Shown here: positions 1 through 40,358 of the stretch, one piece after another | Numbering within the stretch: the first letter of the stretch is position 1 | Layout: every line of letters starts with the position of its first letter | IMG/VR virus record: IMGVR_UViG_2877953467_000003 | Coordinates: 1-40,358 of that record | DNA: 40,358 nt | Reading direction: 5' to 3' (one strand) | Source of the DNA: a virus | Taxonomy: Duplodnaviria; Heunggongvirae; Uroviricota; Caudoviricetes | Program-made: the position numbers and the translations under genes | Notes under the pieces: model-generated | Database searches by the model: none | What the model saw: the letters and a program-made list of their open reading frames with translations, nothing else | What the model was told of the DNA's origin: nothing

Positions 1-933
1 ATGGACAACGACAAAATTGATCAACACAGCGACGAAATTGAAGTTGAGAGCGAAGAAAAAGAGCGCGGCAAAAAAATAGAAATAGATGAAGACCGACTCC
101 CCTCCCGGGCGATGGCAATTCATGAGCATATCCGCCAGGATGGTGAAAAAGAGCTGGAACGCGACGCAATGGCGCTACTGTGGTCAGCCATTGCGGCGGG
201 TCTGTCGATGGGCGCTTCGTTACTGGCAAAAGGGATATTTCAAGTCGAACTGGAAGGTGTGCCGGGCAGCTTCTTGCTGGAGAATCTCGGTTATACCTTT
301 GGTTTTATTATCGTCATTATGGCCCGCCAGCAATTATTTACCGAAAATACCGTGACTGCGGTACTACCCGTCATGCAAAAACCGACAATGAGCAACGTCG
401 GCTTACTTATGCGATTATGGGGCGTCGTGCTGCTGGGTAATATTCTCGGGACAGGTATTGCTGCATGGGCATTTGAATATATGCCTATCTTCAATGAAGA
501 AACTCGCGATGCATTTGTCAAAATCGGCATGGATGTGATGAAGAACACCCCCAGCGAGATGTTTGCCAACGCGATCATTTCCGGCTGGCTGATCGCCACT
601 ATGGTTTGGATGTTTCCTGCTGCGGGTGCGGCAAAGATTGTGGTGATTATATTGATGACCTGGCTTATTGCACTGGGTGACACCACCCACATCGTTGTCG
701 GTTCTGTTGAAATCCTCTATCTGGTGTTTAACGGCACGCTGCACTGGAGCGATTTCATCTGGCCCTTCGCACTACCTACTTTAGCCGGGAACATCTGCGG
801 CGGCACCTTTATCTTCGCGTTAATGAGTCATGCACAGATTCGTAACGACATGAGCAACAAGCGTAAAGCAGAAGCACGCCAAAAAGCAGAACGTGCGGAA
901 AACATTAAGAAAAATGATAAAAACCCAGCATAA
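1..933 (+). CDS. yfdC: Formate/nitrite transporter family inner membrane protein YfdC
   Basis: 310 aa polytopic membrane protein recognised as E. coli YfdC; lies immediately upstream of argW as in K-12. Confidence 0.8.
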   Translation: MDNDKIDQHSDEIEVESEEKERGKKIEIDEDRLPSRAMAIHEHIRQDGEKELERDAMALLWSAIAAGLSMGASLLAKGIFQVELEGVPGSFLLENLGYTFGFIIVIMARQQLFTENTVTAVLPVMQKPTMSNVGLLMRLWGVVLLGNILGTGIAAWAFEYMPIFNEETRDAFVKIGMDVMKNTPSEMFANAIISGWLIATMVWMFPAAGAAKIVVIILMTWLIALGDTTHIVVGSVEILYLVFNGTLHWSDFIWPFALPTLAGNICGGTFIFALMSHAQIRNDMSNKRKAEARQKAERAENIKKNDKNPA

Positions 934-1008
934 ATGGCGAGGGTTTAAGCAATCGAGCGGCAGCGTACTTACCCCGCAGTCCATTAGCGGGTATACTCAT
1001 GCCGCATT

Positions 1009-1083
1009 GTCCTCTTAGTTAAATGGATATAACGAGCCCCTCCTAAGGGCTAATTGCAGGTTCGATTCCTGCAGGGGACACCA
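1009..1083 (+). tRNA. argW: tRNA-Arg (anticodon CCU)
   Basis: 75 nt cloverleaf read from sequence: acceptor GTCCTCT/AGGGGAC, anticodon loop CTCCTAA, T-arm GCAGG-TTCGATT-CCTGC, 3' CCA. Confidence 0.9.
1069..1083 (+). repeat. attL core (15 bp direct repeat CTGCAGGGGACACCA at tRNA 3' end)
   Basis: Exact copy found again at 38655-38669; the two copies bracket all phage genes. Confidence 0.7.
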
Positions 1084-1244
1084 TTTGTCAGTTCGCTCCC
1101 ATCCGTACCAGTCCGCAAAATCCCCTGAATATCAAGCCTTCCGTATATTCACGGTTCGTCATGGTTCGCTTCAGATCGTTGACAGCCGCACTCCATGACG
1201 GGTAAAAAGTGGATAAAATAATTTTACCCACCGGATTTTTACCC

Positions 1245-2402
1245 ATGCTCACCGTTAAGCAGATTGAAGCAGCAAAGCCGAAAGAAAAACCATACCGCCT
1301 TCTCGATGGTAATGGCCTATACCTTTATGTCCCTGTATCAGGGAAAAAGGTATGGCAGCTTCGCTACAAGATTGACGGTAAGGAGAAAATCCTGACTGTA
1401 GGAAAATATCCGCTAATGACTTTGCAGGAGGCAAGAGATAAAGCATGGACCGCGAGGAAAGACATCTCGGTTGGCATCGATCCGGTAAAAGCGAAAAAGG
1501 CTTCGTCTAAGAACAATTCCTTTAGTGCGATTTACAAGGAATGGTACGAGCACAAGAAGCAAGTCTGGTCAGTAGGCTATGCAACTGAACTTGCAAAAAT
1601 GTTTGATGACGACATTTTACCTATCATCGGCGGCCTTGAAATTCAGGATATTGAGCCGATGCAACTGCTGGAAGTAATCCGCAGATTTGAAGATCGCGGT
1701 GCAATGGAGCGAGCCAACAAAGCCCGCAGAAGATGCGGCGAGGTTTTCCGTTACGCTATTGTCACCGGAAGGGCTAAATATAACCCGGCACCTGACCTTG
1801 CTGACGCCATGAAGGGATACCGCAAGAAGAACTTCCCGTTTCTTCCTGCAGACCAGATCCCTGCATTCAACAAAGCACTGGCAACATTTTCAGGAAGCAT
1901 CGTATCGCTCATTGCGACCAAAGTTTTACGCTACACAGCCCTAAGAACGAAAGAGCTTCGTTCCATGCAATGGAAGAACGTCGATTTTGAAAACAGGATT
2001 ATCACTATCGACGCCAGTGTGATGAAGGGCCGCAAGATTCATGTTGTTCCTATGTCAGACCAGGTGGTTGAACTTCTCACTACGCTAAGCTCCATCACCA
2101 AACCAGTCTCAGAGTTTGTTTTTGCCGGGCGCAACGATAAGAAAAAGCCAATTTGCGAGAACGCGGTGCTACTTGTGATCAAACAAATCGGCTATGAGGG
2201 TCTGGAAAGCGGTCACGGATTCAGGCATGAATTCAGCACGATTATGAACGAGCACGAATGGCCTGCTGATGCTATTGAAGTGCAACTGGCACATGCCAAC
2301 GGCGGATCTGTGCGCGGGATTTACAACCATGCTCAGTATCTCGATAAACGCAGAGAAATGATGCAATGGTGGGCGGACTGGATTGATGAAAAGGTGGAGT
2401 GA
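1245..2402 (+). CDS. intS: Tyrosine-type phage integrase (KplE1/CPS-53 IntS-like)
   Basis: Adjacent to argW; N-terminus MLTVKQIEAAKPKEKPYRLLDGNGLYLYVP typical of P4/IntS-family integrases; ORF track gives 1209 as the earliest ATG, 1245 is the likely start. Confidence 0.88.
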   Translation: MLTVKQIEAAKPKEKPYRLLDGNGLYLYVPVSGKKVWQLRYKIDGKEKILTVGKYPLMTLQEARDKAWTARKDISVGIDPVKAKKASSKNNSFSAIYKEWYEHKKQVWSVGYATELAKMFDDDILPIIGGLEIQDIEPMQLLEVIRRFEDRGAMERANKARRRCGEVFRYAIVTGRAKYNPAPDLADAMKGYRKKNFPFLPADQIPAFNKALATFSGSIVSLIATKVLRYTALRTKELRSMQWKNVDFENRIITIDASVMKGRKIHVVPMSDQVVELLTTLSSITKPVSEFVFAGRNDKKKPICENAVLLVIKQIGYEGLESGHGFRHEFSTIMNEHEWPADAIEVQLAHANGGSVRGIYNHAQYLDKRREMMQWWADWIDEKVE

Positions 2403-2464
2403 TCCGCCTTAACCATTATCGAAGGGCACAAAGCCTTGCAATCCAGTGCAAAGCTTTGTGTGTA

Positions 2465-2899
2465 TCAGTTTAGTGGGGATGCGGGTAACGGCTGGCTTCC
2501 ATCCTCTCCCCTGATATATGCCCGTAACGCTATCCGGTAACGGGTCCATGCTTCTAACTCCACTTTCACCGCATTTTCTGTTGTCCCTGCGTAATCCGAA
2601 TCTTCTATCTGCTCGTTCAGTGCAGTGATTTTTGCCGTTGCCACATTGTACGCAGCCTGCGCCAGTGCCAGGTTTTGTGCTGCAAGGTCTTCTGCCGTTT
2701 GTTCAGGTTCAGGAGGTGGGATAAATACGCCATTTGCATATGACCATCCGATGCCCGGTGTTGGGGCTGATGTTCCATCCCCGGATTGAGCAATCTGAAT
2801 TGCTATCTGATTACCGCCAAATCCAATCGCCGTTTCACCATCCCAGACAATGACGTTTACGACAGTGCCATTTTCAATTACTGCATATGTCTTGCTCAT
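2465..2899 (-). CDS. Tail fiber assembly protein (Tfa)
   Basis: MSKTYAVIENGTVVNVIVWDG N-terminus typical of Tfa chaperones; directly downstream of the tail fiber gene. Maximal ORF extends to 2914. Confidence 0.8.
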   Translation of the reverse strand: MSKTYAVIENGTVVNVIVWDGETAIGFGGNQIAIQIAQSGDGTSAPTPGIGWSYANGVFIPPPEPEQTAEDLAAQNLALAQAAYNVATAKITALNEQIEDSDYAGTTENAVKVELEAWTRYRIALRAYIRGEDGSQPLPASPLN

Positions 2900-2903
2900 C
2901 TTA

Positions 2904-3797
2904 TCACCATTCAATTATCACAATACCCGGAGCCCCATTGCCGCCGCTGCCGCCAGGTGATGCATCACCACCGCCCATTGCCGCATTACCGTATTTTCCC
3001 CCGCCACCACCTCCGCCAGCACCATATCCATACGCATCAGCGCCGTTCGCCACCGGGTCAGATTTCGTAATAGCCCGACCGTTTCCACCACCACCGCCAA
3101 ATGGGGAGCTGCTGCCAAATCCACCTGCTGCAGTTCCTGCTGTTAAAATACCATCCCCGCCCGTCGCCGCCATTGGATAGCCACTGCCTCCTGTTCCCCC
3201 TGCAATTGTTGCGCCCGGTGTGGGTGTGTTAAGTCCACCATTTCCACCTTTGCCGCCTGTCAGTGTTACCAGACTGCCAATAATCGTATTTCCTCCATCT
3301 GTTCCATTACCGCCCGCCCCGACTGATGCAGATGCGCCTATTCCGGCAGCGCCTATAGTGACCGGGATTGATGTTCCTGCTGCGACGGTAAATTTCTTTT
3401 TGATGATTGACTGTCCGGCACCTCCACCGCCGCCTCCTCCTCCGTAATAAGTGGTATCACCTCCACCGCCACCACCGCCGCCACCACCGCCAGCACAGGC
3501 AGTCACATAAATCTCGGTAACCCCATCAGGGATTGTTATCGTCTGTGAAGATGACACAACGACGAAACGGTTATGGCTTATGCAACGGATCGCTGTTAAT
3601 AACTGGTCGTGACGGGATTTATCCAGGCTGGCACCTGACGCCTCCACCACGCTGCAAAGCTCTTCCTGCAACATATCAAAGTAGTCATCATCCAGATCGG
3701 TGGCAGGTGTGCCGGTCTGGGGGTTACCACGGGTAAAACCGTTCTTACCCGCGCCGAACTTATCCTTCTGCGCGGTTTTCGTGTCTATACGATGCAT
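2904..3797 (-). CDS. Tail fiber protein with glycine-rich shaft
   Basis: Conserved tail fiber N-terminus followed by long poly-Gly/GGxGG runs; occupies the Mu gp49 (S) position after the baseplate genes. Confidence 0.7.
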
Positions 3798-3800
3798 GGA

Positions 3801-4385
3801 TTACTCCGGATATTTAAAAATTACGTAGGTATGCGAAGGGCAGAGTTTGTTAAGCACGCACTCGACAACGGTGTCGCCCCAGATACGCAGTGCGGAATCA
3901 CAGGGATCGCCACATGTCATCCAGGTGATGTTGGTGGCGGCTGGCATGTTGACCTGCCAGTAATACCGCCATTCCGGCGCATTCACTGCGTCAGTACAGG
4001 CCGATGAGCAGGTGAACGTGCTTTTATCGTATCGCGTGATAGTGGCGTCTGGTCTGCCCAGGGCAGCAAGCTGTGCAAGATAAAAATCCTCATTGATGCC
4101 GCCCGCCAGATTAACCTTCGCATCCAGCCGTTGCTGACGCTGGCGAAGGGTCTGTGTCCCTGCGGGAATACATTCATCCGGCAGACCGCACAGACGCTCC
4201 CAGCGGTTTATCAGTTCAGTGGTGGTGCGCGGATCCAGCTCCCGCATCAGGGCATCCGCACGCTGATGAACACGGGTTAATGAAGGTGCCGCACCGGCAA
4301 TCGCCGGATCGCTGGCTGACCACGCCGGACCGGGTGGCAACAGTGCCGACAACAGGCGGATGTAATCATCGTTTGTCACGTCCAT
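3801..4385 (-). CDS. Mu gp48-like tail protein (DUF2313/YmfQ family)
   Basis: Position and sequence character consistent with Mu gp48 family, between baseplate J and tail fiber. Confidence 0.65.
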
Positions 4386-5434
4386 GAAATCGTCCCCAGT
4401 ACCGCCAGTTCATTTTTCGCAATGGAGATATTGTCCGCCGGTGCCAGCAACTGATGGCTGTATTCCCCGTTCGCACCGGAAATCGCCTCACTGATACGTG
4501 ACACCTTCAGTTCTCCCTGCGGATAACCATCACGCAGCAAAAACGAACGTAACTCCGCGGTGATGGCAGCCCGTATTTCCGGTGTGTCCGGCGTCACATG
4601 GATATGAAAATCCACCGTATGCGCCACCGGCCTGAACACATACAAATCAGAGCCTGCCACCGGGGCCAGTGGCTCGATATGTTGTCTTGCCGCCGTTTCC
4701 GTTGATTCTTCCGGAATGGGATTAATCAGGTCACTGCTGGCAATCATCACACCGACAGTCCCCGTTCCCATCCAGTGACGGTATGTCCATGCGCGGGTAA
4801 TGCCGGGCACTTCTTTAGCCCAGACGACATAGTCCCCGTCAGCCCCGCCCTGCGGCGTCCAGTAATACCGCTCAATGACGCGGGCGCGCCACGTTTCCAG
4901 CTCTTCAGTATCAAATCCGCCTGTAAGGGTGTCAGCCACACCGGAAGACGGCAGACCATTCACCGGCGTGACCAGGATTAATGCCGTACCGTCGTCAGCG
5001 TTACCGACCGCACCTGCACTTGAGCAGGCGATCGGCACGCGCAGGACACCACCGGAGCTGGTTGCATCGGCAGTTGCCGTGTACTGAACCAGGTCATCGC
5101 GCTGAATAACACTCCCGGCGGTCACCTTCAGGCCATCGCTGACACCTTCCCAGCGCATATACCCGCTGGCAGCCGTGGCCCCCTTGCGCGGACACCGTTT
5201 CATCGCAGCATGTCGCGCCAGCCAGGACTCATCGCACAGGTCAGGCAGCATATTCATTGCCAGATAATCGATGTACCCGTAAACCGTATGCAGCGCCGCC
5301 GCATACACCTTTGCCCGCACGTCTTCATCCATGCGCCGGAGCGTGTCGCTGACGTCCAGCCTGGCGAATAAATCGTTACGGAGCATACTGATATTTTCTG
5401 CCAGCGTCGGGCGCTGAAATTCACTGTCCGCCAT
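4376..5434 (-). CDS. Baseplate J-like protein (Mu gp47-like)
   Basis: 352 aa; synteny within the Mu-like baseplate cluster. Confidence 0.7.
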
Positions 5435-5849
5435 GCGTTATCGCACTCCACAGATCATCAAAAGAAATCATTACCGGTCCGTCACGACGCCAGAGAGTGA
5501 TACTGTTACCCAGCTCATTAATCCCGGTGCGGCGGATATCCAGATCAATACGGGACACCACGCCGTCATCAATCATCCATTGCAGGCATTCGCGGATATA
5601 CCCCCTTACCGTCTGCACCAGCTGATTGGTCAGTTTGCTGCGCTGAAGCAGCCACAGTCGGGAGCCGTAACGGTCATTCTGTACCGCAGGCCAGGTATCC
5701 CCCCACCATCCCATCGGGACATCGGCGTTGTCATCAGGCTCCGCCCGCCGCCAGGTAAACAGGGAAATCACCACGGCGCGGGTCAGCGGATCCAGCTGTG
5801 CGCTGGCGCAGGTGCGTTTACCGTTCACCGTCAGCCACAGTTCCATCAT
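5421..5849 (-). CDS. Baseplate protein (Mu gp46-like, gpW/gp25-like)
   Basis: 142 aa; synteny between the spike and J-like genes. Confidence 0.6.
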   Translation of the reverse strand: MMELWLTVNGKRTCASAQLDPLTRAVVISLFTWRRAEPDDNADVPMGWWGDTWPAVQNDRYGSRLWLLQRSKLTNQLVQTVRGYIRECLQWMIDDGVVSRIDLDIRRTGINELGNSITLWRRDGPVMISFDDLWSAITHGGQ

Positions 5850-6394
5850 GCCTCCATCGCTTTATCAGGTTTGTCGGTGTTACTGCCCTGACCGTTCTCT
5901 CTGTGACGATGCCCGTTATAGGCAAGCCGCATCGCTGACATGGTGGTACCGCTGGAGTCGCACAGGTCTTTCACCTGTCCTGTCACTTCCAGGTCCATTT
6001 CAAAACGTGCTTTAGGTGAATTGCGAAACGTGATCGTTTTACCTGCACCGTCCACCACGATCCCCTCCCGGGTCAGCGTCACGGACTGCCCCTGATCGTC
6101 ATAGACAGCCACCTCACCCGTCTGCAGCCCTTTCAGGCGGTAGCGCCGGTCCGACACCGTAACAACCACCGCATGAGAACGGTCGCCATCCGGAAACAAC
6201 ACCACCGCTTCCGCACCGCTGTTTGCCCTTGCGGTAAAACCATAGGGTTCAAGATGTTCAACCCCGGCTTTGGGTTCACCGGCAATCAGGGACACATCCA
6301 CGGTCTGGCATTTCGTGGCGGCACTGATGCTTTTCACCACTGCCCGCCCAATCAGGCCGAGAAGTTGTCGCTGCATGGCTTCAATCGTCCTCAT
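5846..6394 (-). CDS. Baseplate assembly protein V / spike (Mu gp45-like)
   Basis: 182 aa; synteny; start overlaps the stop of the upstream gene. Confidence 0.65.
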   Translation of the reverse strand: MRTIEAMQRQLLGLIGRAVVKSISAATKCQTVDVSLIAGEPKAGVEHLEPYGFTARANSGAEAVVLFPDGDRSHAVVVTVSDRRYRLKGLQTGEVAVYDDQGQSVTLTREGIVVDGAGKTITFRNSPKARFEMDLEVTGQVKDLCDSSGTTMSAMRLAYNGHRHRENGQGSNTDKPDKAMEA

Positions 6395-7473
6395 CAGAAC
6401 GGGTCCTCCTGTACTCTGGCTTTTTTCTTTTTCCGCGCGCCGGGAGCTTCGGGTTCAGGCAGATAAGCATCAGGCGGGCCGACACGGATTTCCGTCAGGG
6501 TGCCGTTCTGGTCCTGAGTAAACGTGACTTCCGAGACAAGCAGTTCGGTATTGTCGAAACCACAGACCGGATCGAAGACAATCACCCGCTGGTTGGGCTG
6601 CCACAGCGTACCGTTACCCTGTCGCCAGCCCTGCACCACATAGGTGGTTTCATCCGTCCGCGCCGCCCGTTGTCGGGCTTCAAAGTCCGCACGGGCAATA
6701 CAGCCTGCCCCCGTAGCCTGCCCTGTCTGCCTGATATACATCGGACGGTAACGGGCAATAAATGCGTCCTCTGTGCGGGCCCGCAGCGCGGTGGTGGTGG
6801 CCTCACCGAAATCATCGTCGTTTCCGGCACGCTGCCCCGCCACCTGGTAAACAGAAAACCGCTCCCGGATACTCTTCTCCGTATCGCAGGAAAGGATGTT
6901 TTCCCCGAGTACCAGCGCAGTATGTGCCCGCGTTGAGCCAATACCGCCAATCACCAGCCTGCCGTGCGGGTCGTCGTAAGCCAGTGCCTGCTGCTGACCG
7001 AGTATTTTGTTGATTACCTCAATCACCGTTTCACCGTGATCAGGCTGAACATCAGGAATAACACCCGACGGCGCACCGCTGTTCACCACCTCAATGCCGA
7101 AAGGCGCAGCAAGCGCCTGCGCAATCTGCACCAGCGAGCGTCCGTTAAACTGTGTCGGTTCAGCTGCACAGTCAATCAGGTCAGCCGTCAGACTACGTCC
7201 GGCAATACCGGTGCTGACCGAACGGGCATCGTAACGAACGGGAGTCGCCTCCACCCAGCCGGTGATCACCAGCTCATCACCAATCAGCACTTCCACTTTT
7301 GAACCGTTTTTAATGCGCGGCTGAAGCGTGGTGATACCCTCATCTCCCGGCCACTGGCGAGTGATCTCCACACTGAAATCCCGCGCCAGCCGTTCAATAC
7401 CGGCACCGATGCGCACCGATGTCCAGCCATTCCACTCCCGGCCATTTACCCGTAGCGTGACATTGTCGTTCAT
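6394..7473 (-). CDS. Baseplate hub / late control D-like protein (Mu gp44 P-like)
   Basis: 359 aa; synteny after the DNA circularization gene. Confidence 0.65.
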   Translation of the reverse strand: MNDNVTLRVNGREWNGWTSVRIGAGIERLARDFSVEITRQWPGDEGITTLQPRIKNGSKVEVLIGDELVITGWVEATPVRYDARSVSTGIAGRSLTADLIDCAAEPTQFNGRSLVQIAQALAAPFGIEVVNSGAPSGVIPDVQPDHGETVIEVINKILGQQQALAYDDPHGRLVIGGIGSTRAHTALVLGENILSCDTEKSIRERFSVYQVAGQRAGNDDDFGEATTTALRARTEDAFIARYRPMYIRQTGQATGAGCIARADFEARQRAARTDETTYVVQGWRQGNGTLWQPNQRVIVFDPVCGFDNTELLVSEVTFTQDQNGTLTEIRVGPPDAYLPEPEAPGARKKKKARVQEDPF

Positions 7474-8846
7474 TGCACTGGCACCTTCAGAGGGATCACC
7501 GGCACAAAGCCGGGATGCGTAATGGCATTACGCCGGATAATGTCCGCGTCACGCGCCGCGTTATCAAACCAGGTCGCCGCCAGCACCAGCGCGGGTAAAA
7601 CCTCATCCGGTGTGCGCTGAATGATCCGTGCAGACTGTTCAAGGCGCGTGTTGATATCCGCATTCAGATCTGCTTTCACCCGGCGCAGCGCCAGAAACAG
7701 CGCATCACTGGTTGTACGGGACAACTCCTTATCAATTGCCGTATTCAGTGTGTCACGAATGTCAGTCAGTTCTTCCCACGTCGGCAGGTCAACCGTGTTT
7801 TTCACCGCCGGTGCATTGTTCAGTGCCGGATGCGTGACGGAAGGCCAGCCAGTGCTCTGCGCAGGTGTTGTTGCCTGCCCCACTGCGGAATTCTGCATCA
7901 CCGCGGAAGTTGTTGGCGCAGGCAATCTGGTGACGGCATACGCCGCTTCACTGATTGCGGTCGTACGAAGGGTGCTGGCAACCACATTACGCTGCTGCGT
8001 AGCCGTGGCGGTGGTTTTACTGTCCGTTTTCCAGACGCCGCGCGGTTGCAGATCGCTGCCGAGGCTGACACCGGAAAGCGTTTTGATCATGGTGACCAGG
8101 TCGCTGGCGTTACCATAAAGGCGTTTCCCGGTACGCCACATTTTCTGCACCTGCTCAACGAGATTTTTGCCTGACGATGGTGGCGGCAGAAGTACCGAGA
8201 TATCCCCCTGCAACAGCCTGGCAGCATCCGATACGGCAGAATCCACCACTTTCATCGCATCAGAAACATACCCAAGCATTGTGCTGACATTACCAACGAC
8301 GTCGTTCTGCACGAAATCCGCCACGCCATCGATACTGAAACCTCTGAAGCTGTCACTGATGCAATCATCCAGTGCAGAACAGGATGACATCAGCGTCTGC
8401 GCCGTCGCCGCACCTGAAGTGGGGTAAGAGAGTTCTCCCGCTTCGACAAACTTCAGGTCAAAGCGGACAATACGCCCTTCACTCTTCGATGTGCTGACCC
8501 GAACTTCTCCGTCAACACAGACTTTCAGCTCACCGTATGTCGGATGGACAAGCGTGCCGGGACCGGGTTTATTCAGCGCGTCAATCAGGCGATCGCGCTG
8601 GTCAAAGCAGTCATCTCCCACCACATAAGCCGTGATGGACGGGCGAAAAGTGATTTTCCCCAGGTCTTCGGTATAGGGTTTGTCGCGGTTCGGGTATTCA
8701 TGTGTTTCCACACGGCGACCGGTTCCCGCACTTTCTTCTTCAACCTTAAACGGCACGCCGCGAAATGACGCGTCCTGAAGTCTGTCACGCCAGCCTGAAG
8801 ACGACGAAAGTAATGAAGGTCGGGTGGGAAATGAGGATAAATCCAT
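7470..8846 (-). CDS. DNA circularization protein N (Mu gp43-like)
   Basis: 458 aa; immediately downstream of the tape measure gene as in Mu-like tails. Confidence 0.65.
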   Translation of the reverse strand: MDLSSFPTRPSLLSSSSGWRDRLQDASFRGVPFKVEEESAGTGRRVETHEYPNRDKPYTEDLGKITFRPSITAYVVGDDCFDQRDRLIDALNKPGPGTLVHPTYGELKVCVDGEVRVSTSKSEGRIVRFDLKFVEAGELSYPTSGAATAQTLMSSCSALDDCISDSFRGFSIDGVADFVQNDVVGNVSTMLGYVSDAMKVVDSAVSDAARLLQGDISVLLPPPSSGKNLVEQVQKMWRTGKRLYGNASDLVTMIKTLSGVSLGSDLQPRGVWKTDSKTTATATQQRNVVASTLRTTAISEAAYAVTRLPAPTTSAVMQNSAVGQATTPAQSTGWPSVTHPALNNAPAVKNTVDLPTWEELTDIRDTLNTAIDKELSRTTSDALFLALRRVKADLNADINTRLEQSARIIQRTPDEVLPALVLAATWFDNAARDADIIRRNAITHPGFVPVIPLKVPVQ

Positions 8847-8870
8847 AGACTGACCTCAAAAAGGACTGCG

Positions 8871-10778
8871 TTATCGTGGAAAACGAAAAGGGGAATACCC
8901 CACATCGTGCGTGATTTTCATCAGGGGATCGGCTTTGCCCGGTACATCAATTATCTTCATACCTGGCGGAGCATTCTCGAACGTGACTTTCAGCTCGCTG
9001 TGCTGTGTCATGGAAGAAGATGGATTCAACAGCGGAACATTGGGTTTGTACTGACTCAGGCTGGCCTGATACTGCTCGTACTCTTTACGATCAAAAAAAG
9101 GCGTCCAGTCTGAAGCCAGAAACAGCCCTTTATTATCCAGCCAGTTAACCGTATCTTCAGGAACAACACTTTCCAGAGTATCTTTAACCGGCTCATACAT
9201 CAGGGTTCCCAGAAAACCATATACCCCGGCCTTCCCGATAAAGCCGCGGCCTTTCCCCATCAATCCCGTTTCTGCCGATACCTTCCCCAGCGTACGCATC
9301 TCTCTGGTCACTGCGGTAATGGATTTGGTAACGTCAGCAACCCATTTGGTTGCCATAAACAGGGCAATCGCTTTCAGAACAGTTTCCCATCCCCCCATCG
9401 CCTGCGCCGTTTCATCCACCACGTGCCAGACTTTTTTTATGACAGGACCTACGGTTTCCCAGTTATCAATAATGAGGTAAGCGCCACCAACCAGAAGAGC
9501 AATCAGCCCCTTAGCAGGCGTCATATTCATCACACCGCCGAGAACTTTCATAATTCTGGACAAAGAGCCTGCAGCGGCTCCCACCGTCAGTAAGGCCAGA
9601 CCGATTTTAGCAATGGTCTTAACGAGCTCCGGGTTTTCACGGACAAACGTTCTCACTTCCTCAAGGAGCGGTTTTACCGCTTCAAGACCATCATTAACCT
9701 CAGGAAGAAACGTTTCCCCCAGCGTGGAAGAAATGGCATCAAGTTGATTTTGCAGAAGTAAAAGCTGGTTTTCCGTCGTCGCTGCCCTCGAAGCATATTC
9801 CTTCTGCATCGAACTGCCATACTGCTGGGAATCCGCAACCCGCCTGAAGTTGGTACGCAACAAATCAAGGTTAGTCAGCAGAGGTGCTATCGCGCCCAGA
9901 GACTCTTTCCCGAACAGGGCATTCAGCACAGCTGCCTGTTTTTCTTTGGGCACTTTAGCCATCGCATCCAGTACAGACAGCATGGTTCCCCGGGCATCTT
10001 TCTGCATATCAGCAGCTAATTTCTTCGGATTGATCCGCAGAAAACGTAATGCCTGTTTCTGCGATTTTGTCGCGGAATTTCCCGCGGTCAGGGAAAGCAT
10101 GAAGTTCTTGATCCCTGTGGCGGCAATTTCTGACTCCACGCCCATCCCGGCAATGGTTGCCCCCATTGCCGCGATTTCGCCGGAAGCCACACCTGCAACA
10201 CCACCTAAAGGACCAATACGCGTAACAATATCGGAGATTTTCTTCGCATTCGCCGGGCCGGTATTACCAAGGTAGTTGATTTTGTCAGCCAGCCCGGCCA
10301 CTTCATCCTGCGTCATATTAAACGCAGTACGCCACTGGGCCATCATCTGCCCGGACTCTTCAGCCGTGGTATCAAAGGCCACGCCCATCTTCACCGCATC
10401 AGTGGCAAACTGCATCAGTTCATCACGTGCAATCCCGGCCTGACCGCCAGCCGCCACAATTTCCGCGATCCCGTCTGCAGACATGGGAAGCTCAGTAGAC
10501 AAAGCGCGTACCTGCTCCGTCATGGCCTTAAACGCATCCGGCGTATCCAGACCGTCCACCACTTTGCGGATATCAGCCATCTTCGATTCAAGGGTGATGG
10601 CTGATTTTACAGGGAGTGCCAGTGCCCCCATTATTGCAGTACCCGCCCCGGCAGCGCCCAGAGCAAGGCTGGAGACTTCTTTCTGAAACCCCTTAAGCTG
10701 ACGCTGCATACCTTTAAGCGGGCCGGACAGCCTGTCAACGGCGGTGATGATGGCTTTCAGCTGAAAATTATCAGCCAT
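8871..10778 (-). CDS. Tail tape measure protein
   Basis: 635 aa, alanine/glycine-rich helical protein with hydrophobic segments; located between tail chaperone and baseplate genes. Confidence 0.85.
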   Translation of the reverse strand: MADNFQLKAIITAVDRLSGPLKGMQRQLKGFQKEVSSLALGAAGAGTAIMGALALPVKSAITLESKMADIRKVVDGLDTPDAFKAMTEQVRALSTELPMSADGIAEIVAAGGQAGIARDELMQFATDAVKMGVAFDTTAEESGQMMAQWRTAFNMTQDEVAGLADKINYLGNTGPANAKKISDIVTRIGPLGGVAGVASGEIAAMGATIAGMGVESEIAATGIKNFMLSLTAGNSATKSQKQALRFLRINPKKLAADMQKDARGTMLSVLDAMAKVPKEKQAAVLNALFGKESLGAIAPLLTNLDLLRTNFRRVADSQQYGSSMQKEYASRAATTENQLLLLQNQLDAISSTLGETFLPEVNDGLEAVKPLLEEVRTFVRENPELVKTIAKIGLALLTVGAAAGSLSRIMKVLGGVMNMTPAKGLIALLVGGAYLIIDNWETVGPVIKKVWHVVDETAQAMGGWETVLKAIALFMATKWVADVTKSITAVTREMRTLGKVSAETGLMGKGRGFIGKAGVYGFLGTLMYEPVKDTLESVVPEDTVNWLDNKGLFLASDWTPFFDRKEYEQYQASLSQYKPNVPLLNPSSSMTQHSELKVTFENAPPGMKIIDVPGKADPLMKITHDVGYSPFRFPR

Positions 10779-10862
10779 GCTTCATCTCCTCATTTATACG
10801 GACGGCCTCTGCCTCCAGATCAGCAAAGTGGGAAATAGCCGTCCGGCGAAGTTCAAGGGGGT

Positions 10863-11186
10863 TTAATTTCCAGAACCACGCGACATTGTAGAATCGCTTC
10901 CGGAGGTCTCTTCCGTCTCCAAGCCGGTAAAAAAACGCATTACAATCATGCCTGCCTTGAAAATATCCAGCTTCGTCATCTGCGCTGCAGACGAGCGCGG
11001 GATCCCGGCCAGAAGCGGGATATATTTCAGCGCTACCTGACTGTCCATTTTCATACCACCATCAGGTGAAACAGAGAAAGGGAACCCCAGCGCCTCAATC
11101 TCGTCATACGTAGGCTCACGTATTTCCAGCACATGCAGTGTTTCTTTGTGGGCGATGATCGGTTTTTTAAGTACAAGCTCAATCAC
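10863..11186 (-). CDS. Tail assembly chaperone (Mu gp41-like)
   Basis: 107 aa ORF between tail tube and tape measure; an 84 bp gap before the tape measure could hold a frameshift extension (not verified). Confidence 0.5.
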   Translation of the reverse strand: MIELVLKKPIIAHKETLHVLEIREPTYDEIEALGFPFSVSPDGGMKMDSQVALKYIPLLAGIPRSSAAQMTKLDIFKAGMIVMRFFTGLETEETSGSDSTMSRGSGN

Positions 11187-11539
11187 TGGTAATCCCCTTC
11201 TTCACCGTGGAACTCAAGATCAACCGTGCCTTCTTCGGCATTATGGTTCGCTTCGCCGTGCAGCCAGGCAGACGACAGTACATAGACCTGACCGTTCGCC
11301 AGCTCGGCAGTGATGGTCATCTCATCAGACGAGGTGATTTTGCTTACCGGAAAATTCTTCGGCACCTTGAAGGTCCCTTTGACATAAGGCGCACGGTGAG
11401 TTTCCTTGCGGTCCACTGAACCGTCCAGGCCGATGATGTCATCGTTAACCGTTTTGTTCATGGGCACCTCAATGCCGCCGGTCAGCGATAGCTGCTGACC
11501 GTCAATTTTGAAATAACAGGTTCCCCCGATACGGGCCAT
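11183..11539 (-). CDS. Tail tube protein (Mu gp40-like)
   Basis: 118 aa; directly downstream of the sheath gene with overlapping start/stop. Confidence 0.7.
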   Translation of the reverse strand: MARIGGTCYFKIDGQQLSLTGGIEVPMNKTVNDDIIGLDGSVDRKETHRAPYVKGTFKVPKNFPVSKITSSDEMTITAELANGQVYVLSSAWLHGEANHNAEEGTVDLEFHGEEGDYQ

Positions 11540-13035
11540 TATGCAGACTCCTCTGAATACTGAAGACGGAACTGATTAACCACGGCAAAGACACGCAGCT
11601 GGTTAACATAGTCAGGCGGGAACAGCGTGTTCAGGCGGTTCGGATCGCTGGCATCACGCTCCACAACCAGATACTGCTTAAACAGTTCGTAGTTTTCCAC
11701 GATCCCCGCACGCTCAAGCTGACGGTAGGTTGCCAGCAGTTCCCCTTTGATTACCGCCGGGGTGACAATCGCCTGACCGGGACCAAAGCGGGTACCGTCG
11801 CTGGCAAGCTTGTGACGCCCGTACTTACTGGTAATGACGGATTTCAGTTTGCGCAGTACATACGCACTGGTATGCAGCGTCTCGCTGTCGAGGTAGCTGT
11901 TATCCGCAACACCGTAAGCGTTTTTCCTGTACGTGGTGACATCACGCTGAATGCGCAGCACCCCACTTTCGACATACGCCGTTGCCACGCCATGAGATAG
12001 CAGGGTCTGTTGTTCGGTCATCGTGAACCGTTTCCCCTTCGGCGCAGGCAGCATACCCACCAGCTCACCGGTCTGCGTGGGACGTGCCGGATCGTTGCGA
12101 ATAAACACCGCTGCGCGGGCGGTACGGCTTGCCGCCAGCTCGTCGGCAGGCGTCTGGGTCTCTTTTTCATATCCCGCCAGGGTAATGTGCTGCTGGTTAA
12201 ACTGGTCACCTGCGGTCACCAGTTCTGACAGCGTGCCGATCTTTGCCGTATACACATGACCATACAGCTGACGCGCATAGCTCCAGCGACCGCTGGTATC
12301 GTTCATCTCGGTCACCAGCGTGTTAACGGAGGCCGTGTCGTTGAACGGCAGGCCGATATAATCAAACGGCTCATCCGCCATTGCAGCCACCGCGCCAGTG
12401 AGAACAGGAGCGCCCGTTCCGGCGGTACCCGTCGCCACGGCAATCTGTACGCCCGCTGGCAGCACTTCGCCCCCACCAAAGCCGTAGTAATTGAGGCTGA
12501 CAGGAATTTCATTCCCGCAAAGCCCCTTATGACGCGCGGTCAGTGTGACCACGCCTGCCGAAGATGAAGCCGTAAACGGCAGGGTCGGAACGGCATTGAT
12601 GGCATCCTGGATACTGCTGGCAATCGTCGTGACGTTATCGCCGTTGGTCACCGGAGCCTGCACGCGGGTACGTCCCACATAGACATTCACCGTGCCGCTT
12701 TCGGTTGCTTCCCCGGTCACCGTCAGCGTAACCGTTGCCGCCGCGCCTGTGGATTCAGGAACGGCAATCACATACAGCTCGCCAAACGGGTCGGTCTGGC
12801 GATAAGCCTCGACCATACGCGCCAGCTGACTTCCCGCACCACAAATCTGGCGTGCATAGTCTGCCGACGGCATCAGTACCAGACTGTTGGCAACAATCTC
12901 TGCACCGTTATTGGCATGACCAATCAGCAGCGATGCTCCGCTGTCCTGTGCAGTATTCGCCGCCTGGTTATCCATTTCCGCATAAAACAACGGAACCAGC
13001 GTATTCGACGGAATGGTGTTAAAGCTTATCGTCAT
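11539..13035 (-). CDS. Contractile tail sheath protein
   Basis: 498 aa; size and position upstream of tube gene typical of myovirus sheath. Confidence 0.85.
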   Translation of the reverse strand: MTISFNTIPSNTLVPLFYAEMDNQAANTAQDSGASLLIGHANNGAEIVANSLVLMPSADYARQICGAGSQLARMVEAYRQTDPFGELYVIAVPESTGAAATVTLTVTGEATESGTVNVYVGRTRVQAPVTNGDNVTTIASSIQDAINAVPTLPFTASSSAGVVTLTARHKGLCGNEIPVSLNYYGFGGGEVLPAGVQIAVATGTAGTGAPVLTGAVAAMADEPFDYIGLPFNDTASVNTLVTEMNDTSGRWSYARQLYGHVYTAKIGTLSELVTAGDQFNQQHITLAGYEKETQTPADELAASRTARAAVFIRNDPARPTQTGELVGMLPAPKGKRFTMTEQQTLLSHGVATAYVESGVLRIQRDVTTYRKNAYGVADNSYLDSETLHTSAYVLRKLKSVITSKYGRHKLASDGTRFGPGQAIVTPAVIKGELLATYRQLERAGIVENYELFKQYLVVERDASDPNRLNTLFPPDYVNQLRVFAVVNQFRLQYSEESA

Positions 13036-13189
13036 CGGTATTCACCTTTTTATTCACGCGCCGGATATCACCCGCTGCTTCACGGCGCAGCCAGTAGTTG
13101 TTCTCATCAACATTTCGCCCCTCGGCGGGCAAAAGGTCGCCGCGGGCAGGGTCAGGAACTGACCGCCCTTTAACAGGTTTCACAAACAT
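13028..13189 (-). CDS. Small hypothetical protein upstream of sheath gene (about 53 aa)
   Basis: Hand-translated minus-strand ORF (MFVKPVKGRSVPDP...) overlapping the sheath start; below ORF-track size cut-off. Confidence 0.3.
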
Positions 13190-13197
13190 GAAGATTC

Positions 13198-13758
13198 TCA
13201 GGAAGGAAGGGTTATTTCGGTGTGATGTTCGATATCGCCGTCAGGCCCGTTACCGGGATCGAGATAATCAACATCAATCGCCAGCGTTCGCAGTTCATCC
13301 AGACTGTTCAGGTCATCCTGCTGGCGGGTATCGTCTTCGGTCAGCTCGCTGATGACCGAAAAATCGAACTGATAAATCAGCTCATGACGATTCAGATCCA
13401 GCAGCGTGCCGCCGTCATAGGTAATCGGGTTACCGCACGCCTCCGGGTTCCAGCCCAGCAGAGCCTTAAAGAGCATCTGCCGGACATCGTCCACTACATC
13501 ATACGAGGCAAACTGACCGCGCTCATCACGCCCGTTACTCAGTATGACAACCACGGAGAAACCCTCTTTCAGCTCCTGCCAGTAGTCGGTCTGGCTTTTG
13601 TTTTCTCCCGGAGAATCATCACCCGGTACAACATATGCCGCCGGGAGTTTCAGCTTTCCGACCTCCGGCAGATTTTTGAACTGTGCCGCGCCTGCCACCC
13701 GGTTTTCAAAATACGGGCAGCGGGCACGCAGCGCAGCAATAACAGGCGTCAGTTTCAT
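13198..13758 (-). CDS. Mu gp37-like tail/virion protein (DUF1834-like)
   Basis: 186 aa; synteny upstream of sheath. Confidence 0.5.
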   Translation of the reverse strand: MKLTPVIAALRARCPYFENRVAGAAQFKNLPEVGKLKLPAAYVVPGDDSPGENKSQTDYWQELKEGFSVVVILSNGRDERGQFASYDVVDDVRQMLFKALLGWNPEACGNPITYDGGTLLDLNRHELIYQFDFSVISELTEDDTRQQDDLNSLDELRTLAIDVDYLDPGNGPDGDIEHHTEITLPS

Positions 13759-14261
13759 CTGTGTCGTCGCTCCGGCTTCAGTGATTTACGCAATTCCCGC
13801 GCCAGAAAATAGCGTGTCCAGCTGCGGTTCTTTTCAAGAGTTTCCACCATGAAGTTATTACGTGGAGCCAGTCGCCAGCCGCTGCCACCGGATGCACCAC
13901 GATGATGACTACGACGACGTTTTGCTCCTCCCCGGACACCAAAAAACAGAAATGCCGGATAGAAGTCACCAGAGATCATCCGGTTCCCCTTCCCGTTGCG
14001 CTGGTTAGGGGCAATGCGTGTCATAAAACCGGCTCGCTTTTTACTGGCTCTCGGCACCATATAACCAATCGAACGAGCCAGGCGTCCGGTCTGATAACCG
14101 GGGTTTTCACCTGGTGCCGACCGCGCACGGCGCATCACCAGCCGACGGGCATCACGCATATGACGCTGCCCAATCGTGACAAACGCCCGCCGGACACGGG
14201 CGCGGTTAAAGCGCATCTCGGCGGGCTGCTGAACATCAACGTGAAAAAAGGGAGTCGCCAT
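13755..14261 (-). CDS. Virion morphogenesis protein (Mu G-like)
   Basis: 168 aa basic protein; position between head-tail joining and tail genes. Confidence 0.55.
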   Translation of the reverse strand: MATPFFHVDVQQPAEMRFNRARVRRAFVTIGQRHMRDARRLVMRRARSAPGENPGYQTGRLARSIGYMVPRASKKRAGFMTRIAPNQRNGKGNRMISGDFYPAFLFFGVRGGAKRRRSHHRGASGGSGWRLAPRNNFMVETLEKNRSWTRYFLARELRKSLKPERRHR

Positions 14262-14646
14262 TGCTGCCTCCGTGACTCTGCCTACATTCGCCCAGCTCCG
14301 TACACTCCAGCAGCAGAAAGCGCCGCGCCCCGTTCAGATCACGCTGACGTTTCACCCGGTACACACTGTCATCACAGACCACCTCATAATCAGCGGTGAT
14401 CCCCCGGCGGTAACGAATGGTGATGTAATGGGTGATGGCGTCCCCGGTCTGCGCGGTTTCCTGCCAGGTGGTGGCACTGGTCTGGACAACCTTCGCCCAT
14501 GCCCGGAACGCAACCGGGTATTGAGGCTCCACGCCAAAGTTATCCGCAGGCATATCCACCCGCTGGCGGATCAGGACGCGTTTATTCAGTTCGCCGGGGT
14601 CCGGCAGAATGTAGGTTGCGCTGGTCTGCGCCTGACGAATTTTCAT
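14236..14646 (-). CDS. Head-tail joining / head closure protein
   Basis: 136 aa; synteny downstream of the connector gene. Confidence 0.5.
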   Translation of the reverse strand: MKIRQAQTSATYILPDPGELNKRVLIRQRVDMPADNFGVEPQYPVAFRAWAKVVQTSATTWQETAQTGDAITHYITIRYRRGITADYEVVCDDSVYRVKRQRDLNGARRFLLLECTELGECRQSHGGSNGDSLFSR

Positions 14647-14966
14647 TGCGGAAAGTACCTGTACGGGCCGACAAGCCAGCCAAAACTCTGCGGCATGTCG
14701 AGTTTCTCCACTTCCGTAACCGAAGAGCGGTTTTCGTAAAAATGGCTGATAAGCATCAGCATCCCCAGACGAATATCATCCGACAGGTGCAGCCCGTCCG
14801 GATCGCTGTCCGGAATGGTTTCATCCGGTGCATAGAGCTTCCGGTTCAGATACGTTTCCGTCCGCTTTTGCGCCGCACAGGCCAGCAGTTGCAGATGGCG
14901 GTCATCAGCATCGAAATCCTCATCCAGCCGGAGTTGGGCTTTAATCTCTTCCATTGTCAGAAGCAT
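14643..14966 (-). CDS. Head-tail connector protein (gp6-like)
   Basis: 107 aa acidic protein; conserved position after the major capsid gene in HK97-like heads. Confidence 0.55.
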   Translation of the reverse strand: MLLTMEEIKAQLRLDEDFDADDRHLQLLACAAQKRTETYLNRKLYAPDETIPDSDPDGLHLSDDIRLGMLMLISHFYENRSSVTEVEKLDMPQSFGWLVGPYRYFPQ

Positions 14967-14968
14967 AC

Positions 14969-15169
14969 TCAGCCCTCTTTACTGGTCGTGGCTTTTTTCT
15001 CTTTTGCCGCTTTACTGCTTTTTGCACTGGTTCCGCGCTCTGCTAACCCGGCCTGAAGTGCAATCTCCTGCACCCGGGCAGGAAGCGCCCCGTCGTCATA
15101 CTCACCGGCCCGAATGACCTCAACACGCATACCGTCCGGTGACCATTTCAGATCTTGTTTCAGGATCAT
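14969..15169 (-). CDS. Hypothetical small protein with Lys/Ser-rich C-terminus
   Basis: 66 aa ORF tightly packed between capsid and connector genes. Confidence 0.4.
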   Translation of the reverse strand: MILKQDLKWSPDGMRVEVIRAGEYDDGALPARVQEIALQAGLAERGTSAKSSKAAKEKKATTSKEG

Positions 15170-15218
15170 GATTCTTCACCCGTCAGAACAGGGGGCGCGG
15201 TTCCGCGCCCCTGAGTGA

Positions 15219-16424
15219 TTACGCCGCTGCAATCTTCAGCAGTTTGATGGCCTGCGAATCGACCAGCATCCCGCCGGTGCGCTTGGTGGTATAAAAACCG
15301 ACAAACGGTTTATTGGTGTACGGATCACGCAGAATGCGGGTGCCGATACGGTCAACGATGGTGTAACCCCGTTTGAAGTTACCAAATGCAATGGCTTTCG
15401 CATCAGCGGCGATATCCGGCATCTGTTCGTTTTCAGCGATACCGTAACCCGCCAGAGAGGACGGCTGCCCCAGTTCCAGCCCCGGACGCCACAGATAGTT
15501 ACCCTCGGTGTCTTTCAGCAGACGGATGGCAAACAGGCTGTTGTTGTTCATCATGAACTTCGCGCCAGTGCGGTGTGCCTTTCGCAGCGTGTAAATCAGT
15601 TTGATAATGGCGTCTGCGGTCACCGCGGTCGCTTCGCCGGATACAATATGCTGAAGTTTGCCGAACGCCCGGACCTTATCGGTTTCATCAGTGGATTCAT
15701 ACGCCAGGAACCCTTTCGGCTTCTTGGTACCATCGCCGGTGGTAAAGGCAATTTCTTCCTGTTCGGCAAATTCGGTTGCCAGCTCGCTGTTGATCCAGGC
15801 CTCCACGTTGAAGAAGGCATCATCCAGCATTTTCTGTGTGGCCTGCGGGTTACCGTAGATTTCCCCCATGAAAGGTTCAATCAGCTCCAGTCTGGAGGTG
15901 GCAGTCTGGGATCGCGTATCCGTTTCCCCCACCCATCCGGAAGCCGTACCGCCCAGATTCACCAGTTTTTTGTAGTCGGAACCGCCAACGGTGATCACCG
16001 TGGCTTCCTGACGCATCACAACTTCATCTTTCAGCAGGTTAAGAATGTTGCGATCCAGTTCTTCCGGCACGGCATAGCCACCGTCTTCATCGGTGCCCAC
16101 CTGCAATGCCTTACGCTCCAGATCGCGCAGACCGTCTTCACGGCCTTTACGCAGGAAGCCCACAAACGCCTCTTTGTGCTCTGTGGCCAGTTTATTTTGC
16201 GCACCACCTGCCGGACGTTTCAGCTCAAGCAGCTCTTTTTCAAGGTCGCTTTTGAGATTTTCCAGCTCGCTGAGTTTCCCGTTCAGGGTTTCCACCTGCC
16301 CGGCAAGTTTGCCTTTTTCCTGCTCAATCGCATCCACGCGCTTGTCGTTCTTTGCTTTGAAGTCGTCAAACTTCTGCTGCAGTTCCTGCGCGACCTGTTC
16401 GACATCTTTAATATCTACCGCCAT
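15219..16424 (-). CDS. Major capsid protein (HK97 family)
   Basis: 401 aa with coiled-coil N-terminal delta domain and HK97-fold body; follows the prohead protease. Confidence 0.85.
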   Translation of the reverse strand: MAVDIKDVEQVAQELQQKFDDFKAKNDKRVDAIEQEKGKLAGQVETLNGKLSELENLKSDLEKELLELKRPAGGAQNKLATEHKEAFVGFLRKGREDGLRDLERKALQVGTDEDGGYAVPEELDRNILNLLKDEVVMRQEATVITVGGSDYKKLVNLGGTASGWVGETDTRSQTATSRLELIEPFMGEIYGNPQATQKMLDDAFFNVEAWINSELATEFAEQEEIAFTTGDGTKKPKGFLAYESTDETDKVRAFGKLQHIVSGEATAVTADAIIKLIYTLRKAHRTGAKFMMNNNSLFAIRLLKDTEGNYLWRPGLELGQPSSLAGYGIAENEQMPDIAADAKAIAFGNFKRGYTIVDRIGTRILRDPYTNKPFVGFYTTKRTGGMLVDSQAIKLLKIAAA

Positions 16425-16438
16425 CGTATTTCTCCTGA

Positions 16439-17125
16439 TTAGAAGTTCAGATTTTTCAGTGCATTCAGTGCAGAGCTCACATCCTCAGCGTCGCGCAGGG
16501 ACAGTGCGCCATAGCCCCCGGCCATGAATGCTTTGGCCTGGGTACGGGAGAGTCCGACATCACGCAGGACTCTTTCGATTTTTTTCTGTTCGGGGATTTC
16601 CCCGCGGGCCAGTGCGTTCTTGACGTCGCTGATCCGCGCCTCGTCGTTAGACGGGAACGTCACCAGGCTGACTTCCCAGAGGTCGATTTCTTTCAGCAGA
16701 AAGGCTTCTTTGCTCCGGTCGTATTCCCAGTCTTTCAGGACGTACCCAATAGAAAGGCCGGTTAACGAACCGGCCTTCATGTGTGCATGTGCGCGTTTTG
16801 CGAGGGGATCATCATCAATAAGCAACCGTCCCCTGACGTAAAGCCCGACATCGTCTTCCTTCATTTCGGTGTAAACACCGATGGGCTCATCCATGCGGTG
16901 CTGCCAGAGCAGCGCAGGTAACGCTTTTCTGTCACTCCACGCCCGCAGGGAAGCAGCAAATGCCCCGGACATCACCACATCATCGTGGCTGTCCTTTACA
17001 CCAAAGACGGAGCCATACCCTTCAAACTCACCGGAGTCACTGACAGATTTCAGACTCAGCGGTACATCAAGACGTTGTTTCGTCTGCATTGGCGTTATCC
17101 TTCTGCTTACCGGCTTTACTGCCAT
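16439..17125 (-). CDS. Prohead protease (HK97 family)
   Basis: 228 aa; between portal and capsid; start region overlaps the portal 3' end. Confidence 0.8.
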   Translation of the reverse strand: MAVKPVSRRITPMQTKQRLDVPLSLKSVSDSGEFEGYGSVFGVKDSHDDVVMSGAFAASLRAWSDRKALPALLWQHRMDEPIGVYTEMKEDDVGLYVRGRLLIDDDPLAKRAHAHMKAGSLTGLSIGYVLKDWEYDRSKEAFLLKEIDLWEVSLVTFPSNDEARISDVKNALARGEIPEQKKIERVLRDVGLSRTQAKAFMAGGYGALSLRDAEDVSSALNALKNLNF

Positions 17126-18329
17126 CGGAGGGTTTCGTGGTCATATTCATCGGTGTGAGATAGACATCCCCACCGGGACGCGGATTCATATCTTCCAGGT
17201 CGCGGCAGTCATTGGGAGAGTAAATTCCCCAGTTGATACCGGTGGCGTAGGCTTCAAAACGGGACTTCATATCCCCGCGCAGTAACGCCCCGGCGTTAAA
17301 TTTGGCGTAATAAACGCCCTGCTTACTTTTTCGTACCAGTCCGGTGTTGATCCGCTGCTCAATGCGGGTCAGATACGGCACCAGTGAATAGTTGATAAAT
17401 CCCAGCCCCAGCTCTTCGATATTGTTGAAGGTGGCGCGATCGGTGTTCTGCACCATGTGCAATGGCACCCGGAACAGACGACAGATTTCTTCAAGCTGAA
17501 ACTTGCGGGTTTCCAGGAACTGGCTGTCCTCGGCGTTCAGCGCCATCGACTTCCAGTCCAGCCCCATCTCAAGGATCATCGGGCGGTGAGCATTGCCAAG
17601 CCCGGTGTGACGCTCCTCAAAATCTTTCTTCAGGCGCTCATAAGCCTGATCCGACAGCGTCTGCTCTGTACGCAACACACCCGACGTCACCGCACCATTG
17701 CTGAACAGTCTGGCCCCGTGCTCTTCGGTCGCAGCTGCCAGCGATATTGCCTCGCGGGCATAGGCGATGGGATTCAGTCCCACCAGACCGTCCAGCGTCA
17801 GCGTGCGCACATGCCAGATATCTTCCTGGCTCAGTACATCCGTGGAGCCGTCCGGGAATGTGACCTGATAGATCGGCTCCCAGCTACTGTTAAGCTTCGG
17901 TACCACACAGCCGGGATCGACGGGCAGCAGTTCAGCCACTTCGCCAAATGCTTTCACTTTGTAGGCGTAAAAGTTTCCCCGCAGGCACAGACAGGTGACC
18001 ACCAGCTCCCAGAACTCCTGCGGCGTCATATAGCCATTGGGATGCGTGGAGATCAGTTTATGCAGACGTTCGCCGGTGGCTCTCTGCTTCAGGCTGCCGT
18101 TCAGGTGATACAGGTTGCAGGGCAACATCCCGACCGACTCTGCCAGCACTCTGACGCAGGAAAAAACCGCCGTCAGTCGCATGGCCCGCTGACTGCTGAT
18201 CTGCTTTCCGGTATAGGTGTCATACGACAGCCCGATGGCATCCGCCAGCTCTGCTGGCGTGGTCACCGGTGCGTCACTTTTTCGTTGAAATAATCCCGAA
18301 AATCGTTGAAATAATCCCGAAAAGAACAC
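17067..18329 (-). CDS. Portal protein (HK97 family)
   Basis: 420 aa directly downstream of TerL; N-terminal region carries a 21 bp in-frame tandem duplication. Confidence 0.85.
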   Translation of the reverse strand: MFFSGLFQRFSGLFQRKSDAPVTTPAELADAIGLSYDTYTGKQISSQRAMRLTAVFSCVRVLAESVGMLPCNLYHLNGSLKQRATGERLHKLISTHPNGYMTPQEFWELVVTCLCLRGNFYAYKVKAFGEVAELLPVDPGCVVPKLNSSWEPIYQVTFPDGSTDVLSQEDIWHVRTLTLDGLVGLNPIAYAREAISLAAATEEHGARLFSNGAVTSGVLRTEQTLSDQAYERLKKDFEERHTGLGNAHRPMILEMGLDWKSMALNAEDSQFLETRKFQLEEICRLFRVPLHMVQNTDRATFNNIEELGLGFINYSLVPYLTRIEQRINTGLVRKSKQGVYYAKFNAGALLRGDMKSRFEAYATGINWGIYSPNDCRDLEDMNPRPGGDVYLTPMNMTTKPSDGSKAGKQKDNANADETTS

Positions 18330-18511
18330 TATTTACCTCCGCCGACAGACGACTGTGTACGGTCGAGATATCGCGCCACCAGCCACGACCAGAACAGGCA
18401 CAACGCCCCGGCAACAACAAACCCCGCCGGGGGATAAATCAGCCAGGCACCATACGCCAGCAAAAGCGCCCCCAGCACGCCCACCAGAGGCGCGAGAATC
18501 AGTATGATCAT
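18329..18511 (-). CDS. Small membrane protein
   Basis: 60 aa, two hydrophobic helices; between terminase and portal. Confidence 0.4.
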
Positions 18512-18522
18512 AATTACCTCAG

Positions 18523-20256
18523 TTAAAGCGAGCGGATCCCATAGGACTCAATGTGGTCAGACAGCGTGTCTTCTTTCTCGTACAGCATGGCTCTGCCAAC
18601 CGCCATAATCAGCGCAACTGCACCATCGATTTTGTTTTCCGCCTGCTCTTTGACGGGCTTCACCACATCATCGTTACCCGGAATGGTTTTGCCGACCACG
18701 TTGCCGATACACCAGGTCATGATGGGATTGCCATCATGATGAAAGCGCCCCGATTCAATTGCCGCTTCCAGCTCTTTCATCGGGTCGGACATGTTGGTGT
18801 AGTTCTGAATGATAGTGACGGGATTCAGGTCTTCATCAGCAAGGTCATGTGACAACCCGGTCGCCCCGAAGGGGTCGATGGGTGACTCACTGACCGGGCT
18901 GATTTTGTTCGCCGCTTTGGCCTCCTCGAGGATGTAGCGATAATCCACCTCCGCACCATCGGTAACGGTCAGAACGCCCATTTCCACCCATTTCTGAAAG
19001 CGTTCGGCTGTCCGGCGATCTTCATTTTTCTCGACGCTGTACACCGTGTCATACGGTACCCAGAAACGCGGGGCCACACTGTAGTAATGCGTTTTACCGT
19101 CAATCTCGCGGGTATAAAGTCGCGCCATGCTGTTCATATCCAGCTTACGCGCCAGGTCAAAGGCCAGAATGCACGGCTGTCCCTCGAACTGCTCAAGGGT
19201 CAGTGATTTATCCTCGCAGCTCTGCCAGCTCACCAGGTTGAAATACGCCGAACGTGCCGACACCCAGATATTGAGGTGTTTTGTTTTAAAGACGTTTGCC
19301 AGACGGGCGTTATTTTTCGCACGCTGCTGCTGACTTAACAAAAATTCGCGATAAACCGACACGCCAATATTTGGATTGGCTTTTTCCAGCACCTGCGGGT
19401 CGGTCCAGTCGTCACCTTCATCAACGGTATAGATGATCCCGAACAGTTCATCGTTGGGTACCGACCCGTTGAGCATCTCGATAACTTCCCGCCGCTTGTC
19501 GTAGCACGGCCCCTCAATGTTGTACCCGGCAGTAGTAATGGCCCACATCAGTGGCTGACGTCGCGCCCCCATCCCGGTAAGCATCGTGGTGTAAAGCGCA
19601 TCGGTGGCGTGCTCGTGATATTCATCCACCACCGCACAGTGGGGTGATGATCCATCACCGGGGTTACCGATCAGCGGTTCAAACCGCGCGCCATCCTCCG
19701 GACGGTTCATGTTTGAGGCGTTAACCTCAATCCCGAACGCTTCCGTCAGCATGGGTGTGCGTTTACACATCAGTCGCGCCGGGCGAAAGACTTCCCACGC
19801 CTGTTTCTCTGTCGTGGCACCGGAATACACTTCCGCGCCAAACTCGTTATCACAGGCAAAACAATACAGGGCGACACCGGCAGAGATTGCCGATTTGCCG
19901 TTCTTACGGGGGATTTCGGTATACACCTCCCGGAAGCGGCGCAGCCGGGTACCTTTATTGACCCAGCCAAACGCACAGCAGATCACAAAGAGCTGCCACG
20001 GCTCCAGCGTGATGGGCATCCGTTTGAATGCCCACTCACCCTTGGTATGCGGCAACAGCTGAATAAATTTGGCGGCCCGTTCAGCCAGGTCCTTGTCGAA
20101 GCGGTAACGAAACGACTTACTTTTTTCCGCCATCAGGTCATCAAGATGGCGCTGGCAGGCCTGAATCACAAACTGGCAGGCCACAATCTTTCCGCGCACG
20201 ACATCACGGGCATACTGATTGGCTGCATTTACGTTGGGGTAAGATTTCCGGCTCAT
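18523..20256 (-). CDS. Terminase large subunit
   Basis: 577 aa; ATPase plus nuclease architecture; follows TerS. Confidence 0.9.
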
Positions 20257-20269
20257 GATTCGATGATTT

Positions 20270-20764
20270 TCAGATTGTCAGAAACGGGTTAGTGGCTTTC
20301 TTCTTCCCCGCCAGGCCAATCAGACGCTGGCGGCTGCTGGGGTCGAGTCCGAGCATTGCCCCCGTGCTGCTCATCTCGGACTCCTGTTCTTTTTTGGCGG
20401 TCAGCTCCGGATTTTTGACCATGCCGCCCATTGCACCGGTGATGGTGTTGCCCTGTCTGGCAATATTTTTCACGGCACGTCGCCAGAACTCATAGGCTAC
20501 GCACCACCGCTCAAGTACCGCCAGGTCAGTCACGCACAGCAGGCCCTGACCGCAGAGTTCTTTGGTTGTCAGTTGCCACATGATCGTGGCGAGAGGGAGA
20601 TCTTCTTCAGCGAACCACTCCGGTGGCTCAACACCTTTGATGGGCGTAAAAACAGGTTCATCTTTATTCAGGGCTCGCTTGCCGGGGTTTCCGGCCAGCG
20701 CCTTGCGCGCCGTTGGCTTGGGGCGACGCCCGGAACGCCCCGCCGTTCCAGCCATATGCGGCAC
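20270..20764 (-). CDS. Terminase small subunit (P27 family)
   Basis: 164 aa with basic N-terminus [18 protein letters not shown]; upstream of TerL. Confidence 0.8.
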
Positions 20765-20880
20765 TCCTGGTTAAATTTCATTTTTCGCGGGTATAAAAAA
20801 ACGATGGGGCGGGCAGTCCGGAAGACGTCAGGTCACAGAGATTTGACCCGCCCCTCCCCTCAGACAGTTGAGAGTTATTA

Positions 20881-21231
20881 TCACTTAAGCCGTTCACGGG
20901 CCGTCTTCGCCTTATGGCACGGCCAGCACAGACTCTGCAGATTACTGTCGGCATCAGTGCCGCCATGTGCTTTAGGGATGATGTGGTCAACGGTTTTCGC
21001 TTCACGCGCCACACCAGCACGCAGACATAACTGACACAGGCCTTTGTCACGCTTCAGCACACGCGCGCGGATAACGTCCCACTTCGAACCATAACCGCGC
21101 TGGTGACGGGACTGACCTGGCTTATATTGCGTCCAGCCTTCGCTTTTGTGGCTTTCACAATAGCCTGACGGATCTGTGGTGGTATGGCGGCAACCGCGAA
21201 CACGGCAGGCTTTTGGGATTCGTGGCGGCAT
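20881..21231 (-). CDS. HNH endonuclease (terminase-associated)
   Basis: Cys-rich zinc-binding motifs plus DHIIPKAHGG HNH signature; located just upstream of TerS as in HK97-like cos phages. Confidence 0.85.
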   Translation of the reverse strand: MPPRIPKACRVRGCRHTTTDPSGYCESHKSEGWTQYKPGQSRHQRGYGSKWDVIRARVLKRDKGLCQLCLRAGVAREAKTVDHIIPKAHGGTDADSNLQSLCWPCHKAKTARERLK

Positions 21232-21517
21232 ATGTACTAATCTCCGATTTATCCAAATTTCACTGCCATAATGCCGACATTCTCTGCCATTATTGGCTCC
21301 GTTTATCCGTTAAAAGGGATATCAGTTAAGTTATCCCGTGCAGGGTATAAGCCATTGTCGAGACCACTCATTGAATGGCCTCTGCAATAACCGATGTCTT
21401 TCCATCAGTCCGCCACCACAAAGAATCTTTTTTGCCATAAGGCTGGAGGTTCATCTTTCAGTGGCTGCCAGTGTTATTTCCCCACTTACTGGCTTGGGTT
21501 GTTTCGCGGTGCTGCCG

Positions 21518-22060
21518 TTAATTGGTGAGTCCGGGGATTACGGTTTGCCCGTGCTGTTCAAGGCGTTCAATTCTAGCCAGCAGCTGTGGCTTCTTAATTT
21601 TTCCCCAGCGATTTAGCAGGCGACCTGACATGCTGGCAACATCCTTCTCTTTCATGTACTCCAGCATTACGGCATTTCGCTCTTCTTCAAATTGACGATT
21701 ACCAACCTGAAGCATGGCGTACATCCAGTTGAATGCGTTGATGTAAGCAATTTTGATACGCATTGCTTCTTTTTTGGTGTAGGACATAACCAAAAGCATC
21801 AACCCATCCTTACGTAGCCGATAGAATTTTTGTGGCTTACCATTCTGTAACTCATTGTTTTTATAGCAAACCTCAAAATTGAGTTTTGCATCAAACTCTT
21901 CAGGACAAGCAGCGATAGTTCTTTCTACATCACGCACAACGTTGTCATGTCGCTTACGAAATGCTTTCGCCACCATAAATGAATCGGTGACAGGGTCATT
22001 GTTGGTAATAAAAACCAGTTCTTTGAAATCAATGCCGTCAACGATAGTTGGATAATTCAT
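21518..22060 (-). CDS. Rha family phage regulatory protein
   Basis: 180 aa; N-terminal Rha-like region (DGIDFKELVFITNNDPVTDSFMVAKAF); between lysis and packaging modules. Confidence 0.65.
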   Translation of the reverse strand: MNYPTIVDGIDFKELVFITNNDPVTDSFMVAKAFRKRHDNVVRDVERTIAACPEEFDAKLNFEVCYKNNELQNGKPQKFYRLRKDGLMLLVMSYTKKEAMRIKIAYINAFNWMYAMLQVGNRQFEEERNAVMLEYMKEKDVASMSGRLLNRWGKIKKPQLLARIERLEQHGQTVIPGLTN

Positions 22061-22204
22061 CAGTGATCACCTTTTAGTGATGAACCTTGTCACACAGGAT
22101 TCCGGCCCACAGAAAGGCACCGATAACCAAACCGGCATCCTCAAGGGTCATCCTGAAAGGCTCTGTGTTCATAAGTCGCGCGTGTGAAGCGCATTTACTG
22201 AGGA

Positions 22205-22233
22205 CATAAAAAAGCCCCGCTTCTGCGAGGCAT
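22205..22233 (-). terminator. Putative intrinsic terminator downstream of lysis cassette
   Basis: GC hairpin gccccgc/gcgaggc flanked by A-run on plus and T-run on minus strand. Confidence 0.35.
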
Positions 22234-22273
22234 TTTCCTGAAAGTCACTTGTTAAATTTCAGTGAAGTTAAAA

Positions 22274-22723
22274 TTATTTTAAGCACTGAGTCCTAATGTA
22301 CTCCTGCAGGTAGTTAACCTGCGCGGTTATCCTGTCGATTCCACTTCGGAGACGGTAATAATTGAGTTCAGCATCTGCTGTAAGTCCTGGGCTTTCTCCA
22401 TCGCCCATGCCGCTGGCTCCGGTCGTTGACTTTGCACAGGTGGCGGCGACTTGCAGGCGCTTACGACCAGCAGAAACATCAGCACGGAGACTTTCGATAG
22501 TCGCGTTAGCATCAGCAAGCTCCTTTGTATATCTGGCATCGAGTTCTGCTACATCATGTTGACGCTTCTGCATGTCAGCGATTGTGGATGTGGCCTTATC
22601 GCGCTGCTCTTTGTAGGTAATGGCGTTATCACGGTAATGATTAACCGCCCATGACAGGCAGACGATGATGCAGATAACCAGAGCGGAGATAATCGCGGTT
22701 ACTCTGTTCATTGCTGACCCCAC
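22274..22723 (-). CDS. i-spanin Rz
   Basis: 149 aa with N-terminal transmembrane helix and coiled-coil periplasmic domain; follows the endolysin. Confidence 0.75.
22327..22512 (-). CDS. o-spanin Rz1 lipoprotein, embedded in Rz in an alternate frame
   Basis: Embedded ORF with lipobox (LLVVSAC) and proline-rich mature region [16 protein letters not shown], as in lambda Rz1. Confidence 0.65.
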
Positions 22724-23205
22724 AAACAGATTTCACGCTCAATCTCACGACGAGTCATCAGGCCTTTCCATTGCTTACCGCCAGCGTATATCCAGCGACG
22801 TAGCTGGTCACATGCGCCTTTGATATCGCCCTGGTTTATTTTGCGAAGAAGCGTCGATGTTCTGAAATTGCCAGCACCCACGTTGTAGACGAACGAGTAA
22901 AGAGCGCCGCGCGTTGTTTCCGGTATATCGACTTTGATGTACGGGTTAATTTGTCTGGCAACCGTGGCAAGGTCTTTATTCAGGAGGGCTTTGCATTCTG
23001 CTTCGGTATACGTTTTACCGAGCATGATGTCTTTTCCGGTGTGTCCGTGACATACAGTCCATACGCCAACGATATCTTTGTATGGTATGTAGCTGACGCC
23101 TTCCAGACCATCGTTACCACTTGGGCCAGTGATTAACACAGATGCTATAGCAATAGCCCCGCCACCAATAGCCGCAGCAACGGCTTTTCGTAATGATGGA
23201 GGCAT
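22708..23205 (-). CDS. SAR endolysin (T4-lysozyme-like, phage 21 R-type)
   Basis: 165 aa; N-terminal Gly/Ala-rich signal-anchor-release helix followed by lysozyme domain. Confidence 0.85.
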
Positions 23206-23420
23206 TATTCACCTCTCGCAGCCTTTCTTCTGTCTTCTCTGATTTTGAAGTACAGATTTGTCAGATAGGTGAGAAAGCCCAACACAAGGCTTCCAAGCAC
23301 CCCAATCGCAGCCCACTGTGATGGACTGACCTGATCCAACCACTGCAAAAACCAGTATCCCGCACTACCAGCGGATGTTCCGTAGGCAATGCCAGTTGAG
23401 ATTTTGTCCATTGATTTCAT
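23205..23420 (-). CDS. Pinholin (phage 21 S21-type)
   Basis: 71 aa, two TM segments, begins [10 protein letters not shown] with dual-start motif; recognised as S21 pinholin. Confidence 0.85.
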
Positions 23421-23538
23421 AGCAACGCCTCCGCCAGTAACGGATTGCGTAGTTCTTATATTGGGAAGGGAGAAAAAGAAGACCGCAGCATAACTATCAC
23501 TGATGAATTCAGGACATCCAGTGGCTACGGCTCAGTTA

Positions 23539-23614
23539 TGGTGCTGGTTAACGGACTTGAACCGCTACCCATTCGCTTACAAGGCGACCGCTCTACCATT
23601 GGAGCTAAACCAGC
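23539..23614 (-). tRNA. Phage-encoded tRNA, anticodon UGU (Thr-like)
   Basis: Hand-folded 76 nt cloverleaf on minus strand: perfect acceptor GCTGGTT/AACCAGC, anticodon loop CUUGUAA, T-loop TTCAAGT, CCA end; one mismatch in anticodon stem. Confidence 0.55.
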
Positions 23615-23619
23615 ATATT

Positions 23620-23694
23620 TGGCGGGACAGCGTGGACTCGAACCACGATAAGAAGGTTAACAGCCTTCCGTAATGACCTTTATACGACTGACCC
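23620..23694 (-). tRNA. Phage-encoded tRNA, anticodon GUU (Asn-like)
   Basis: Hand-folded 75 nt cloverleaf: anticodon stem GAAGG/CCTTC, loop CUGUUAA, T-arm CGTGG-TTCGAGT-CCACG, CCA end; acceptor stem has one U-U mismatch. Confidence 0.5.
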
Positions 23695-23785
23695 AAATAA
23701 AAAAAGCCACCGTTGCAACTTAAGAGTCACTAACGGCAGCTTATGCGAATAGTGTTGCTCATTTGCTCAATGATGTCAACACGTT

Positions 23786-24274
23786 CTATGCTACATGTTT
23801 AATTTTCTCTACACGTTTCCGGTTTTTAAACGCACTATCCAGAACCGGGTAAATCATAAACAACGAGGCATTGAGGATTTCGTCAACTTCCCGTCGACAG
23901 GTTGCGAGCGATGGTTTTTGAATGCGCCCGCCGCCCCGGCATAACATCTTGCGAGGTCTTGCGACGCGATGATAGTAAGATGCAATGGCGTGCTTGGAAG
24001 AGCCGTGGGCGTAGTAGCTGAGGAGGATGCCAAAGGCTTTCTTGTCAATGTACATGACGGAATCGACGACCTGAGAAATCAACATTCCATCATCATCATT
24101 ACACATTGGCCTTGTCATAACTCTTCCCGGCTCTACGCTCTCCATGAACTTCGCTATTACGCTGCTCATGCGCTTTTCCAGACGACCTGAATAAACCCAT
24201 GCGCCCCACAGTTCAAGCCAGCCATTCAGCCACTCATGCTGTTCTTTGGTGAGGTTTAGTTCTCTTATGCCCAC
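23786..24274 (-). CDS. Q: Late gene antiterminator Q
   Basis: 162 aa Cys-containing protein between nin region and tRNA/lysis genes. Confidence 0.7.
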
Positions 24275-24936
24275 GCGCCTTCTCCCTGTACCTGAATCAA
24301 TGTGAGATTTCCGCAGAACACTGCCCCAGTATCGATATACATCTGGTTGGCAAATTTGAGTGGTTTCACTGCTGGCGTATGACCAAAGATAAACGTGTCC
24401 GCGCCTTTAATTTCTTTAACGATCCCGTCTTGTGAGTTGCTGATTCGTTCGCGGTTCCAGATTACCTGCTGATGATCAACTGGCTTTCCAAATTCGTATT
24501 CGTCACAAGGATAATCGGCGTGGCAGATGACATATTTTTTACCTTTGCTCACCAGTTCGATGATTAACGGAAGTTCTTCTGCTTTATGGGCAAGAGCTTT
24601 AGCCAGAATTTCTTTGTCGTAATCGAGATTAAAGAACCAGCCACCGCCATTAAGCAGCCAGTGATTAACGTTTCCACGCTCTGATAAGCCATCAATCATC
24701 ATTTGCTCATGGTTTCCACGTACAGCTCTGAACCAGGGGAATGTGATTAATTCCAGGCATTCAACGTTCTCTGCACCACGATCAACCAAATCGCCCACCG
24801 AGATAAGCAGGTCTTTTTTGTTGTCGAATCCAATCGTATCCAGTTTGTTCATCAGGTTCGTGTAGCATCCGTGCAGATCGCCAACTACCCAAATATTTCG
24901 GTATTTGCTGCCATCAATTCTTTCGTAGATATTCAT
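24265..24936 (-). CDS. ninI: Ser/Thr protein phosphatase (lambda NinI/ORF221-like)
   Basis: Metallophosphatase motifs GDLHG, GDLVDRG, GNHE; recognised as near-identical to lambda phosphatase. Confidence 0.85.
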
Positions 24937-25547
24937 GCAGCCTCACTTCTGCTGTTTCGCAGTTTTTTAAGTTTCTGTTGATACTCCGCCTTGATGGCCC
25001 TGCACTCTTCGACAGTCCAGCGATGGCGGTTATGGTTTGATTCGATTTCGTCTACTGCTTCCTGCCCGATGCGGTTAATCAGTTCGACGCGATACGGAAC
25101 GAGATTTCCGCTTTTGTGCTGGTTGCACACCACGCATTGCTTGTGAATATTGCGTTCATCAAATCGGAGTTGAGGCGCCGCAGCAGTTGTCCGGTAATGC
25201 CCGGCATCCCACTGAGCAGACGTGAGCGTTCCGCACGAGATACATGGTAAGTCGCGGTCTCTTTCTCTGATGAAGGCGTTTACGGCTTGTTGGGCTTGTT
25301 TAATCCAGTAACTGCGGGGCTTTAAGGCGAGTTTTCGAATCTTAAGTTTATCTTTCTGTTTCTGCTCCTCTCGTCGTCGTTTCTTCTCTGCTGCCTTTTC
25401 CGCTTTTTCGCGTTCTTTGCTTCGTCGTTCGAGTGCTATCTTGGTTCCACACTCTGGAGAGCACCACCACTGATTAGCGAATGCAGGGTGAAACCATTCC
25501 CGACATTCATCGTTTTTACATCGTCTTCGCGCTGGTTTAGCCATCAT
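24933..25547 (-). CDS. ninG: NinG recombination protein
   Basis: 204 aa with Cys clusters and basic repeats; recognised as lambda NinG-like. Confidence 0.8.
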
Positions 25548-25749
25548 CTTCTTCCTCGTGCATCGAGCTATTCGAATCGCTCATCAGCTCTGCACAGCAG
25601 TACTCACACACGTGAACTTCCAGCACATGCAGCTTCTGACCGCAATTAGCGCACGTTAAAGCCCGCTCGACGCTTTCTTGTTCGTAACTTCGATTTGGGT
25701 CAATCACCTTGTATTCCTCGCACGATGTCTTAGCCACCGGATATCCCAC
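25537..25749 (-). CDS. ninF: NinF protein
   Basis: Contains [31 protein letters not shown] recognised from lambda NinF. Confidence 0.7.
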
Positions 25750-25886
25750 AGGTGAGCCGTGTAGTTGAAGGTTTTTACGTCAGATTCTTTTGGGATTGGC
25801 TTGCGTTTATTTCTGGAGCGTTTCGTTGGAAGGTATTTGCAGTTTTCGCAGATGATGTCGGTGATACTTCGTCGCTGTCGTCTCAT
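25704..25886 (-). CDS. ninE: NinE protein
   Basis: Starts [23 protein letters not shown] as lambda NinE; ORF track gives a longer upstream-extended ORF. Confidence 0.7.
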
Positions 25887-26323
25887 GCCGCCCTGTCTCC
25901 CCATCGCGCTTTCCATTCGAGAGCCAGTCGCGCTTCGTCCGACCACTTAACGCCACGCTCTGTACCGAATGCCTGTATAAGCTCTAATAGCTCCGCAAAT
26001 TCGCTTACACGCATCCTGCTGGTTGACTGGCCTATTACCACAAAGCCATTCCCGGCAAGGTTAGGAACAACGTCTTGCTGCTTTAATGCTGCGGTAAACA
26101 CACACTTCCAGCTTTCTGCATCCAACCAGCGACCATGCCATTCAACCTGACGAGAGACGTCACCAAGGCAAGCCCAAAGCTTTCGATTCTGGTCTAAGCT
26201 GCGGTTGCGCTCCTGAATGGTTACTACGATTGGTTTGGTTGGATCTGGAAGGATTTGCTGTACTGCGTGAATAGCGTTTTGCTGATGTGCTGGAGATCGA
26301 ATTTCAAAGGTCAGTTTTTTCAT
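25883..26323 (-). CDS. ninB: NinB recombination protein (Orf family)
   Basis: [28 protein letters not shown] recognised as lambda NinB; start overlaps stop of an upstream micro-ORF. Confidence 0.85.
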
Positions 26324-26400
26324 GACTTCCCTCTCCCCCAAATAAAAAGGCCTGCGATTACCAGCAGGCCTGTTACAAGCTCAGTGATGTAGATGGTCAT
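26320..26400 (-). CDS. 26 aa hydrophobic micro-protein, translationally coupled between dnaB-like and ninB
   Basis: Hand-translated [26 protein letters not shown]; ATG overlaps the helicase stop, TGA overlaps the ninB ATG. Confidence 0.35.
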   Translation of the reverse strand: MTIYITELVTGLLVIAGLFIWGRGKS

Positions 26401-27851
26401 CAGAATCCCCCTTTCTTCTTGGACTGCGGTTCCTCGCGTTCACGTCGGCGCATTTCAGCAGACTGTTGGTCTGTGTCATAAATAGCGCCATTTGCCTGAA
26501 TGCAATACACCGTGCCGGTATTGCCATGACGATTGAGACGAAGGATTAGTTCGGTTTCACCAGGTGGAACACTGTCATCAAAAGCACCTTCACGATGGAT
26601 CCCCACCCAATAATCGCAATCCTGTTCAATCTGCCCTGTATCTCGCGAGTCACTTGGTAATGGGCGTTTATTGGTTCGGCTTTCCAGTGCGCGGTTAAGC
26701 TGTGTCAGAAGCACAACAACGCAATCAAGCTCTTTGGCAAGGTTCTTCAGTCCTTTGGTGATCATGCCGTAAGCAAGGTCGTTGCGATCGGCCTTCTCAG
26801 CAGTCATTAGTGTCAGGTAATCGACCAGAATCATGCCAACACATCCTTTTTCTCGCTTGATTCGACGGCTTTCGCTAACGATTTGAGCCAGAGATAATCC
26901 CGGCGTGTCGTCGATGTATAGCAGGTCGATTTCACTCAAACGATTAGCTGTTTCGATCGCCCTGTTGAAGTCACCATCGTAATCACCCTGATAGCCGTCA
27001 TCAGCGTCATTTGTCGCCGGAAGGTAAAAAATATTCGGGTTAACACCTGACTTCTGTCCCACCAGTTTTTCCAGTATCTGGTCACCTGGCATTTCAAGGC
27101 TGAACATCAGAGCGGGCTTTTTCTCATGCACTGCGCAGTTGATTGCCATCTGGCTGTATAGCGTCGTTTTCCCCATCTTAGGGCGAGCGCCAATGACAAA
27201 CAGAGAGCCTTTCACCAGACCTTTCGGTGACAGCATCCTGTCCAGCGATGGGATCCCTGTGCTCATTCCTCGTTGTTCGCCTGACGGGTCAAATCGCTTC
27301 TCAAGGTCGCTAACCCAGTCTTCCATGACCTCACCAAATGAGCGAAGGCCGCGACGCGATCCGGTTTTTGCATGGTCTGTCAGTTGCGTGAAAATCGCCT
27401 GAATAGCTTCGTACTTCTGCGTTGCAGTCATTCCGTTGCGGGAATATAGCAATTCCGTCGCTTCAGTCATGCGGTTGATGGCGTAGCGTTCCATTGCGGT
27501 TTCGCGAACCTGCATTGCATAGGCAACGATGTTTGCGGCGCTTGGCGTGTTCTTTGCGATCTCAGCGATATAAGCAAAACCGCCAACAGACGCCGTTAAC
27601 GATTTACGCTCCAGTTCATCGAAAAGCGTCAGGCCATCTACTGGCTTTTGCTCCCGGTGCATTCTGGTTATTTCTTCGAAAATGATTTTGTGTGGTCGGC
27701 TGTAAAATGAATCAGGCTTCAGCATCGCCAGAACTTTCTGGACGCGCTCACTGCTGTCATCATCCAGAAGCAATCCACCAATCACCGCCTGCTCTGCCTC
27801 GATGCTATGGGGCGGCGCATAAAAATTATCGGTCATCGTGTTCACCCTCAC
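26400..27851 (-). CDS. Replicative DNA helicase (DnaB family, P22 gene 12-like)
   Basis: 483 aa; N-terminal DnaB domain (SIEAEQAVIGGLLLD) and C-terminal RecA-like ATPase (GARPKMGKTT Walker A). Confidence 0.85.
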   Translation of the reverse strand: MRVNTMTDNFYAPPHSIEAEQAVIGGLLLDDDSSERVQKVLAMLKPDSFYSRPHKIIFEEITRMHREQKPVDGLTLFDELERKSLTASVGGFAYIAEIAKNTPSAANIVAYAMQVRETAMERYAINRMTEATELLYSRNGMTATQKYEAIQAIFTQLTDHAKTGSRRGLRSFGEVMEDWVSDLEKRFDPSGEQRGMSTGIPSLDRMLSPKGLVKGSLFVIGARPKMGKTTLYSQMAINCAVHEKKPALMFSLEMPGDQILEKLVGQKSGVNPNIFYLPATNDADDGYQGDYDGDFNRAIETANRLSEIDLLYIDDTPGLSLAQIVSESRRIKREKGCVGMILVDYLTLMTAEKADRNDLAYGMITKGLKNLAKELDCVVVLLTQLNRALESRTNKRPLPSDSRDTGQIEQDCDYWVGIHREGAFDDSVPPGETELILRLNRHGNTGTVYCIQANGAIYDTDQQSAEMRRREREEPQSKKKGGF

Positions 27852-28716
27852 GAACTTTCAGGTATGTATTATCGTTAAGCAGGAAATCAAATCCCTTTTT
27901 GTGCCAGACGGTTCCGCGCTGATGGTTTGGGCGCTCTTCGAACATCCATCGGCAATTTTCGCCTACGTAGCTCAAATAATTTCTCCAGTCCTGCATCGTG
28001 AACCCATGCCCGTCAAGCTGGCGGGTTATCACTCCGGCTTTGCGCCAGAACGTTCGGATCTGGTTTTTACGCTTGTCATTCAGTGCGCGGATTCTTGGCG
28101 CTTCAGGAAGGATTTCGTGGTAAGCATCGACAACATCCTGACAGCTAACGGAAGGTTTTTTCTTGTCAGACTTTTTGTCTGCTGTGGCACTCTCTAATAC
28201 GTCAGTATTAGAGATATTATTTATATTATTGTTTATGGACAACCGTTGGACAACCGTTGGACAATCTCCGCTGAGAGCCGCGCCATTACTGCTGTTTGCG
28301 TTGGACAACCGTTGGACAACCGTTGGACAATTTTTTGCCTGAAAATCGTCATATTTAACGATTGTAAACAGGCTAAATTTCTTCCCCATCGAGCAAATAT
28401 TAAGCATTCCTTTCGACTCAAAAGTCCGCAATAAGCTCCGAACTTTGTTGTCGGGGATGAATGTTTCTCTGACCAGCGACGGGCGTCCAGTTATCATCTG
28501 ACCGCGATCAACAGTTATCGGACCGATATCCGTATTGACGACAGTAGATTCGTGATTAGCCTTGAGGATTAAGTGAAGCCAAAGATGTACTGCCTGAGAG
28601 TCCTTATAGAGCCTGCTGTCCATAAACTGGCGGTGTATAGAGACATACCCCATACTGGATGCCTCCTGATGTTGTACAGGGTTATGCCTGTAATCAGCTA
28701 ACTTAACGACGCCCAT
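27826..28716 (-). CDS. Replication initiator protein (lambda O / P22 gene 18-like)
   Basis: 296 aa; iteron repeats inside the coding region (repeated peptide CPTVVQRLS); upstream of helicase with overlapping ends. Confidence 0.75.
   Translation of the reverse strand: MGVVKLADYRHNPVQHQEASSMGYVSIHRQFMDSRLYKDSQAVHLWLHLILKANHESTVVNTDIGPITVDRGQMITGRPSLVRETFIPDNKVRSLLRTFESKGMLNICSMGKKFSLFTIVKYDDFQAKNCPTVVQRLSNANSSNGAALSGDCPTVVQRLSINNNINNISNTDVLESATADKKSDKKKPSVSCQDVVDAYHEILPEAPRIRALNDKRKNQIRTFWRKAGVITRQLDGHGFTMQDWRNYLSYVGENCRWMFEERPNHQRGTVWHKKGFDFLLNDNTYLKVREGEHDDR
28237..28380. repeat. Phage replication origin: two clusters of three 11 bp iterons plus AT-rich region
   Basis: CCGTTGGACAA x3 at about 28240-28265 and x3 again at about 28300-28330, followed by AT-rich stretch; within the O-like gene as in lambda ori. 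Confidence 0.7.
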
Positions 28717-28898
28717 GTTTCACTCCTGCTTTGGCTAGTCTGTAAACACCAACAAGGCGCTCTGCGAACGCCCTGTTATTTGCTGCGGCTACCACTAATC
28801 CCTCAGGTGAATCAGGGTGTCGAATCTCTTCTTTTTCCTGGTATTTCTTACGACGTTTTGTCATAATTACTCCTGTGGATTGATCCAGTCTTTCTACA

Positions 28899-29180
28899 TC
28901 AGGCCTCGAAGAATTCGCCGTTCTTCGGGGCTTTTTCTTTTGTCAGGTAATTGGCAAGCCGCTTAGTCAGCTCAGCCATTTCATCGTCTTCGATTCCGTA
29001 TTCCAGAACAGCCAGCATCATGCTTACCTGCGAGAAGAAACCATTCTTCCATCGGCTTACCTGATATTCAGGAACCCCCATTGCTCGAGCGAATGTCTTC
29101 TGCCCCATCAGTGCCAGTTTGTTCAGCAAGGCTGACTCGATGCGAGCCGCTTTCTTGCTTTTAGTTGCAATAGTACCCAT
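28899..29180 (-). CDS. cII: CII-like transcriptional activator
   Basis: 93 aa; RIESALLNKLALMG ... QVSRWK ... FSQVSMMLAVLEYGIEDDEMAEL closely parallels lambda CII. Confidence 0.8.
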   Translation of the reverse strand: MGTIATKSKKAARIESALLNKLALMGQKTFARAMGVPEYQVSRWKNGFFSQVSMMLAVLEYGIEDDEMAELTKRLANYLTKEKAPKNGEFFEA

Positions 29181-29256
29181 AGATAATTTCCTTAATGATT
29201 AGATAGAGTTGGCTTCGCAAAGAAACGCAAAACCATAGAGATTTGTTTCTGGTAAT

Positions 29257-29288
29257 GCCCTTTTTCAGGGCTGGAATGTGTAAGAGCG
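29257..29288 (-). promoter_or_regulatory. nutR site (boxA CGCTCTTACA and boxB GCCCTGAAAAAGGGC)
   Basis: Minus-strand sequence CGCTCTTACACATTCCAGCCCTGAAAAAGGGC matches lambda nutR as recalled; between cro and cII. Confidence 0.7.
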
Positions 29289-29295
29289 GGGTTAT

Positions 29296-29529
29296 TTATG
29301 CTGCTGATGCTCTACGCGATACGAACACCAGGTTTTCCTTTTTCACGGGTTTATAAGCCGTGAAATTACGAGTAGCTTCTTCGATTGCATTCGCTTTATC
29401 AGGGGAAGCTCTTCGAAATCCATATGCAATCTGGTCAAGATAGCCAACTGAAGTTTTCGCTAATGCGGCGAGTCGCTTCCATTCCTCACTAGAAGCCTCT
29501 TTTCGCCAGCGTAGTAGTTCATTACTCAT
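29296..29529 (-). CDS. Cro-like HTH regulator
   Basis: 77 aa, divergent from cI across the operator region; helix-turn-helix-like segment. Confidence 0.55.
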   Translation of the reverse strand: MSNELLRWRKEASSEEWKRLAALAKTSVGYLDQIAYGFRRASPDKANAIEEATRNFTAYKPVKKENLVFVSRRASAA

Positions 29530-29642
29530 TAGTGCCTCCGTTTATCATACAGAATAACTTTACCATTTTGATAAATCAACTGCAATGTAAATTTATCATA
29601 TTGCGTATTTATCCATTTGCTAAATAGAGGGAGAATTGTGAG
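29530..29642. promoter_or_regulatory. Immunity operator/promoter region (OR, pR/pRM)
   Basis: 113 bp AT-rich divergent intergenic region with repeated TTTATC(A) half-sites (e.g. 29541-29557, 29608-29624). Confidence 0.5.
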
Positions 29643-30347
29643 ATGGAAAACAAAGATATTCGCAAATCGAATCTGGCGTTTTTGCTAGATGAGCATAAAA
29701 AAATCGCGGGTAACACTAATGCAAGCTTTGCCGATAAGCTTGGGGTTAGCCCTTCTCAACTCACGCAAGTCTCCGGTGAAAAAAGCACTCGAAACATAGG
29801 GGATAAACTAGCAAGAAAATTTGAAGCTGCACTTGGGTTACCTAATGGGTGGCTTGATTTGGTACATGATGTAACACCAATTGCATCATGCTCAGATTCT
29901 TTAACTTTTGTAGGTCAGGTAAGAAAAGGGTTAGTGCGCGTGGTTGGTGAGGCAATTCTTGGTGTTGATGGTGCCATCGAGATGACCGAAGAGCGCGATG
30001 GGTGGCTCAAAATTTATAGCGATGATCCAGATGCCTTTGGTCTTCGTGTGAAAGGAGACAGCATGTGGCCCAGAATAAAATCAGGAGAATATGTACTCAT
30101 TGAGCCTAACACCAAAGTATTCCCGGGTGATGAGGTGTTTGTCAGAACCGTTGAAGGACACAACATGATTAAGGTTCTTGGCTATGACAGAGATGGAGAA
30201 TACCAATTTACAAGCATTAACCAGGACCACAGGCCAATAACGTTGCCTTATCATCAAGTAGCAAAGGTGGAGTATGTGGCTGGTATTCTGAAGCAATCTC
30301 GCCATCTGGATGACATCGAGGCAAGGGAGTGGCTGAAAAATTCGTGA
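29643..30347 (+). CDS. CI prophage repressor (HTH plus S24 LexA-like peptidase domain)
   Basis: N-terminal HTH; C-terminal autocleavage domain with GDSMWP serine motif. Confidence 0.85.
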   Translation: MENKDIRKSNLAFLLDEHKKIAGNTNASFADKLGVSPSQLTQVSGEKSTRNIGDKLARKFEAALGLPNGWLDLVHDVTPIASCSDSLTFVGQVRKGLVRVVGEAILGVDGAIEMTEERDGWLKIYSDDPDAFGLRVKGDSMWPRIKSGEYVLIEPNTKVFPGDEVFVRTVEGHNMIKVLGYDRDGEYQFTSINQDHRPITLPYHQVAKVEYVAGILKQSRHLDDIEAREWLKNS

Positions 30348-30513
30348 CTTCATCGTCACATAGCTGGTAGCCAGTGGCCTGAAGAGACGTTTGGGTAATT
30401 CCAATTGTGATTTATGAACAGTCAATTCCGCCAGATTGGTGATGATGACAAGCCGCTATGGCTTAGCTTCAACATGAATACATTCATCGTAACCACAGCA
30501 GGGAGTTTAACGA

Positions 30514-31518
30514 ATGAATTCTATTGAAAATCATGATGTTTATGTGTATACAGGCGATATTCATCGTGATGGTTATCTTGATCTCACCAATGAAATCAAG
30601 AAACGTAAGTCACAACATGGATTAAAAGAGAATGTTATCTTCTGTGTTGCTACTTATGGCGGTGATCCAAATGCAGGTTATCGTATAGGTAGAGCTCTAC
30701 AGCACCATTATGAAACGGTAACACTTTTAGTTGTTGGACCATGCAAAAGTGCTGGTACACTAATAGCTATAGCAGCCAATAAACTTGTTATTGGTGACAT
30801 GGGGGAGCTTGGGCCATTAGATATCCAACTGAAAAAAAACGATGAAATAGGTGAGATGAGTTCTGGTTTAGCTATCATGACAGCTCTTGATGCTCTAAAG
30901 GAACGCTCTATTTCAGCGTTTAACTCACACCTTGTTAAGATAAGATACGAAAATCAGATAAGTACCAAAATGTCTGCTGATATCGCGACCAGACTTACAG
31001 AAGCGTTGATAGCACCTATGGCCGCACAGATAGATCCAATAAAGCTTGGTGAACATCAGCGCGCAATGAGTATAGCTATCACTTATGGCCAACGATTAGC
31101 AGACAAACCAAGCAGCCTAAAAGAAGGGGCGTTAGGCAAACTAATAGCCTCATATCCTTCACATGGATTTGTTATCGACAGAAAAGAAGCCAAGGAACTT
31201 TTCAAGTGTGTTGAACATCCTGAAGGCATAACAGAAATACTCTATAATCTTTTCTGTGACAAAATTCATAGTGGTGAAATTCCAACATTTGGAAAGCCAA
31301 GAGTAATGGATTTCACTGTTTCCCAACAAGATAAAGAGGAATACACTAATGCCGAAGAATCTGCAACCGGAGATGGAAGTTCTCAACAGGATGCTGGAAA
31401 GCCAGATCCAGGAAGGTCGCGATCTGGCAAGAAAAGCGGAACAACACCTGAACGAGATCAAGAAGGAATTGGAGCCGTATCAATTCAACCACCAGATGAA
31501 CAGCAACCTAATGCGTGA
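30514..31518 (+). CDS. ClpP/S49-like serine peptidase family protein at the rex-equivalent position
   Basis: 334 aa; ClpP/crotonase-like motifs (VATYGGDPNAGYRIG, GPCKSAGTLIAIAANK) plus polar disordered C-terminal tail; AT-rich gene; family assignment from motif recognition only. Confidence 0.55.
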   Translation: MNSIENHDVYVYTGDIHRDGYLDLTNEIKKRKSQHGLKENVIFCVATYGGDPNAGYRIGRALQHHYETVTLLVVGPCKSAGTLIAIAANKLVIGDMGELGPLDIQLKKNDEIGEMSSGLAIMTALDALKERSISAFNSHLVKIRYENQISTKMSADIATRLTEALIAPMAAQIDPIKLGEHQRAMSIAITYGQRLADKPSSLKEGALGKLIASYPSHGFVIDRKEAKELFKCVEHPEGITEILYNLFCDKIHSGEIPTFGKPRVMDFTVSQQDKEEYTNAEESATGDGSSQQDAGKPDPGRSRSGKKSGTTPERDQEGIGAVSIQPPDEQQPNA

Positions 31519-31548
31519 TCTCTTTGCTCTGTAATTAATTCCTCACAT

Positions 31549-31574
31549 CCCGGCCTCAGCGCCGGGTTTTCTTT
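31549..31574 (+). terminator. Intrinsic terminator after the peptidase gene
   Basis: Perfect hairpin CCCGGC-ctcagc-GCCGGG followed by TTTTCTTT. Confidence 0.55.
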
Positions 31575-31755
31575 GCCTCACGATCGCCCCACCTAAAAAC
31601 ACATAACCAATTGTATTTAGTGAAAAATTGATAAATACAACTTGCTAAACCACGCAATCCAGATCTCCCTCAAGCCTCTTCATTTCTCCTGTCGAATTCC
31701 TGCAACAAAAATAAAACACCATGAAAATCAATATGATATTTTAAAATCAAAGAAA

Positions 31756-31797
31756 TTTATCATTTTGCTATTGCCATTAATTTATCATTTCGATAAA
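31756..31797. promoter_or_regulatory. OL operators / pL region
   Basis: 17 bp sites with TTTATC half-sites (31756-31772; 31781-31797, inverted repeat TTTATC-N5-GATAAA) sharing the OR motif. Confidence 0.45.
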
Positions 31798-31836
31798 GTT
31801 TACCCATCAGCAGGACGCACTGACCACCATGAAGGT

Positions 31837-31869
31837 GAGGCTCTTAAAAATTAAGCCCTGAAGAAGGGC
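31837..31869 (+). promoter_or_regulatory. nutL site (boxA-like GCTCTTAA and boxB GCCCTGAAGAAGGGC)
   Basis: Near-identical to lambda nutL as recalled; perfect boxB hairpin. Confidence 0.75.
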
Positions 31870-32067
31870 AGCATTCAAAGCAGAAGGCTTTGGGATTGGA
31901 TGAATGAGCAGGCTGATGCTCGACCAATGTATAAACAGCGCTCATGGCAAGCAGTAACCAATCTGCGCCTCAAGACAGCGTCACTGGTAGTGCGGGCGCT
32001 CTAACCAGTAAGCCGGGGTTCAGCGCCGGCCATCCAATCACCAAAGCTAACTGACAGGAGAATCCAG

Positions 32068-32400
32068 ATGGATGCACAAACACGCCGCCGCGAACGTCGC
32101 GCAGAGAAACAGGCTAAATGGAAAGCAGCAAATCCCCTGTTGGTTGGGGTAAGCGCAAAACCAGTTAACCGCCCTATTCTCTCGCTGAATCGCAAACAGA
32201 AATCACGAGTAGAAAGCGCACTGAATCCTATAGACCTTACAGTGCTGGCTGAATACCGCGAACAGATTGAAAGCAACCTGCAACGTATTGAGCGCAAGAA
32301 TCAGCGCACATGGTACAGCAAGCCACGCTGTGAAATGGGTGTGACTTGCTCAGGCCGCCAGAAGCAACGCGGAAAATCAATTCCAGCTTATTACGATTGA
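32068..32400 (+). CDS. N: Antitermination protein N
   Basis: Begins MDAQTRRRERRAEKQAKWKAANPLLVG (arginine-rich motif), recognised as near-identical to lambda N; downstream of nutL. Confidence 0.9.
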   Translation: MDAQTRRRERRAEKQAKWKAANPLLVGVSAKPVNRPILSLNRKQKSRVESALNPIDLTVLAEYREQIESNLQRIERKNQRTWYSKPRCEMGVTCSGRQKQRGKSIPAYYD

Positions 32401-32408
32401 GGTGAGCC

Positions 32409-32546
32409 ATGCTCAAGAAAGTCAAACGCCGACTTTACAAAGAAGGTAGATATTCATGCCAGTTGCCAAAATGCGACACAACAAAATGGAGTGTCGATGA
32501 TTGGTGTAACTGGATAGATAGATACGGAACTTGGTGGAATAAATAA
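32409..32546 (+). CDS. Small Cys/Trp-rich hypothetical protein (about 45 aa)
   Basis: Hand-translated MLKKVKRRLYKEGRYSCQLPKCDTTKWSVDDWCNWIDRYGTWWNK; RBS-like GAGGTGAG upstream; below ORF-track cut-off. Confidence 0.3.
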   Translation: MLKKVKRRLYKEGRYSCQLPKCDTTKWSVDDWCNWIDRYGTWWNK

Positions 32547-32600
32547 CAGGTAACTTAAGCGTATTTACTTTCGCAGCAAACCACTTATTTGAGGTGAGAT

Positions 32601-33071
32601 ATGACAAAATCATGGAGCGTACCTTTTCCTGAATCAGAAACTGAACATGATGGAATGCCTGTTTTCTGGAGATTCCAGGCGACAGTTGAAGAAGATGGAA
32701 TCAAAATATTCGCACTTCAATATATAGCTTTTCATCAGACAGAGCATTATGCATGGTTGGTTCCTGCGCATTGGATTGTTAATTTTAAACCAGCACCAAA
32801 TCAGTGGTTACAGGAATGGAAACAAAAGAGAAATAGATATGCAATTAAGAAAGTAGCAAAAAATGCAGAAAGATCTTTTGCATTCCCAACGAAGAAACTT
32901 GCTATTGAAAGTTTATTGCGTCGGAAGAAATACCATTTAATGAGAATCAAACAAGATTTGGCTGTTGTATCAACTCTTGTTGATGGGATGAAGAATATTG
33001 ATACATCAACACCAGATATTGAATATAACTTTGGGCACAACCAAGAAACAGAAAATTGGGTATTTTATTAG
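32601..33071 (+). CDS. Hypothetical protein (AT-rich accessory gene downstream of N)
   Basis: 156 aa ORF with GAGGTGAG RBS; no recognisable motifs; AT-rich codon usage. Confidence 0.5.
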   Translation: MTKSWSVPFPESETEHDGMPVFWRFQATVEEDGIKIFALQYIAFHQTEHYAWLVPAHWIVNFKPAPNQWLQEWKQKRNRYAIKKVAKNAERSFAFPTKKLAIESLLRRKKYHLMRIKQDLAVVSTLVDGMKNIDTSTPDIEYNFGHNQETENWVFY

Positions 33072-33214
33072 TACGAGTAAGCACTGTGTATTCATTCCAA
33101 CGAGTGAATACACGGAGCAATGTCGCTCGTAACTAAACAGGAGCCGACTTGTTCTGATTATTGGAAATCTTCTTTGCCCTCCAGTGTGAGGGCGATTTTT
33201 TTGATGGAGGATAT

Positions 33215-34183
33215 ATGAGTGAAGTAACAGATTTAGTTGTTATTGAAAAAGCAAATGCAATGACTGTATTTCAGTCTGCCGACCAGATTGAAGAAATTCT
33301 CCAAAAGGTTGAACGTGAAGTTATGTCCTTTGTGCCTGATATCACAACGGCAAAGGGCAGAAAGGAGATCGCTTCTCTGGCGTATAAAGTTGCGCAGACG
33401 AAAACATATCTCGATGGTCTTGGCAAAGACCTTGTTGCTGAACTGAAGGAAATTCCAAAGCTAATTGATGCCAACCGCAAGACAGTGCGTGATCGACTTG
33501 ATGAGCTGAAAGCCAAGGCGCGCCAGCCTCTTACTGATTATGAGGAGGAACAGGCACGGATTAAAGCCGAAGAAGAAGCTAAGGCAGCAGCTGAAGCTCT
33601 CGCAAAGCAAATTGAGTCTGACCATGAAATAGCGATTTTGATGGATCGCGAATTTGACCGCCAAAGAGAAGAGGCAAGACTCAAAGCGGAGCAGGAAAAG
33701 CGAGAGCATGAAGAACGCTTAAAAAGAGAAGCTGAAGAGAAAGCCAGAGCAGAAGCCGAAGCAAAGGCAAAAGCCGAAATTGAAGCAGCAGCAAGGCGAG
33801 AAGCAGAAGCTAAGGCCGCAGCGGAACGTGCAGAGCGTGAACGCATTGAAGCCGAGCAACGAGCACAGCGCGAAGCAAAAGAGGCAGCAGAACGAGCTGA
33901 AAAAGAAAAGCAGGCAGCAATTGAAGCAGAACGCAGAAAAGCACAGGAGGAGGCTGAACGAATCCGGCGCGAGGCTGAAGCAAAAGAGCAAGCCAGAATA
34001 GCAGAAGAAAAAAGAATCAAGGATGAAGAAGAGCGTAGAGCAAAGGATAAAGCTCACCGGAAAGAAGTAAATAACAAAATACTTGCTGACCTTATCAAGG
34101 TTGGCGCATCAGAAGATGTTGCTAAAAATATCATAATAGCCATCGTAAAAGGCGAAGTATTCGCAACAAAAATAACCTACTAA
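33215..34183 (+). CDS. Hypothetical protein with long E/R/K/A-rich helical (coiled-coil or single alpha-helix) region
   Basis: GGAGG RBS before ATG at 33215; about 120 aa N-terminal domain, about 170 aa charged repeat (AEAKAKAEIEAAARREAEAK), short C-terminal domain. Confidence 0.6.
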   Translation: MSEVTDLVVIEKANAMTVFQSADQIEEILQKVEREVMSFVPDITTAKGRKEIASLAYKVAQTKTYLDGLGKDLVAELKEIPKLIDANRKTVRDRLDELKAKARQPLTDYEEEQARIKAEEEAKAAAEALAKQIESDHEIAILMDREFDRQREEARLKAEQEKREHEERLKREAEEKARAEAEAKAKAEIEAAARREAEAKAAAERAERERIEAEQRAQREAKEAAERAEKEKQAAIEAERRKAQEEAERIRREAEAKEQARIAEEKRIKDEEERRAKDKAHRKEVNNKILADLIKVGASEDVAKNIIIAIVKGEVFATKITY

Positions 34184-34732
34184 TAAAACCAACATAAGGA
34201 ACCACCCATGATTTACGCAATCGCGGGAGGCGCTCGCATGGGTGCCTTCCAACTAAATGAATCTTTACTTGAACGAATCACCCGTAAATTACGTGACGGA
34301 TGGAAAAGAGTTGAGGTCTTATTATGCGCAATGAAATAGCCATCAATCACCAGATGCTTCGTGCTGCACAGAACAAAGCAGTAATAGCCCGATTTATTGG
34401 TGATTCAAAAATGTGGCTTGAAGCAAATAAAGCGATGAAATCAGCTATCAACCTTCCGTGGTATCGCAGGAAATGAGTTTTACAGATAACTGGCCAGACG
34501 AAGAATTCATTCGTCAGATGAAAGAATTAATCGGTAACGAAGGAGATATTCATGTCACTTGCAACCACAGTGAAGGAGAGCAAGTTACAGAGACGCATGT
34601 ACACGCAGAAAGCTCTCTGGTATCGCCATAATGGCGACCGCGAAGGAATGCGGGTATGCCTTAATTTGTCCCGAGTCGAAGTATTAAATCAGCGTTATTT
34701 CCTTGGGCCATGTCCATTCTGAGAACAAACAT

Positions 34733-35338
34733 ATGAGCAAAGAATTTTACGCAAGACTGGCAGCTATTCAGGAGAATCTGAACGCGCCAAAGAATCAGTA
34801 CAACTCATTCGGTAAATATAAATACAGAAGCTGCGAAGACATTCTTGAAGGCGTTAAGCCGTTACTGAATGGCCTGTTTTTATCAATCAGCGATGAAGTT
34901 GTGTTGATTGGTGATCGGTATTATGTGAAAGCCACGGCAACTATTACCGATGGCGAAAACAGTCATACGGCAACCGCTCTTGCACGAGAGGAAGAAAGCA
35001 AGAAAGGAATGGATTCTGCACAAGTTACGGGAGCCACAAGCTCTTATGCACGCAAGTATTGCCTCAATGGTTTGTTCGGCATTGATGATGCGAAAGATGC
35101 AGATACCGACGAGCATAAACATCAGCAGAACGCAGCAGCAAAGCAATCAAAACCATCACCTACACCTGAACAGGTTCTAAAAGCATTCACTGACGCAGCA
35201 TTGCAGAAAAACACCGTGGAAGAGCTTAAACAGGCGTTCGCCAAAGCGTGGAAGATGCTCGAAGGCACACCGGAGCAGCACAAAGCGCAGGACGTTTACA
35301 ACATCAGACGAGACGAATTAGAAGGAGCTGCTGCTTAA
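34733..35338 (+). CDS. erf: ERF-family single-strand annealing protein
   Basis: MSKEFYARLAAIQENLNAPKNQYNSFGKYKYRSCEDILEGVKP recognised as P22 Erf-like; precedes SSB. Confidence 0.75.
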   Translation: MSKEFYARLAAIQENLNAPKNQYNSFGKYKYRSCEDILEGVKPLLNGLFLSISDEVVLIGDRYYVKATATITDGENSHTATALAREEESKKGMDSAQVTGATSSYARKYCLNGLFGIDDAKDADTDEHKHQQNAAAKQSKPSPTPEQVLKAFTDAALQKNTVEELKQAFAKAWKMLEGTPEQHKAQDVYNIRRDELEGAAA

Positions 35339-35721
35339 TGGCACATTCGATTACTGTAAGACTAAACAAGCCCGCAAGAGAGTTTCAGGACGGGGAAAAT
35401 ATCGGATTCAACATCCGTGCTGGCGTTCAGTATTACGATCGCCAGACAAAAAAGAAAGAATGGACAAACTACAGCGCCGTTGTATTTGCCAAGCCGGGAG
35501 CGCAAGCGGATTACTACCGTAGTGTTCTTGTTGAAGGTGGCATTGTAGAAATTACCGGAGAAAACATCAGGGTTGATGTTTATCAGGGGCAAAATGGTCA
35601 ATCAATCACTCTTGAATTACTGAATGCAAAGATTGGATTTGCAACTTCAGGAAACAGCCAACAGCAGCAAAGTAGCAATCATCAAAATCATCCTGAATAC
35701 GACGATTCAATTCCCTTCTAA
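35338..35721 (+). CDS. ssb: Single-stranded DNA-binding protein (SSB-like)
   Basis: 127 aa; start overlaps erf stop (TAATG); ends with acidic tail DDSIPF like the SSB C-terminal DDDIPF motif. Confidence 0.6.
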   Translation: MAHSITVRLNKPAREFQDGENIGFNIRAGVQYYDRQTKKKEWTNYSAVVFAKPGAQADYYRSVLVEGGIVEITGENIRVDVYQGQNGQSITLELLNAKIGFATSGNSQQQQSSNHQNHPEYDDSIPF

Positions 35722-35744
35722 AGTAGCAATATAAGGATTCCATT

Positions 35745-36041
35745 ATGCCAGCGCCTCTGTATGGTGCGGATGACCCACGCCGCTGTTCCGGCAATTCCGT
35801 ATCGGAAGTGCTGGATAAATTCAGAAAAAACTACGACCTGATAATGTCGCTACCGCAGGAAACGAAAGAGGAAAAGGAATTTCGCCATTGTATATGGCTT
35901 GCAGAGAAAGAAGAACGCGAGCGAATTTACCAGACATCAATCCGACCATTCCGCAAAGCCACATATACCCACTTCCCTGAATATATCGACCCGCGCCTGC
36001 GTAATTACCGCTCACGCTATGGCGCTATCAGTAATGACTGA
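35745..36041 (+). CDS. Hypothetical early protein (possibly Abc2-like anti-RecBCD; unverified)
   Basis: 98 aa ORF following erf/ssb; assignment rests on position and vague recall only. Confidence 0.4.
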
Positions 36042-36051
36042 GGAATTTACC

Positions 36052-36219
36052 ATGAGAGGACTTGCATACAATCCCGGCATTCTTCCGGCAGAAATGATTA
36101 TTCGCCAACGCGTAAAGCCCATGCCATCGAGAGAGGAATTGCTTAAGAGAAAGAGTTTCGGTTCTGTTAATGACAACAAATATCTGAATGCGATGTGGCG
36201 CAAAGGAGGCAACCAGTGA
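36052..36219 (+). CDS. Small hypothetical protein (55 aa)
   Basis: ATG at 36052 preceded by GAGGAA; ORF track shows a longer alternate-frame-start version (35899-36219). Confidence 0.3.
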
Positions 36220-36515
36220 GTGTATATCTTATTGATAAACGTCGACGTGGGCAACAAATACCACCTGTAGGAATTCCGAATCACACATGGTTTTGCGTAC
36301 TTGATATCGATGGTATGGATTCGTTGGTTGACACTCGTCATTACTGCGATACCGCAACAGCTACTCCGGCGAAAGCAAAGAAAATGGCTGCTCTGATAGA
36401 AAACTGGACTCCACCTGATGGTTGGTGCAATGGGAATGATCGAGATTGGCATGAAAAAATGAAGGGCTACATCTGCGATTTCTTACGTAAATGCAACGGA
36501 TTCAGGGTGATGTGA
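36195..36515 (+). CDS. Hypothetical protein
   Basis: 106 aa ORF; likely true start is GTG at 36216 preceded by AAAGGAGG. Confidence 0.45.
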
Positions 36516-36516
36516 C

Positions 36517-37134
36517 ATGAGCAAGATTGACTATCAGGCACTGCGTGAGGCGGCAGAAGCAATAAAAGTCGTGGCAACGCCGCAAAAGTTGCTTGCGTTT
36601 CGCATGAAGGTCACACCGCAGGTTGTGCTGGAACTACTGGATGAACGGGAAAGAAACCAGCAATACATCAAACGCCGCGACCAGGAGAACGAGGATATTG
36701 CGCTTACGGTTGGGAGGCTGCGCGTTGAGCTGGAAGGCAAAGACAGCAAAATAGCCAATCTTACCGCCGAACGCGATGCTCTTCGTGAAGGTGAGATGGG
36801 CGACGCTAGGCATAGCAACACACGGGCCGCAGCTGATATCTACTTCCAACTGGTCGAGGAGTGCGAAATTCCTGCTGGCGGATCTCTGGTCGAGTACGTT
36901 GACGATATGCGCGAGAAGCTGGAAGCCGCAGAGAAGCGCATTGCAGAGTTAGAAAGTGGTTCTCAGGCACAAAAGTTAGTTGAAGCAATCATTGTTGCGA
37001 TAGAAAACGAACAGGAACGTCTTTTTGATGAAGATTACCTAATGGATTCGAAAGAATGCATTGACGTAATTCGTGAAGAAGTAAAGCGATGGAATGATTC
37101 CCGCGCCGCTGGCATTCGCATCAAAGGAGAGTGA
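36517..37134 (+). CDS. Ead/Ea22-like hypothetical protein
   Basis: 205 aa acidic coiled-coil-containing protein in the early-left accessory region. Confidence 0.45.
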   Translation: MSKIDYQALREAAEAIKVVATPQKLLAFRMKVTPQVVLELLDERERNQQYIKRRDQENEDIALTVGRLRVELEGKDSKIANLTAERDALREGEMGDARHSNTRAAADIYFQLVEECEIPAGGSLVEYVDDMREKLEAAEKRIAELESGSQAQKLVEAIIVAIENEQERLFDEDYLMDSKECIDVIREEVKRWNDSRAAGIRIKGE

Positions 37135-37135
37135 T

Positions 37136-37333
37136 ATGGATAAAAACACCACTGCTTACTGGAATCTGTCACTTGATACCGAATGCCCCAAATGCGGTCA
37201 CAATTTCGATCTGCTTTGTGACGCTGATTTCTGGGAGTTTTCTGGAGCTAAACAGGCATGTGAAGAAATAAAAGGTTACGAAACATGCTGTCCAGAATGT
37301 AACCATGAATTTAAAACAGATTTCGTGTATTGA
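37136..37333 (+). CDS. Small zinc-ribbon-like protein
   Basis: CPKCG ... CCPECNH paired Cys motifs; ATG at 37136 after GGAGAG RBS. Confidence 0.45.
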   Translation: MDKNTTAYWNLSLDTECPKCGHNFDLLCDADFWEFSGAKQACEEIKGYETCCPECNHEFKTDFVY

Positions 37334-37343
37334 GGCATAACAA

Positions 37344-37973
37344 ATGACCACTATTACCAAAGAACGTATTGAATTGTTCATTAAAAATCCGCTTGAAAAC
37401 GGGCTTACTCGTGGCGAACAAATGGAACTGGCACGAATTGCACTGGCATCACTGGAACGCGAACTGATTCGCCACGAGCATGCCAAATGGTCTGACTCCA
37501 CATTTGGCTGCGTTGGCCCCATTGGTCCACTGAAACACCTCTCAAAAGAGGCACTGGAAGCCGCAGCCGAACCAGACGATCTCAGCGAGTGGGCTGATAT
37601 GCATTTCCTGTTGTGGGATGCACAGCGCCGTGCTGGCATCAGCGATGCTGAAATTACCGCTGCTATGGAAGATAAATTGAAGATCAACATGGAGCGCCAG
37701 TGGCCTGAGCCAAAAGATGGTGAGCCTCGCTTGCACATTAAAGAACCCGGCAACTCTCCGGTAACTCCGGATGGTTGGATAAGCTGTAGTGATCGAATGC
37801 CGGAAGACACCAAAATGTTACTGGCATTTAGTCAAGGTAAAATCGTGGCCGCATATTGGAACTGGGTTATAAATCCAATTGATTACAAAAAATATAGAGC
37901 TTTCACGTATTTATCAGGATATATCTTGGATGACGTAACTCACTGGATGCCGCTACCAGAGCCTCCACTTTGA
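37344..37973 (+). CDS. Hypothetical protein, possible DUF550/DUF551-type phage protein
   Basis: 209 aa; C-terminal VTHWMPLPEPP resembles DUF551 tails; domain assignment tentative. Confidence 0.45.
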   Translation: MTTITKERIELFIKNPLENGLTRGEQMELARIALASLERELIRHEHAKWSDSTFGCVGPIGPLKHLSKEALEAAAEPDDLSEWADMHFLLWDAQRRAGISDAEITAAMEDKLKINMERQWPEPKDGEPRLHIKEPGNSPVTPDGWISCSDRMPEDTKMLLAFSQGKIVAAYWNWVINPIDYKKYRAFTYLSGYILDDVTHWMPLPEPPL

Positions 37974-38069
37974 AAGCGAAGCTTATACATATCTTTTACA
38001 TCAGCAATCTATTGTTAATCTCCAATCAATGTTACGTTGTCATCTCACTCATGCTTTGGAGGTAGTGAT

Positions 38070-38249
38070 ATGTCTTGTCCAAAATGCGGTTCTGGAAATA
38101 TTGCAAAAGAAAAAACAATGCGTGGATGGTCTGGTGATTATGTGTGCTGCGATTGCGGATACAACGACTCTAAAGACGCATTTGGAGAGCGTGGTAAAAA
38201 CGAGTTTGTTAAAATTAATAAAGAACGCGAAGGCAACGAAAAAAGCTAA
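38070..38249 (+). CDS. Small zinc-ribbon protein
   Basis: MSCPKCGSGNIAKEKTMRGWSGDYVCCDCGYND: two Cys pairs; internal start of the 38037 ORF. Confidence 0.4.
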   Translation: MSCPKCGSGNIAKEKTMRGWSGDYVCCDCGYNDSKDAFGERGKNEFVKINKEREGNEKS

Positions 38250-38313
38250 TTTATTTATTCATATATGAAAACAATGTAACCAATATTCGAATTGAAGAAC
38301 TGAAAGAACACCA

Positions 38314-38337
38314 AGCCGCCTGATGGCGGTTTTTTAT
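38314..38337 (+). terminator. Intrinsic terminator
   Basis: Hairpin CCGCC-tgat-GGCGG followed by TTTTTTATT. Confidence 0.5.
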
Positions 38338-38380
38338 TACCTGATTTGCAGGTTCGATTCCCTATTCGGAGATAGCACTC

Positions 38381-38581
38381 ATGCAACACGAACTACAGCC
38401 TGATTCACTGGTTGATTTGAAATTCATCATGGCCGATACTGGCTTCGGTAAAACCTTCATCTATGATCGGATTAAGTCCGGAGACCTTCCAAAAGCCAAA
38501 GTTATCCACGGGCGAGCAAGATGGTTATATCGTGACCATTGTGAATTCAAAAATAAGCTCTTAAGCCGCGCCAATGGGTAA
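38381..38581 (+). CDS. torI: Excisionase / recombination directionality factor TorI (AlpA-like winged helix)
   Basis: 66 aa beginning MQHELQPDSLVDLKFIMADTGFGKTFIYDRIKSGDLP, recognised as E. coli TorI; lies just inside attR. Confidence 0.85.
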   Translation: MQHELQPDSLVDLKFIMADTGFGKTFIYDRIKSGDLPKAKVIHGRARWLYRDHCEFKNKLLSRANG

Positions 38582-38654
38582 AATAGCGGGTAAAATATTT
38601 CTCACATCTAAAAAACACCATTCCAATCAATCCCCTGCCGCCTCAAGTAGATGT

Positions 38655-38669
38655 CTGCAGGGGACACCA
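38655..38669 (+). repeat. attR core (15 bp direct repeat CTGCAGGGGACACCA)
   Basis: Exact repeat of tRNA 3' end 1069-1083. Confidence 0.7.
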
Positions 38670-39110
38670 GATACCCTTCAAACGAAATCTACCTTCACCC
38701 CGTAAAAGATGGGTTTGGCAGCACACTTGCCTTATATCTACTCATTTTTACTGCAACAGGTTGAAATCTCAGCACTGTCAGAAAGCGCTGATGACTAAAC
38801 AGCCCTGGGCCGGGCGATGTAACCATCACACAGAATCCTGATAGCGAAATATGGCGTGACTCGATACTTCACTCCGCAATGCATTCCTTGATGAATTCGC
38901 AGGACCGTGATACACGGGACAGGTCACTGAATGACGACAATGTCCTGGAAATCAGCGAACCGCGCATCTGAAGTACATTTGAGCGACTGTACCAGAACAT
39001 GAATGAGGCGTTTGGATTAGGCGATTATTAGCAGGGCTAAGCATTTTACTATTATTATTTTCCGGTTGAGGGATATAGAGCTATCGACAACAACCGGAAA
39101 AAGTTTACGT

Positions 39111-40358
39111 CTATATTGCTGAAGGTACAGGCGTTTCCATAACTATTTGCTCGCGTTTTTTACTCAAGAAGAAAATGCCAAATAGCAACATCAGGCAGAC
39201 AATACCCGAAATTGCGAAGAAAACTGTCTGGTAGCCTGCGTGGTCAAAGAGTATCCCAGTCGGCGTTGAAAGCAGCACAATCCCAAGCGAACTGGCAATT
39301 TGAAAACCAATCAGAAAGATCGTCGACGACAGGCGCTTATCAAAGTTTGCCACGCTGTATTTGAAGACGGATATGACACAAAGTGGAACCTCAATGGCAT
39401 GTAACAACTTCACTAATGAAATAATCCAGGGGTTAACGAACAGCGCGCAGGAAAGGATACGCAACGCCATAATCACAACTCCGATAAGTAATGCATTTTT
39501 TGGCCCTACCCGATTCACAAAGAAAGGAATAATCGCCATGCACAGCGCTTCGAGTACCACCTGGAATGAGTTGAGATAACCATACAGGCGCGTTCCTACA
39601 TCGTGTGATTCGAATAAACCTGCATAAAAGACAGGAAAAAGTTGTTGATCAAAAATGTTATAGAAAGACCACGTCCCCACAATAAATATGACGAAAACCC
39701 AGAAGTTTCGATCCTTGAAAACTGCGATAAAATCCTCTTTTTTTACCCCTCCCGCATCTGCCGCTACGCACTGGTGATCCTTATCTTTAAAACGCATGTT
39801 GATCATCATAAATACAGCGCCAAATAGCGAGACCAACCAGAAGTTGATATGGGGACTGATACTAAAAAATATGCCGGCAAAGAACGCGCCAATAGCATAG
39901 CCAAAAGATCCCCAGGCGCGCGCTGTTCCATATTCGAAATGAAAATTTCGCGCCATTTTTTCGGTGAAGCTATCAAGCAAACCGCATCCCGCCAGATACC
40001 CCAAGCCAAAAAATAGCGCCCCCAGAATTAGACCTACAGAAAAATTGCTTTGCAGTAACGGTTCATAAACGTAAATCATAAACGGTCCGGTCAAGACCAG
40101 GATGAAACTCATACACCAGATGAGCGGTTTCTTCAGACCGAGTTTATCCTGAACGATGCCGTAGAACATCATAAATAGAATGCTGGTAAACTGGTTGACC
40201 GAATAAAGTGTACCTAATTCCGTCCCTGTCAACCCTAGATGTCCTTTCAGCCAAATAGCGTATAACGACCACCACAGCGACCAGGAAATAAAAAAGAGAA
40301 ATGAGTAACTGGATGCAAAACGATAGTACGCATTTCTGAATGGAATATTCAGTGCCAT
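39111..40358 (-). CDS. cscB: Sucrose:H+ symporter (LacY-family oligosaccharide permease)
   Basis: 415 aa, 12-TM MFS protein with LacY-like N-terminus; recognised as CscB; ORF start coincides with window end. Confidence 0.8.
   Translation of the reverse strand: MALNIPFRNAYYRFASSYSFLFFISWSLWWSLYAIWLKGHLGLTGTELGTLYSVNQFTSILFMMFYGIVQDKLGLKKPLIWCMSFILVLTGPFMIYVYEPLLQSNFSVGLILGALFFGLGYLAGCGLLDSFTEKMARNFHFEYGTARAWGSFGYAIGAFFAGIFFSISPHINFWLVSLFGAVFMMINMRFKDKDHQCVAADAGGVKKEDFIAVFKDRNFWVFVIFIVGTWSFYNIFDQQLFPVFYAGLFESHDVGTRLYGYLNSFQVVLEALCMAIIPFFVNRVGPKNALLIGVVIMALRILSCALFVNPWIISLVKLLHAIEVPLCVISVFKYSVANFDKRLSSTIFLIGFQIASSLGIVLLSTPTGILFDHAGYQTVFFAISGIVCLMLLFGIFFLSKKREQIVMETPVPSAI

Follow-up and report, generated by a model that had tools for sequence, protein, structure and literature searches.

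The window analyzed here (all 40,358 bp of the stretch, from E. coli strain 360/16, GenBank CP023201) very probably contains a single temperate phage, structurally complete at 37,586 bp, that IntS inserted at the argW 3′ end and that arose by recombination between two phage types. An SfV-type virion arm would have been joined to a lambdoid early arm and to the integration module of KplE1, Sf6 and HK620, with the early arm largely Sf6-like and interspersed with patches of other lambdoid phages. Judged from its sequence, the prophage is apparently complete and built wholly from well-known phage modules, as in ordinary mosaicism.

Prophage limits and integration module

The features at the two ends are as follows.

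1009-1083 (+): argW, tRNA-Arg(CCT), the integration target, kept intact (ARAGORN; identical to K-12 argW on alignment)
1069-1083 (+): attL core, 15 bp, exact repeat; 16 bp, CTGCAGGGGACACCAT, on the attL side
1084-1244 (+): attL P′ arm, overlapping the intS promoter (K-12 and Sf6 alignment; site definitions from PMC2951348)
1245-2402 (+): intS, tyrosine integrase, 385 aa (Pfam Arm-DNA-bind_3, Phage_int_M, Phage_integrase)
38313-38332 (+): terminator-like hairpin and T-run directly 5′ of torI (conserved in Sf6)
38381-38581 (+): torI, recombination directionality factor, 66 aa (sequence match)
38582-38669 (+): attR P arm (38582-38654; alignment) and attR core (38655-38669; core repeat)

The prophage is bounded by two att cores, which delimit a 37.6-kb genome. 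The 15-mer CTGCAGGGGACACCA is present in exactly two copies in the window, at 1069-1083 and 38655-38669, where shuffled sequences predict none, and corresponds to the published KplE1 core CTGCAGGGGACACCAT (PMC2951348) without its final base. The first copy forms the 3′ end of argW, and the span originally proposed, 1069 to 38669, runs exactly from core to core. Given that argW is a hypervariable hot spot for several phage types, one might imagine two tandem prophages (polylysogeny) that have lost an internal att site. This is extremely improbable, as there are only two cores and one each of int, xis, repressor, terminase and lysis cassette, the length of 37.6 kb is that of one SfV-type genome (SfV, 37.1 kb; SfIV, 39.8 kb), and the genes are ordered as in one circularly permuted lambdoid genome.

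Both ends closely resemble those in K-12, with 97.3% identity over 1-2474 (yfdC-argW-attL-intS) and 97.6% over 38331-38669 (torI-attR). IntS differs from K-12 IntS at 3 of 385 residues and is 99% identical to Sf6 Int, while TorI is identical (66/66) to K-12 TorI and Sf6 gp18. Alignment of attL to K-12 and Sf6 showed that the five TorI pentamers (1091, 1111, 1154, 1164 and 1174), the TTGACA –35 box of the intS promoter and the TAAA arm-type IntS sites of P′ are unchanged; the attR P arm and core differ from K-12 and Sf6 at two bases.

The intS gene adjoins attL in the orientation of the tRNA, with TorI and IntS arm sites overlapping its promoter, and torI adjoins attR at the opposite end; hence attP lies between xis and int, as annotated in Sf6. 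Comparison with K-12 and Sf6 thus bears out the KplE1-type split of int and xis in the original prediction, but the novelty implied there was overstated. This layout is the described signature of a known sub-family of viable phages, a published hallmark of Sf6, HK620, CUS-3 and Kapi1, as well as KplE1, and the Sf6 annotation and the literature indicate that it works in viable phages (PMC2951348, PMC8787464). TorI-dependent excision by IntS is to be expected from these homologues. That the prophage may be inducible, and that TorI may link it to host tor regulation, we infer from work in K-12.

Virion arm

The region from the tail fibre to the HNH gene (∼3.6-21.2 kb) belongs to the SfV/SfIV/vB_EcoM-720R4 type. 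Its features, with those immediately adjoining, are listed below.

2465-2899 (–): tail fibre assembly protein (Pfam/PHROG)
2904-3797 (–): tail fibre, SfV-type N-terminal 65 aa and glycine-rich distal domain (Pfam/PHROG)
3801-8846 (–): baseplate, homologues of Mu gp48, gp47 (Baseplate_J), gp46, gp45, gp44 and gp43 (DNA circulation) (Pfam on sequence L012)
8871-10778 (–): tape measure
10863-11186 (–): tail assembly chaperone
11183-11539 (–): tail tube
11539-13035 (–): contractile sheath
13019-13189 (–): DUF2635/Mu gp38-like
13198-15169 (–): tail terminator, head closure, head-tail connector and small neck genes (Pfam on sequence L024; YPE10 annotation)
15219-16424 (–): major capsid, HK97-type (Pfam Phage_capsid)
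16439-17125 (–): S78 prohead protease (Pfam Peptidase_S78)
17067-18329 (–): portal (Pfam Phage_portal)
18282-18323 (–): two tandem copies of a 21-bp unit, portal 5′ end (alignment with SfIV, YPE10 and 720R4)
18523-20256 (–): TerL (Pfam)
20270-20764 (–): TerS, P27 family (Pfam)
about 20822/20823: cos, where the SfIV genome ends abut (alignment)
20881-21231 (–): HNH endonuclease (Pfam)
21518-22060 (–): Rha-family/ORF11CD3 regulatory protein, between lysis and packaging genes (Pfam; TIGR02681)

At the DNA level, this arm is about 97-98% identical to SfIV and vB_EcoM-720R4, and all 25 genes within 3801-21231 are full-length and collinear with those of these two isolated phages. The baseplate proteins match SfIV, 720R4 and YPE10 over their full length at 97-100% amino acid identity (families were read on L012, which is 100% identical), and the neck genes are full-length against 720R4 and YPE10 (families read on L024, 99.99% identical). 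Capsid, protease and portal are 98-100% identical to those of SfIV, and the cos region is contiguous with the SfIV genome ends upon alignment. An identical copy of the Rha-family protein is found in 466 blocks of the sequence collection.

For the tail fibre, the match to SfIV is confined to the first 65 residues, and neither the distal part nor its chaperone had a characterized counterpart in the phage comparison, Pfam or PHROGs. An identical fibre is present in 28 blocks of the collection; among the eight places listed for it, seven are beside intS at argW, and the other is next to a different integrase, beside a Dus-family gene.

Lysis, late control and nin region

22274-22723 (–): Rz (Pfam Phage_lysis)
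22327-22512 (–): Rz1 lipoprotein, embedded in Rz (lipobox LVVSAC)
22708-23205 (–): R21 SAR endolysin (full-length PDB 3HDE and 4ZPU match)
23205-23420 (–): S21 pinholin, MKSM dual start (Pfam P21 holin S)
23539-23694 (–): tRNA-Thr(TGT) and tRNA-Asn(GTT), downstream of Q/PR′/tR′ (ARAGORN)
23786-24274 (–): Q21-type late antiterminator, 162 aa (Pfam Phage_antitermQ)
24265-26341 (–): nin region, with NinI phosphatase, NinG, NinF, NinE and NinB (Pfam on L024)

As a whole, the lysis cassette (22274-23420, –) is of the phage 21 type. The pinholin is a 71-aa class II holin (PF04971, E 8.6e-36) that begins MKSMDK, with dual starts at M1 and M4. The endolysin aligns over 165 of 165 residues with PDB 3HDE, labelled 'Lysozyme' in the structure table and which we take to be phage 21 R, and also matches 4ZPU (RrrD); residues 5-27 of its N-terminal, Gly/Ala-rich signal-anchor-release helix are hydrophobic. 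Q aligns over all 162 residues with Q21 structures (6P18, 6JNX; E 1e-109). The nin proteins are 93-99% identical to their Sf6 homologues, and the tRNA-Thr/Asn pair is annotated in Sf6 too, as 'similar to phage 21'.

Early arm

26400-27851 (–): DnaB-like helicase (Pfam DnaB, DnaB_C)
27826-28716 (–): O-like initiator (Sf6 homologue)
28225-28342: 11-bp iterons inside the O-like gene
within 26400-28864 (–): small 53-aa ORF, replication region
28899-29180 (–): cII (Pfam Phage_CII)
29257-29271 (–): nutR boxB (exact match), with boxA
29296-29529 (–): cro
29541-29624: OR operators
29643-30347 (+): cI S24 repressor (Pfam Peptidase_S24)
30514-31518 (+): 334-aa ORF in the rexAB-equivalent slot after cI (distant ClpP/SDH-fold match)
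31781-31797 (+): OL operator
31855-31869 (+): nutL boxB
32068-32400 (+): N, lambda-type (Pfam N36, E 1.5e-25)
32601-38249 (+): early-left operon (Pfam; PHROGs; L033 gene calls; Sf6 homologues), including 156-aa and 322-aa ORFs, DUF2737 and DUF7739 genes, and the eight below
34208-34339 (+): cIII
34324-34476 (+): kil
34733-35338 (+): Erf
35338-35721 (+): SSB-like
35745-36041 (+): Abc2 anti-RecBCD
36517-37134 (+): Ead/Ea22-like
37344-37973 (+): dATP/dGTP pyrophosphohydrolase-DUF551
38070-38249 (+): Lar-like

Helicase and initiator are 99% identical to Sf6 gp44 and gp43, respectively, and N is 97% identical to Sf6 gp37. In both nutL and nutR, boxB matches lambda exactly. The operator motif occurs eight times, against an expectation of 1.55; OR contains three of these copies and OL contains one. 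No cleavage site was identified in the repressor sequence. Beyond the immunity region (28899-30347), the slot after cI varies among relatives that carry an identical cI. N with nutL and nutR, cI-cro-cII-cIII, O and helicase with the origin, nin, Q, lysis and morphogenesis genes follow the lambda order.

Intactness

Between the cores, 91.6% of the DNA is coding (60 feature calls, comprising 59 ORFs and the tRNA pair). Each of the 59 ORFs has a start and a stop codon and is free of internal stops, and no frameshift, premature stop, IS element or pseudogene was found between the cores. The gene set described originally as full, with no obvious frameshifts, hence has open frames throughout on closer alignment. 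Every module named there is present by profile, structure-database or nucleotide comparison: lambda-type N/nut/cII/nin (Pfam, exact boxB, Sf6 homologues), an Erf-family recombinase and DnaB-like helicase (Pfam), phage-21-type lysis (S21 Pfam, the 3HDE match, the Rz/Rz1 pair), an HK97-type head with HNH and terminase (Pfam, identity of the head to SfIV), and a Mu-type contractile tail (Phage_Mu_Gp45, GP46, Baseplate_J, Phage_Mu_Gp48, DNA_circ_N, sheath and tube families, with full-length SfIV/720R4 matches).

One qualification concerns the portal. With the ORF read from the GTG at 18329, the 21-bp duplication is in frame and repeats seven residues (FSGLFQR) within the first 16. It is seen only in the window and in L024; SfIV, YPE10, 720R4, APEC37 and five further related prophages all lack it. 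Comparison of the 17.6-kb virion arm with YPE10, 720R4 and APEC37 revealed two indels only; the duplication is the sole private one, and an 8-bp variant at the 3′ end of TerS is common to other prophages. The duplication is the only lineage-private change seen.

The prophage could accordingly be cryptic, recently inactivated by a subtle lesion that leaves all frames open, most likely this duplication or else a missense change. We regard this as unlikely, albeit the most serious of the alternatives. In its favor, the duplication is unique to this lineage, and the lineage is rare: the exact combination of modules was found in CP023201 and a few other assemblies, the Ead-like protein occurs in three contigs only, and among complete RefSeq E. 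coli genomes none reaches 80% coverage of the early arm. This rarity means that there is no population sign of active spread. On the other hand, the duplication preserves the frame and is confined to residues 1-16, the remaining 411 portal residues are 100% identical to SfIV, the virion arm has no second private indel, and the regulatory sites are all intact.

Contiguity

CP023201 is called a draft genome yet is deposited as a single chromosome, and none of the complete RefSeq E. coli genomes has the same packaging/lysis junction. Reference-guided assembly might therefore have fused contigs of an SfV-like and an Sf6-like prophage. We consider such an artefact highly improbable. The same prophage was independently assembled in a Logan contig of 73 kb (run SRR9734793), which is 99.99% identical over 11518-32060, crosses every critical junction and, past torI and attR, reaches the csc/dsdA flank. 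Moreover, the intS/tail-fibre junction occurs in six other assemblies, at argW (about 98.6% identity), and the TerS-HNH-Rha-Rz junction occurs also in APEC37 (98.6%).

Predicted life cycle

For a single complete recombinant phage, anatomy and intactness can be read directly, and homologues suggest the following expression logic, excision and particle production. In the lysogen, cI would repress PL and PR, and IntS and TorI bound over the intS promoter in attL would keep intS expression low. Upon SOS induction, cI autocleavage would allow N-mediated readthrough at nutL and nutR; the PL transcript would then extend past the recombination genes and beyond the terminator-like hairpin to torI, which would be expressed. 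Acting at the 15-bp core, TorI and IntS would release the genome, which O and the helicase would replicate from the iterons; Q21 would then activate the late operon. Presumably HNH and terminase would cleave cos as HK97-type heads are filled, Mu-type tails would be joined, and S21 pinholin, R21 SAR endolysin and Rz/Rz1 would lyse the cell.

Comparison with known phages and prophages

SfIV, SfII, SfI, SfV and vB_EcoM-720R4 are collinear with 3601-21238, at 96.5-97.7% DNA identity and with equal gene lengths. SfV-type phages share with the prophage the HK97-type head, P27 TerS, TerL, HNH, cos and Mu-type tail, and SfI also has a phage-21-type lysis cassette. However, SfIV has an adjacent int-xis pair rather than the IntS/TorI module at argW, and its early region (YfdP-R-like genes, PerC, DUF968, a different Q) contrasts with the lambdoid, largely Sf6-like mosaic seen here. 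Early genes of SfIV, 720R4 and YPE10 had no match in the prophage except for weak (32%) cI similarity. SfIV also carries gtr serotype-conversion genes, whereas the prophage has no gtr or oac ORF, unlike SfIV, YPE10, K-12 and Sf6; the stops of intS (2402) and the tail fibre assembly gene (2465) are only 62 bp apart.

Sf6 has the same attP core, with attP between xis and int, a 99% identical Int and an identical TorI, and shares N, gene 33, cIII, kil, abc2, O, helicase, nin and a Q21-like gene at 92-99% identity, along with the tRNA-Asn/Thr pair. Its immunity region, Erf allele and holin/endolysin differ. HK620, CUS-3 and Kapi1 are grouped with Sf6 as users of IntS/TorI at argW (PMC2951348, PMC8787464). 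Phages of this group have short-tailed, P22-like virions with a tailspike and headful packaging, whereas the genes here are those of the cos-packaging, contractile-tailed SfV type.

CPS-53/KplE1 of K-12 occupies the same site, with 97% identical att arms, 99% identical IntS and identical TorI. Compared with the full gene set here it is, as predicted, a remnant (10.2 kb, with gtrABS) that lacks repressor, head, tail, replication and lysis genes; what else it retains, yfdP-T, belongs to the SfV early type and is absent from the prophage.

SfV-type prophages of full length, with intS and torI at their ends, are already known at argW. That of E. coli YPE10 (NZ_CP041448) has the same yfdC-argW-intS ... 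torI bounds and a 97.7% identical virion arm. It differs in having gtr beside intS, a lambda-family holin with a GH24 lysozyme, an SfV-type early region and two genes annotated as frameshifted. The combination of modules described here is a mosaic of already known types at a known site.

Attachment sites and host flanks

The original prediction placed a prophage at 1069–38669, and these coordinates run exactly from att core to att core, both of which were located. The terminal 15 bases of argW, CTGCAGGGGACACCA, recur in one further exact copy in the window; no match to this repeat was obtained in 100 shuffles. The published core of KplE1 (CPS-53, the cryptic prophage at argW in E. coli K-12), CTGCAGGGGACACCAT, agrees with that of the window (PMC2951348). 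Because core identity spans 16 bp at attL versus 15 bp at attR, the sequence fits a crossover within the 15 bp and an attB with G as the following base. Between the cores lie 37,586 bp of phage DNA, 91.6% of it coding. A tandem double prophage at argW was considered and rejected, as there are only two att cores and each function is present in a single copy.

Features at the two ends of the prophage
1–933: yfdC, at the window start
1009–1083: argW, tRNA-Arg(CCT)
1069–1083: att core, terminal bases of argW
1091 (GTTCG) and 1111 (GTCCG): TorI pentamers of attL, first block
1154 (GTTCG), 1164 (GTTCG) and 1174 (GATCG): TorI pentamers of attL, second block
1245: ATG of intS
38313–38332: terminator-like hairpin
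38347–38361: exact 15-nt copy of the argW T-arm segment 1055–1069
38381–38581: torI
38655–38669: att core, second exact copy
38670–40358: csc sucrose-utilisation operon, right of attR
39111–40358: cscB

Relative to K-12 MG1655, identity is 97.3% over 1–2474 (left flank, attL and intS) and 97.6% over 38331–38669 (torI to attR), and the alignment shows two base differences in the attR P arm. The csc operon stands in place of dsdC and most of dsdX, in an island between argW and dsd that is known to be hypervariable; cscK, cscA and cscR lie past the window end and were seen in L033, the locus where the right part and its csc/dsdA flank were read.

The integration module

The predicted split arrangement, with IntS next to attL and TorI next to attR, is present. 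IntS has 3 substitutions in 385 residues relative to its K-12 counterpart and shares 99% identity with Sf6 Int; TorI has the same sequence as K-12 TorI and Sf6 gp18. This layout has been described outright for Sf6, HK620, CUS-3, KplE1 and Kapi1, and the location of attP between xis and int is the defining regulatory peculiarity of the sub-family (PMC2951348, PMC8787464), since it means that int and xis are not co-transcribed in the prophage. The annotation of the Sf6 record shows the same split.

attL preserves the K-12 sequence at all five TorI pentamers, at the TTGACA -35 box next to them and at the arm sites containing TAAA. The hairpin lies 5′ of torI and is also found in Sf6. A simple sigma-70 consensus scan gave no promoter upstream of torI, a result of little weight, as the same scan missed the published intS promoter. 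About 20 nt 5′ of torI, and some 300 nt away from the att core, is the copy of the argW T-arm segment, TGCAGGTTCGATTCC. It is kept in K-12 and Sf6, falls inside the stretch that the Sf6 record marks as the 'pI' promoter, and holds a GTTCG TorI-type pentamer. This copy could be what is left of a once longer attP derived from the tRNA gene; alternatively, it may act as a regulatory site.

The virion arm

Features of the virion arm
2403–2464: 62 bp between intS and the tail genes, free of O-antigen modification cargo
2904–3797 (-): tail fibre
13755–14261: neck gene
18282–18323 (-): two tandem copies of a 21-bp unit, at the 5′ end of the portal gene
20265–20288 (-): site of the 8-bp insertion at the 3′ end of the TerS gene
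~20822/20823: point, between HNH and TerS, where the ends of the linear SfIV genome meet

Across 3801–21231, all gene lengths equal those of the counterparts in SfIV, vB_EcoM-720R4 (720R4) and the YPE10 prophage, and the proteins show 90–100% amino acid identity to these references, except for the neck gene (60% versus SfIV, 99% versus 720R4). The HK97-type head, HNH gene with terminase and Mu-type tail expected from the sequence were recovered as Pfam families. Head and packaging are represented by Phage_capsid, Peptidase_S78, Phage_portal, the ATPase and nuclease domains of TerL, Terminase_4 and HNH. For the tail and baseplate, matches were obtained on the identical sequence of E. coli 360/16 to sheath, tube, tape measure, DNA_circ_N, Gp44-like, Phage_Mu_Gp45, GP46, Baseplate_J and Phage_Mu_Gp48 families. 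Since the SfIV ends abut in the window with one mismatch in the surrounding 100 nt, cos is intact.

A base-level scan of the 17.6 kb arm against YPE10, 720R4 and APEC37 revealed two indels. One is an 8-bp insertion in TerS, which turns the C-terminal NPFLKIIES into NPFLTI (3 residues shorter) and abolishes the TerS/TerL overlap, an ATGA in the reference phages. We rejected the idea that this is a lesion: TerL is unaffected, and two unrelated prophages (L025 and L027) carry the same variant, which is therefore a natural allele. The other is a 21-bp in-frame tandem duplication in the portal gene, present as two copies, such that FSGLFQR is repeated and the N-terminus reads MFFSGLFQRFSGLFQRKSD versus MFFSGLFQRKSD without the duplication. 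Apart from the window, L024, a contig locus of run SRR9734793, is the only place where it was seen; it was not found in SfIV, YPE10, 720R4, APEC37 or five other related prophages. By these comparisons, it is the sole lineage-private structural change.

The tail fibre joins an SfV-type N-terminal segment of 65 residues to a different, glycine-rich distal part with its own chaperone. This distal domain matches Pfam Gly_rich_2 and contains long poly-Gly runs, making the protein a chimera. The collection has this exact fibre in 28 blocks. Eight of the locations were listed: seven beside intS at argW and one beside a different integrase, near a Dus-family gene.

The early, regulatory and lysis arm

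Features of the early arm
21518–22060 (-): Rha-family/ORF11CD3 regulatory gene
22327–22512: Rz1 lipoprotein, embedded in Rz
23539–23694 (-): tRNA-Thr(TGT) and tRNA-Asn(GTT)
28225–28342: two clusters of 11-bp iterons, in the O gene
29257–29271: exact lambda boxB (nutR)
30514–31518 (+): 334-aa ORF
31855–31869: exact lambda boxB (nutL)
36517–37134: Ead-like accessory protein

From 21281 on, matches to Sf6 are patchy (92–99% DNA identity), with non-Sf6 segments between them. The matching patches cover Rz, the tRNA pair, Q, nin genes, helicase, O, N, gene 33, cIII, kil, abc2 and torI–attP. Between Rz and HNH, where the two arms join, lies the Rha-family gene. Its protein recurs unchanged in 466 blocks of the collection, and since most of these are SfV-type prophages whose lysis cassettes are of other kinds, the boundary between the arms probably falls inside Rz or just upstream of it.

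The lambda-type N/nut/cII, Erf, DnaB-like helicase and phage-21-type lysis functions that had been proposed were each identified. N contains the lambda N36 peptide, and nutL and nutR both have exact boxB sequences, in a boxA/boxB context that we take to be near-identical to that of lambda. Immunity functions include CII, an S24-type repressor and a cro assigned by its match to a PHROG 'transcriptional repressor'; cIII and kil were called on L033. Operators of 17 bases (TTTATC-N5-GATAAA) number 8 in the window versus 1.55 expected, with three in OR and one in OL. With identical copies in 1,937 blocks of the collection, cI represents a common immunity type. The recombinase is an ERF-superfamily member (E 2.5e-44) and differs from the Erf allele of Sf6; the helicase has DnaB and DnaB_C domains.

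All 162 residues of Q align to the solved phage-21 Q. The two tRNA genes lie between Q21/tR′ and the holin; Sf6 and phage 21 likewise have a tRNA-Asn/Thr pair after Q, which the Sf6 record annotates as phage-21-like. The holin is of the S21 family (71 residues) with an MKSM dual start, and the endolysin, with a Gly/Ala-rich N-terminal helix, matches PDB 3HDE over 165/165 residues. Rz is also present.

The expectation of a full gene set without frameshifts was upheld, with indels in the virion arm limited to the two described. Neither an IS element nor a transposase was seen in the prophage, and none of its genes proved to be interrupted, whereas IS911 lies within ninG in Sf6, and IS elements occur in SfIV as well.

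The ORF downstream of cI

The 334-aa ORF lies directly 3′ of cI and 5′ of OL/PL, a rexAB-equivalent slot that is expressed in the lysogen. Its only match is a distant one to the ClpP/SDH fold, at 29.6 bits in Pfam (below cut-off) and 36.7 bits in NCBIfam against a cut-off of 250. It corresponds to PHROG 21683, to which no function is assigned there, and a single-sequence AlphaFold model had a mean pLDDT of 41, too low to be of use. PADLOC gave no defence-system match for ten accessory ORFs including this one, and a literature search with the PGAP product name returned nothing. Prophages with identical cI have genes of no relation to it at this position (DUF6932 plus a 310-aa ORF, DUF1828, HicA), which suggests that the slot after cI is a moron or defence hot spot.

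Source and occurrence

Window positions 1–13797 are 100% identical to GenBank CP023201.1, from E. coli 360/16, a strain from neonatal calves in India according to its genome announcement (PMC5814501). The Logan assembly of SRR9734793 contains a 73-kb contig with 2 differing positions over 11518–32060, which runs on past torI and attR into csc/dsdA. As this contig spans every critical junction, an assembly chimera was rejected.

The left 21 kb is covered to 80% or more in 142 of the 5,426 complete RefSeq E. coli genomes; neither the right 20 kb nor the packaging/lysis junction reaches that level in any (0/5,426 for each). Both arms together were absent from the matches listed for these genomes and 50,697 phage records. 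The Ead-like protein was seen in only three contigs of a large collection.

Proposed working

We infer all steps of the mechanism from characterised homologues. In the lysogen, cI would act on OR and OL. In KplE1, binding of IntS and TorI over the intS promoter in attL represses intS (PMC2951348); by analogy, IntS and TorI may keep intS low here through its own attL promoter. Inactivation of the repressor would allow N-modified transcription from PL through the recombination genes and the 38313 hairpin into torI, whereupon TorI and IntS would cut the genome out at the core. Replication, Q21-dependent late transcription and HNH-assisted cos cleavage are predicted to follow, then assembly of the HK97-type head and Mu-type tail, and pinholin/SAR-endolysin lysis.

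Comparison with known systems

The predicted contrast with the defective KplE1 of K-12 holds, and is unsurprising. The leftover KplE1 genes yfdP–T are SfV-type early genes, and on this ground KplE1 looks like a remnant of the SfV type. The SfV family combines an HK97-type head, a Mu-type tail and lambdoid organisation, according to the SfIV and 720R4 annotations, as is the case here, and E. coli YPE10 harbors a full-length SfV-type prophage at argW bounded by intS and torI. In the int-proximal slot, K-12 CPS-53 and YPE10 have gtr genes, SfIV has gtrABC and Sf6 has oac; the window has none of these. Two features are particular here: a virion arm of SfV type is joined to an early arm that is lambdoid and for the most part Sf6-like, and O-antigen cargo is absent from the int-proximal slot. 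Both are ordinary results of lambdoid modular exchange.

A bolder reading, which we consider possible but doubtful, is that the prophage is a viable inter-morphotype hybrid, in which the argW IntS/TorI cassette and a largely Sf6-like early arm, characterised so far on short-tailed P22-like phages, drive an SfV-type contractile-tailed virion, and in which the ClpP-fold ORF beside cI is a new determinant, encoded by the lysogen, of exclusion or defence.

As a full-length, apparently undamaged relative of KplE1, the prophage is of modest importance. In practice it is useful mainly as a setting, possibly inducible, for the IntS/TorI circuit, dissected so far in a repressor-less prophage, and it documents that SfV-type myoviruses and P22-like/lambdoid phages exchange whole arms at the argW hot spot. 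Both lambdoid modular mosaicism and the split int/xis layout were well known already, and current understanding is unchanged. Judged by its sequence, the prophage is a new mosaic of known kinds, not a new kind.

Follow-up and report, generated by a model that had tools for sequence, protein, structure and literature searches.

The tail fibre gene considered here encodes uninterrupted runs of 11 and 8 glycines, and the question it raises is what such runs are: repeats whose length changes easily, places where fibres recombine, or parts of a folded protein. The gene lies in a 40,358-nucleotide stretch of a Caudoviricetes virus (IMG/VR record IMGVR_UViG_2877953467_000003), which is called the window below and to which coordinates refer unless another sequence is named. 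A preliminary description, made from the sequence alone, regarded the runs as simple-sequence GGN repeats and as candidates for slipped-strand length variation or recombination that could alter fibre length or host range.

The fibre gene, its chaperone gene and the prophage

The window starts with yfdC and a tRNA-Arg(CCT) gene (1009-1083), followed by a prophage integrase; the insertion point of the prophage is the argW site of E. coli. The host element is an SfV/SfIV-like Mu-type myovirus prophage, and its structural module (3800-21000) shares ~97% identity with the Shigella phages SfIV, SfII, SfI and SfV as well as with E. coli phage vB_EcoM-720R4. This homology ends ~65 codons into the fibre gene, and at the fibre position SfIV has another fibre, of 216 aa. 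The genes around this point are as follows.

2465-2899, minus strand: predicted tail-fibre assembly chaperone of 144 aa, with its ATG 4 nt after the fibre stop codon
2904-3797, minus strand: tail fibre gene (297 aa plus stop), an intact ORF for a 'simplified' fibre of the Pam3 gp24 type
3801-4385, minus strand: baseplate wedge protein resembling Mu gp48, next to the fibre gene on its upstream side (PF10076, E 9e-27; PHROG 203)
4376-5434, minus strand: Baseplate J (gp47-like) protein (PF04865, E 1e-52)

The fibre ATG begins 3 nt past the stop codon of the upstream gene and is preceded, 7 nt before it, by a GGAG Shine-Dalgarno sequence. The gene had been assigned to a tail fibre, which is right, and the ORF and its translation confirm the claimed runs of 11 and 8 glycines in a 297-aa protein. 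Glycine makes up 28% of the whole protein and 36% of aa 83-297, and the following tracts were read directly from the sequence.

3459-3491, minus strand: run of 11 glycines (G11), aa 103-113
3420-3443, minus strand: run of 8 glycines (G8), aa 119-126
3084-3098, minus strand: tract of 5 glycines (G5), aa 234-238, of invariant length in relatives
2997-3017, minus strand: tract of 7 glycines (G7), aa 261-267, the predicted first arm of the last glycine hairpin (equivalent to L6 of Pam3)

Because a run of at least 11 glycines arose in just 13 of 20,000 composition-preserving shuffles of the glycine domain, the tracts exceed what glycine richness would lead one to expect.

The fibre gene is directly followed by a gene for a predicted dedicated chaperone resembling tail fibre assembly (TFA) proteins, which is the Pam3-type arrangement. 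A mechanically produced ORF list begins this gene at a TTG (2914) instead. The ORF at 2465-2899 matches PHROG 188, tail fibre assembly protein (E 4.6e-7); its match to Pfam Caudo_TAP is below threshold (E 0.0017, 18.9 vs 22.1 bits), and a profile built from seven chaperone homologues matches the Mu tail fibre assembly protein 5YVQ with a marginal E of 0.0012. A phmmer search of the PDB with the chaperone sequence alone gave no meaningful match. ORFs that are 67-71% identical to it follow the same glycine-rich domain in four other phage types.

The fibre gene is rare in this form. In a megablast search of 5426 complete E. coli genomes it was found at full length only in PE15 (NZ_CP041628.1), and its first ~200 nt in 1480 of them (PE15 and 1479 partial matches). 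The exact protein, that is, the exact combination of N-terminus and domain, was absent from a collection of 15 billion proteins. The PE15 and window genes are one synonymous base apart, outside the tracts, and the tracts are identical. In RefSeq the PE15 gene is a 231-nt pseudogene 'missing C-terminus' (6001-6231 of the PE15 locus L001, corresponding to window 3567-3797), but the 297-aa ORF is in fact intact, and the call is probably an annotation artefact arising from the low-complexity glycine domain.

Several other features of the two prophages were observed. PE15 carries an oppositely oriented gene for an 'OB-fold protein' between the tape-measure and DNA-circularization genes (L001 421-873), and the matching gap in the window prophage (8846-8871) does not have it. 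As this gene occurs in only one of the two, the prophages are close, not identical. In the window, the integrase stop and the chaperone stop are separated by 62 bp only (2402-2465), where, unlike in SfIV, there is no gtr (O-antigen glucosylation) serotype-conversion module.

Domain architecture and predicted fold

The fibre can be divided into a short N-terminal region and a large C-terminal domain, and the two longest glycine runs lie next to each other in the latter.

3570-3797, minus strand: N-terminal region (aa 1-76), a putative baseplate-docking module (SfV-type identity, helices in the AF2 model)
2907-3569, minus strand: C-terminal domain, TNF-like and rich in glycine (aa 77-297), the putative receptor-binding module
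3420-3491, minus strand: hairpin L1, made up of the G11 arm (3459-3491), the tip DTTYY (3444-3458) and the G8 arm (3420-3443)

Over residues 1-65, identity to the fibres of SfV, SfII, SfI and SfIV is 95-97%. The AF2 model contains two helices (aa 37-53 and 65-74) and is of low confidence at the N-terminus (pLDDT 45-61 for aa 1-40), and the N-terminal region has a weak Foldseek match to a Mu baseplate chain. The SfV-type N-terminus, together with the gene order after the gp48-like gene, suggests that aa 1-76 dock the fibre to the baseplate. Most E. coli SfV-type glycine-rich fibres of 310-334 aa contain a linker of ~25 aa (..RALLLSRKNPFGDIKSDG..ALENLGL..) that the window fibre does not have (3570-3600, aa 66-76); its second helix leads directly into the TNF-like domain, an arrangement also seen in Pam3 gp24.

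The C-terminal part had been described as glycine-rich rather than as a recognisable receptor-binding domain. It is, however, a recognised domain, Pfam PF21722 (Gly_rich_2): aa 83-297 correspond to positions 4-225 of the 226 in the profile, at 49.5 bits against a gathering cut-off of 24.3. An exhaustive search retrieved 826 cluster representatives with this domain at E of 1e-3 or better, and in these it is almost always at the extreme C-terminus, ending in ..PGxVxIEW. Several family proteins (P0008, P0020, P0034, P0049, P0050, P0083, P0087 and others) are labelled 'carbohydrate kinase' in NCBI, which looks like a propagated misannotation of Gly_rich_2 fibres.

The fold was assessed on a monomer AlphaFold model. 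In this predicted fold, a TNF-like beta-sandwich is continuous with a glycine-rich lattice domain; the fold comparison gave values of ~3.5-4 for TNF-family ligands, and the top Foldseek ranking was similar. G11 and G8 form both arms of a single hairpin, G11-DTTYY-G8, for which the pLDDT is 98/82/98 in 10-residue blocks covering arm, tip and arm. This hairpin aligns to loop L1 of the fibre gp24 of cyanophage Pam3 (PMC9608196). The longest glycine runs of the fibre align to Pam3 L1 and L6, and units of arm, tip and arm are visible in the sequence; from these and the Pam3 alignment, we infer the number of hairpins and the PGII geometry.

It could also be argued that the glycine-rich region serves as a shaft or linker, whether flexible, disordered or collagen-like, as its low-complexity composition would allow and as might be read from the PGAP annotation of the PE15 gene, which ignored the glycine-rich part. 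The structure prediction that the preliminary description had called for places the glycine tracts in confidently ordered segments, and at the level of prediction a disordered linker is rejected on this ground. A collagen-like shaft was rejected because the longest G-X-Y run is two triplets and only 11 of the 297 residues are Pro. We regard a shaft or linker as scarcely credible.

Tract length and module exchange

According to the slippage reading, strand mispairing at GGN codons would generate in-frame variants in glycine number, which in turn alter fibre length or host range. The gene does have long Gly-coding tracts with an imperfect period-3, -9 and -12 structure, but its glycine codons are mixed (GGC 28, GGT 28, GGA 21, GGG 6). 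The longest perfect trinucleotide repeat in the gene extends over 11 nt (3.7 units), at a period of 12 the longest perfect repeat reaches 26 nt, and Tandem Repeats Finder reported only imperfect, low-scoring arrays (scores 36-54, 72-90% matches). No long perfect tandem array of identical short units, the hallmark of a contingency locus, was found in the fibre gene; the Gly-coding tracts of the preliminary description stand, and their label of simple sequence is only partly right. Recent expansion of a tract would leave a surplus of adjacent identical codons, so the lack of any excess of such Gly codons (14 observed vs 11.5 expected) counts against slippage. Selection against repetitive codons was also considered by shuffling the Gly codons; their arrangement is the same as random and supports neither side.

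Because only PE15 matched at full length among the 5426 E. coli genomes, relatives were taken from contigs reached via protein matches, and the fibre genes of six were compared together with their DNA. In five of them, which are 75-96% identical in the domain and each carry a different N-terminal region, the domain is 217 aa long throughout and free of indels, contrary to the suggestion that the tracts alter fibre length. Within the 31 tract codons, these five differ from the window by 14-22 synonymous and 0-1 non-synonymous changes. The sixth relative (57% identity) has three G-to-S and 21 synonymous differences and no tract indel; its nine gap columns all lie outside the four long tracts, at one loop start and two loop tips, and one of these gaps deletes a short GGG run in the last tip. 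The G7 tract is invariant in length across the relatives, with only synonymous or G-to-S changes. In total, PE15 and the six relatives at 57-96% identity show zero tract indels, that is, no repeat-number polymorphism.

The same constancy was seen more widely. Among the subfamily proteins selected by a set of sequence anchors, 26 out of 26 have an L1 of identical length; of 141 distant representatives, 123 have an L1 of 23-28 aa, and the mode, 24, is also the value of the window. No glycine run longer than 11 occurs among the 143 representatives listed. Tract-length variants were sought with the pattern ATTTATGT N{31,61} GATACNACNTATTAC N{18,48} TCAATCATYAA, with 0 matches in genome_contigs and metagenome_contigs; on the local loci this variable-gap pattern has a constant span of 116 nt. 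A search of genome_contigs for related loci with the glycine domain returned one partial locus only, at the end of a Kluyvera contig.

Length is constant while codons drift, and the tract length is therefore kept by selection on the fold. Judging from these sequences, invariant length under heavy synonymous turnover is the opposite of a contingency repeat, and invariance across relatives is the very outcome that the preliminary description had named as refuting slipped-strand variation. With the window and PE15 tracts identical and the tracts confidently ordered in the model, the slippage reading is largely refuted, and we hold it to be very improbable; rare in-frame slippage of G11 within populations may occur.

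Recombination, by comparison, has left a trace in this gene, namely a long identical patch.

2852-3412, minus strand: recombination patch of 561 nt that takes in loops L2-L6 together with the initial 47 nt of the chaperone gene

This segment is 100% identical to a metagenomic contig (L002, approx. 1095-1655), the fibre of which has a P2-type tail-collar N-terminus (PF12571), unlike that of the window. Upstream of the patch, L1 included, the two are only 68-78% identical. The L1 region of L002 instead matches a Citrobacter youngae fibre gene (L004) at 96% identity, and 3' of L1 the contig is 99.8-100% identical to the window. The left crossover lies between domain codons 48 and 53, inside the shared word TCAATCATCAAAA just 3' of G8, which codes for the strand after L1; it is not inside Gly codons. 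The patch points to a recent recombination within the domain. At a larger scale, the same 217-aa domain occurs fused to N-terminal modules and baseplate types of at least five kinds, including the SfV-type of the window and the P2-type tail-collar (P0001/L002). Fibre diversity, as far as can be read from these alignments, arises by module exchange and not by slippage. The earlier remark on recombination thus found limited support in one loop-exchange event, and the proposed change of fibre length by recombination found none.

These observations could be taken to mean that the Gly-coding segments are themselves hotspots at which specificity loops are shuffled between the fibres of unrelated phages, as has been proposed for the glycine-rich motifs of T-even gp38 (cited in PMC12032242). 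The recombinant nature of L002 and the many partners of the domain would agree with this. However, the single intradomain event seen has its crossover at TCAATCATCAAAA and not at Gly codons, the Gly codons of the partners differ at most third positions, the longest words they share in L1 are 11-19 nt, and the majority of module junctions are located upstream of the domain, close to ..NLGL.. We consider such hotspots possible but unlikely. A more specific idea is that the codons of the L1 arms and the SIIKK strand, together with the 5' end of the chaperone gene, are preferred crossovers, so that L2-L6 would form a mobile cassette of ~560 nt; this is speculative, and doubtful too is the passage of such a cassette among the unrelated tail types concerned (SfV/Mu-type, P2 tail-collar type and Phage_Wedge1-type baseplates). 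If true, it would represent shuffling within a receptor-binding domain of the kind put forward for T-even gp38, here in another fibre family, one that is widespread.

Some neighbouring observations also deserve mention. The conserved ..NLGL.. motif, not present in the window fibre, seems to mark the point at which modules are usually joined in relatives. The L002 chaperone (1582-1992) is 40% identical to that of the window beyond its first 16 residues and resembles the chaperone of another locus (L006) instead; given this value despite identical L2-L6, there is no sign that chaperone and receptor-binding domain are strictly paired, and chaperone specificity may not track the tip loops. In two loci with the same fibre type (L006 4348-5544 and L008 4426-5184), a resolvase/invertase gene directly follows the fibre and chaperone genes, and L006 also has inverted ORFs, one of them bearing a Gp53-like_C domain. 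This arrangement suggests fibre switching by inversion, similar to that of the Mu G segment; the window has none of it.

Building on the domain family, the predicted fold match, the invariance of the tracts, the linked chaperone gene and the recombination patch, we propose, with a probability of about 85%, that the gene encodes a glycine-lattice receptor-binding fibre. It would be the only tail fibre, a short one, of an SfV/SfIV-like prophage, docked onto the baseplate by residues 1-76 and presumably trimeric. Residues 77-297 would form a TNF-like beta-sandwich, the strands of which continue into six glycine-rich hairpins, and these hairpins would pack into a polyglycine lattice held by main-chain hydrogen bonds. 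G11 and G8 would be the antiparallel arms of the central hairpin L1, their length being fixed by the fold because the packing leaves no room for side chains. The non-glycine tips (DTTYY and the tips of L2-L6) would make up the distal surface by which the host receptor, probably LPS or some other structure of the outer membrane, is bound; this role of the tips is suggested by analogy with Pam3 (PMC9608196) and with TFP_Y of a Klebsiella phage (PMC12671077). The substitutions of the relatives, judged by eye and uncounted, appear mainly in the non-Gly tip segments. The 144-aa protein would act as a chaperone of the Mu-TFA/Pam3-gp25 type, aiding the folding and trimerisation of the domain. Specificity would then evolve as the tips acquire point changes and as the module, entire or in part, undergoes homologous exchange, rather than through slippage.

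Significance and comparison with known systems

The fold, the domain family, the pairing with a chaperone and the role of the glycine motifs have all been described previously, and it is the chimera of the window itself that is rare. Gly_rich_2 fibres are a common family in enterobacterial prophages and are often mislabelled 'carbohydrate kinase' or 'hypothetical'. Poly-Gly runs in such fibre genes should be read as elements of a polyglycine lattice, not as hypermutable repeats. For host-range prediction and fibre engineering, the non-Gly tips, namely DTTYY and those of L2-L6, are the candidate determinants, and in engineering the Gly arms and the cognate chaperone are best left intact. The identical 561-nt patch illustrates how tips move between unrelated phages.

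Several known proteins share some of these features. The glycine-rich (TNF-like plus GR) domain of ALK/LTK (PDB 7LIR, 7LRZ, 7NX1) is ~20% identical, but it belongs to the ectodomains of eukaryotic receptor tyrosine kinases that bind cytokine ligands and has no functional relation to the fibre. Bxb1 gp33 ('tail wing brush') and gp29 (PDB 9D93), from a mycobacteriophage, are accessory proteins of a siphovirus tail tip, and they differ in the actinobacterial host of the phage and in their other attachment modules. In gp38 of T-even phages and S16, glycine-rich motifs form a compact polyglycine core (PGII sandwich) with hypervariable receptor-binding tips (Dunne et al. 2018, as cited in PMC12032242), and the same source gives these motifs as proposed recombination sites. 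Unlike the window fibre, in which a TNF-like domain precedes the Gly lattice and which attaches directly through a baseplate module, gp38 is monomeric, has a beta-helix rather than a TNF-like fold, arranges 10 motifs in three layers and caps a separate fibre, gp37. Neither gp38 nor its structure 6F45 was among the significant sequence or fold matches of the window fibre.

A further comparison is offered by the fibres of certain Klebsiella phages. TFP_Y of phage SCNJ1-Y is, like the window protein, a fibre of an enterobacterial phage, was modelled on Pam3 gp24, and has a glycine-rich domain that sets the host range (PMC12671077). In this gp24 homologue, which interacts with LPS, the experimentally selected host-range mutations were point substitutions, T169 and S209, in the glycine-rich domain (PMC12671077). 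Phages of the SCNJ1-Y type are lytic, whereas the window holds a prophage.

The best parallel is Pam3. Its gp24, known together with the chaperone gp25 from PDB 7YPX and 7YFW (PMC9608196, PMC9942802), consists of a helical docking domain at the N-terminus (one long and one short helix), followed by a TNF-like sandwich and then by a glycine-rich domain (PMC9608196). The last is built from 12 glycine-rich motifs in six hairpin loops, packed at a spacing of ~5 A; L1 and L6 are central and the most Gly-rich, and the tips are hypervariable and proposed to bind receptors (PMC9608196). The chaperone gp25, encoded downstream, resembles the Mu tail fibre assembly protein (PMC9608196). There are differences: the host of Pam3 is a cyanobacterium and that of the window an enterobacterium, the N-terminal docking region of the window fibre is of the SfV/e14/CPS-53 type and unrelated in sequence to that of Pam3, and the L1 arms are pure Gly (11 and 8) in the window and of the GGGGxGG type in Pam3. 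With these differences, the window protein fits the Pam3 plan, in which G11-DTTYY-G8 would be L1 and G7 would start the last hairpin.

Follow-up and report, generated by a model that had tools for sequence, protein, structure and literature searches.

The window, by which we mean the whole stretch of viral DNA analysed here (40,358 nucleotides), carries a packaging module on its minus strand. An HNH endonuclease gene and the small terminase gene terS border the repeat region that is the subject of this analysis, and the spacer between them spans 20756-20880. As read from open reading frames and Pfam matches, the gene order is HNH - cos - terS - terL, which is that of HK97-like HNH-assisted packaging. 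The genes, listed in the direction of the minus strand, are the following.

21518-22060, minus strand: Rha-like gene
20881-21231, minus strand: HNH endonuclease gene, 116 aa (Pfam PF01844, E 5e-16)
20270-20755, minus strand: terS, small terminase of the P27 family, 161 aa (PF05119, E 2.5e-21)
18523-20256, minus strand: terL, large terminase (ATPase domain PF03354, E 8.5e-26; nuclease domain PF20441, E 5.3e-34)

The start of terS was set by comparison with the annotation of SfV: it is the ATG at 20755 and not the GTG at 20764, and an AGGAG at 20768-20764 precedes this ATG. The encoded TerS is 99.4% identical to orf1 of SfV. In the HNH protein, a zinc ribbon (CxxxxC...CxxH) at the N terminus is followed by an HNH domain that carries CxxC...CxxC. 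Its best relative of solved structure is the HNH endonuclease of Geobacillus virus E2 (GVE2; 5h0m, E 4.7e-11, full-length alignment), and the counterparts H82/N97/H106 of the window protein align with the catalytic residues H93/N108/H118 of the GVE2 enzyme, so that the catalytic motif is intact. The gene order, the HNH motif and the ATPase and nuclease domains of TerL support the original prediction that this is an HK97-like module in which an HNH protein assists packaging.

Several tRNA genes lie elsewhere in the window. A tandem pair on the minus strand, tRNA-Thr(tgt) at 23539-23614 and tRNA-Asn(gtt) at 23620-23694, stands upstream of the lysis genes, and such a tRNA-Thr/tRNA-Asn pair has been described in SfI downstream of gene Q (PMC3636060). 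A tRNA-Arg(cct) gene at 1009-1083 adjoins an open reading frame of integrase size (397 aa, 1209-2402, plus strand), and this end of the window is probably the attachment end of the prophage. The integration site would then differ from that of SfI, which is thrW (PMC3636060).

The inverted repeat that first drew attention to the spacer is present. On the plus strand its arms are GGGGCGGG at 20806-20813 and CCCGCCCC at 20847-20854; they are perfectly complementary (8/8), and they are separated by 33 nt, as against the roughly 32 given before. Of 2000 dinucleotide-shuffled versions of the spacer, 6.1% contained a perfect inverted repeat of 8 bp or more whose arms were no more than 60 apart, and repeats of this kind also occur in 31 of 322 tiles of 125 bp from the window. 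The inverted repeat alone is not beyond chance. Across the repeat, the minus strand folds no better than its shuffles, either as RNA (z = -1.2) or as DNA (z = -1.45).

When the region was compared with phage records by megablast, the record ends of SfV, SfIV, SfI, SfII and ST64B were found to fall inside the spacer. Joining the last 58 nt of the SfV record to its first 67 nt reproduces the window spacer with 100% identity, and the ends of SfIV and SfI match it too. For SfI, which is near-identical, virion DNA has been analysed by run-off sequencing with primers in the HNH and terS genes, and 10 nt, 5'-TGCCCGCCCC-3', were missing relative to the prophage (PMC3636060). In the window this 10-mer occupies 20806-20815, where it is made up of the terS-side repeat arm plus CA. 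If positions are counted from the nick in the top strand (the window minus strand), so that window position 20805 is +1, the 10-mer and its flanks are identical between the window and SfI except for A versus G at +1. Because a gap was seen in both SfI run-offs, where 5' overhangs would have given an overlap, we infer that the ends are 3' overhangs.

The ends of more distant phages agree with this assignment. HK97 has 10-nt 3' overhangs (PMC11331095, PMC9410871), and its record ends in ...ATGAC CGCCGCCAAA and starts with GTTTG.... A 3' extension, 5'-CGCCCGCTTC-3', has been reported for phi644-2 and phiE125 (PMC2920897), and the phi644-2 record ends in ...GGGAC CGCCCGCTTC and starts with GTCAAA.... 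When the sequences are aligned without gaps, the cohesive 10-mers of SfI, HK97 and phi644-2/phiE125 occupy the same columns. For the window, the SfI gap and these relatives point to a 10-nt 3' overhang, whose position is homologous as judged from the alignment. In view of the identity to SfV, the mapped ends of SfI and the agreeing ends of HK97 and phi644-2/phiE125, the original prediction was correct in placing a cos site between the HNH and terS genes. The cos site of the window is already published, as the SfV/SfI-type site. Taken as a whole, the reading of 20756-20880 as the cos of an SfV/SfI-type lambdoid prophage on the minus strand, with 10-nt 3' ends TGCCCGCCCC and with the roles of TerS, HNH and TerL proposed below, appears highly probable. 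Headful (pac) packaging was rejected on the discrete ends of SfI, phi644-2 and HK97, which share this cos layout; in the SfI paper, SfI and SfV are contrasted with the pac phages Sf6 and SfX (PMC3636060).

The same spacer is found in 1120 of 5426 complete E. coli genomes, in most of them at 90-100% identity. The cos assignment places exact genome ends for a prophage type present in about one fifth of complete E. coli genomes, which is useful for annotation. Many E. coli prophages are cryptic, the present one may not be inducible, and the site could in principle be a relic that is never cut, carried by a defective prophage. We consider this unlikely, as HNH, terS and terL are all intact full-length open reading frames with normal domain matches, every cos subsite described below fits the consensus, and the spacer recurs in so many genomes at such identity.

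Relatives of the locus were collected by scanning species-representative genomes with a TerS profile, which gave 80 loci with TerS 49-99% identical to that of the window, from Enterobacterales, Pseudomonas, Burkholderia and others. Anchored on CCGCGAAA, the 80 loci align without gaps over about 90 bp, from the G-rich block (G-block) to a conserved box. Along these 90 bp, the elements follow one another in fixed register: the G-rich block, about 31 bp, AC/YG at the bottom-strand nick (the slash marking the junction), a C-rich 10-mer, the top-strand nick, a T-tract and the ACCCGCGAAAAATGAAATTTAA box. Their positions in the window are given here.

20847-20861, minus strand: G-rich block GAGGGGAGGGGCGGG, which contains the HNH-side repeat arm (20847-20854); up to 2.0 bits at -54 to -42 (20859-20847) across 80 unique relatives
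20839-20846, minus strand: TCAAATCT motif that immediately follows the G-block; the relatives conserve it in the form T.AAA(T/G) at -41 to -36
20816-20817, minus strand: AC dinucleotide at -12/-11, immediately before the cohesive end on its 5' side; the bottom strand (window plus strand) is predicted to be nicked between 20815 and 20816, in CA/GT
20806-20815, minus strand: cohesive end 5'-TGCCCGCCCC-3' (GGGGCGGGCA on the plus strand), placed by the SfI run-off gap and by alignment with the 3' extensions of HK97 and phi644-2
20795-20801, minus strand: T7 tract at +5 to +11; 1.3-1.9 bits at +7 to +12 across relatives
20771-20792, minus strand: box ACCCGCGAAAAATGAAATTTAA at +14 to +35, putative TerS recognition site, near-invariant and in fixed register to the nick

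At the junction, AC is found in 92.5% and AC[CT]G in 87.5% of the 80 unique relatives. The cohesive 10-mer is C-rich but variable, with 33 variants among the relatives.

One relative departs from this layout. In Vibrio phage Pel (locus L092, 335-701), whose TerS is 51% identical, 6 nt separate terS from the end of the HNH gene, which is annotated as 'holin', and the cos therefore cannot lie between these two genes; no cos motifs are evident in the 140 nt upstream of the Pel terS. A separate scan of IMG/VR returned only loci with TerS 99-100% identical, which were uninformative for conservation and revealed a mosaic joint at the cos. Among the 52 unique spacers of this set, the interval 20756-20815 is 92-100% identical to the window, with 96-100% identity at all of its columns except 20768. 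Over the compared region, 20756-20905, identity falls on the HNH side, to 0.1-0.8 beyond 20866, the G-block excepted. Megablast similarity to Klebsiella phages also begins at about 20819. This pattern suggests a clustering of recombination breakpoints where packaging cuts the DNA.

The GC-rich stem, followed on the minus strand by ATCG and T7, might also be taken for an intrinsic terminator of the lysis-HNH transcript, either overlapping the cos or standing in place of a cos function. The T7 tract starts 4 nt beyond the 3' arm, perfect hairpins of 7-10 bp with loops of 6-8 nt and T7 directly after them (-14 to -20 kcal/mol) occur in Xenorhabdus relatives, and the mean folding z of the family is -0.73 in the sense direction versus -0.08 in the antisense direction. 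In the window, however, the loop would be 33 nt long and 4 nt would separate the stem from T7; the folding z of the sequence is the -1.2 given above, a terminator scan finds nothing in the region, and RNAalifold yields no consensus structure on 78 relatives. Moreover, late transcription in lambdoid phages must read through the cos into terS, and relatives without a preceding hairpin conserve the T-tract as well, which fits DNA binding or bending, as in HK97. A terminator is thus a very unlikely account of the window element, while a secondary terminator role in some lineages is possible. In Xenorhabdus loci L120-L126 and L137, GC-rich hairpins at -22 to +11 enclose the AC/CG junction; these are terminator-like and are absent from the window. 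An RNA element of any other kind in the spacer was rejected, as the only Rfam match at a permissive threshold was a chance one to SgrS, inside the HNH gene, ARAGORN found no tRNA in the spacer, though GGGTCAAATCC is slightly T-arm-like, and RNAalifold lent no support either.

Record ends in this phage group are a poor guide to the position of the cut. The SfV (U82619.2) and SfIV (KC814930.1) records are linearised between 20822 and 20823, 7 nt upstream of the SfI-mapped end, and the SfII and ST64B records are opened elsewhere in the spacer, at 20880 and 20771. Since these ends differ from one another, they are unreliable as cos coordinates. That the cos is indeed here but is cut at the SfV/SfIV GenBank breakpoint (20823/20822), where two deposited records start and end, and not at 20815/20806, seems highly improbable. 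The SfIV record comes from a prophage assembly and had its ends set by analogy, and the SfI paper calls the cos mechanism of SfV 'postulated' and itself reports direct sequencing of ends (PMC3636060). The ends of HK97 and phi644-2 align with those of SfI and not with the SfV breakpoint, and the conserved AC/YG lies at 20817-20814, not at 20823.

The inverted repeat fares no better as an element in its own right. Its terS-side arm is the cohesive end itself, and its HNH-side arm forms the 3' part of the separately conserved G-rich block, 41 bp upstream of where the top strand is nicked. Only 4 of the 80 unique relatives keep 8/8 arm pairs. In the same 80 the arms do not covary (a mean of 4.24 of 8 pairs versus 4.43 for permuted pairings), and the longest complement in any register averages 5.1 versus 4.97 for permuted pairings. 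Even among loci with TerS 99-100% identical and with identical terS-side sequence, the HNH-side arm becomes GGGGGAGG, GGGGGGGG or GGGGGTAG. The centre of the dyad (about 20830) lies 14-24 bp from the nicks, which are not centred between the arms.

A symmetric terminase recognition site or a cruciform, with cleavage in the 33-bp spacer between the arms, would suit the perfect 8/8 pairing and the opening of the SfV and SfIV records inside that spacer, between 20823 and 20822. We give it hardly any credence, given that few relatives keep the pairing, that the arms do not covary, that one arm varies in close relatives while the other side stays the same, that repeats of equal length arise by chance in 6% of shuffles, and that the cohesive end mapped in SfI is one arm and not the centre. 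The repeat is incidental and results from a chance complementarity, in this lineage, between the G-rich block and the C-rich cohesive end. A functional role for the repeat as such is therefore unsupported, with the nicks off-centre and the complementarity neither conserved nor covarying, and the repeat is unfit as a diagnostic mark of such sites. The reliable marks are the AC/YG junction, the C-rich 10-mer, the ACCCGCGAAA box and the upstream G-block.

With the site read as an SfV/SfI-type cos, roles can be proposed for its parts. Relatives from E. coli to Burkholderia, Pseudomonas and Moraxella carry the box in near-invariant form. Its register to the nick is fixed, while between 29 and 102 nt separate it from the start of terS, which argues for a function in cos rather than for a translation signal. 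In HK97, TerS binds CTAACCCGATTTTTT at +15 to +29, a site that requires both G21 and the A-tract; the motor is made to stall at cos by TerS, and the HNH protein gp74 stimulates cleavage (PMC11331095, PMC9410871). The window box contains CCCG, CG and A5, is flanked by T7 and stands at a position equivalent to the HK97 TerS site, and for this reason it is assigned to TerS, as a putative site, by its position and conservation. The box comparison covered the relatives with a P27-family TerS, in which the box was seen, and HK97, which has a positional analogue.

Neither sequence nor fold showed homology between the window TerS and HK97 gp1. BLASTP between the two gave E 6, HK97 gp1 has no PF05119 match, and a phmmer search of the window TerS against PDB sequences returned nothing. 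An AlphaFold model of the window TerS (pLDDT 75) had no Foldseek match in the PDB at E <= 0.001; the best had E 1.7, and none was a terminase. The analogy between the TerS sites therefore stays positional.

For the HNH protein, the nick sites of enzymes encoded next to cos are informative. These are AC^CG for N.phiGamma and N.phiE2, RT^CGV for N.phi3626 and RAC^CR for N.phi105 (PMC3592412, Xu and Gupta 2012). The HNH nick falls in the strand complementary to the one written, and AC^TG is a secondary site of N.phiGamma (PMC3592412). Phage Gamma ends in ...CCGTAC/CGCCGCCCC, and its own enzyme nicks AC^CG. Phage phi3626 ends in ...AAGGT/CGCAGTGTC, with an annotated 3' single-stranded end of 9 nt, and its own enzyme nicks RT^CGV. 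In both phages the motif of the phage's own enzyme thus lies exactly at the junction of duplex and overhang, on the right strand, and the AC of the junction is replaced by GT in phi3626, the one phage whose enzyme prefers RT^CG. The spacer between HNH and terS in GVE2 has GGGAC/CGGCGGGGG; of the GVE2 record, whose ends lie within the HNH gene, only this internal spacer was used. The window junction is GGAC/TGCC. Gamma, HK97 and phi644-2 thus have AC^CG at the junction, SfI and the window have AC^TG, and phi3626 has RT^CG. In phi105 the annotated 7-nt cos and the predicted HNH nick are 1 nt apart, and the ends of Lrm1 were not interpretable.

Since the motifs of these enzymes match the junctions of their own phages, we propose that the HNH nick is placed on the plus strand between 20815 and 20816, and the TerL nick on the minus strand between 20806 and 20805. 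The co-variation of a 4-5 bp specificity with the duplex/overhang junction would favour the HNH protein as the cutter of the bottom strand over a mere stimulator of TerL. Against this stand the 1-nt discrepancy in phi105 and the behaviour of other packaging HNH proteins, as HK97 gp74 and, reportedly, those of an S. aureus phage and of Lactococcus sk1 were non-specific when tested alone. In addition, one paper (PhageTerm) reports the CGCCGCCCC ends of the Wbeta group as 5' overhangs, contrary to the 3' polarity.

That HNH and TerL each nick one strand is an idea already in the literature. The authors of the HK97 work suggest that one strand may be cut by TerL and the other by gp74 (PMC11331095, PMC9410871), and this split was restated in a later paper. 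The authors who determined the nick sites in 2012 made no link to cos and speculated on a relief of supercoiling (PMC3592412). An incomplete literature search turned up no paper stating that HNH nick sites match cos junctions; this match and the widely conserved G-block are the only parts of the present analysis that may be new. The match offers a direct and testable answer to a question raised by the HK97 literature, namely which nuclease cuts which strand at an HNH-dependent cos. It would also help to predict from sequence alone the cos ends of prophages and of the satellites that hijack them.

The G-block is found 29-32 bp upstream of the junction in HK97, phi644-2, Mcat29, Gamma, phi3626 and GVE2 as well. 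Among the Gram-positive HNH phages, phi3626, Gamma, GVE2 and phi105 have a G-block 29-31 bp upstream of the cohesive ends. In the window, the G-block and the TCAAATCT motif lie about 31 bp (three helical turns) upstream of the proposed HNH nick, in the DNA that would be packaged last. They may form a further protein-binding subsite for positioning or termination, perhaps one like the cosQ of lambda, although a cosQ-like role is a guess by analogy.

The process that we propose would run as follows. Concatemers produced by replication would be cut at this site into unit genomes. TerS, threaded on the DNA, would lock onto the ACCCGCGAAAAATGAAATTTAA box, which lies 14-35 bp downstream of the nick in the top strand, together with the T-tract that flanks it, and the stalled complex of terminase and HNH protein would then make two staggered nicks. 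The zinc-ribbon HNH protein would nick the bottom strand (window plus strand) at AC^TG, between 20815 and 20816. The nuclease of TerL would nick the top strand (window minus strand) 10 nt downstream, between 20806 and 20805.

A broader reading joins these observations, and we hold it tentatively, at slightly less than even odds. It states that HNH phages of Gram-negative and Gram-positive hosts share one ancient cos design in fixed register, that the HNH protein is a sequence-specific nuclease of the bottom strand, and that the G-block is a universal subsite. Under the same tentative reading, the elements would be ordered as the G-block, 29-32 bp, the HNH nick motif, a C-rich end of 9-10 nt and the TerL nick.

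Compared with known systems, the site as interpreted here resembles the cos of lambda (cosQ-cosN-cosB) in being tripartite, with an upstream element in the DNA packaged last, a nick site and a downstream region bound by TerS. Lambda differs in its 12-nt 5' overhangs, its lack of an HNH protein, its use of IHF and its unrelated TerS (gpNu1), and its gpA makes both nicks, at a partly symmetric cosN. A lambda-type cos was rejected for the window, where the dyad centre at about 20830 is 14-24 bp off the nicks, an HNH gene is present and the relatives have 3' overhangs.

The enzymes N.phiGamma, N.phiE2 and N.phi3626 share with the window HNH protein the domain layout and the position of the gene next to cos and terS, and their nick motifs match the AC/YG of the window site. 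They come from Gram-positive phages, and the AC^TG junction of the window corresponds to the secondary site of N.phiGamma; the specificity of the window enzyme is a prediction.

The cos of HK97 has the 10-nt 3' overhang that is predicted for the window, and it is like the window site in its C-rich cohesive end and in its AC/CG at the bottom-strand nick, where the window has AC/TG. The two also share a G-run with ATCAAATCT about 32 bp upstream of the nick, a CCCG and A/T tract about 15-30 bp downstream, where TerS binds in HK97, and a terS start about 50 nt after the nick. They differ in that HK97 gp1 is not a PF05119 protein and has no detectable similarity to the window TerS, and in the sequence of the box. 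Unlike the window HNH protein, gp74 has no N-terminal zinc ribbon and is reported to be non-specific. The HNH gene is 319 bp from the right end in HK97 and 65 bp from the bottom-strand nick in the window.

The Burkholderia phages phiE125, phi1026b and phi644-2 are closer. Their TerS is of the P27 family and 54% identical to that of the window, they have the G-block, and their 10-base 3' extension CGCCCGCTTC lies in the same columns. Their box, GCCCGCGAAAAATGAAATTTAAA, is identical to the window box at 21 of 22 positions, whereas the cohesive end differs at 4 of 10 positions and the junction is AC/CG versus AC/TG in the window. Closest of all are SfV, SfI, SfII and SfIV of Shigella flexneri, in which the order HNH-cos-terS-terL is the same and, the A versus G at +1 of SfI aside, the cos region itself shows no difference from that of the window.

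Follow-up and report, generated by a model that had tools for sequence, protein, structure and literature searches.

Why does a temperate phage carry two tRNA genes at the head of its late operon, just in front of its lysis genes, and why is the acceptor stem of one of them interrupted by a U-U mismatch? The question was raised by a stretch of viral DNA of 40,358 nucleotides, analysed here over its whole length and referred to as the window. In a preliminary description, two cloverleafs had been folded by hand on its minus strand, one Thr-like with the anticodon UGU and a perfect acceptor stem, the other Asn-like with the anticodon GUU and the mismatched stem, and the latter had been proposed to be either degenerate or specialised.

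The tRNA pair is an already-known feature and nothing new in itself. The SfI genome paper (2013) reported exactly these two genes, found by tRNAscan-SE, noted them also in Sf6, ST64T, PS3 and phage 21, and cited earlier work on the pair in phage 21 and Sf6. Annotations of the pair are likewise present in SfI (JX509734), where it stands right behind tR' and ahead of the holin gene, and in Sf6 (AF547987) and BTP1. A literature search joining tRNA-Asn, tRNA-Thr and lambdoid phages returned no paper, and the tRNA-Thr of phage 21 was mentioned solely by Govande et al. What concerns us here is the function of the two genes.

Results

The window was a mosaic lambdoid prophage at argW (Table 1), with late genes resembling those of SfI and SfIV and an early region resembling that of Sf6. 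Positions 1-2402 matched E. coli strain PE15 with an identity of 99.6%, and the integrase gene adjoined the tail-fibre end of the late operon and not the early-left genes. Over the 401 bp around the tRNA genes, phage SfI showed an identity of 99.8% and phage 21 one of 97.8%. The tRNA pair was carried by 92 phage records and by 369 of 5426 complete E. coli genomes (about 7%), where the genes are annotated as tRNA-Thr and tRNA-Asn; a scan of one genome per bacterial species gave six matches only and did not increase the diversity.

Table 1. Features of the window, with the late leader and its neighbours in the order of late transcription
Feature	Position	Strand	Remarks
yfdC	1-933		window left end
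argW tRNA-Arg(CCU)	1009-1083	+	ARAGORN
intS-type integrase	1245-2402	+	prophage at argW
phage-21-type antiterminator Q	23786-24274	-	ORF list; annotated Q in SfI and phage 21
late promoter pR'	23744-23779	-	-35 TTGACA at 23774-23779; coordinates transferred from phage 21 annotation
Q21-binding element	23756-23771	-	transferred from phage 21 annotation
transcription start	near 23744	-	transferred from phage 21 annotation
late-leader terminator tR'	23695-23742	-	hairpin then UUUUUUUAUUU; same as phage 21 terminator (PMID 1704887)
tRNA-Asn(GUU)	23620-23694	-	75 nt, CCA encoded; ARAGORN, Rfam RF00005, covariation of homologues
tRNA-Thr(UGU)	23539-23614	-	76 nt, CCA encoded; ARAGORN, Rfam RF00005, alignments, family analysis
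hairpin then CUUCUUUUUCU	23465-23538	-	between tRNA-Thr and holin ribosome-binding site; fold and conservation
S21-type pinholin	23205-23420	-	ORF; phage 21 homologue annotation
SAR endolysin	22708-23205	-	ORF; phage 21 homologue annotation
spanin	22274-22723	-	ORF; phage 21 homologue annotation
Erf-like annealing protein	34703-35338	+
SSB	35248-35721	+
Abc2 anti-RecBCD protein	35745-36041	+

ARAGORN called three tRNA genes only in the window, the host tRNA-Arg(CCU) at argW and the two phage genes. Both phage calls had the coordinates and anticodons assigned by hand folding, and Rfam gave the same ones. Both genes matched the RF00005 model over its full length (1-71), tRNA-Thr with 61.2 bits and tRNA-Asn with 55.3 bits. 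Since these scores lie far above the gathering score of 29 and correspond to E-values of 5e-11 and 2e-9, respectively, over the 40-kb window, neither tRNA is a chance match. A spacer of 5 nt separates them. The acceptor stem of tRNA-Thr (GCUGGUU/AACCAGC) was paired at all positions, and in that of tRNA-Asn (GGGUCAG/CUGUCCC) U4·U69 was the sole non-standard pair; the cmscan alignment and our reading of the sequence agreed on both points with what had been described. The alignment also marked U13·U22 in tRNA-Asn and G27·A43 in the anticodon stem of tRNA-Thr.

The tRNA-Asn had an anticodon stem GAAGG/CCUUC, a 7-nt anticodon loop reading CU-GUU-AA, a variable loop of 4 nt, the discriminator G73 and a 3' end reading CUGUCCC-G-CCA. 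The anticodon stem of tRNA-Thr (GUCGC/GCGAA) combined the G27·A43 mismatch with U28-A42 and C29-G41, and its discriminator was A73. The identity set of E. coli AsnRS consists of the anticodon bases G34, U35 and U36 and the discriminator G73, that of ThrRS of G1-C72, C2-G71, G35 and U36. All of these elements were legible in the respective window tRNA, and both tRNAs are predicted to be charged with the cognate amino acid.

The two genes occupied the site between Q and the lysis genes, as had been noted, with the lysis cassette (22274-23420, minus strand) downstream of both. The phage 21 record (OL657228) gives the order Q, pR' (with -35, -10, Q-binding and pause elements), transcription start, tR', tRNA-Asn, tRNA-Thr, pinholin, SAR endolysin and spanin, and there the annotation of pR', the Q-binding element and tR' stems from experiments. 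The window and phage 21 were the same over alignment columns 1-100, from pR' through tR'. With these three elements matching base for base, the earlier placement of the tRNAs inside the late transcription unit proved correct. The order of the genes, the 5-nt spacer and the slot right after tR' and before the holin gene were also those of phage 21, and the only changes in the pair were A26G in tRNA-Thr (G26 in the window) and one base of the spacer. The window tRNA-Asn was identical to the copies of phage 21, Sf6 and SfI, and the window tRNA-Thr to that of SfI. The surrounding phage, by its mosaic late and early regions, differs from phage 21.

The U-tract of tR' terminated at the first base of tRNA-Asn. 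A simple promoter and terminator scan of 23300-23900 called nothing, as the tR' hairpin has an inner stem and goes beyond the loop limit of the scan; the call was nevertheless settled by folding (-20.2 kcal/mol, z = -5.0, with none of 200 shuffles as stable) and by the phage 21 annotation. On the other side of the pair, the hairpin downstream of tRNA-Thr folded with -19.8 kcal/mol (z = -2.5). It carries no annotation in the phage 21 record, and a permissive Rfam search of 23380-23800 found the two tRNAs only and no family covering the hairpin. Sf6 and P22-like phages, though unlike the window in their Q and lysis genes, have conserved it as well, and it may represent either a site of processing or a further terminator. 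In Sf6 and many P22-like phages the homology was limited to window positions 23477-23743, that is tR', both tRNAs and about 60 nt including the hairpin. Since it is common to phages with other Q and lysis genes, this block acts as a mobile module.

For the tRNA-Thr, a role has been reported for a nearly identical allele. Govande et al. (2025, PMC12445682) found that lambda is blocked by OLD, a protein of the P2 prophage, which cleaves host tRNA-ThrU(UGU), the only host tRNA with a UGU anticodon. The cuts fall after C28 and after C40, in a paired CNG motif, and the anticodon arm is lost. Phage Thr(UGU) tRNAs rescued cells from P2-OLD, whereas extra host ThrU protected them hardly or not at all (PMC12445682). 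The tRNA-Thr of phage 21, tested by name, protected the cells and resisted cleavage in vitro. Resistance was ascribed to two features in combination, a shortening of the anticodon stem and altered base pairs where the cuts are made, C28U/G42A in phage 21, and ThrU with a changed 28:42 pair alone did not protect (PMC12445682).

The window tRNA-Thr shares with these rescue tRNAs the UGU anticodon, the shortened anticodon stem and the altered C28-G42 pair. It thus has both published resistance features, G27·A43 shortening the stem and U28-A42 replacing the motif, next to C29-G41, and judged by them it is probably resistant to P2-OLD. The allele tested by Govande et al. was the A26 allele of phage 21 expressed from a plasmid promoter, whereas that of the window is a G26 allele in a late operon. 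The tRNA-Thr family that we collected comprised 138 copies with 24 distinct sequences. G27·A43, U28-A42 and C29-G41 were invariant in all 24, while the acceptor and T stems covaried, with changes on both sides of pairs 3:70, 5:68, 6:67, 49:65 and 51:63; the covariation score was 0.159 as compared to 0.082 in shuffles, and 0 of 500 shuffles reached it. An invariant anticodon arm beside covarying stems is the pattern expected from selection on a resistance determinant.

One viral contig (L100, 1279-1512) carried a chimeric tRNA-Thr with a 5' half of the phage type and a 3' half, including the anticodon arm, identical to that of host thrU. A glyT-like tRNA-Gly(UCC) lay 3 nt beyond it, and the arrangement suggests recombination of the phage module with the host thrU-tyrU-glyT-thrT operon.

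The family of the tRNA-Asn, gathered in two scans of viral contigs, comprised 169 copies and 27 distinct sequences. Position pair 4:69 was U·U in 164 of the copies, U·C in three, U·G in one and G·U in one; a Watson-Crick pair occurred in none. There were three versions of the acceptor stem, GGGUCAG/CUGUCCC, GGGUCGA/UCGUCCC and GGGUAGG/CCUUCCC, which differed by compensatory changes at 5:68, 6:67 and 7:66 and all contained U4·U69. Across the 27 distinct sequences, five stem pairs showed compensatory changes and 7 pairs changed on both sides, and the covariation score of 0.229 (0.080 in shuffles) was reached by none of 500 shuffles. Since U4·U69 was kept in 164 of 169 copies while the neighbouring pairs covaried, it is an old retained feature and not decay. 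More distant phage tRNA-Asn genes, located in large tRNA arrays, had the same D-arm and an ordinary U4-A69. Similar D-arms and 4-nt variable loops led us to consider whether the tRNA-Asn had arisen from a glyT-like body of the host; the idea was dropped, as many phage tRNA-Asn genes whose acceptor stem resembles that of host Asn share this D-arm.

Of 165 loci with this type of tRNA-Asn, 140 had a Thr(UGU) gene behind it. The slot after tR' gathers variable tRNA cargo, since related phages carry different tRNA sets behind this tRNA-Asn. Among loci L133-L207, the same type headed arrays of Asn-Phe-Thr(UGU)-Arg(UCU), some of which also had Gly(UCC), and the sets Asn-Gly and Asn-Met. A variant in Phytobacter sp. 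(locus L130, 7330-7404) had the acceptor stem of the window and C28-G42, not A28-U42.

With respect to host asnT, the anticodon stem of the window tRNA-Asn was changed at 28:42 (C-G to A-U), 29:41 (G-C to A-U) and 31:39 (A-U to G-C) and still had its full 5 bp. As a candidate for nuclease resistance, it has A28-U42 and A29-U41 and has thus lost both motifs; C40, however, is kept, and 12 of the 27 distinct relatives have C28-G42, for which reason loss of this pair was rejected as a family-wide signature of the tRNA-Asn. Positions 36-41 read UAAUCC in the host and UAACCU in the phage tRNA-Asn, and UAAUCA in the host and UAAGCG in the phage tRNA-Thr. Compared with the host targets, both window tRNAs therefore carried substitutions at 39 and 41.

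Discussion

We consider it probable that both genes are functional phage tRNA genes at the start of the late operon, the tRNA-Thr being resistant to cleavage and the tRNA-Asn possibly so as well. By analogy with the annotation of phage 21, transcription from pR' would halt at tR' unless the polymerase is modified by Q. Since tR' would stop transcription without Q, the tRNAs would be made mainly in the lytic late phase. Q-modified RNA polymerase would run past tR' and transcribe the tRNAs together with the late genes, and host tRNA-processing enzymes would excise both tRNAs from the late transcript; according to the phage L paper, which deals with the same slot, it is not known whether such excision from the late mRNA takes place.

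Once made, the tRNA-Thr would act as a cleavage-resistant stand-in for ThrU, the sole host reader of ACA, as was shown for the near-identical allele of phage 21. ThrU is destroyed by OLD-family Toprim nucleases, mainly by P2-OLD and also by AriB of PARIS, and resistance would result from the stem shortened by G27·A43 together with the lost C28-G42 pair of the cleavage motif. Of the 21 late ORFs, 18 contained one or more ACA codons, and without ThrU the synthesis of almost every late protein would therefore stall. The phage may itself trigger the defence that its tRNA-Thr counters, since it encodes Abc2 and interference with RecBCD activates P2-OLD; Abc2 may thus be an activator of P2-OLD.

Can the same be said of the tRNA-Asn? 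Rescue by Thr tRNAs alone was partial, with the residual growth defect blamed on other cleaved tRNAs, and P2-OLD cut ThrU faster than a comparison set that included host tRNA-Asn(GUU) (PMC12445682). For AriB of PARIS the substrates are the tRNAs Lys(UUU), Thr(UGU) and Asn(GUU), which it cuts between positions 40 and 41 (Belukhina et al., PMC12409363). In tRNA-Lys the determinants are U39 and position 41, host tRNA-Asn(GUU) is a secondary target, and the T5 versions of the Lys, Thr and Asn tRNAs jointly neutralise PARIS (PMC12409363). The tRNAs of the window correspond to two of the three main AriB targets, the main target of P2-OLD among them. Most likely, then, the tRNA-Asn would stand in likewise for host tRNA-Asn(GUU), which these nucleases cut more slowly and as a secondary substrate, and the changed pairs 28:42, 29:41 and 31:39 of the phage tRNA lie around both cleavage sites. 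The pair together would keep the synthesis of late proteins going once such a defence has fired, and additional capacity for decoding ACA would be a possible side benefit.

Phage T5 (PMC12409363) offers a comparison. It has Thr and Asn tRNAs with the same two anticodons, and in both phages the changes with respect to the host lie at or around the 40|41 site. Its tRNA-Thr has G39 and U28, as does the window tRNA-Thr, and its tRNA-Asn has the G27·A43 mismatch seen in the window tRNA-Thr. An argument for shared function by homology was dropped, since in sequence the window pair is not closely related to the tRNAs of T5. T5 is moreover virulent, with some 24 tRNA genes under their own promoters, and supplies a tRNA-Lys, whereas the window does not. 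ARAGORN found no tRNA-Lys(UUU), the primary AriB target of the PARIS system studied, in the window, and the window phage could for this reason not neutralise the studied PARIS alone. A more far-reaching reading would be that the tRNA-Asn is a second counter-defence tRNA completing the partial rescue by the tRNA-Thr, that U4·U69 was selected to lower recognition by a tRNA-targeting nuclease or toxin, and that late-leader modules are anti-defence cassettes; this we put forward tentatively, as a possibility we would not yet favour. If such a defence struck early, tRNAs expressed late and under Q might no longer be of use.

An alternative would be that the tRNAs only raise the supply for ACA (Thr) and for AAC and AAU (Asn) codons, an explanation that is usual for a lambdoid phage with rare-codon tRNAs for Ile and Arg, thus other tRNA species, in the same slot between Q/pR' and the downstream late genes. 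Late genes were compared with the host, as the preliminary description had proposed. In the window (codons counted over 3600-39000), ACA accounted for 9.3 per 1000 codons in late and 14.2 per 1000 in early genes, and for 5.1 and 3.0 per 1000 in ordinary and ribosomal genes, respectively, of a single 50-kb sample of K-12. Frequency per 1000 was thus higher in the late genes than in the host, which would favour supplementation, whereas the share of ACA among Thr codons was about the same, 13% in late genes versus 11% in ordinary K-12 genes (5.5% in the ribosomal ones). With 30% of their Thr codons, it is the early genes that are rich in ACA, although the tRNA that reads it sits in the late operon, and they are transcribed ahead of the tRNAs. 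Since the genes co-expressed with the tRNAs have no unusual abundance of ACA, supplementation could account for the pair in part at best. Asn codons were only slightly commoner in the window than in the K-12 samples, and the host has four tRNA-Asn genes. The position of ThrU as sole host tRNA with a UGU anticodon speaks for supplementation, as do the ACA values of 17.3 for the phage and 7.1 for the host in the SfI paper, whose authors saw no codon bias for Asn; the phage L paper, on the other hand, counted AAC in 24 of the 25 Asn codons of the coat gene. Supplementation leaves unexplained the invariant and odd anticodon arm of the tRNA-Thr, and also why host ThrU gave little or no protection against P2-OLD. 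It is therefore unlikely that an increased supply is all that the two tRNAs provide.

Considerably less probable still is that the tRNA folds serve mainly as entry points for RNase P and RNase E, whose cuts would separate the tR' leader from the lysis mRNA and thereby determine where that mRNA starts and how stable it is. The U-tract of tR' adjoining the 5' end of tRNA-Asn, the conserved hairpin 3' of tRNA-Thr and the transfer of the whole block among phages as a single unit would all suit such a role. Lambda, however, functions without a tRNA at this position. P22 also works without one (phage L paper), and in other phages the same slot is filled by Asn-Gly, Asn-Leu or Asn-Phe-Thr-Arg. Conservation extends to the anticodons and the synthetase identity elements, for which a mere processing signal would have no use, and in a related phage tRNA-Thr anticodon mutations that preserve the fold abolish the benefit against P2-OLD (PMC12445682).

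That the mismatched tRNA-Asn is a decaying, non-functional passenger of a functional tRNA-Thr is scarcely credible: U4·U69 and U13·U22, a bit score below that of tRNA-Thr (55 versus 61) and the inability of the SfI authors to assign it a role may point this way, but its score is far over the gathering score, CCA is encoded, the anticodon loop is intact with GUU and G73 in place, five stem pairs are compensated over the distinct sequences with a covariation score matched in no shuffle, the mismatch is constant in three acceptor variants without drift, and the type is also found without a Thr partner, with Gly, Phe or Met or alone. Of the two options first offered for this tRNA, degeneration was hence not supported, in view of its 55 bits, its CCA, GUU and G73 and the covariation among 27 sequences, and specialisation is the better reading.

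Conclusion

The value of the pair lies in its being an example of a recent view, in which phage tRNAs replace host tRNAs destroyed by defence nucleases. As about 7% of complete E. coli genomes carry the pair, it could affect P2-type and PARIS-type defence against temperate phages in nature. If the counter-defence reading is true, temperate enterobacterial phages would carry their late-leader tRNA modules as anti-defence cassettes and not as aids to codon usage.

Follow-up and report, generated by a model that had tools for sequence, protein, structure and literature searches.

The lambda tR2 terminator lies within ninA, a short hydrophobic open reading frame of a lambdoid prophage

Results

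The ninA locus in the pR delayed-early operon

The window analyzed here is a stretch of 40,358 nucleotides, comprising positions 1 to 40,358 of the IMG/VR virus record IMGVR_UViG_2877953467_000003. Its minus strand carries a pR delayed-early operon in the order CII, O-like replication gene, DnaB-type helicase, ninA/tR2, ninB, ninE, ninF, ninG, NinI-type phosphatase, and Q. The element under study lies between the helicase gene and ninB. The genes and signals relevant to it are the following:

23786..24274, minus strand: gene for the Q antiterminator (Pfam Phage_antitermQ, 9e-25), the essential downstream target that tR2 would gate
25883..26323, minus strand: ninB (orf), recombination mediator (Pfam NinB, E=1e-54)
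26320..26400, minus strand: ninA open reading frame (ORF list)
26400..27851, minus strand: DnaB-type replicative helicase gene (product 483 aa), upstream of ninA (Pfam DnaB, 6e-32; DnaB_C, 3e-60)
26406..26412, minus strand: Shine-Dalgarno-like AGGGGGA, 5 nt 5' of the ninA ATG, within the last helicase codons (sequence; anti-SD duplex)
28899..29180, minus strand: CII gene (operon annotation)
29257..29271, minus strand: nutR boxB, identical to that of lambda and upstream on the same transcript as tR2 (0 mismatches; 0.01 chance matches expected)
31855..31869, plus strand: nutL boxB, exact (boxB search)
32068..32400, plus strand: lambda-type N antiterminator gene (Pfam N36, 1.5e-25)

The ninA frame comprises 26 codons plus a stop and runs on the minus strand from an ATG at 26400..26398 to a TGA at 26322..26320. 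The helicase gene ends in tandem in-frame stops (GGA TTC TGA TGA), the first of which (26402..26400) has one A in common with the ninA ATG (TGATGA). The anti-SD duplex predicted at the AGGGGGA motif reaches -10.7 kcal/mol, against a background mean of -2.0. At its 3' end, the ninA TGA overlaps the ninB ATG (26323..26321) as ATGA. The first-pass annotation had described an ORF whose ATG sits on the helicase stop and whose TGA sits on the ninB ATG, and the sequence and ORF list show this description to be accurate.

Because N, exact nutL and nutR boxB sites, tR2, and a downstream Q gene are all found in the window, its N/nut/tR2/Q timing circuit is complete. In lambda, RNA polymerase modified by N reads through tR2. 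From the complete N/nutL/nutR/Q set we infer that tR2 would also be subject to N-dependent readthrough in this prophage.

Several other features of the window were recorded. The O-like replication gene holds two TGGACA-N18-GACAAT repeats (28236..28331), which are reflected in its product as CPTVVQRLS repeats and are probably origin iterons. On the plus strand, a strong 14-bp hairpin followed by a T-run (28901..28943) lies antisense to the 3' end of CII, the position expected for the terminator of an oop-type antisense RNA. A 334-aa ORF (30514..31518, plus strand) occupies the lambda rexAB position between the CI-like repressor and N and may be a lysogenic-conversion or defense gene; its Pfam match to ClpP-like SDH proteases is sub-threshold (29.6 bits, cut-off 31.3). 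Genes for tRNA-Thr(TGT) and tRNA-Asn(GTT) lie directly downstream of Q (23539..23694, minus strand), and a tRNA-Arg(CCT) gene near the start of the window (1009..1083, plus strand) may mark the prophage attachment site.

Identity and distribution of ninA

The ORF is the already known ninA and not a new gene. The peptide encoded in the window is 100% identical to ES18 gp63 and Sf101 NinA (NCBI) and 96% identical to NinA of lambda, P22, and mEp234, and it matches phrog_5907 over its full length (E=1.4e-19; positions 1-26 of 27). Neither Pfam nor NCBIfam returned a model for the 26-aa peptide. The lambda form appears in UniRef as 'NinA protein', the mEp234 record reads 'NinA protein, similar to phage 21 NinA CAB39987', and the P22, Sf6, L, and Lahn2 records annotate ninA or an equivalent; the lambda RefSeq record leaves the ORF without annotation. 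In the literature, ninA is listed among the nin genes of lambda and P22 and is also named in phage 21 and phage L, and the nin genes are described as an ATGA-linked 'chain of interlinked genes'. This is therefore not an overlooked gene, as ninA is named in the lambda, P22, and phage 21 literature and annotated in many phage records.

Lambda carries the same 81-nt ORF, with ren upstream and ATGA overlaps at both ends. In the window, the upstream gene is instead a DnaB-type helicase (P22 gene 12 / HK022 P type), and for this reason the stop/start overlap is TGATG rather than the ATGA of lambda. The codons preceding the hairpin differ from lambda by one conservative replacement (I9V) and one synonymous Leu codon. 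Across the NinA proteins of lambda, phage 21, P22, Sf6, L, and ES18 (phrog_5907), the coupling to the neighboring genes is the same as in the window, and nothing of substance differs.

Among complete E. coli genomes, 2003 of 5426 (~37%) carry the ninA-tR2 module, at 2923 places, and PGAP calls no ninA ORF in any of these 2003 genomes. In a tblastn search against phages, all matches to the peptide came from lambdoid phages of enterobacteria and belonged to type A (at least 84% identity) or type B (~50-65%), with no relatives beyond these two types. Our literature search returned no report of a NinA function, interaction, or localization. The nin5 deletion, which removes ren-ninA-ninI, is viable.

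The tR2 terminator inside the ORF

Codons 10-21 of ninA are the lambda tR2 intrinsic terminator (26371..26340). The terminator scan places a GC-rich 8-bp hairpin followed by TTTTTATTT at nucleotides 30-61 of the ORF (26371..26340, minus strand), which divides the gene as follows:

26372..26400, minus strand: 5' part of ninA, codons 1-10, providing ~28 nt between the helicase stop and the hairpin (sequence)
26348..26371, minus strand: tR2 hairpin, with 5' arm AGGCCTGC at 26371..26364, loop TGGTAATC at 26363..26356, and 3' arm GCAGGCCT at 26355..26348 (terminator scan, fold, lambda identity)
26340..26348, minus strand: tR2 U-tract TTTTTATTT, whose first T also closes the stem (sequence, terminator scan)
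26326..26339, minus strand: GGGGGAGAGGGAAG, containing the C-terminal tail of ninA (GRGK) and the ninB SD region, a variable junction to the downstream gene (the tail differs per downstream context)

Six of the 8 base pairs in the stem are GC pairs, the loop measures 8 nt, and the U-tract lies on the transcribed strand. When the region 26300..26420 was folded (overall z=-0.88), the terminator stem was the sole stable element and the only one kept in the centroid fold. Hairpin, loop, and U-tract match lambda (NC_001416, ~40596-40628) base for base. The two sites also have in common a pR-operon position just upstream of ninB, which in lambda falls between ren and ninB, and the N/nutR/Q circuit. 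In addition, the site is identical to the 'TR2-cut' oligo aacaggcctgctggtaatcgcaggcctttttatt used experimentally as lambda tR2 (Li et al., NAR 2016, PMC4824070), and the same 22-mer occurs in 15 of the papers searched. The homologous site is labeled 'terminator; homology to phage lambda; tR2' in the Sf6 record, 'terminator L2; similar to phage lambda' in P22, 'tR2' in Lahn2, and 'terminator' in phage L. The established role of the interval is thus transcriptional, that of the lambda tR2 terminator, and termination in this prophage is expected on the grounds of sequence identity. Termination is the main function that experiments have established for these 81 bases, and the embedded terminator had been overlooked in the first-pass annotation.

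The relation between tR2 and translation has been measured on plasmids (PMC4824070). In E. coli reporters, the efficiency of lambda tR2 was ~0.9 when the upstream stop codon was ~30 nt or more away, while a stop codon only a few nt away repressed the terminator almost wholly. The natural upstream sequence gave an efficiency of ~0.8 already at 18 nt, and natural spacers of 18-30 nt or more gave near-maximal efficiency in the plasmid system (PMC4824070). These authors place the terminator 30 bp downstream of the AUG and 16 bp upstream of the stop, a geometry that the ORF in the window matches exactly. Termination was efficient where the terminator lay in the initial 100 nt of an ORF, because the ribosome cannot catch the polymerase there, and terminators late in a coding region were partly repressed (PMC4824070). 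Furthermore, construct W48 of the same plasmid study contains the NinA start. Since mutation of its RBS or ATG restored expression of the upstream reporter, this start was judged 'not weak'; the same mutations shifted tR2 termination by only ~10% (PMC4824070).

Alternative hairpins at the same site

Copies of the module were gathered from IMG/VR with three anchors: the 5' end of the ORF, hairpin A, and hairpin B. In different phages the same site is occupied by three distinct 24-nt hairpins, each followed by a T-run:

hairpin A: AGGCCTGC/GCAGGCCT
hairpin B: GGGGCTA../..TAGCCCC
hairpin B2: GGCCACT/AGTGGCC

The pairing registers of A and B differ by one nucleotide; these two hairpins are alternative cassettes and not one alignable helix. 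Changes within hairpin type B are compensatory (T-A to C-G) or wobble, and G-U wobbles account for three of the four distinct changes seen in the stem of the 150 A-type copies. The hairpin structure is clearly preserved across the copies.

HK97 gp56 represents type B. This 32-aa NinA (MTIYITELITGAIYTVALFYWIKNEGDPDGHR) resembles the window form in its first 11 residues, its position, a 24-nt hairpin with T-run, and a hydrophobic core. In contrast to the window form, it has the GGGGCTA...TAGCCCC hairpin, its peptide is only ~50% identical, and its acidic tail is longer and extends 14 nt into the next gene. Type-B NinA (for example HK97 gp56 and two of the sampled loci, L044 and L070) is named 'histone H1' in many NCBI annotations of E. 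coli, Salmonella, and Shigella; the name is evidently wrong and has spread over hundreds of contigs.

No Rfam family reached its gathering threshold over the region, and a Trp_leader match in the surrounding 300 nt scored no better than chance (14 bits, where the gathering score is 41; E=2.8).

A scan of contigs from diverse hosts added little diversity, as it returned mostly probable lambda contamination and three chance matches to the 22-mer. In the latter (L163 and L167, Klebsiella; L147, a Nitrospirota MAG), the 22-nt tR2 stem-loop occurs by chance in unrelated sequence and lacks the T-run. The other matches place the lambda tR2 22-mer in assemblies that represent unrelated taxa in GTDB (among them Pseudomonas, Oceanobacillus, Shewanella, Bradyrhizobium, and Nocardioides), at loci L145, L149, L151-L153, L156-L159, L161, L162, L164-L166, and L168. 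Several of the contigs concerned are of low coverage and three measure ~48.4-48.5 kb; they are probably contamination with lambda control DNA.

Conservation of the reading frame and its translation

The coding layer was assessed on copies anchored on the hairpin alone. Because the 22-mer also arises by chance without a T-run, exact-pattern matches were filtered before counting, and 241 copies were kept after the three chance matches had been dropped. The ATG and an open frame through the U-tract are present in 231 of the 241. The ORF is disrupted in the other 10 with the hairpin intact: five copies lack 1 nt, a nonsense codon interrupts one, and an HNH endonuclease insertion of 665 nt splits the remaining four. 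The inserted HNH gene (6334..7050 in locus L014; also in L095, L126, and L155) lies between ninA codon ~9 and the tR2 hairpin, with its own stop codon ~2 nt before the stem, and PGAP calls the equivalent E. coli copies 'HNH endonuclease'. In one locus with the GGCCACT/AGTGGCC hairpin (L078, 992..1320), the ninA frame has no stop and runs into the downstream gene as a 109-aa ORF.

In at least 8 upstream contexts, the ATG marks the precise homology boundary of the module. All but one of the upstream contexts, a singleton, provide an SD-like motif, with anti-SD duplexes between -5.4 and -11.6 kcal/mol; among random 18-mers, only 10.7% attain -5.4. On the other side, the distance from the ninA stop to the start of the next gene is -14 to +26 nt in at least 12 downstream contexts. 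The coupling had been described as unlikely to be accidental, and this holds: with the ATG and open frame kept in 231 of the 241 hairpin-sampled copies and the geometry kept in all of these contexts, it goes beyond chance. The proposed check of conservation of the ORF and its overlaps in relatives thus came out in favor of the frame.

The evidence for selection on the codons is weaker. Over the 27 nt that separate the start codon from the hairpin, 9 distinct substitutions are synonymous and 11 nonsynonymous, where 28% synonymous would be expected (P=0.075). The synonymous bias in this 5' part is strongest in frame 1 of the three frames, and 5 of 6 changes in the SE21 haplotype are synonymous. 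Of the coding-like synonymous pattern proposed earlier as a check, only this marginal excess was found. The C-terminal tail is unconstrained and changes with the downstream context, and a radical L13Q replacement, caused by a change at a loop nucleotide, occurs in the middle of the putative helix in 9 of the 150 A-type copies (~6%).

A 2013 lambda ribosome-profiling paper by Liu and colleagues is cited as evidence for NinA initiation. Taken together, the intact frames, the SD-like motifs, and the published start-site mutagenesis indicate that the ninA ORF is probably translated. Given the stop/start overlap, the SD motifs in the various contexts, and the published active start site, translation would very probably occur by hand-off from the upstream gene.

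Hydropathy of the encoded peptide

The best 19-residue Kyte-Doolittle window of the peptide, at residues 2-20, scores 2.03, above the usual membrane-helix threshold of 1.6; that of type-B NinA is borderline at 1.52. A candidate explanation was that a TM-like composition is a mere consequence of encoding a GC-rich stem and a U-tract. Two null models were used to evaluate it: 100,000 randomly generated terminators that share this architecture and frame, and 79 terminator-like hairpins that occur naturally in phage loci. Of the random terminators, 87% are open in the ninA frame, and the 12 residues they encode have a mean hydropathy of 0.09 (sd 0.59). The corresponding value is 2.23 for type A and 1.13 for type B, with fractions of random terminators at or above the observed value of 1e-4 and 0.058, respectively. 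Against the natural hairpins, these fractions are 0.018 and 0.11. Type A therefore ranks in the top 0.01% and 2% of the two nulls and type B in the top 6% and 11%, and the candidate explanation was not supported. The earlier proposal of a transmembrane-like helix is thus borne out by hydropathy, at a level above what terminators usually encode. There is moderate evidence that hydrophobic codons are favored beyond a side-effect of the hairpin, and modest evidence for selection on the peptide itself, the synonymous excess being marginal.

Discussion

The reading that we consider highly probable is that the locus represents the 'ninA-tR2' module found in the pR delayed-early operon of lambdoid phages, in which tR2 is embedded in a probably translated relay ORF whose 5' part would serve as a spacer and whose product is a hydrophobic peptide. 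According to this model, tR2 would halt ~90% of unmodified RNA polymerase ahead of the nin genes and Q, and polymerase modified by N at nutR would pass. Q and late-gene expression would then depend on N, because only N-modified polymerase reads through tR2. The ninA frame would be translated via hand-off from the helicase gene and would pass ribosomes to the next gene by ATGA, GTGA, or other short overlaps, and this relay would keep the 'chain of interlinked genes' continuous over the terminator. The first ~28 nt of ninA would act as a spacer between the upstream stop and the hairpin, such that a terminating ribosome does not suppress tR2; this role is suggested by the position of the helicase stop ~28 nt before the hairpin together with the published plasmid data on distance and efficiency (PMC4824070). 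The product would be a 26-aa hydrophobic and non-essential peptide. In this scheme, translation of NinA as a coupling relay is likely, and a function for the peptide itself is possible.

An extension of this model, which we put forward only tentatively and think rather less likely to be true than not true, is that NinA is genuinely dual-coded: a functional micro-protein that spans the membrane once and has its own role, and whose hydrophobic NTN stem and loop codons would be co-selected with tR2. If so, over a third of complete E. coli genomes would carry such a protein, and standard annotation would miss it. Its role might be, for example, a membrane-acting early-phase or exclusion function, or non-stop/tmRNA-linked signaling on tR2-terminated transcripts. 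Type I toxins such as TisB and ShoB, small hydrophobic peptides of 20-35 aa, resemble NinA in length, in a single hydrophobic helix, and in a short basic C-terminus. Unlike for these toxins, we know of no antisense RNA partner of NinA and of no detected homology; the likeness is one of resemblance only.

The opposite view, that the ORF is a pure by-product, appears improbable. In this case the DNA would be conserved only as a terminator and a recombination 'boundary sequence', translation would be inconsequential, and the peptide would have no selected property. The stretch is indeed annotated in Sf6 as boundary sequence bsq6, and the terminator together with such a mosaic 'boundary sequence' role largely explains the conservation of ninA DNA, which is near-identical in all carriers and is accompanied by no distant peptide relatives. 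The coding signal that is not significant at 0.05, the unconstrained tail, the 87% of random terminators that are open in frame anyway, and the lack of a PGAP call in 2003 E. coli genomes are all in line with this view. However, a by-product does not account well for a module boundary that coincides precisely with the ATG across at least 8 upstream contexts, nearly all with an SD-like motif, when ~11% of random 18-mers reach even the weakest SD of these contexts, nor for a ninA stop that falls at the start of the next gene. The hydropathy excess over both nulls, the 5 of 6 synonymous changes in the SE21 haplotype, and a start site that is demonstrably active (PMC4824070) also argue against it.

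Still less credible, in our judgment, is that the element serves above all to encode a functional single-pass membrane micro-protein, with the hairpin secondary or incidental. The hydropathy window of 2.03 and the excess over random terminators (1e-4 for A, 0.058 for B) and natural hairpins (0.018 and 0.11) would fit such a gene, as would a T at the second position of all three loop codons, the hydrophobic stretch likewise encoded by the independent type-B hairpin, the synonymous bias of the 5' part, and the maintenance of SD and coupling in many contexts. Nevertheless, the hairpin is the experimentally proven terminator tR2. Alternative hairpins keep their structure while peptide identity drops to ~50%, L13Q is tolerated mid-helix, and ORF-disrupted copies retain the hairpin. 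Moreover, nin5 phages lacking ren-ninA-ninI are viable, and the literature search yielded no function or localization.

Finally, control resembling attenuation, in which a close-following ribosome on ninA would block tR2 folding so that the translation rate sets readthrough into nin and Q, is very improbable: a small ORF combined with an intrinsic terminator has the right architecture, and ribosomes stopping a few nt from tR2 repress it almost completely, with partial repression where a terminator sits late in a coding region (PMC4824070), but silencing the NinA start alters tR2 efficiency by only ~10% and terminators in the first 100 nt of an ORF, where the ribosome cannot catch the polymerase, are efficient (PMC4824070), the fold of 26300..26420 (z=-0.88, only the terminator stem stable) offers no alternative antiterminator pairing, no regulatory codon runs occur, and the Rfam Trp_leader match is at chance level. 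The trp and pyrBI leader attenuators likewise combine a small translated ORF with an intrinsic terminator, and the position of the ribosome relative to the hairpin matters in both cases. In ninA, however, the ORF runs through the terminator, with no antiterminator alternative, no regulatory codons, and a translation effect of ~10%. The ninA-tR2 element is therefore not a member of the leader-peptide attenuator class.

For genome scanning, the locus provides a caution: a short hydrophobic ORF with ideal coupling can overlie a textbook non-coding signal, and therefore both layers need to be read. Biologically, the ninA-tR2 module is ordinary, consisting of the N-dependent tR2 gate that precedes nin and Q in a lambdoid prophage, together with the named ORF ninA. 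Within it lies a 26-aa peptide that is carried by ~37% of complete E. coli genomes and by lambda, is left unannotated by PGAP, and has a hydrophobicity that looks slightly beyond accidental.

Follow-up and report, generated by a model that had tools for sequence, protein, structure and literature searches.

In a stretch of tailed-phage DNA of 40,358 nt (IMG/VR record IMGVR_UViG_2877953467_000003; the whole stretch is called the window below), a group of short tandem repeats lies inside a gene that resembles a replication initiator gene. The question raised by this locus is whether the repeats are the iterons of a replication origin, as a first-pass annotation had proposed, or whether they have another meaning, either for the protein that they encode or for the transcription and control of the region. 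As a lambdoid (pro)phage the window is a mosaic, in which SfIV/SfII-like myovirus structural genes are combined with an Sf6/HK633-like early region.

Anatomy of the repeat array and its surroundings

Read on the + strand, the repeat unit is CCGTTGGACAA. Exact copies are found at 28243, 28254, 28309 and 28320, a copy with one mismatch (GCGTTGGACAA) at 28298, and a truncated sixth unit, TTTATGGACAA on the + strand, matches the repeat at 7 of its 11 bases. These four exact copies and the one-mismatch copy are the only matches to CCGTTGGACAA with 0-1 mismatches in the whole 40-kb window; matches with two mismatches number four elsewhere in the window, against 12 expected by chance. On the gene strand the iteron is TTGTCCAACGG, 11 bp in length, and the six units (I1 to I6, arranged 3+3) are head-to-tail direct repeats. 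Tandem Repeats Finder (TRF) detected two arrays with a period of 11, 28236-28264 and 28299-28330, each of them 100% matching. The description of the locus as two clusters of three tandem 11-bp repeats thus holds, with the correction that one cluster consists of two full copies and a truncated one; the distance between the clusters, given as about 35 bp, was measured as 33 bp. Because the gap is 33 bp, the six units fall on a single 11-bp lattice, on which the triplets are 66 bp (6 x 11 bp, 22 codons) apart. The locations of the features are summarized in Table 1.

Table 1. Features of the putative origin and of the genes around it (positions in the window)
Feature	Position	Strand	Description
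DnaB-like replicative helicase gene	26400-27836	-	Pfam DnaB 6e-32, DnaB_C 3e-60
Initiator gene	27826-28716	-	ORF, 296 aa
Initiator domains	aa ~20-128; ~129-188; ~190-296		winged helix; low-complexity linker with origin DNA; C-terminal domain
Inverted repeat	28191-28214		arms TCTCTAATAC / GTATTAGAGA, 4-nt loop TGAC on gene strand
AT-rich stretch, inferred DNA unwinding element	28215-28235		20/21 bases A/T (95%); sequence TATTATTTATATTATTGTTTA
Iteron triplet 2	28232-28264	-	I4 28264-28254, I5 28253-28243 = TTGTCCAACGG; I6 28242-28232 = truncated TTGTCCATAAA
Spacer between triplets	28265-28297	-	33 bp, non-repeat, G+C-rich; keeps reading frame
Iteron triplet 1	28298-28330	-	I1 28330-28320, I2 28319-28309 = TTGTCCAACGG; I3 28308-28298 = TTGTCCAACGC

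The repeats lie, as had been stated, within the initiator coding sequence and encode the peptide CPTVVQRLS, which occurs twice in the protein (aa 130-138 and aa 152-160). The peptide is repeated because a triplet of 11-bp units spans 33 bp and so fills 11 codons, each of its units being read in a different frame. The spacer and its equivalents in relatives have a loose common pattern across subfamilies that otherwise differ, for example ..GCGCGGCT..CAGCG.. and ..CAAGGCT..CAGAG.., which may stem from a second binding site or from the linker peptide alone.

The initiator matches PHROG 345, 'replication initiation O-like' (1e-84). Pfam and NCBIfam searches with it gave nothing above threshold, the sub-threshold match to DUF7376 being the only one at E<=1, and searches of the PDB sequences with profiles of the initiator family found no relatives. 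An AlphaFold model of the N-domain, built from an alignment of 66 sequences, has winged-helix topology with moderate confidence (pLDDT 75), and its Foldseek matches are generic winged helices (E about 5e-3). A model of the whole protein from a shallow alignment of 11 sequences (overall pLDDT 50.8) was set aside in favour of the N-domain model; in it the linker, with pLDDT below 50, is predicted to be disordered.

Upstream of the initiator gene are a cII homologue (Pfam 7.6e-30), a Cro-like gene and an S24 repressor gene, and downstream are the DnaB-like helicase gene and then ninB. The helicase gene starts with an ATG at 27836, so that it has 11 nt in common with the end of the initiator gene, and an overlap of the same length is annotated in Sf6; there is thus no separate loader gene between initiator and helicase.

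Some further features of the surroundings were recorded. An ORF of 53 aa (28703-28864, - strand) that overlaps the initiator start matches phrog_1331 (1.4e-37), and its counterparts at the same position are HK620 hkaW, P22 orf48 and an ORF of Pantoea phage PA-1; the label 'tail protein' that these counterparts carry in GenBank/RefSeq looks like a propagated mis-annotation. Between this ORF and the cII homologue is an oop-like antisense unit (28851-28933) with a strong terminator-like hairpin on the + strand (28901-28933, 14 pairs and a T-run), and the conserved pO/5'-oop block ACTGGATCAATCCACAGGAGTAATTATG (PMC3349717) can be read, in reverse complement, at about 28851-28878. An ORF of 334 aa (30514-31518, + strand) beside the cI-like repressor gene has a weak match to a ClpP-like SDH-type serine protease (29.6 bits, cut-off 31.3) and perhaps belongs to the immunity region as an accessory gene. 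Three tRNA genes were found with Rfam, at 1009-1080 (+), 23542-23614 (-) and 23623-23694 (-); the latter two are inside the phage, and the first, outside the SfIV-like structural block that begins near 3.6 kb, could belong to a flank of host DNA or of an attachment site.

The array is not new as an element. Over all 891 nt the initiator gene has 98.3-99.2% DNA identity to the 'O' genes of HK106, mEp234, IME10, Sf6 (gene 43), HK75, HK629 and others. The rep_origin feature of the Sf6 GenBank record (28385-28480 in Sf6 coordinates) maps exactly onto 28236-28331 of the window, and rep_origin features are present at the same place in the records of HK620 and Salmonella phage L. All three features are marked as putative and span the repeats alone, without the AT stretch or the inverted repeat. 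In the phage L paper, six 11-bp TGTCCAACGGA repeats are described as the likely origin, identities of 25% with P22 gp18 and 15% with lambda O are given for L gp18, and genetic work is cited in which the replication genes of L and P22 were exchangeable only as a block, with distinct specificity. No experimental test of an Sf6/L-type origin was found in the searchable literature, to which the HK97/HK022, HK620 and Sf6 genome papers do not belong. The array is therefore an ordinary element, which the records of near-identical phages already mark as a putative origin, and as a finding the repeat block adds little; what the present analysis contributes are modest refinements, namely how far the putative origin extends, the covariation of an inverted repeat, the relation of the initiator to G38P, and the pairs of iteron and recognition helix.

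Selection on the repeats and variation of the recognition helix

One script was applied to 97 loci, which were taken from annotated phages, from GTDB genomes and from IMG/VR. The scan of genome contigs yielded 8 loci; the first scan of viral contigs gave 80 near-identical loci, which are useless for covariation, and it was followed by a scan led by a divergent member. The array is kept in all 97 relatives, plaque-forming phages included. The 3+3 arrangement with the 66-bp offset was observed in 96 of the 97 loci, the exception (locus L126) being frameshifted; an AT-rich stretch follows the sixth unit in 97/97, and truncation of the sixth unit takes the same form (..CCA[TC]A) in nearly all iteron types.

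One way to account for the repeats is that they matter as a duplicated linker peptide alone and have no role as DNA. CPTVVQRLS does occur twice, in a segment predicted to be disordered, and the number of modules differs among natural proteins: initiators of 274, 296 and 318 aa differ, by DNA alignment, by whole 22-aa modules, which correspond to 3, 6 and 9 iterons. The 11-bp unit, however, has every triplet read in three frames, which makes the repeated peptide a by-product. The substitution pattern in nine diverged genes with the TGTCCAACG core (those of the window, Sf6, L and ST160, of prophages of Edwardsiella, Citrobacter, Escherichia sp. and Dryocola, and one more) also speaks against a peptide-level explanation. 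Only 1 of 13 third positions at which synonymous change is possible varied in the cores, compared with 57 of 67 in the N-domain (Fisher 1.2e-7). When all bases were counted, variation was seen at 2/51 positions of the TGTCCAACG cores, 7/8 positions of the inter-core dinucleotides and 152/318 positions of the N-domain. The residues encoded across the inter-core dinucleotides change freely (V/D/G/N and L/M), and other subfamilies retain the 11-bp DNA plan with quite different peptides. Since the cores are frozen at synonymous sites while the dinucleotide-encoded residues vary, the constraint is on the DNA and not on the peptide. Judged by these sequence comparisons, the 9-bp iteron cores are under DNA-level selection, and a purely peptide-level meaning of the repeats is scarcely credible.

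The 3-iteron form of 274 aa is from S. flexneri CP000266 (locus L184), where an IS4-family transposase gene stands in place of cro/cI, so that the prophage is decayed; the 9-iteron form of 318 aa is from E. coli OZ282436 (L186), in which the cI-cro-cII-initiator-helicase block is intact. The existence of one- and three-module variants means that there is no strict need for six sites, with the one-module example coming from the decayed prophage.

The loci fall into 14 iteron consensus groups, which include TGTCCAACG, TGTCCGGAA, TGTCCAGCA, AATCCAAAG, GTGCCAACA, GTCCCAGAA, TTACCAACA and RGCCAACGA as well as an GTACCAGCA group formed by HK022, HK620 and VT2-Sakai. When the iterons were compared with the N-terminal domains across phages, the iteron type was seen to change together with the N-domain recognition helix. 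The predicted recognition-helix residues (R93/S94 in the window) track iteron base 3 without exception in 72 distinct N-domains, with [KR][SA] and T in 46, KY and G in 9, QY and A or C in 16, and RT and G in 1, counts that are phylogenetically non-independent. This is the pattern that a co-evolving protein and binding site would give. The proposal of origin iterons with a specificity of their own thus gains support from comparison, through the rep_origin annotation, the selection on the cores, the conservation of the array and the tracking by the helix, and a function as origin would be consistent with all four.

Natural domain swaps point in the same direction. A prophage of Dryocola sp. BD626 (L016, 1453-3083) has a window-type N-domain, TGTCCAACG iterons, the AT stretch and the inverted repeat together with a lambda-O-like C-domain, and this chimeric initiator gene is followed by a lambda P gene (Pfam 4.9e-65), which was found in no other relative. 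Another locus (L180) has a lambda-O-like C-terminus similar to that of L016. In the window and in locus L017 the helicase encoded downstream is DnaB-like. We concluded from these swaps that the N-domain and the iterons form the origin-recognition unit and that the C-domain matches the helicase-delivery partner. At least 14 natural pairs of iteron and recognition helix, together with the domain swaps, should be handy for the study of winged-helix specificity or for the design of orthogonal phage replicons.

The AT-rich stretch, the inverted repeat and the extent of the putative origin

The AT-rich stretch that had been reported to follow the repeats was placed on the wrong side of them. The segment 28331-28380 has a GC content of 32-36%, but it is upstream of the iterons in gene orientation, is only moderately AT-rich and codes for conserved N-domain residues; the extreme AT content is at 28215-28235, on the other side, downstream of the iterons in gene orientation, and both this stretch and the inverted repeat beyond it fall just short of the coordinates first given for the feature (28237-28380). 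By nearest-neighbour free energy no 21-bp duplex in the whole 40-kb window is less stable than 28215-28235, and the minima for lengths of 31 bp and 41 bp likewise span it. Since duplex stability is lowest there, 28215-28235 is likely to be the unwinding element. DnaA boxes in the window number 69 against 70.7 expected, which is no enrichment, with no good box at the origin, and an Rfam search gave nothing at the origin. A pairing between the iteron triplets in a fold of the single-stranded DNA was considered and rejected, as it relies on the GT inter-core dinucleotide, which is lost in L and ST160 (GA).

Beyond the AT-rich stretch is an inverted repeat that is perfectly complementary in 97/97 loci. 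It occurs in 20 distinct arm variants, with arms of 8-10 bp and a 4-nt loop (TAAC in 55 loci, TAAA in 31 and TGAC in 11; consensus T[AG]A[CA]), and begins 22 nt past the second triplet in 72 loci. Among the 20 variants, 98.9% of the cells pair, 9 of 9 pairs carry changes on both sides, and one-sided changes are absent; covariation is 0.927 compared with 0.215 in shuffles (reached by 0 of 500) and at most 0.18 with the partner slid, these counts too being phylogenetically non-independent. TGTCC-type iterons are paired with 14 different inverted repeats, seven inverted repeats are common to several iteron types, and an identical inverted repeat is found with different C-domain families. As the arm sequence is independent of both iteron type and C-domain family, the data point to a structural constraint on the arms rather than a sequence-specific site.

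Such an inverted repeat followed by a T-rich run could also be an intrinsic terminator that ends transcripts running antisense to the initiator gene. A consensus scan, with a loose pattern, does read 28191-28214 plus TATTATTTAT as terminator-like on the + strand, and in the phage L record an automatic prediction puts a terminator at the corresponding site, on the opposite strand. The stem, however, has 3 G-C pairs only and the T-run is interrupted, and no antisense promoter is known or evident downstream. Moreover, G-U/G-T wobble pairs are found in 0 of the 180 pair cells, all changes being strict Watson-Crick, which favours a constraint on two-stranded DNA over one on an RNA hairpin. The annotated origins of lambda and P22 share the layout of an AT-rich stretch and then an inverted repeat. 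We therefore regard a terminator as very unlikely, and a structural part of the origin as the better reading of the inverted repeat. By this comparison the origin would reach beyond the repeats, over about 28191-28330, and comprise the unwinding element and the inverted repeat.

A further alternative accepts that the iterons bind the initiator and holds that they mainly serve autoregulation, a barrier to transcription or replication forks, or handcuffing-type control. The sites are within the initiator's own transcription unit, and gp38 bound to SPP1 oriR has been proposed to stall forks (PMC6316719). On the other hand, the array borders on the window's least stable duplex, with a conserved inverted repeat next to it, in the order of the lambda and P22 origins, and stands beside its AT-rich element in the same order as in SPP1 oriL; the window has no second array that could be the true origin, and the L/P22 genetics cited in the phage L paper lead one to expect an origin within this block. 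Such a control function as the main role of the iterons is therefore improbable.

We put at roughly 0.85 the probability that the array is the vegetative (theta-type) origin of the Sf6/L/HK75-type lambdoid replication module, situated where its own initiator gene codes for the linker. From the sequence anatomy, DNA-level selection, covariation, homology and fold we infer the following course of binding, unwinding and helicase recruitment. The N-terminal winged helix would bind the six 11-bp iterons through the core TGTCCAACG, and the 11-bp phasing would set the iterons on roughly one face of the helix, with the two triplets 66 bp apart. The nucleoprotein complex, aided by rightward transcription through the gene, would melt the AT stretch, while the inverted repeat, at the far edge of the melted region, would act as a hairpin or cruciform structure, as its covariation suggests. 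The C-terminal domain would recruit the phage DnaB-type helicase without a loader of the lambda P type, a step suggested by the gene content and the natural domain swaps.

A more extended proposal, which we regard as tentative and on balance doubtful, is that the inverted repeat is an obligatory, structure-specific third element of the origin, that the class is a loader-less enterobacterial branch of the G38P initiators, and that module number tunes firing. If so, the inverted repeat might be a hairpin or cruciform that is extruded on melting and positions helicase loading or priming, and firing of the origin might be adjusted through the count of its 66-bp modules (3, 6 or 9 iterons).

Kinship of the initiator and comparison with known origins

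The initiator had been called O-like and its origin a mirror of the lambda ori. As a functional analogy the name is apt, and the succession of iterons, AT-rich stretch and inverted repeat in gene orientation is indeed that of lambda; the N-domain, however, is no homologue of lambda O or P22 gp18, and the units are 11-bp direct repeats. The window protein gave no match to Pfam Phage_rep_O (PF04492) at E<=1, compared with 5.7e-36 for lambda O and 6.9e-38 for P22 gp18; BLASTP against lambda O found nothing, and in hhalign the N-domain profile scored 0.5% against lambda O and 0.7% against P22 gp18. By BLASTP against P22 gp18 the C-domains alone are similar (25% identity, E 2e-4). A 96% C-terminal hhalign match of the full-length family alignment (A6) to lambda O was discarded as an artefact of the chimeric Dryocola row.

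With SPP1 G38P the results were quite different. BLASTP aligned aa 20-127 of the window protein with aa 2-112 of G38P at 28% identity (E 8e-13), and the N-domain family profile matched G38P in hhalign at 98% (E 2.7e-13). The initiator N-domain is thus a winged helix homologous to SPP1 G38P; more distant relatives of the initiator match Pfam PF09681 Phage_rep_org_N or Phg_2220_C. Given this homology and the missing Phage_rep_O match, G38P and oriL of SPP1 are the closest characterised relative of the origin-binding module. No published link between G38P and HK022 was found in the searchable literature. The kinship would mean that the 'O-like' initiators of the Sf6/L/HK022/VT2-Sakai group, Stx-converting phages included, are of the G38P type and not of the lambda O type in their origin-binding domain.

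In SPP1, gp38 binds the direct repeats of oriL within gene 38, beside an AT-rich unwinding element, and the system has been reconstituted in vitro (PMC6316719). In the SPP1 gene (our locus L102) a period-11 array (3938-3988) and then an AT-rich 9-bp array (3996-4027) follow directly after the N-domain. The likeness to the window therefore extends to an origin inside the initiator gene after the N-domain, to period-11 repeats followed by an AT-rich element, and to a DnaB-family phage helicase downstream. SPP1 differs in having 4.6 contiguous repeats, compared with the 3+33 bp+3 of the window, a second origin (oriR) and another type of C-domain, for the near-identical organizer of phage 268TH003 matches Phg_2220_C (PF09524) and the window protein does not. 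It also has a separate helicase loader, gp39, for which the window has no gene between initiator and helicase, and no inverted repeat was found at oriL; with these two differences the analogy is incomplete. The RepA proteins of staphylococcal multiresistance plasmids (PDB 4pql, 4pt7, 4pta) belong to a plasmid system and are a generic winged-helix match with no detectable sequence homology.

The putative origins in Sf6 gene 43, HK620 O and phage L gene 18 are the same element as that of the window, with no substantive difference. The TGTCCAACG cores recur in phage L. In HK620 and HK022 the layout is unchanged but the iterons are TACCAGCA, and in HK022-type genes the AT stretch, the inverted repeat and the C-domain are almost exactly those of the window whereas the N-domain and the iterons differ.

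Lambda resembles the window in that the DNA-binding and partner-binding domains are encoded on either side of an origin placed centrally in the initiator gene, and in that the N-domain with the iterons and the C-domain with its partner act as exchangeable modules. It differs in its iterons, which number four, measure about 18-19 bp (18 bp in the annotation) and are each dyad-symmetric, and in its partner, the loader P, which hijacks the host DnaB, whereas the window has a phage DnaB-like helicase. In P22 the gp18 N-domain is of the Phage_rep_O type and the repeats are of ~20 bp with an GGTAAAAC core. P22 nevertheless shares with the window the gene order cII-like, small ORF, initiator, DnaB-like helicase, and its origin too is inside the initiator gene; with lambda it has in common the order that we describe here, in which, read along transcription, the iterons come first, then the AT-rich stretch and then the inverted repeat.

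Follow-up and report, generated by a model that had tools for sequence, protein, structure and literature searches.

Results

Organization of the immunity region

The stretch of DNA analysed here in its full length of 40,358 nucleotides, referred to below as the window, is a lambda-like prophage of Escherichia coli in which a gene for a ClpP-like peptidase adjoins the repressor gene. A cro-like gene of 77 aa (29296–29529, minus strand), recognized as an ORF and from the Cro annotation in phages of the same immunity type, is divergent from cI. OR operator half-sites (CATTTTGATAAAT and ATTTATCATATTG) form an inverted repeat at 29564–29603, and the same motif appears again at OL. The cI gene (29643–30347, plus strand) encodes an S24/LexA-type repressor of 234 aa (Peptidase_S24, E = 3.8e-16) of the H-19B/BP-4795/mEp506 immunity type, with 98% nucleotide identity to the cI of mEp506. 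It is followed on the plus strand by a cargo cassette (30399–31541) which, as indicated by blastn, takes the place of hicA-hicB-hicC of phage mEp506. The cassette consists of a leader (30399–30513), a gene for a ClpP-fold ‘SDH-type’ serine peptidase of 334 aa (30514–31518; core residues 1–275, tail residues 279–334) with GGGAG located 8 nt upstream of its ATG, and an overlapping small gene in the +1 frame (31349–31534, plus strand), predicted from its evolutionary signature and a helix model to encode a protein of 61 aa, MPKNLQPEMEVLNRMLESQIQEGRDLARKAEQHLNEIKKELEPYQFNHQMNSNLMRDLFAL. A Shine-Dalgarno-like GAGGA (31336–31340) is present 8 nt 5′ of the ATG of the small ORF.

Downstream on the same strand are an intrinsic terminator (31549–31574), composed of a hairpin stem with six G-C pairs (31549–31566) and a T tract (TTTTCTTT), then the OL operators (31625–31636, 31754–31770 and 31779–31795) together with a pL-like promoter (31771–31799), the whole spanning 31625–31799, and a nutL boxB-like hairpin, GCCCTGAAGAAGGGC, at 31855–31869. 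The latter was identified by sequence on the plus strand, the hairpin scan having flagged the opposite strand, and we take it to be boxB by analogy with lambda nutL. A lambda-type N antiterminator gene of 110 aa (32068–32400, plus strand; Pfam N36, E = 1.5e-25) completes the region.

Thus, as an earlier note on this DNA had proposed, an ORF of 334 aa on the cI strand, opposite to the cro-like ORF, occupies the rex-equivalent slot between cI and the terminator, OL/pL, nutL and N, and the order of terminator, operators and nutL after the gene was likewise as described there. The AT-richness reported for the gene was also found, its GC content of 40.6% lying below those of cI (44.3%) and of the window (50.3%). 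The same note had counted a single gene in the slot; this did not hold, as two overlapping genes are present.

Promoter scanning of the leader revealed no recognizable sigma-70 promoter and no site on the plus strand, and a promoter internal to the cassette was rejected since the scan found none. Neither was a plus-strand terminator found 3′ of cI in the scan. The cassette is presumably transcribed by read-through from cI (pRM). As the peptidase/small-ORF module is devoid of a visible promoter and precedes the immunity terminator, co-transcription with cI in the lysogen is most likely.

The cassette is mobile and recurs behind prophage repressors

Blastn homology to mEp506 ends at position 30398 and resumes at 31542. 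In mEp506 the toxin–antitoxin–chaperone system HicA/HicB/HicC is located at exactly this position, and phages of the same immunity type hold either HicA/HicB/HicC or a HigB toxin system in this slot instead. The terminator was rejected as a part of the cassette since it is shared with mEp506 and belongs to the backbone common to mEp506/H-19B-type phages. Judged by these sequence comparisons, the module is horizontally mobile cargo, and the separate acquisition suggested in the earlier note is reflected in cassette boundaries that could be set at 30399 and 31541 against mEp506 of the same immunity type.

The gene was present in 28 of 5426 E. coli genomes, 933 of which match some part of the 1.3 kb query that included the flanks. 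IMG/VR contained 124 confirmed relatives, and a plasmid collection yielded only three matches, two of them in records of ∼4 Mb. Homologues directly downstream of prophage repressors were found in Alpha-, Beta- and Gammaproteobacteria, with the linkage observed for two different cI types in E. coli and also in Rac-like prophages of Klebsiella and in Bartonella. The upstream neighbour was on the same strand at 86 of 120 loci and was a Peptidase_S24 protein in 25 of these; ∼70% of the upstream neighbours were not recognizable repressors. A near-identical protease gene was located behind a repressor with a different N-terminal part, the homology starting at position 29920 within cI; in Klebsiella the gene is placed behind a non-S24 CI, and in a P2-like Burkholderia phage it follows int. 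No conserved downstream partner gene was detected across the homologous loci.

The 334 aa protein has a ClpP-type fold with Ser79 as candidate nucleophile

Profile and structure comparisons both revealed the ClpP-like α/β core fold of the ClpP/SppA/NfeD group. The two motifs to which the earlier note had drawn attention, VATYGGDPNAGYRIG and GPCKSAGTLIAIAANK, are present in the protein and contain residues invariant in 68 homologues, the invariant positions being G49, G50, R57, C77, K78, S79, G81 and T82. Within the invariant C77-K78-S79-A-G-T motif, the codon of Ser79 lies at 30748–30750 on the plus strand. CKS79AGT aligns with AAS97MGA of ClpP, in which Ser97 is the nucleophile, and with AASAGT of NfeD, and the structure model places Ser79 at the N-terminus of helix 80–87, in a small-residue elbow. 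The ClpP/S49-clan fold and the candidate nucleophilic serine put forward from the sequence are therefore supported, with Ser79, on the basis of the alignment and the model, as the candidate.

In the profile search that had been suggested as a check, Pfam PF01972 (SDH_protease) and NCBIfam NF047768 were the best matches; they scored 29.6 bits against a curated cut-off of 31.3 and 36.7 bits against a curated cut-off of 250, respectively; as both scores are below the curated thresholds, the family assignment is made from a weak profile match together with structure. The Pfam alignment covers residues 44–108 only, and most homologues carry a precomputed PF01972 match, labelled ‘weak’ wherever a label is given. 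Among the viral structures of BFVD the closest neighbours were SDH proteinases, with ranks 1, 3, 4, 6 and 9–13 annotated as ‘Serine dehydrogenase proteinase’ (E = 1e-7 to 6.5e-6). The orthologues in E. coli bear the RefSeq name ‘SDH family Clp fold serine proteinase’, and the family comprises 1372 clusters of 50% identity at E ≤ 1e-30.

The candidate general-base and acid residues K108, H217, D103, D174 and D222 are fully or almost fully conserved in the 68 homologues, and the His position of ClpP is not conserved in the 334 aa protein. ClpP employs His and Asp at this step, and SppA/NfeD a Lys; here the candidates for the general base are the invariant His217, paired with Asp103 or Asp174, and Lys108. 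Profile alignments end at residue 85–108, short of the general-base region, and the order Ser79 … Asp103/Asp174 … His217 was observed by sequence alone. In the SDH-type family the catalytic residues follow the order Ser-Asp-His, according to the Pfam description.

The C-terminal ∼56 residues of the peptidase are predicted to be disordered (pLDDT ∼50). No hydrophobic or membrane segment was seen on reading the sequences of either product of the cassette. The idea that the peptidase is a paralogue of the prohead protease of this phage, or a decoy of it, expressed in the lysogen, was considered and rejected, as the prohead protease is an S78, HK97-type enzyme of a different fold. A literature search found no functional study of this SDH-type/ClpP-like family and no described biological role for any SDH-type (PF01972/NF047768) member.

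A second gene is overprinted on the tail-coding region

The small ORF (31349–31534) overlaps the last 56 codons (279–334) of the protease gene and ends 16 nt past the protease stop, so that both frames are open over ∼170 nt. An ORF in the +1 frame was present in 120 of 129 distinct homologous loci across phyla, with a median length of 61 aa and an interquartile range of 56–65 aa, and embedded variants come in addition to these. In most relatives the second frame is open and has a start signal to itself: 70% of the loci possess an ATG accompanied by a Shine-Dalgarno-like motif, as against 21% under synonymous recoding as the null; the GAGGA is also conserved in the Klebsiella phage ST13-OXA48phi12.4. 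The relatives exhibit overlapped, embedded and nearly separate architectures. In the nearly separate form the start of the small ORF precedes the stop of the protease by 14 nt, and in the lineages that carry it the protease has only 274 aa and no tail.

In the overlap region substitutions are most frequent where the +1 frame has its wobble position. Mismatch rates by codon position of the protease frame were 0.335/0.179/0.160 in the tail compared with 0.175/0.081/0.527 in the core, and the tail pattern was alike in non-enteric clades (0.299/0.193/0.215). Likewise, dN/dS within the overlap was 0.10–0.40 (about 0.15) for the +1 frame and 0.22–3.2 (mostly 0.6–3.2, about 1) for the protease frame. 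Peptides of the +1 frame were conserved with a mean z-score of 8.7, compared with 2.3 for the tail peptides that these nucleotides specify in the protease frame (core-identity bin 0.60–0.75). A test of the antisense frame led to rejection of a gene on the opposite strand as the origin of the codon periodicity. Given the +1 peptide, an open protease frame is improbable (median P = 0.018), and an open +1 frame is fairly likely from the hydrophilic composition of the tail alone (median P = 0.37 per locus). The small peptides contain clade-specific conserved motifs, and the 61 aa peptide was modelled as one long helix with a pLDDT of 85.8.

The shift in codon position, the dN/dS values, the peptide conservation and the exclusion of an antisense gene together demonstrate purifying selection on the second frame. 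These comparative data show that the second reading frame is real and that the locus holds an overprinted gene pair, the second member of which is predicted to be translated. By the same signature, the constrained product of the dual-coding region is the 61 aa helical protein and the tail is the weakly constrained frame. The ‘long disordered tail’ of the earlier note is thus retained as far as predicted disorder is concerned, but the region also encodes a constrained protein in the +1 frame.

Pfam and PHROG scans of four of the small peptides returned nothing meaningful, as did a Pfam scan of an upstream ORF of 37 aa. When six-frame translations of all loci were searched iteratively with an HMM of the small peptides from enteric bacteria, the 15 enteric loci and no others were recovered, and hhalign between the clade alignments of the small protein gave no significant homology (P = 0.007–0.5). 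A single ancient small-protein family can therefore not be claimed from sequence, and as homology across clades is not demonstrable at this level, it is position, length and frame, and not sequence, that speak for one ancient partner gene.

Two other explanations of the second frame were weighed. The +1 ORF might be silent, its conservation arising from tail composition or from a constraint on the RNA or DNA, in which case the slot would contain only one gene, for a protease ending in a disordered tail. A hydrophilic tail lacking T at codon position 2 does leave the +1 frame easily open (P about 0.37), GAG-GAA codons for Glu-Glu mimic Shine-Dalgarno motifs, and gene callers almost never report the ORF, which is annotated only sporadically and always as hypothetical (nine clusters among 5.8 billion). 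Composition, however, cannot explain the displacement of substitutions to the +1 wobble position, nor a dN/dS of about 0.15 against about 1 in the protease frame, and the clade-specific motifs with tightly distributed lengths, the enrichment of the start signal, the confident helix prediction, the excluded antisense alternative and the lineages with an almost separate small gene and a tail-less protease all argue against a silent frame, which we consider improbable. Alternatively, a programmed +1 ribosomal frameshift could join the two frames into a protease with a helical C-terminal domain, in keeping with the ∼170 nt over which both frames are open and with the conserved frame being +1. Against this, the conserved peptide begins with a start codon that is itself conserved together with a Shine-Dalgarno-like motif; moreover, no slippery motif was seen on reading the sequence, a +1 stop at 31304–31306 leaves only 14 open codons upstream of the ATG, and a small ORF that begins 14 nt before the protease stop fits poorly with a fusion, making a frameshift highly improbable.

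Discussion

A two-gene cargo module in the cI–N slot

The slot between cI and N of lambdoid prophages is the home of rexAB, bstA and toxin–antitoxin–chaperone systems. Because it hosts such systems, and because the gene recurs behind prophage repressors in distant bacteria, its occupant in the present prophage is, by analogy, a strong candidate for an uncharacterized lysogen-expressed function. The explanation that we favour, and regard as quite possible though short of probable, is that the slot contains a mobile two-gene cargo module with a role in exclusion, abortive infection or addiction. Its first gene would encode a soluble ClpP-fold SDH-type serine peptidase with Ser79 as the candidate nucleophile, and its second gene, sitting entirely within or just past the tail-coding region of the protease, a single-helix protein of 61 aa read in the +1 frame from a GAGGA-ATG of its own. 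The small protein may be the dedicated partner of the protease, either as an inhibitor (antitoxin-like) or as a substrate. We infer that both proteins would be expressed in the lysogen and interact, and that infection would disturb their balance, whereupon an active protease would cleave a host or phage target and produce the defence phenotype. A role in defence or abortive infection is plausible from the location and by analogy. A wider and rather doubtful version of this proposal is that SDH-type proteases with an overprinted helical partner of 55–65 aa constitute a widespread two-component system, a prophage immunity or addiction module driven from the repressor operon and a class of protease-based defence; the second gene would then have been overlooked in annotation, as long overlaps on one strand are rejected by gene callers.

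Two other roles for the module have to be set against the exclusion or addiction module. The protease and a dedicated substrate might serve the physiology of the host cell, comparable to NfeD and its operon-encoded stomatin, and the pair would then be a fitness or virulence moron with no part in phage–phage conflict. This appears unlikely, as the family is strongly phage-associated (124 relatives in IMG/VR compared with the three plasmid-collection matches), neither a membrane segment nor a stomatin-like partner was found, and sister phages hold toxin–antitoxin or abortive-infection systems in the slot. The module could also be an accessory of the lysis–lysogeny switch, in which the protease would act on the S24 repressor, on its fragments, or on regulators of the CII, Cro or antirepressor type, resembling the bias exerted by RexA. 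Its recurrence immediately 3′ of S24/HTH repressors in distant bacteria speaks for such a role, and lambda RexA and RexB, encoded in the same slot, are reported to modulate the switch (10.1101/2021.04.19.439022; PMC11077077). Yet the same cI, cro and operators (98% identity) work in H-19B, BP-4795 and mEp506 with wholly different cargo in the slot, a near-identical protease is found behind a repressor with a different N-terminal part and, in Klebsiella, behind a non-S24 CI, most upstream neighbours (∼70%) are not recognizable repressors, and in the P2-like Burkholderia phage the gene is placed after int; a switch accessory thus seems to us quite unlikely.

More concrete than this candidate function is the hidden gene, whose predicted product is a helical mini-protein hardly ever listed by standard annotation. 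What was already known is a protein family with a RefSeq name; what is new is the overlapping second gene, missed by annotation. Cloning or knocking out ‘the protease’ alters the partner gene too, and some substitutions of a single base abolish one frame while leaving the protein of the other unchanged, which provides a genetic handle on the pair. Long disordered tails in compact genes of mobile elements are worth checking for overprinted genes.

Comparison with known systems

No family of the PADLOC-DB v2.0.0 defence models matched at E ≤ 1, no defence gene was consistently adjacent among the homologous loci, and scans with Pfam, PHROG, NCBIfam and PADLOC revealed neither Rex nor BstA families. 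The impression of the earlier note that the configuration was not a characterized system is thus upheld with regard to known defence systems, but the protein itself belongs to a family that is large and already named in RefSeq. The peptidase is alike to SDH-type proteinases in its best profile matches, its structural neighbours and the Ser … Asp … His order of its candidate catalytic residues, and the present subfamily differs from them by a helical insertion (residues 118–197), the disordered tail and the overlapping partner gene. Sequence similarity to ClpP (S14), SppA (S49) and NfeD/1510-N is marginal (E about 0.02–0.2) and, in contrast to these, the 334 aa protein lacks a His where ClpP has it and is without either an ATPase partner or a membrane anchor.

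The Rz/Rz1 pair of lambda likewise has one gene overprinted on the other in the +1 frame, and embedded, overlapped and separated forms of such pairs occur. The spanin genes thereby resemble the pair described here, whose relatives are likewise embedded, overlapped or separated, although the proteins and their function are unrelated and the pair is located in the immunity region instead of the lysis cassette.

With lambda rexA/rexB and with BstA of the Salmonella prophage BTP1 the module shares the slot, being placed 3′ of cI in the same orientation and ahead of the N operon, in a region known as a hotspot of mosaic diversity that is expressed in lysogens (PMC8585504). Like Rex, it is flanked by cI and OL/pL and has the orientation of cI, and it has no homology to RexA/RexB and no membrane-channel partner; by the scans above, neither Rex nor BstA is related to the 334 aa protein in sequence or fold. 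The abortive-infection gene bstA, downstream of cI, carries its own self-immunity element, aba, inside the gene (PMC8585504); there the embedded element is DNA, whereas here it is a protein-coding frame. A serine-protease toxin module with anti-phage activity has been described in ietAS (PMC13069673), and although IetS is a different type of protease with an ATPase partner, both are two-gene cargo of mobile elements in which one partner is a serine protease, co-transcription being predicted for the module presented here.

Results

The window is a complete lambdoid prophage with an integrase gene (1209-2402), an HK97-type head module (terminase, portal, S78 protease and capsid genes) and a lacY-like host gene at 39111-40358. 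Its immunity region comprises a cro-like gene (29296-29529, minus strand), OR half-sites (29564-29603), an S24-type cI (29643-30347, +), the 334-aa ORF of the protease (30514-31518, +), a hairpin of six G-C pairs followed by a T tract (31549-31574), repeated operator half-sites (31625-31636, 31754-31770 and 31779-31795), a pL-like promoter (31771-31799), a boxB-like hairpin, GCCCTGAAGAAGGGC (31855-31869), and a lambda-type N gene (32068-32400). The ORF, cI, hairpin with T tract, OL operators and nutL all lie where the earlier note had placed them, and the protease gene is AT-rich as it had claimed, with 40.6% GC vs 50.3% in the whole window. As neither a terminator nor a promoter was found on the + strand between cI and the protease gene, co-transcription of the latter with cI from pRM would be the simplest reading of the sequence. 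The cI stop codon lies within a hairpin, CGTGACTTCATCGTCACA (30343-30360), that scores as terminator-like on the minus strand only, in which sense it would stop leftward transcription entering cI; it belongs to the backbone common to phage mEp506.

Elsewhere in the window, 11-nt direct repeats, TGGACAACCGT, form two clusters at 28225-28342, reported by the repeat search as six overlapping 30-nt copies; they sit within a replication-protein O-like gene (27826-28716, minus strand) and are presumably origin iterons. Directly 3' of N is a second AT-rich stretch (32400-33200, GC 0.36-0.40), containing a 156-aa ORF (32601-33071, +) that had no Pfam match and may be another cargo gene. A 340-aa ORF (33161-34183, +), likewise without a Pfam match, contains a long, extremely charged E/A/K/R-rich stretch of coiled-coil-like appearance, with AT skew up to 0.65.

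Profile matches of the protease were mutually consistent yet sub-threshold: Pfam SDH_protease (E 4.6e-7, 29.6 bits, below its gathering score of 31.3), Pfam NfeD1b_N and CLP_protease (both about 1e-3), and NCBIfam Clp_like_SDH (3e-9) and ClpP-related head maturation protease (2e-8). PHROG 21683, a family of unknown function, matched at 1e-179, and the PADLOC models gave no match. An AlphaFold2 model built with 68 homologues as input (mean pLDDT 81.6) was confident over core residues 1-275 and of low confidence in the loop 101-117 and, from about residue 278 on, in the tail. Foldseek against the PDB returned the same ClpP-fold class, and the best matches among viral structure models were giant-virus "Serine dehydrogenase proteinases" (E 1e-7). 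In alignments, C77-K78-S79-A-G-T falls on the nucleophile motifs of ClpP and NfeD, and C77, K78, S79, G81, T82, E98, G100, P101, L102, D103, Q105, D174, H181, R183, Y214, H217, D222 and R223 are invariant among the 68 homologues (41-93% identity to the window protein). Because the structure searches agree, the motif aligns and these residues are invariant, the predicted ClpP fold and the candidate nucleophile Ser79 are well supported. As general base, either His217 together with an Asp (Ser-Asp-His order) or Lys108 could serve. The family numbers 1372 clusters at 50% identity (E<=1e-30), is carried by 28 of the 5426 complete E. coli genomes and is already called "SDH family Clp fold serine proteinase" in RefSeq; the protease is a divergent member of a named, functionally uncharacterised family.

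The homologue in Klebsiella phage ST13-OXA48phi12.4 is 81% identical, and in the alignment the tail DNA was better conserved than the gene body. This alignment revealed a +1-frame ORF of 61 aa (31349-31534, +) whose GAGGA, ATG and stop positions are kept between the two phages and whose substitutions are conservative; in the window it begins at protease codon 278/279, the onset of the disordered tail. We sampled 163 loci from genome and viral collections, giving 129 distinct protease sequences, 120 of which carry a +1-frame ORF of 35-100 aa spanning the protease stop (median 61 aa, IQR 56-65; median overlap 137 nt). The E. coli-type small peptide is found in only nine of 5.8 billion protein clusters, always as "hypothetical".

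Because T is scarce at codon position 2 of a hydrophilic tail, stops in the +1 frame are rare anyway. This compositional null is real, the probability of an open +1 frame given the tail peptide being about 0.37 per locus. Tail composition fails, however, to explain the conservation, substitution, start-signal, antisense and helix results. In the 0.60-0.75 core-identity bin, the +1-frame peptides reached a mean z of 8.7 vs 2.3 for the tail peptides encoded by the same nucleotides, with 72% vs 16% of pairs at z>5. Mismatch rates at protease-frame codon positions 1/2/3 were 0.175/0.081/0.527 in the core and 0.335/0.179/0.160 in the tail, and therefore peak in the tail at the +1-frame wobble position; the non-enteric clades gave tail rates of 0.299/0.193/0.215. 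Within the overlap, the +1 frame had a Nei-Gojobori dN/dS of 0.10-0.40, and the protease frame one of 0.22-3.2 (mostly 0.6-3.2). An ATG preceded at the correct distance by a Shine-Dalgarno-like motif was present in 70% of loci vs 21% after synonymous recoding, and the small peptide was modelled as a single helix (residues 3-60; pLDDT 96-98 over 11-30 and 95 over 31-40). The antisense frame, which shares the wobble positions, was rejected as the source of the signal, being stop-free in only 15% of loci. Conversely, the probability of an open protease frame given the small peptide had a median of 0.018 per locus, and therefore both frames are kept open. These comparisons show constraint on a second reading frame with its own putative start signals. 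Where the earlier note had seen a single gene in the slot, the 334-aa gene is indeed present and is very probably one of two overlapping genes.

The two ORFs overlap in most loci. In five (L006, L012, L071, L121 and L125, among them Bartonella and several metagenome-assembled genomes) the small ORF is fully embedded in the protease gene. In two Rhodothermales loci (L050 and L066), with a short protease of 287-298 aa, a conserved small ORF downstream of the protease lies in the +2 and not the +1 frame and reads …SPSLRELLN(A/S)QQD(S/I)FQRALGG…; the partner gene appears to be retained despite the different overlap frame. The Acinetobacter ursingii protease (274 aa) lacks the tail and consists of the structured core only; there the small gene, routinely annotated as hypothetical protein, is almost separate (14-nt overlap). 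The small proteins form many clade-specific families with clear internal motifs, such as ...LEPYQ(F/Q)xNQM in the enteric one, M(R/K)TYQTPxxVxxA(L/M) in the largest cluster (18 loci, Burkholderia included) and QxxQMxKAxEFARMV in a third; homology between clades was not statistically demonstrable.

Phage mEp506 has the same cI, cro and operators (98% identity), and its homology to the window ends at 30398 and restarts at 31542. The cassette (30399-31541) therefore begins with a leader of 115 nt, contains both ORFs and ends 7 nt beyond the small-ORF stop. The terminator noted earlier after the gene is present, but lies outside the cassette in the backbone shared with mEp506. That phage carries it (31549-31566) at 90% identity, and between the window and Klebsiella phage ST13-OXA48phi12.4 both stem sides differ (CCCGGC/GCCGGG vs CCCAGC/GCTGGG) with pairing kept. 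The leader contains a 37-aa ORF, MNSQFRQIGDDDKPLWLSFNMNTFIVTTAGSLTNEFY (30414-30527, +), which has no Pfam match and whose last 14 nt overlap the start of the protease gene. A small ORF (71 aa, 14-nt overlap) likewise precedes the homologue in the Klebsiella phage, but cannot be aligned with the one in the window.

The slot holds hicA-hicB-hicC in mEp506 and a HigB-family toxin in BP-4795 and related Stx phages. In relatives 76-78% identical in DNA, homology is confined to the stretch from just past the start codon to the small-ORF end, and a 98.7%-identical copy of the protease gene follows a cI with a different N-terminal part. In Klebsiella Rac-like prophages, homologues 56-60% identical again follow the CI repressor directly, on the same strand, and one in Bartonella (L174) lies 78 nt 3' of an HTH-S24 repressor. 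Across 120 loci the upstream neighbour was on the same strand in 86, matched Peptidase_S24 in 25 and Cro/C1-type HTH domains in up to 17, and downstream neighbours were mixed (N, integrases, GmrSD, IS1 and others). Family members are frequent in viral contigs (124 confirmed relatives); the plasmid collection gave only three matches, two in records of about 4 Mb. Comparison of these loci shows the module to be mobile cargo recurrently placed in prophage repressor operons.

In the Bartonella chromosome (L174, 1078-5984), the protease homologue and two HTH-S24 repressor genes adjoin ordinary transporter genes, and the called genes had no phage-family Pfam matches; the locus could be the remnant of a prophage or, alternatively, a repressor-protease unit that stands alone. 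In the P2-like Burkholderia phage vB_HM387, a 36%-identical homologue (4908-5978) follows the integrase gene close to where the genome record ends, a cargo position different from the cI-N slot, and also carries a 61-aa +1 ORF.

Discussion

We infer that the two products work together and that the pair acts in the lysogen. The protease would have a dedicated small partner, either inhibitor or substrate, and the pair would function in exclusion, abortive infection or addiction. As a whole, this model is put forward tentatively, as close to evenly balanced, and a defence or addiction function as such is possible though somewhat doubtful. The model draws support from the other occupants of the slot, rexAB and bstA (PMC8585504) and HicA/HicB/HicC, and from protease-toxin precedents such as ietAS (PMC13069673). 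Within the same fold class, NfeD acts on its operon partner and SppA binds C-termini in its active site (4kwb).

The two-gene anatomy has as rivals a small ORF that is not expressed and a +1 frameshift that fuses the two frames. As to function, a protease-substrate pair might instead serve host physiology. A role as accessory of the lysis-lysogeny switch is disfavoured, since this immunity module also works in phages with other cargo in the slot, and the protease is found behind different repressors.

With an overprinted partner gene, the protease gene represents an unreported architecture, and the module adds a new occupant to a known hotspot. It is like rexAB and bstA in position and like lambda Rz/Rz1 in architecture, but is homologous to none of them.
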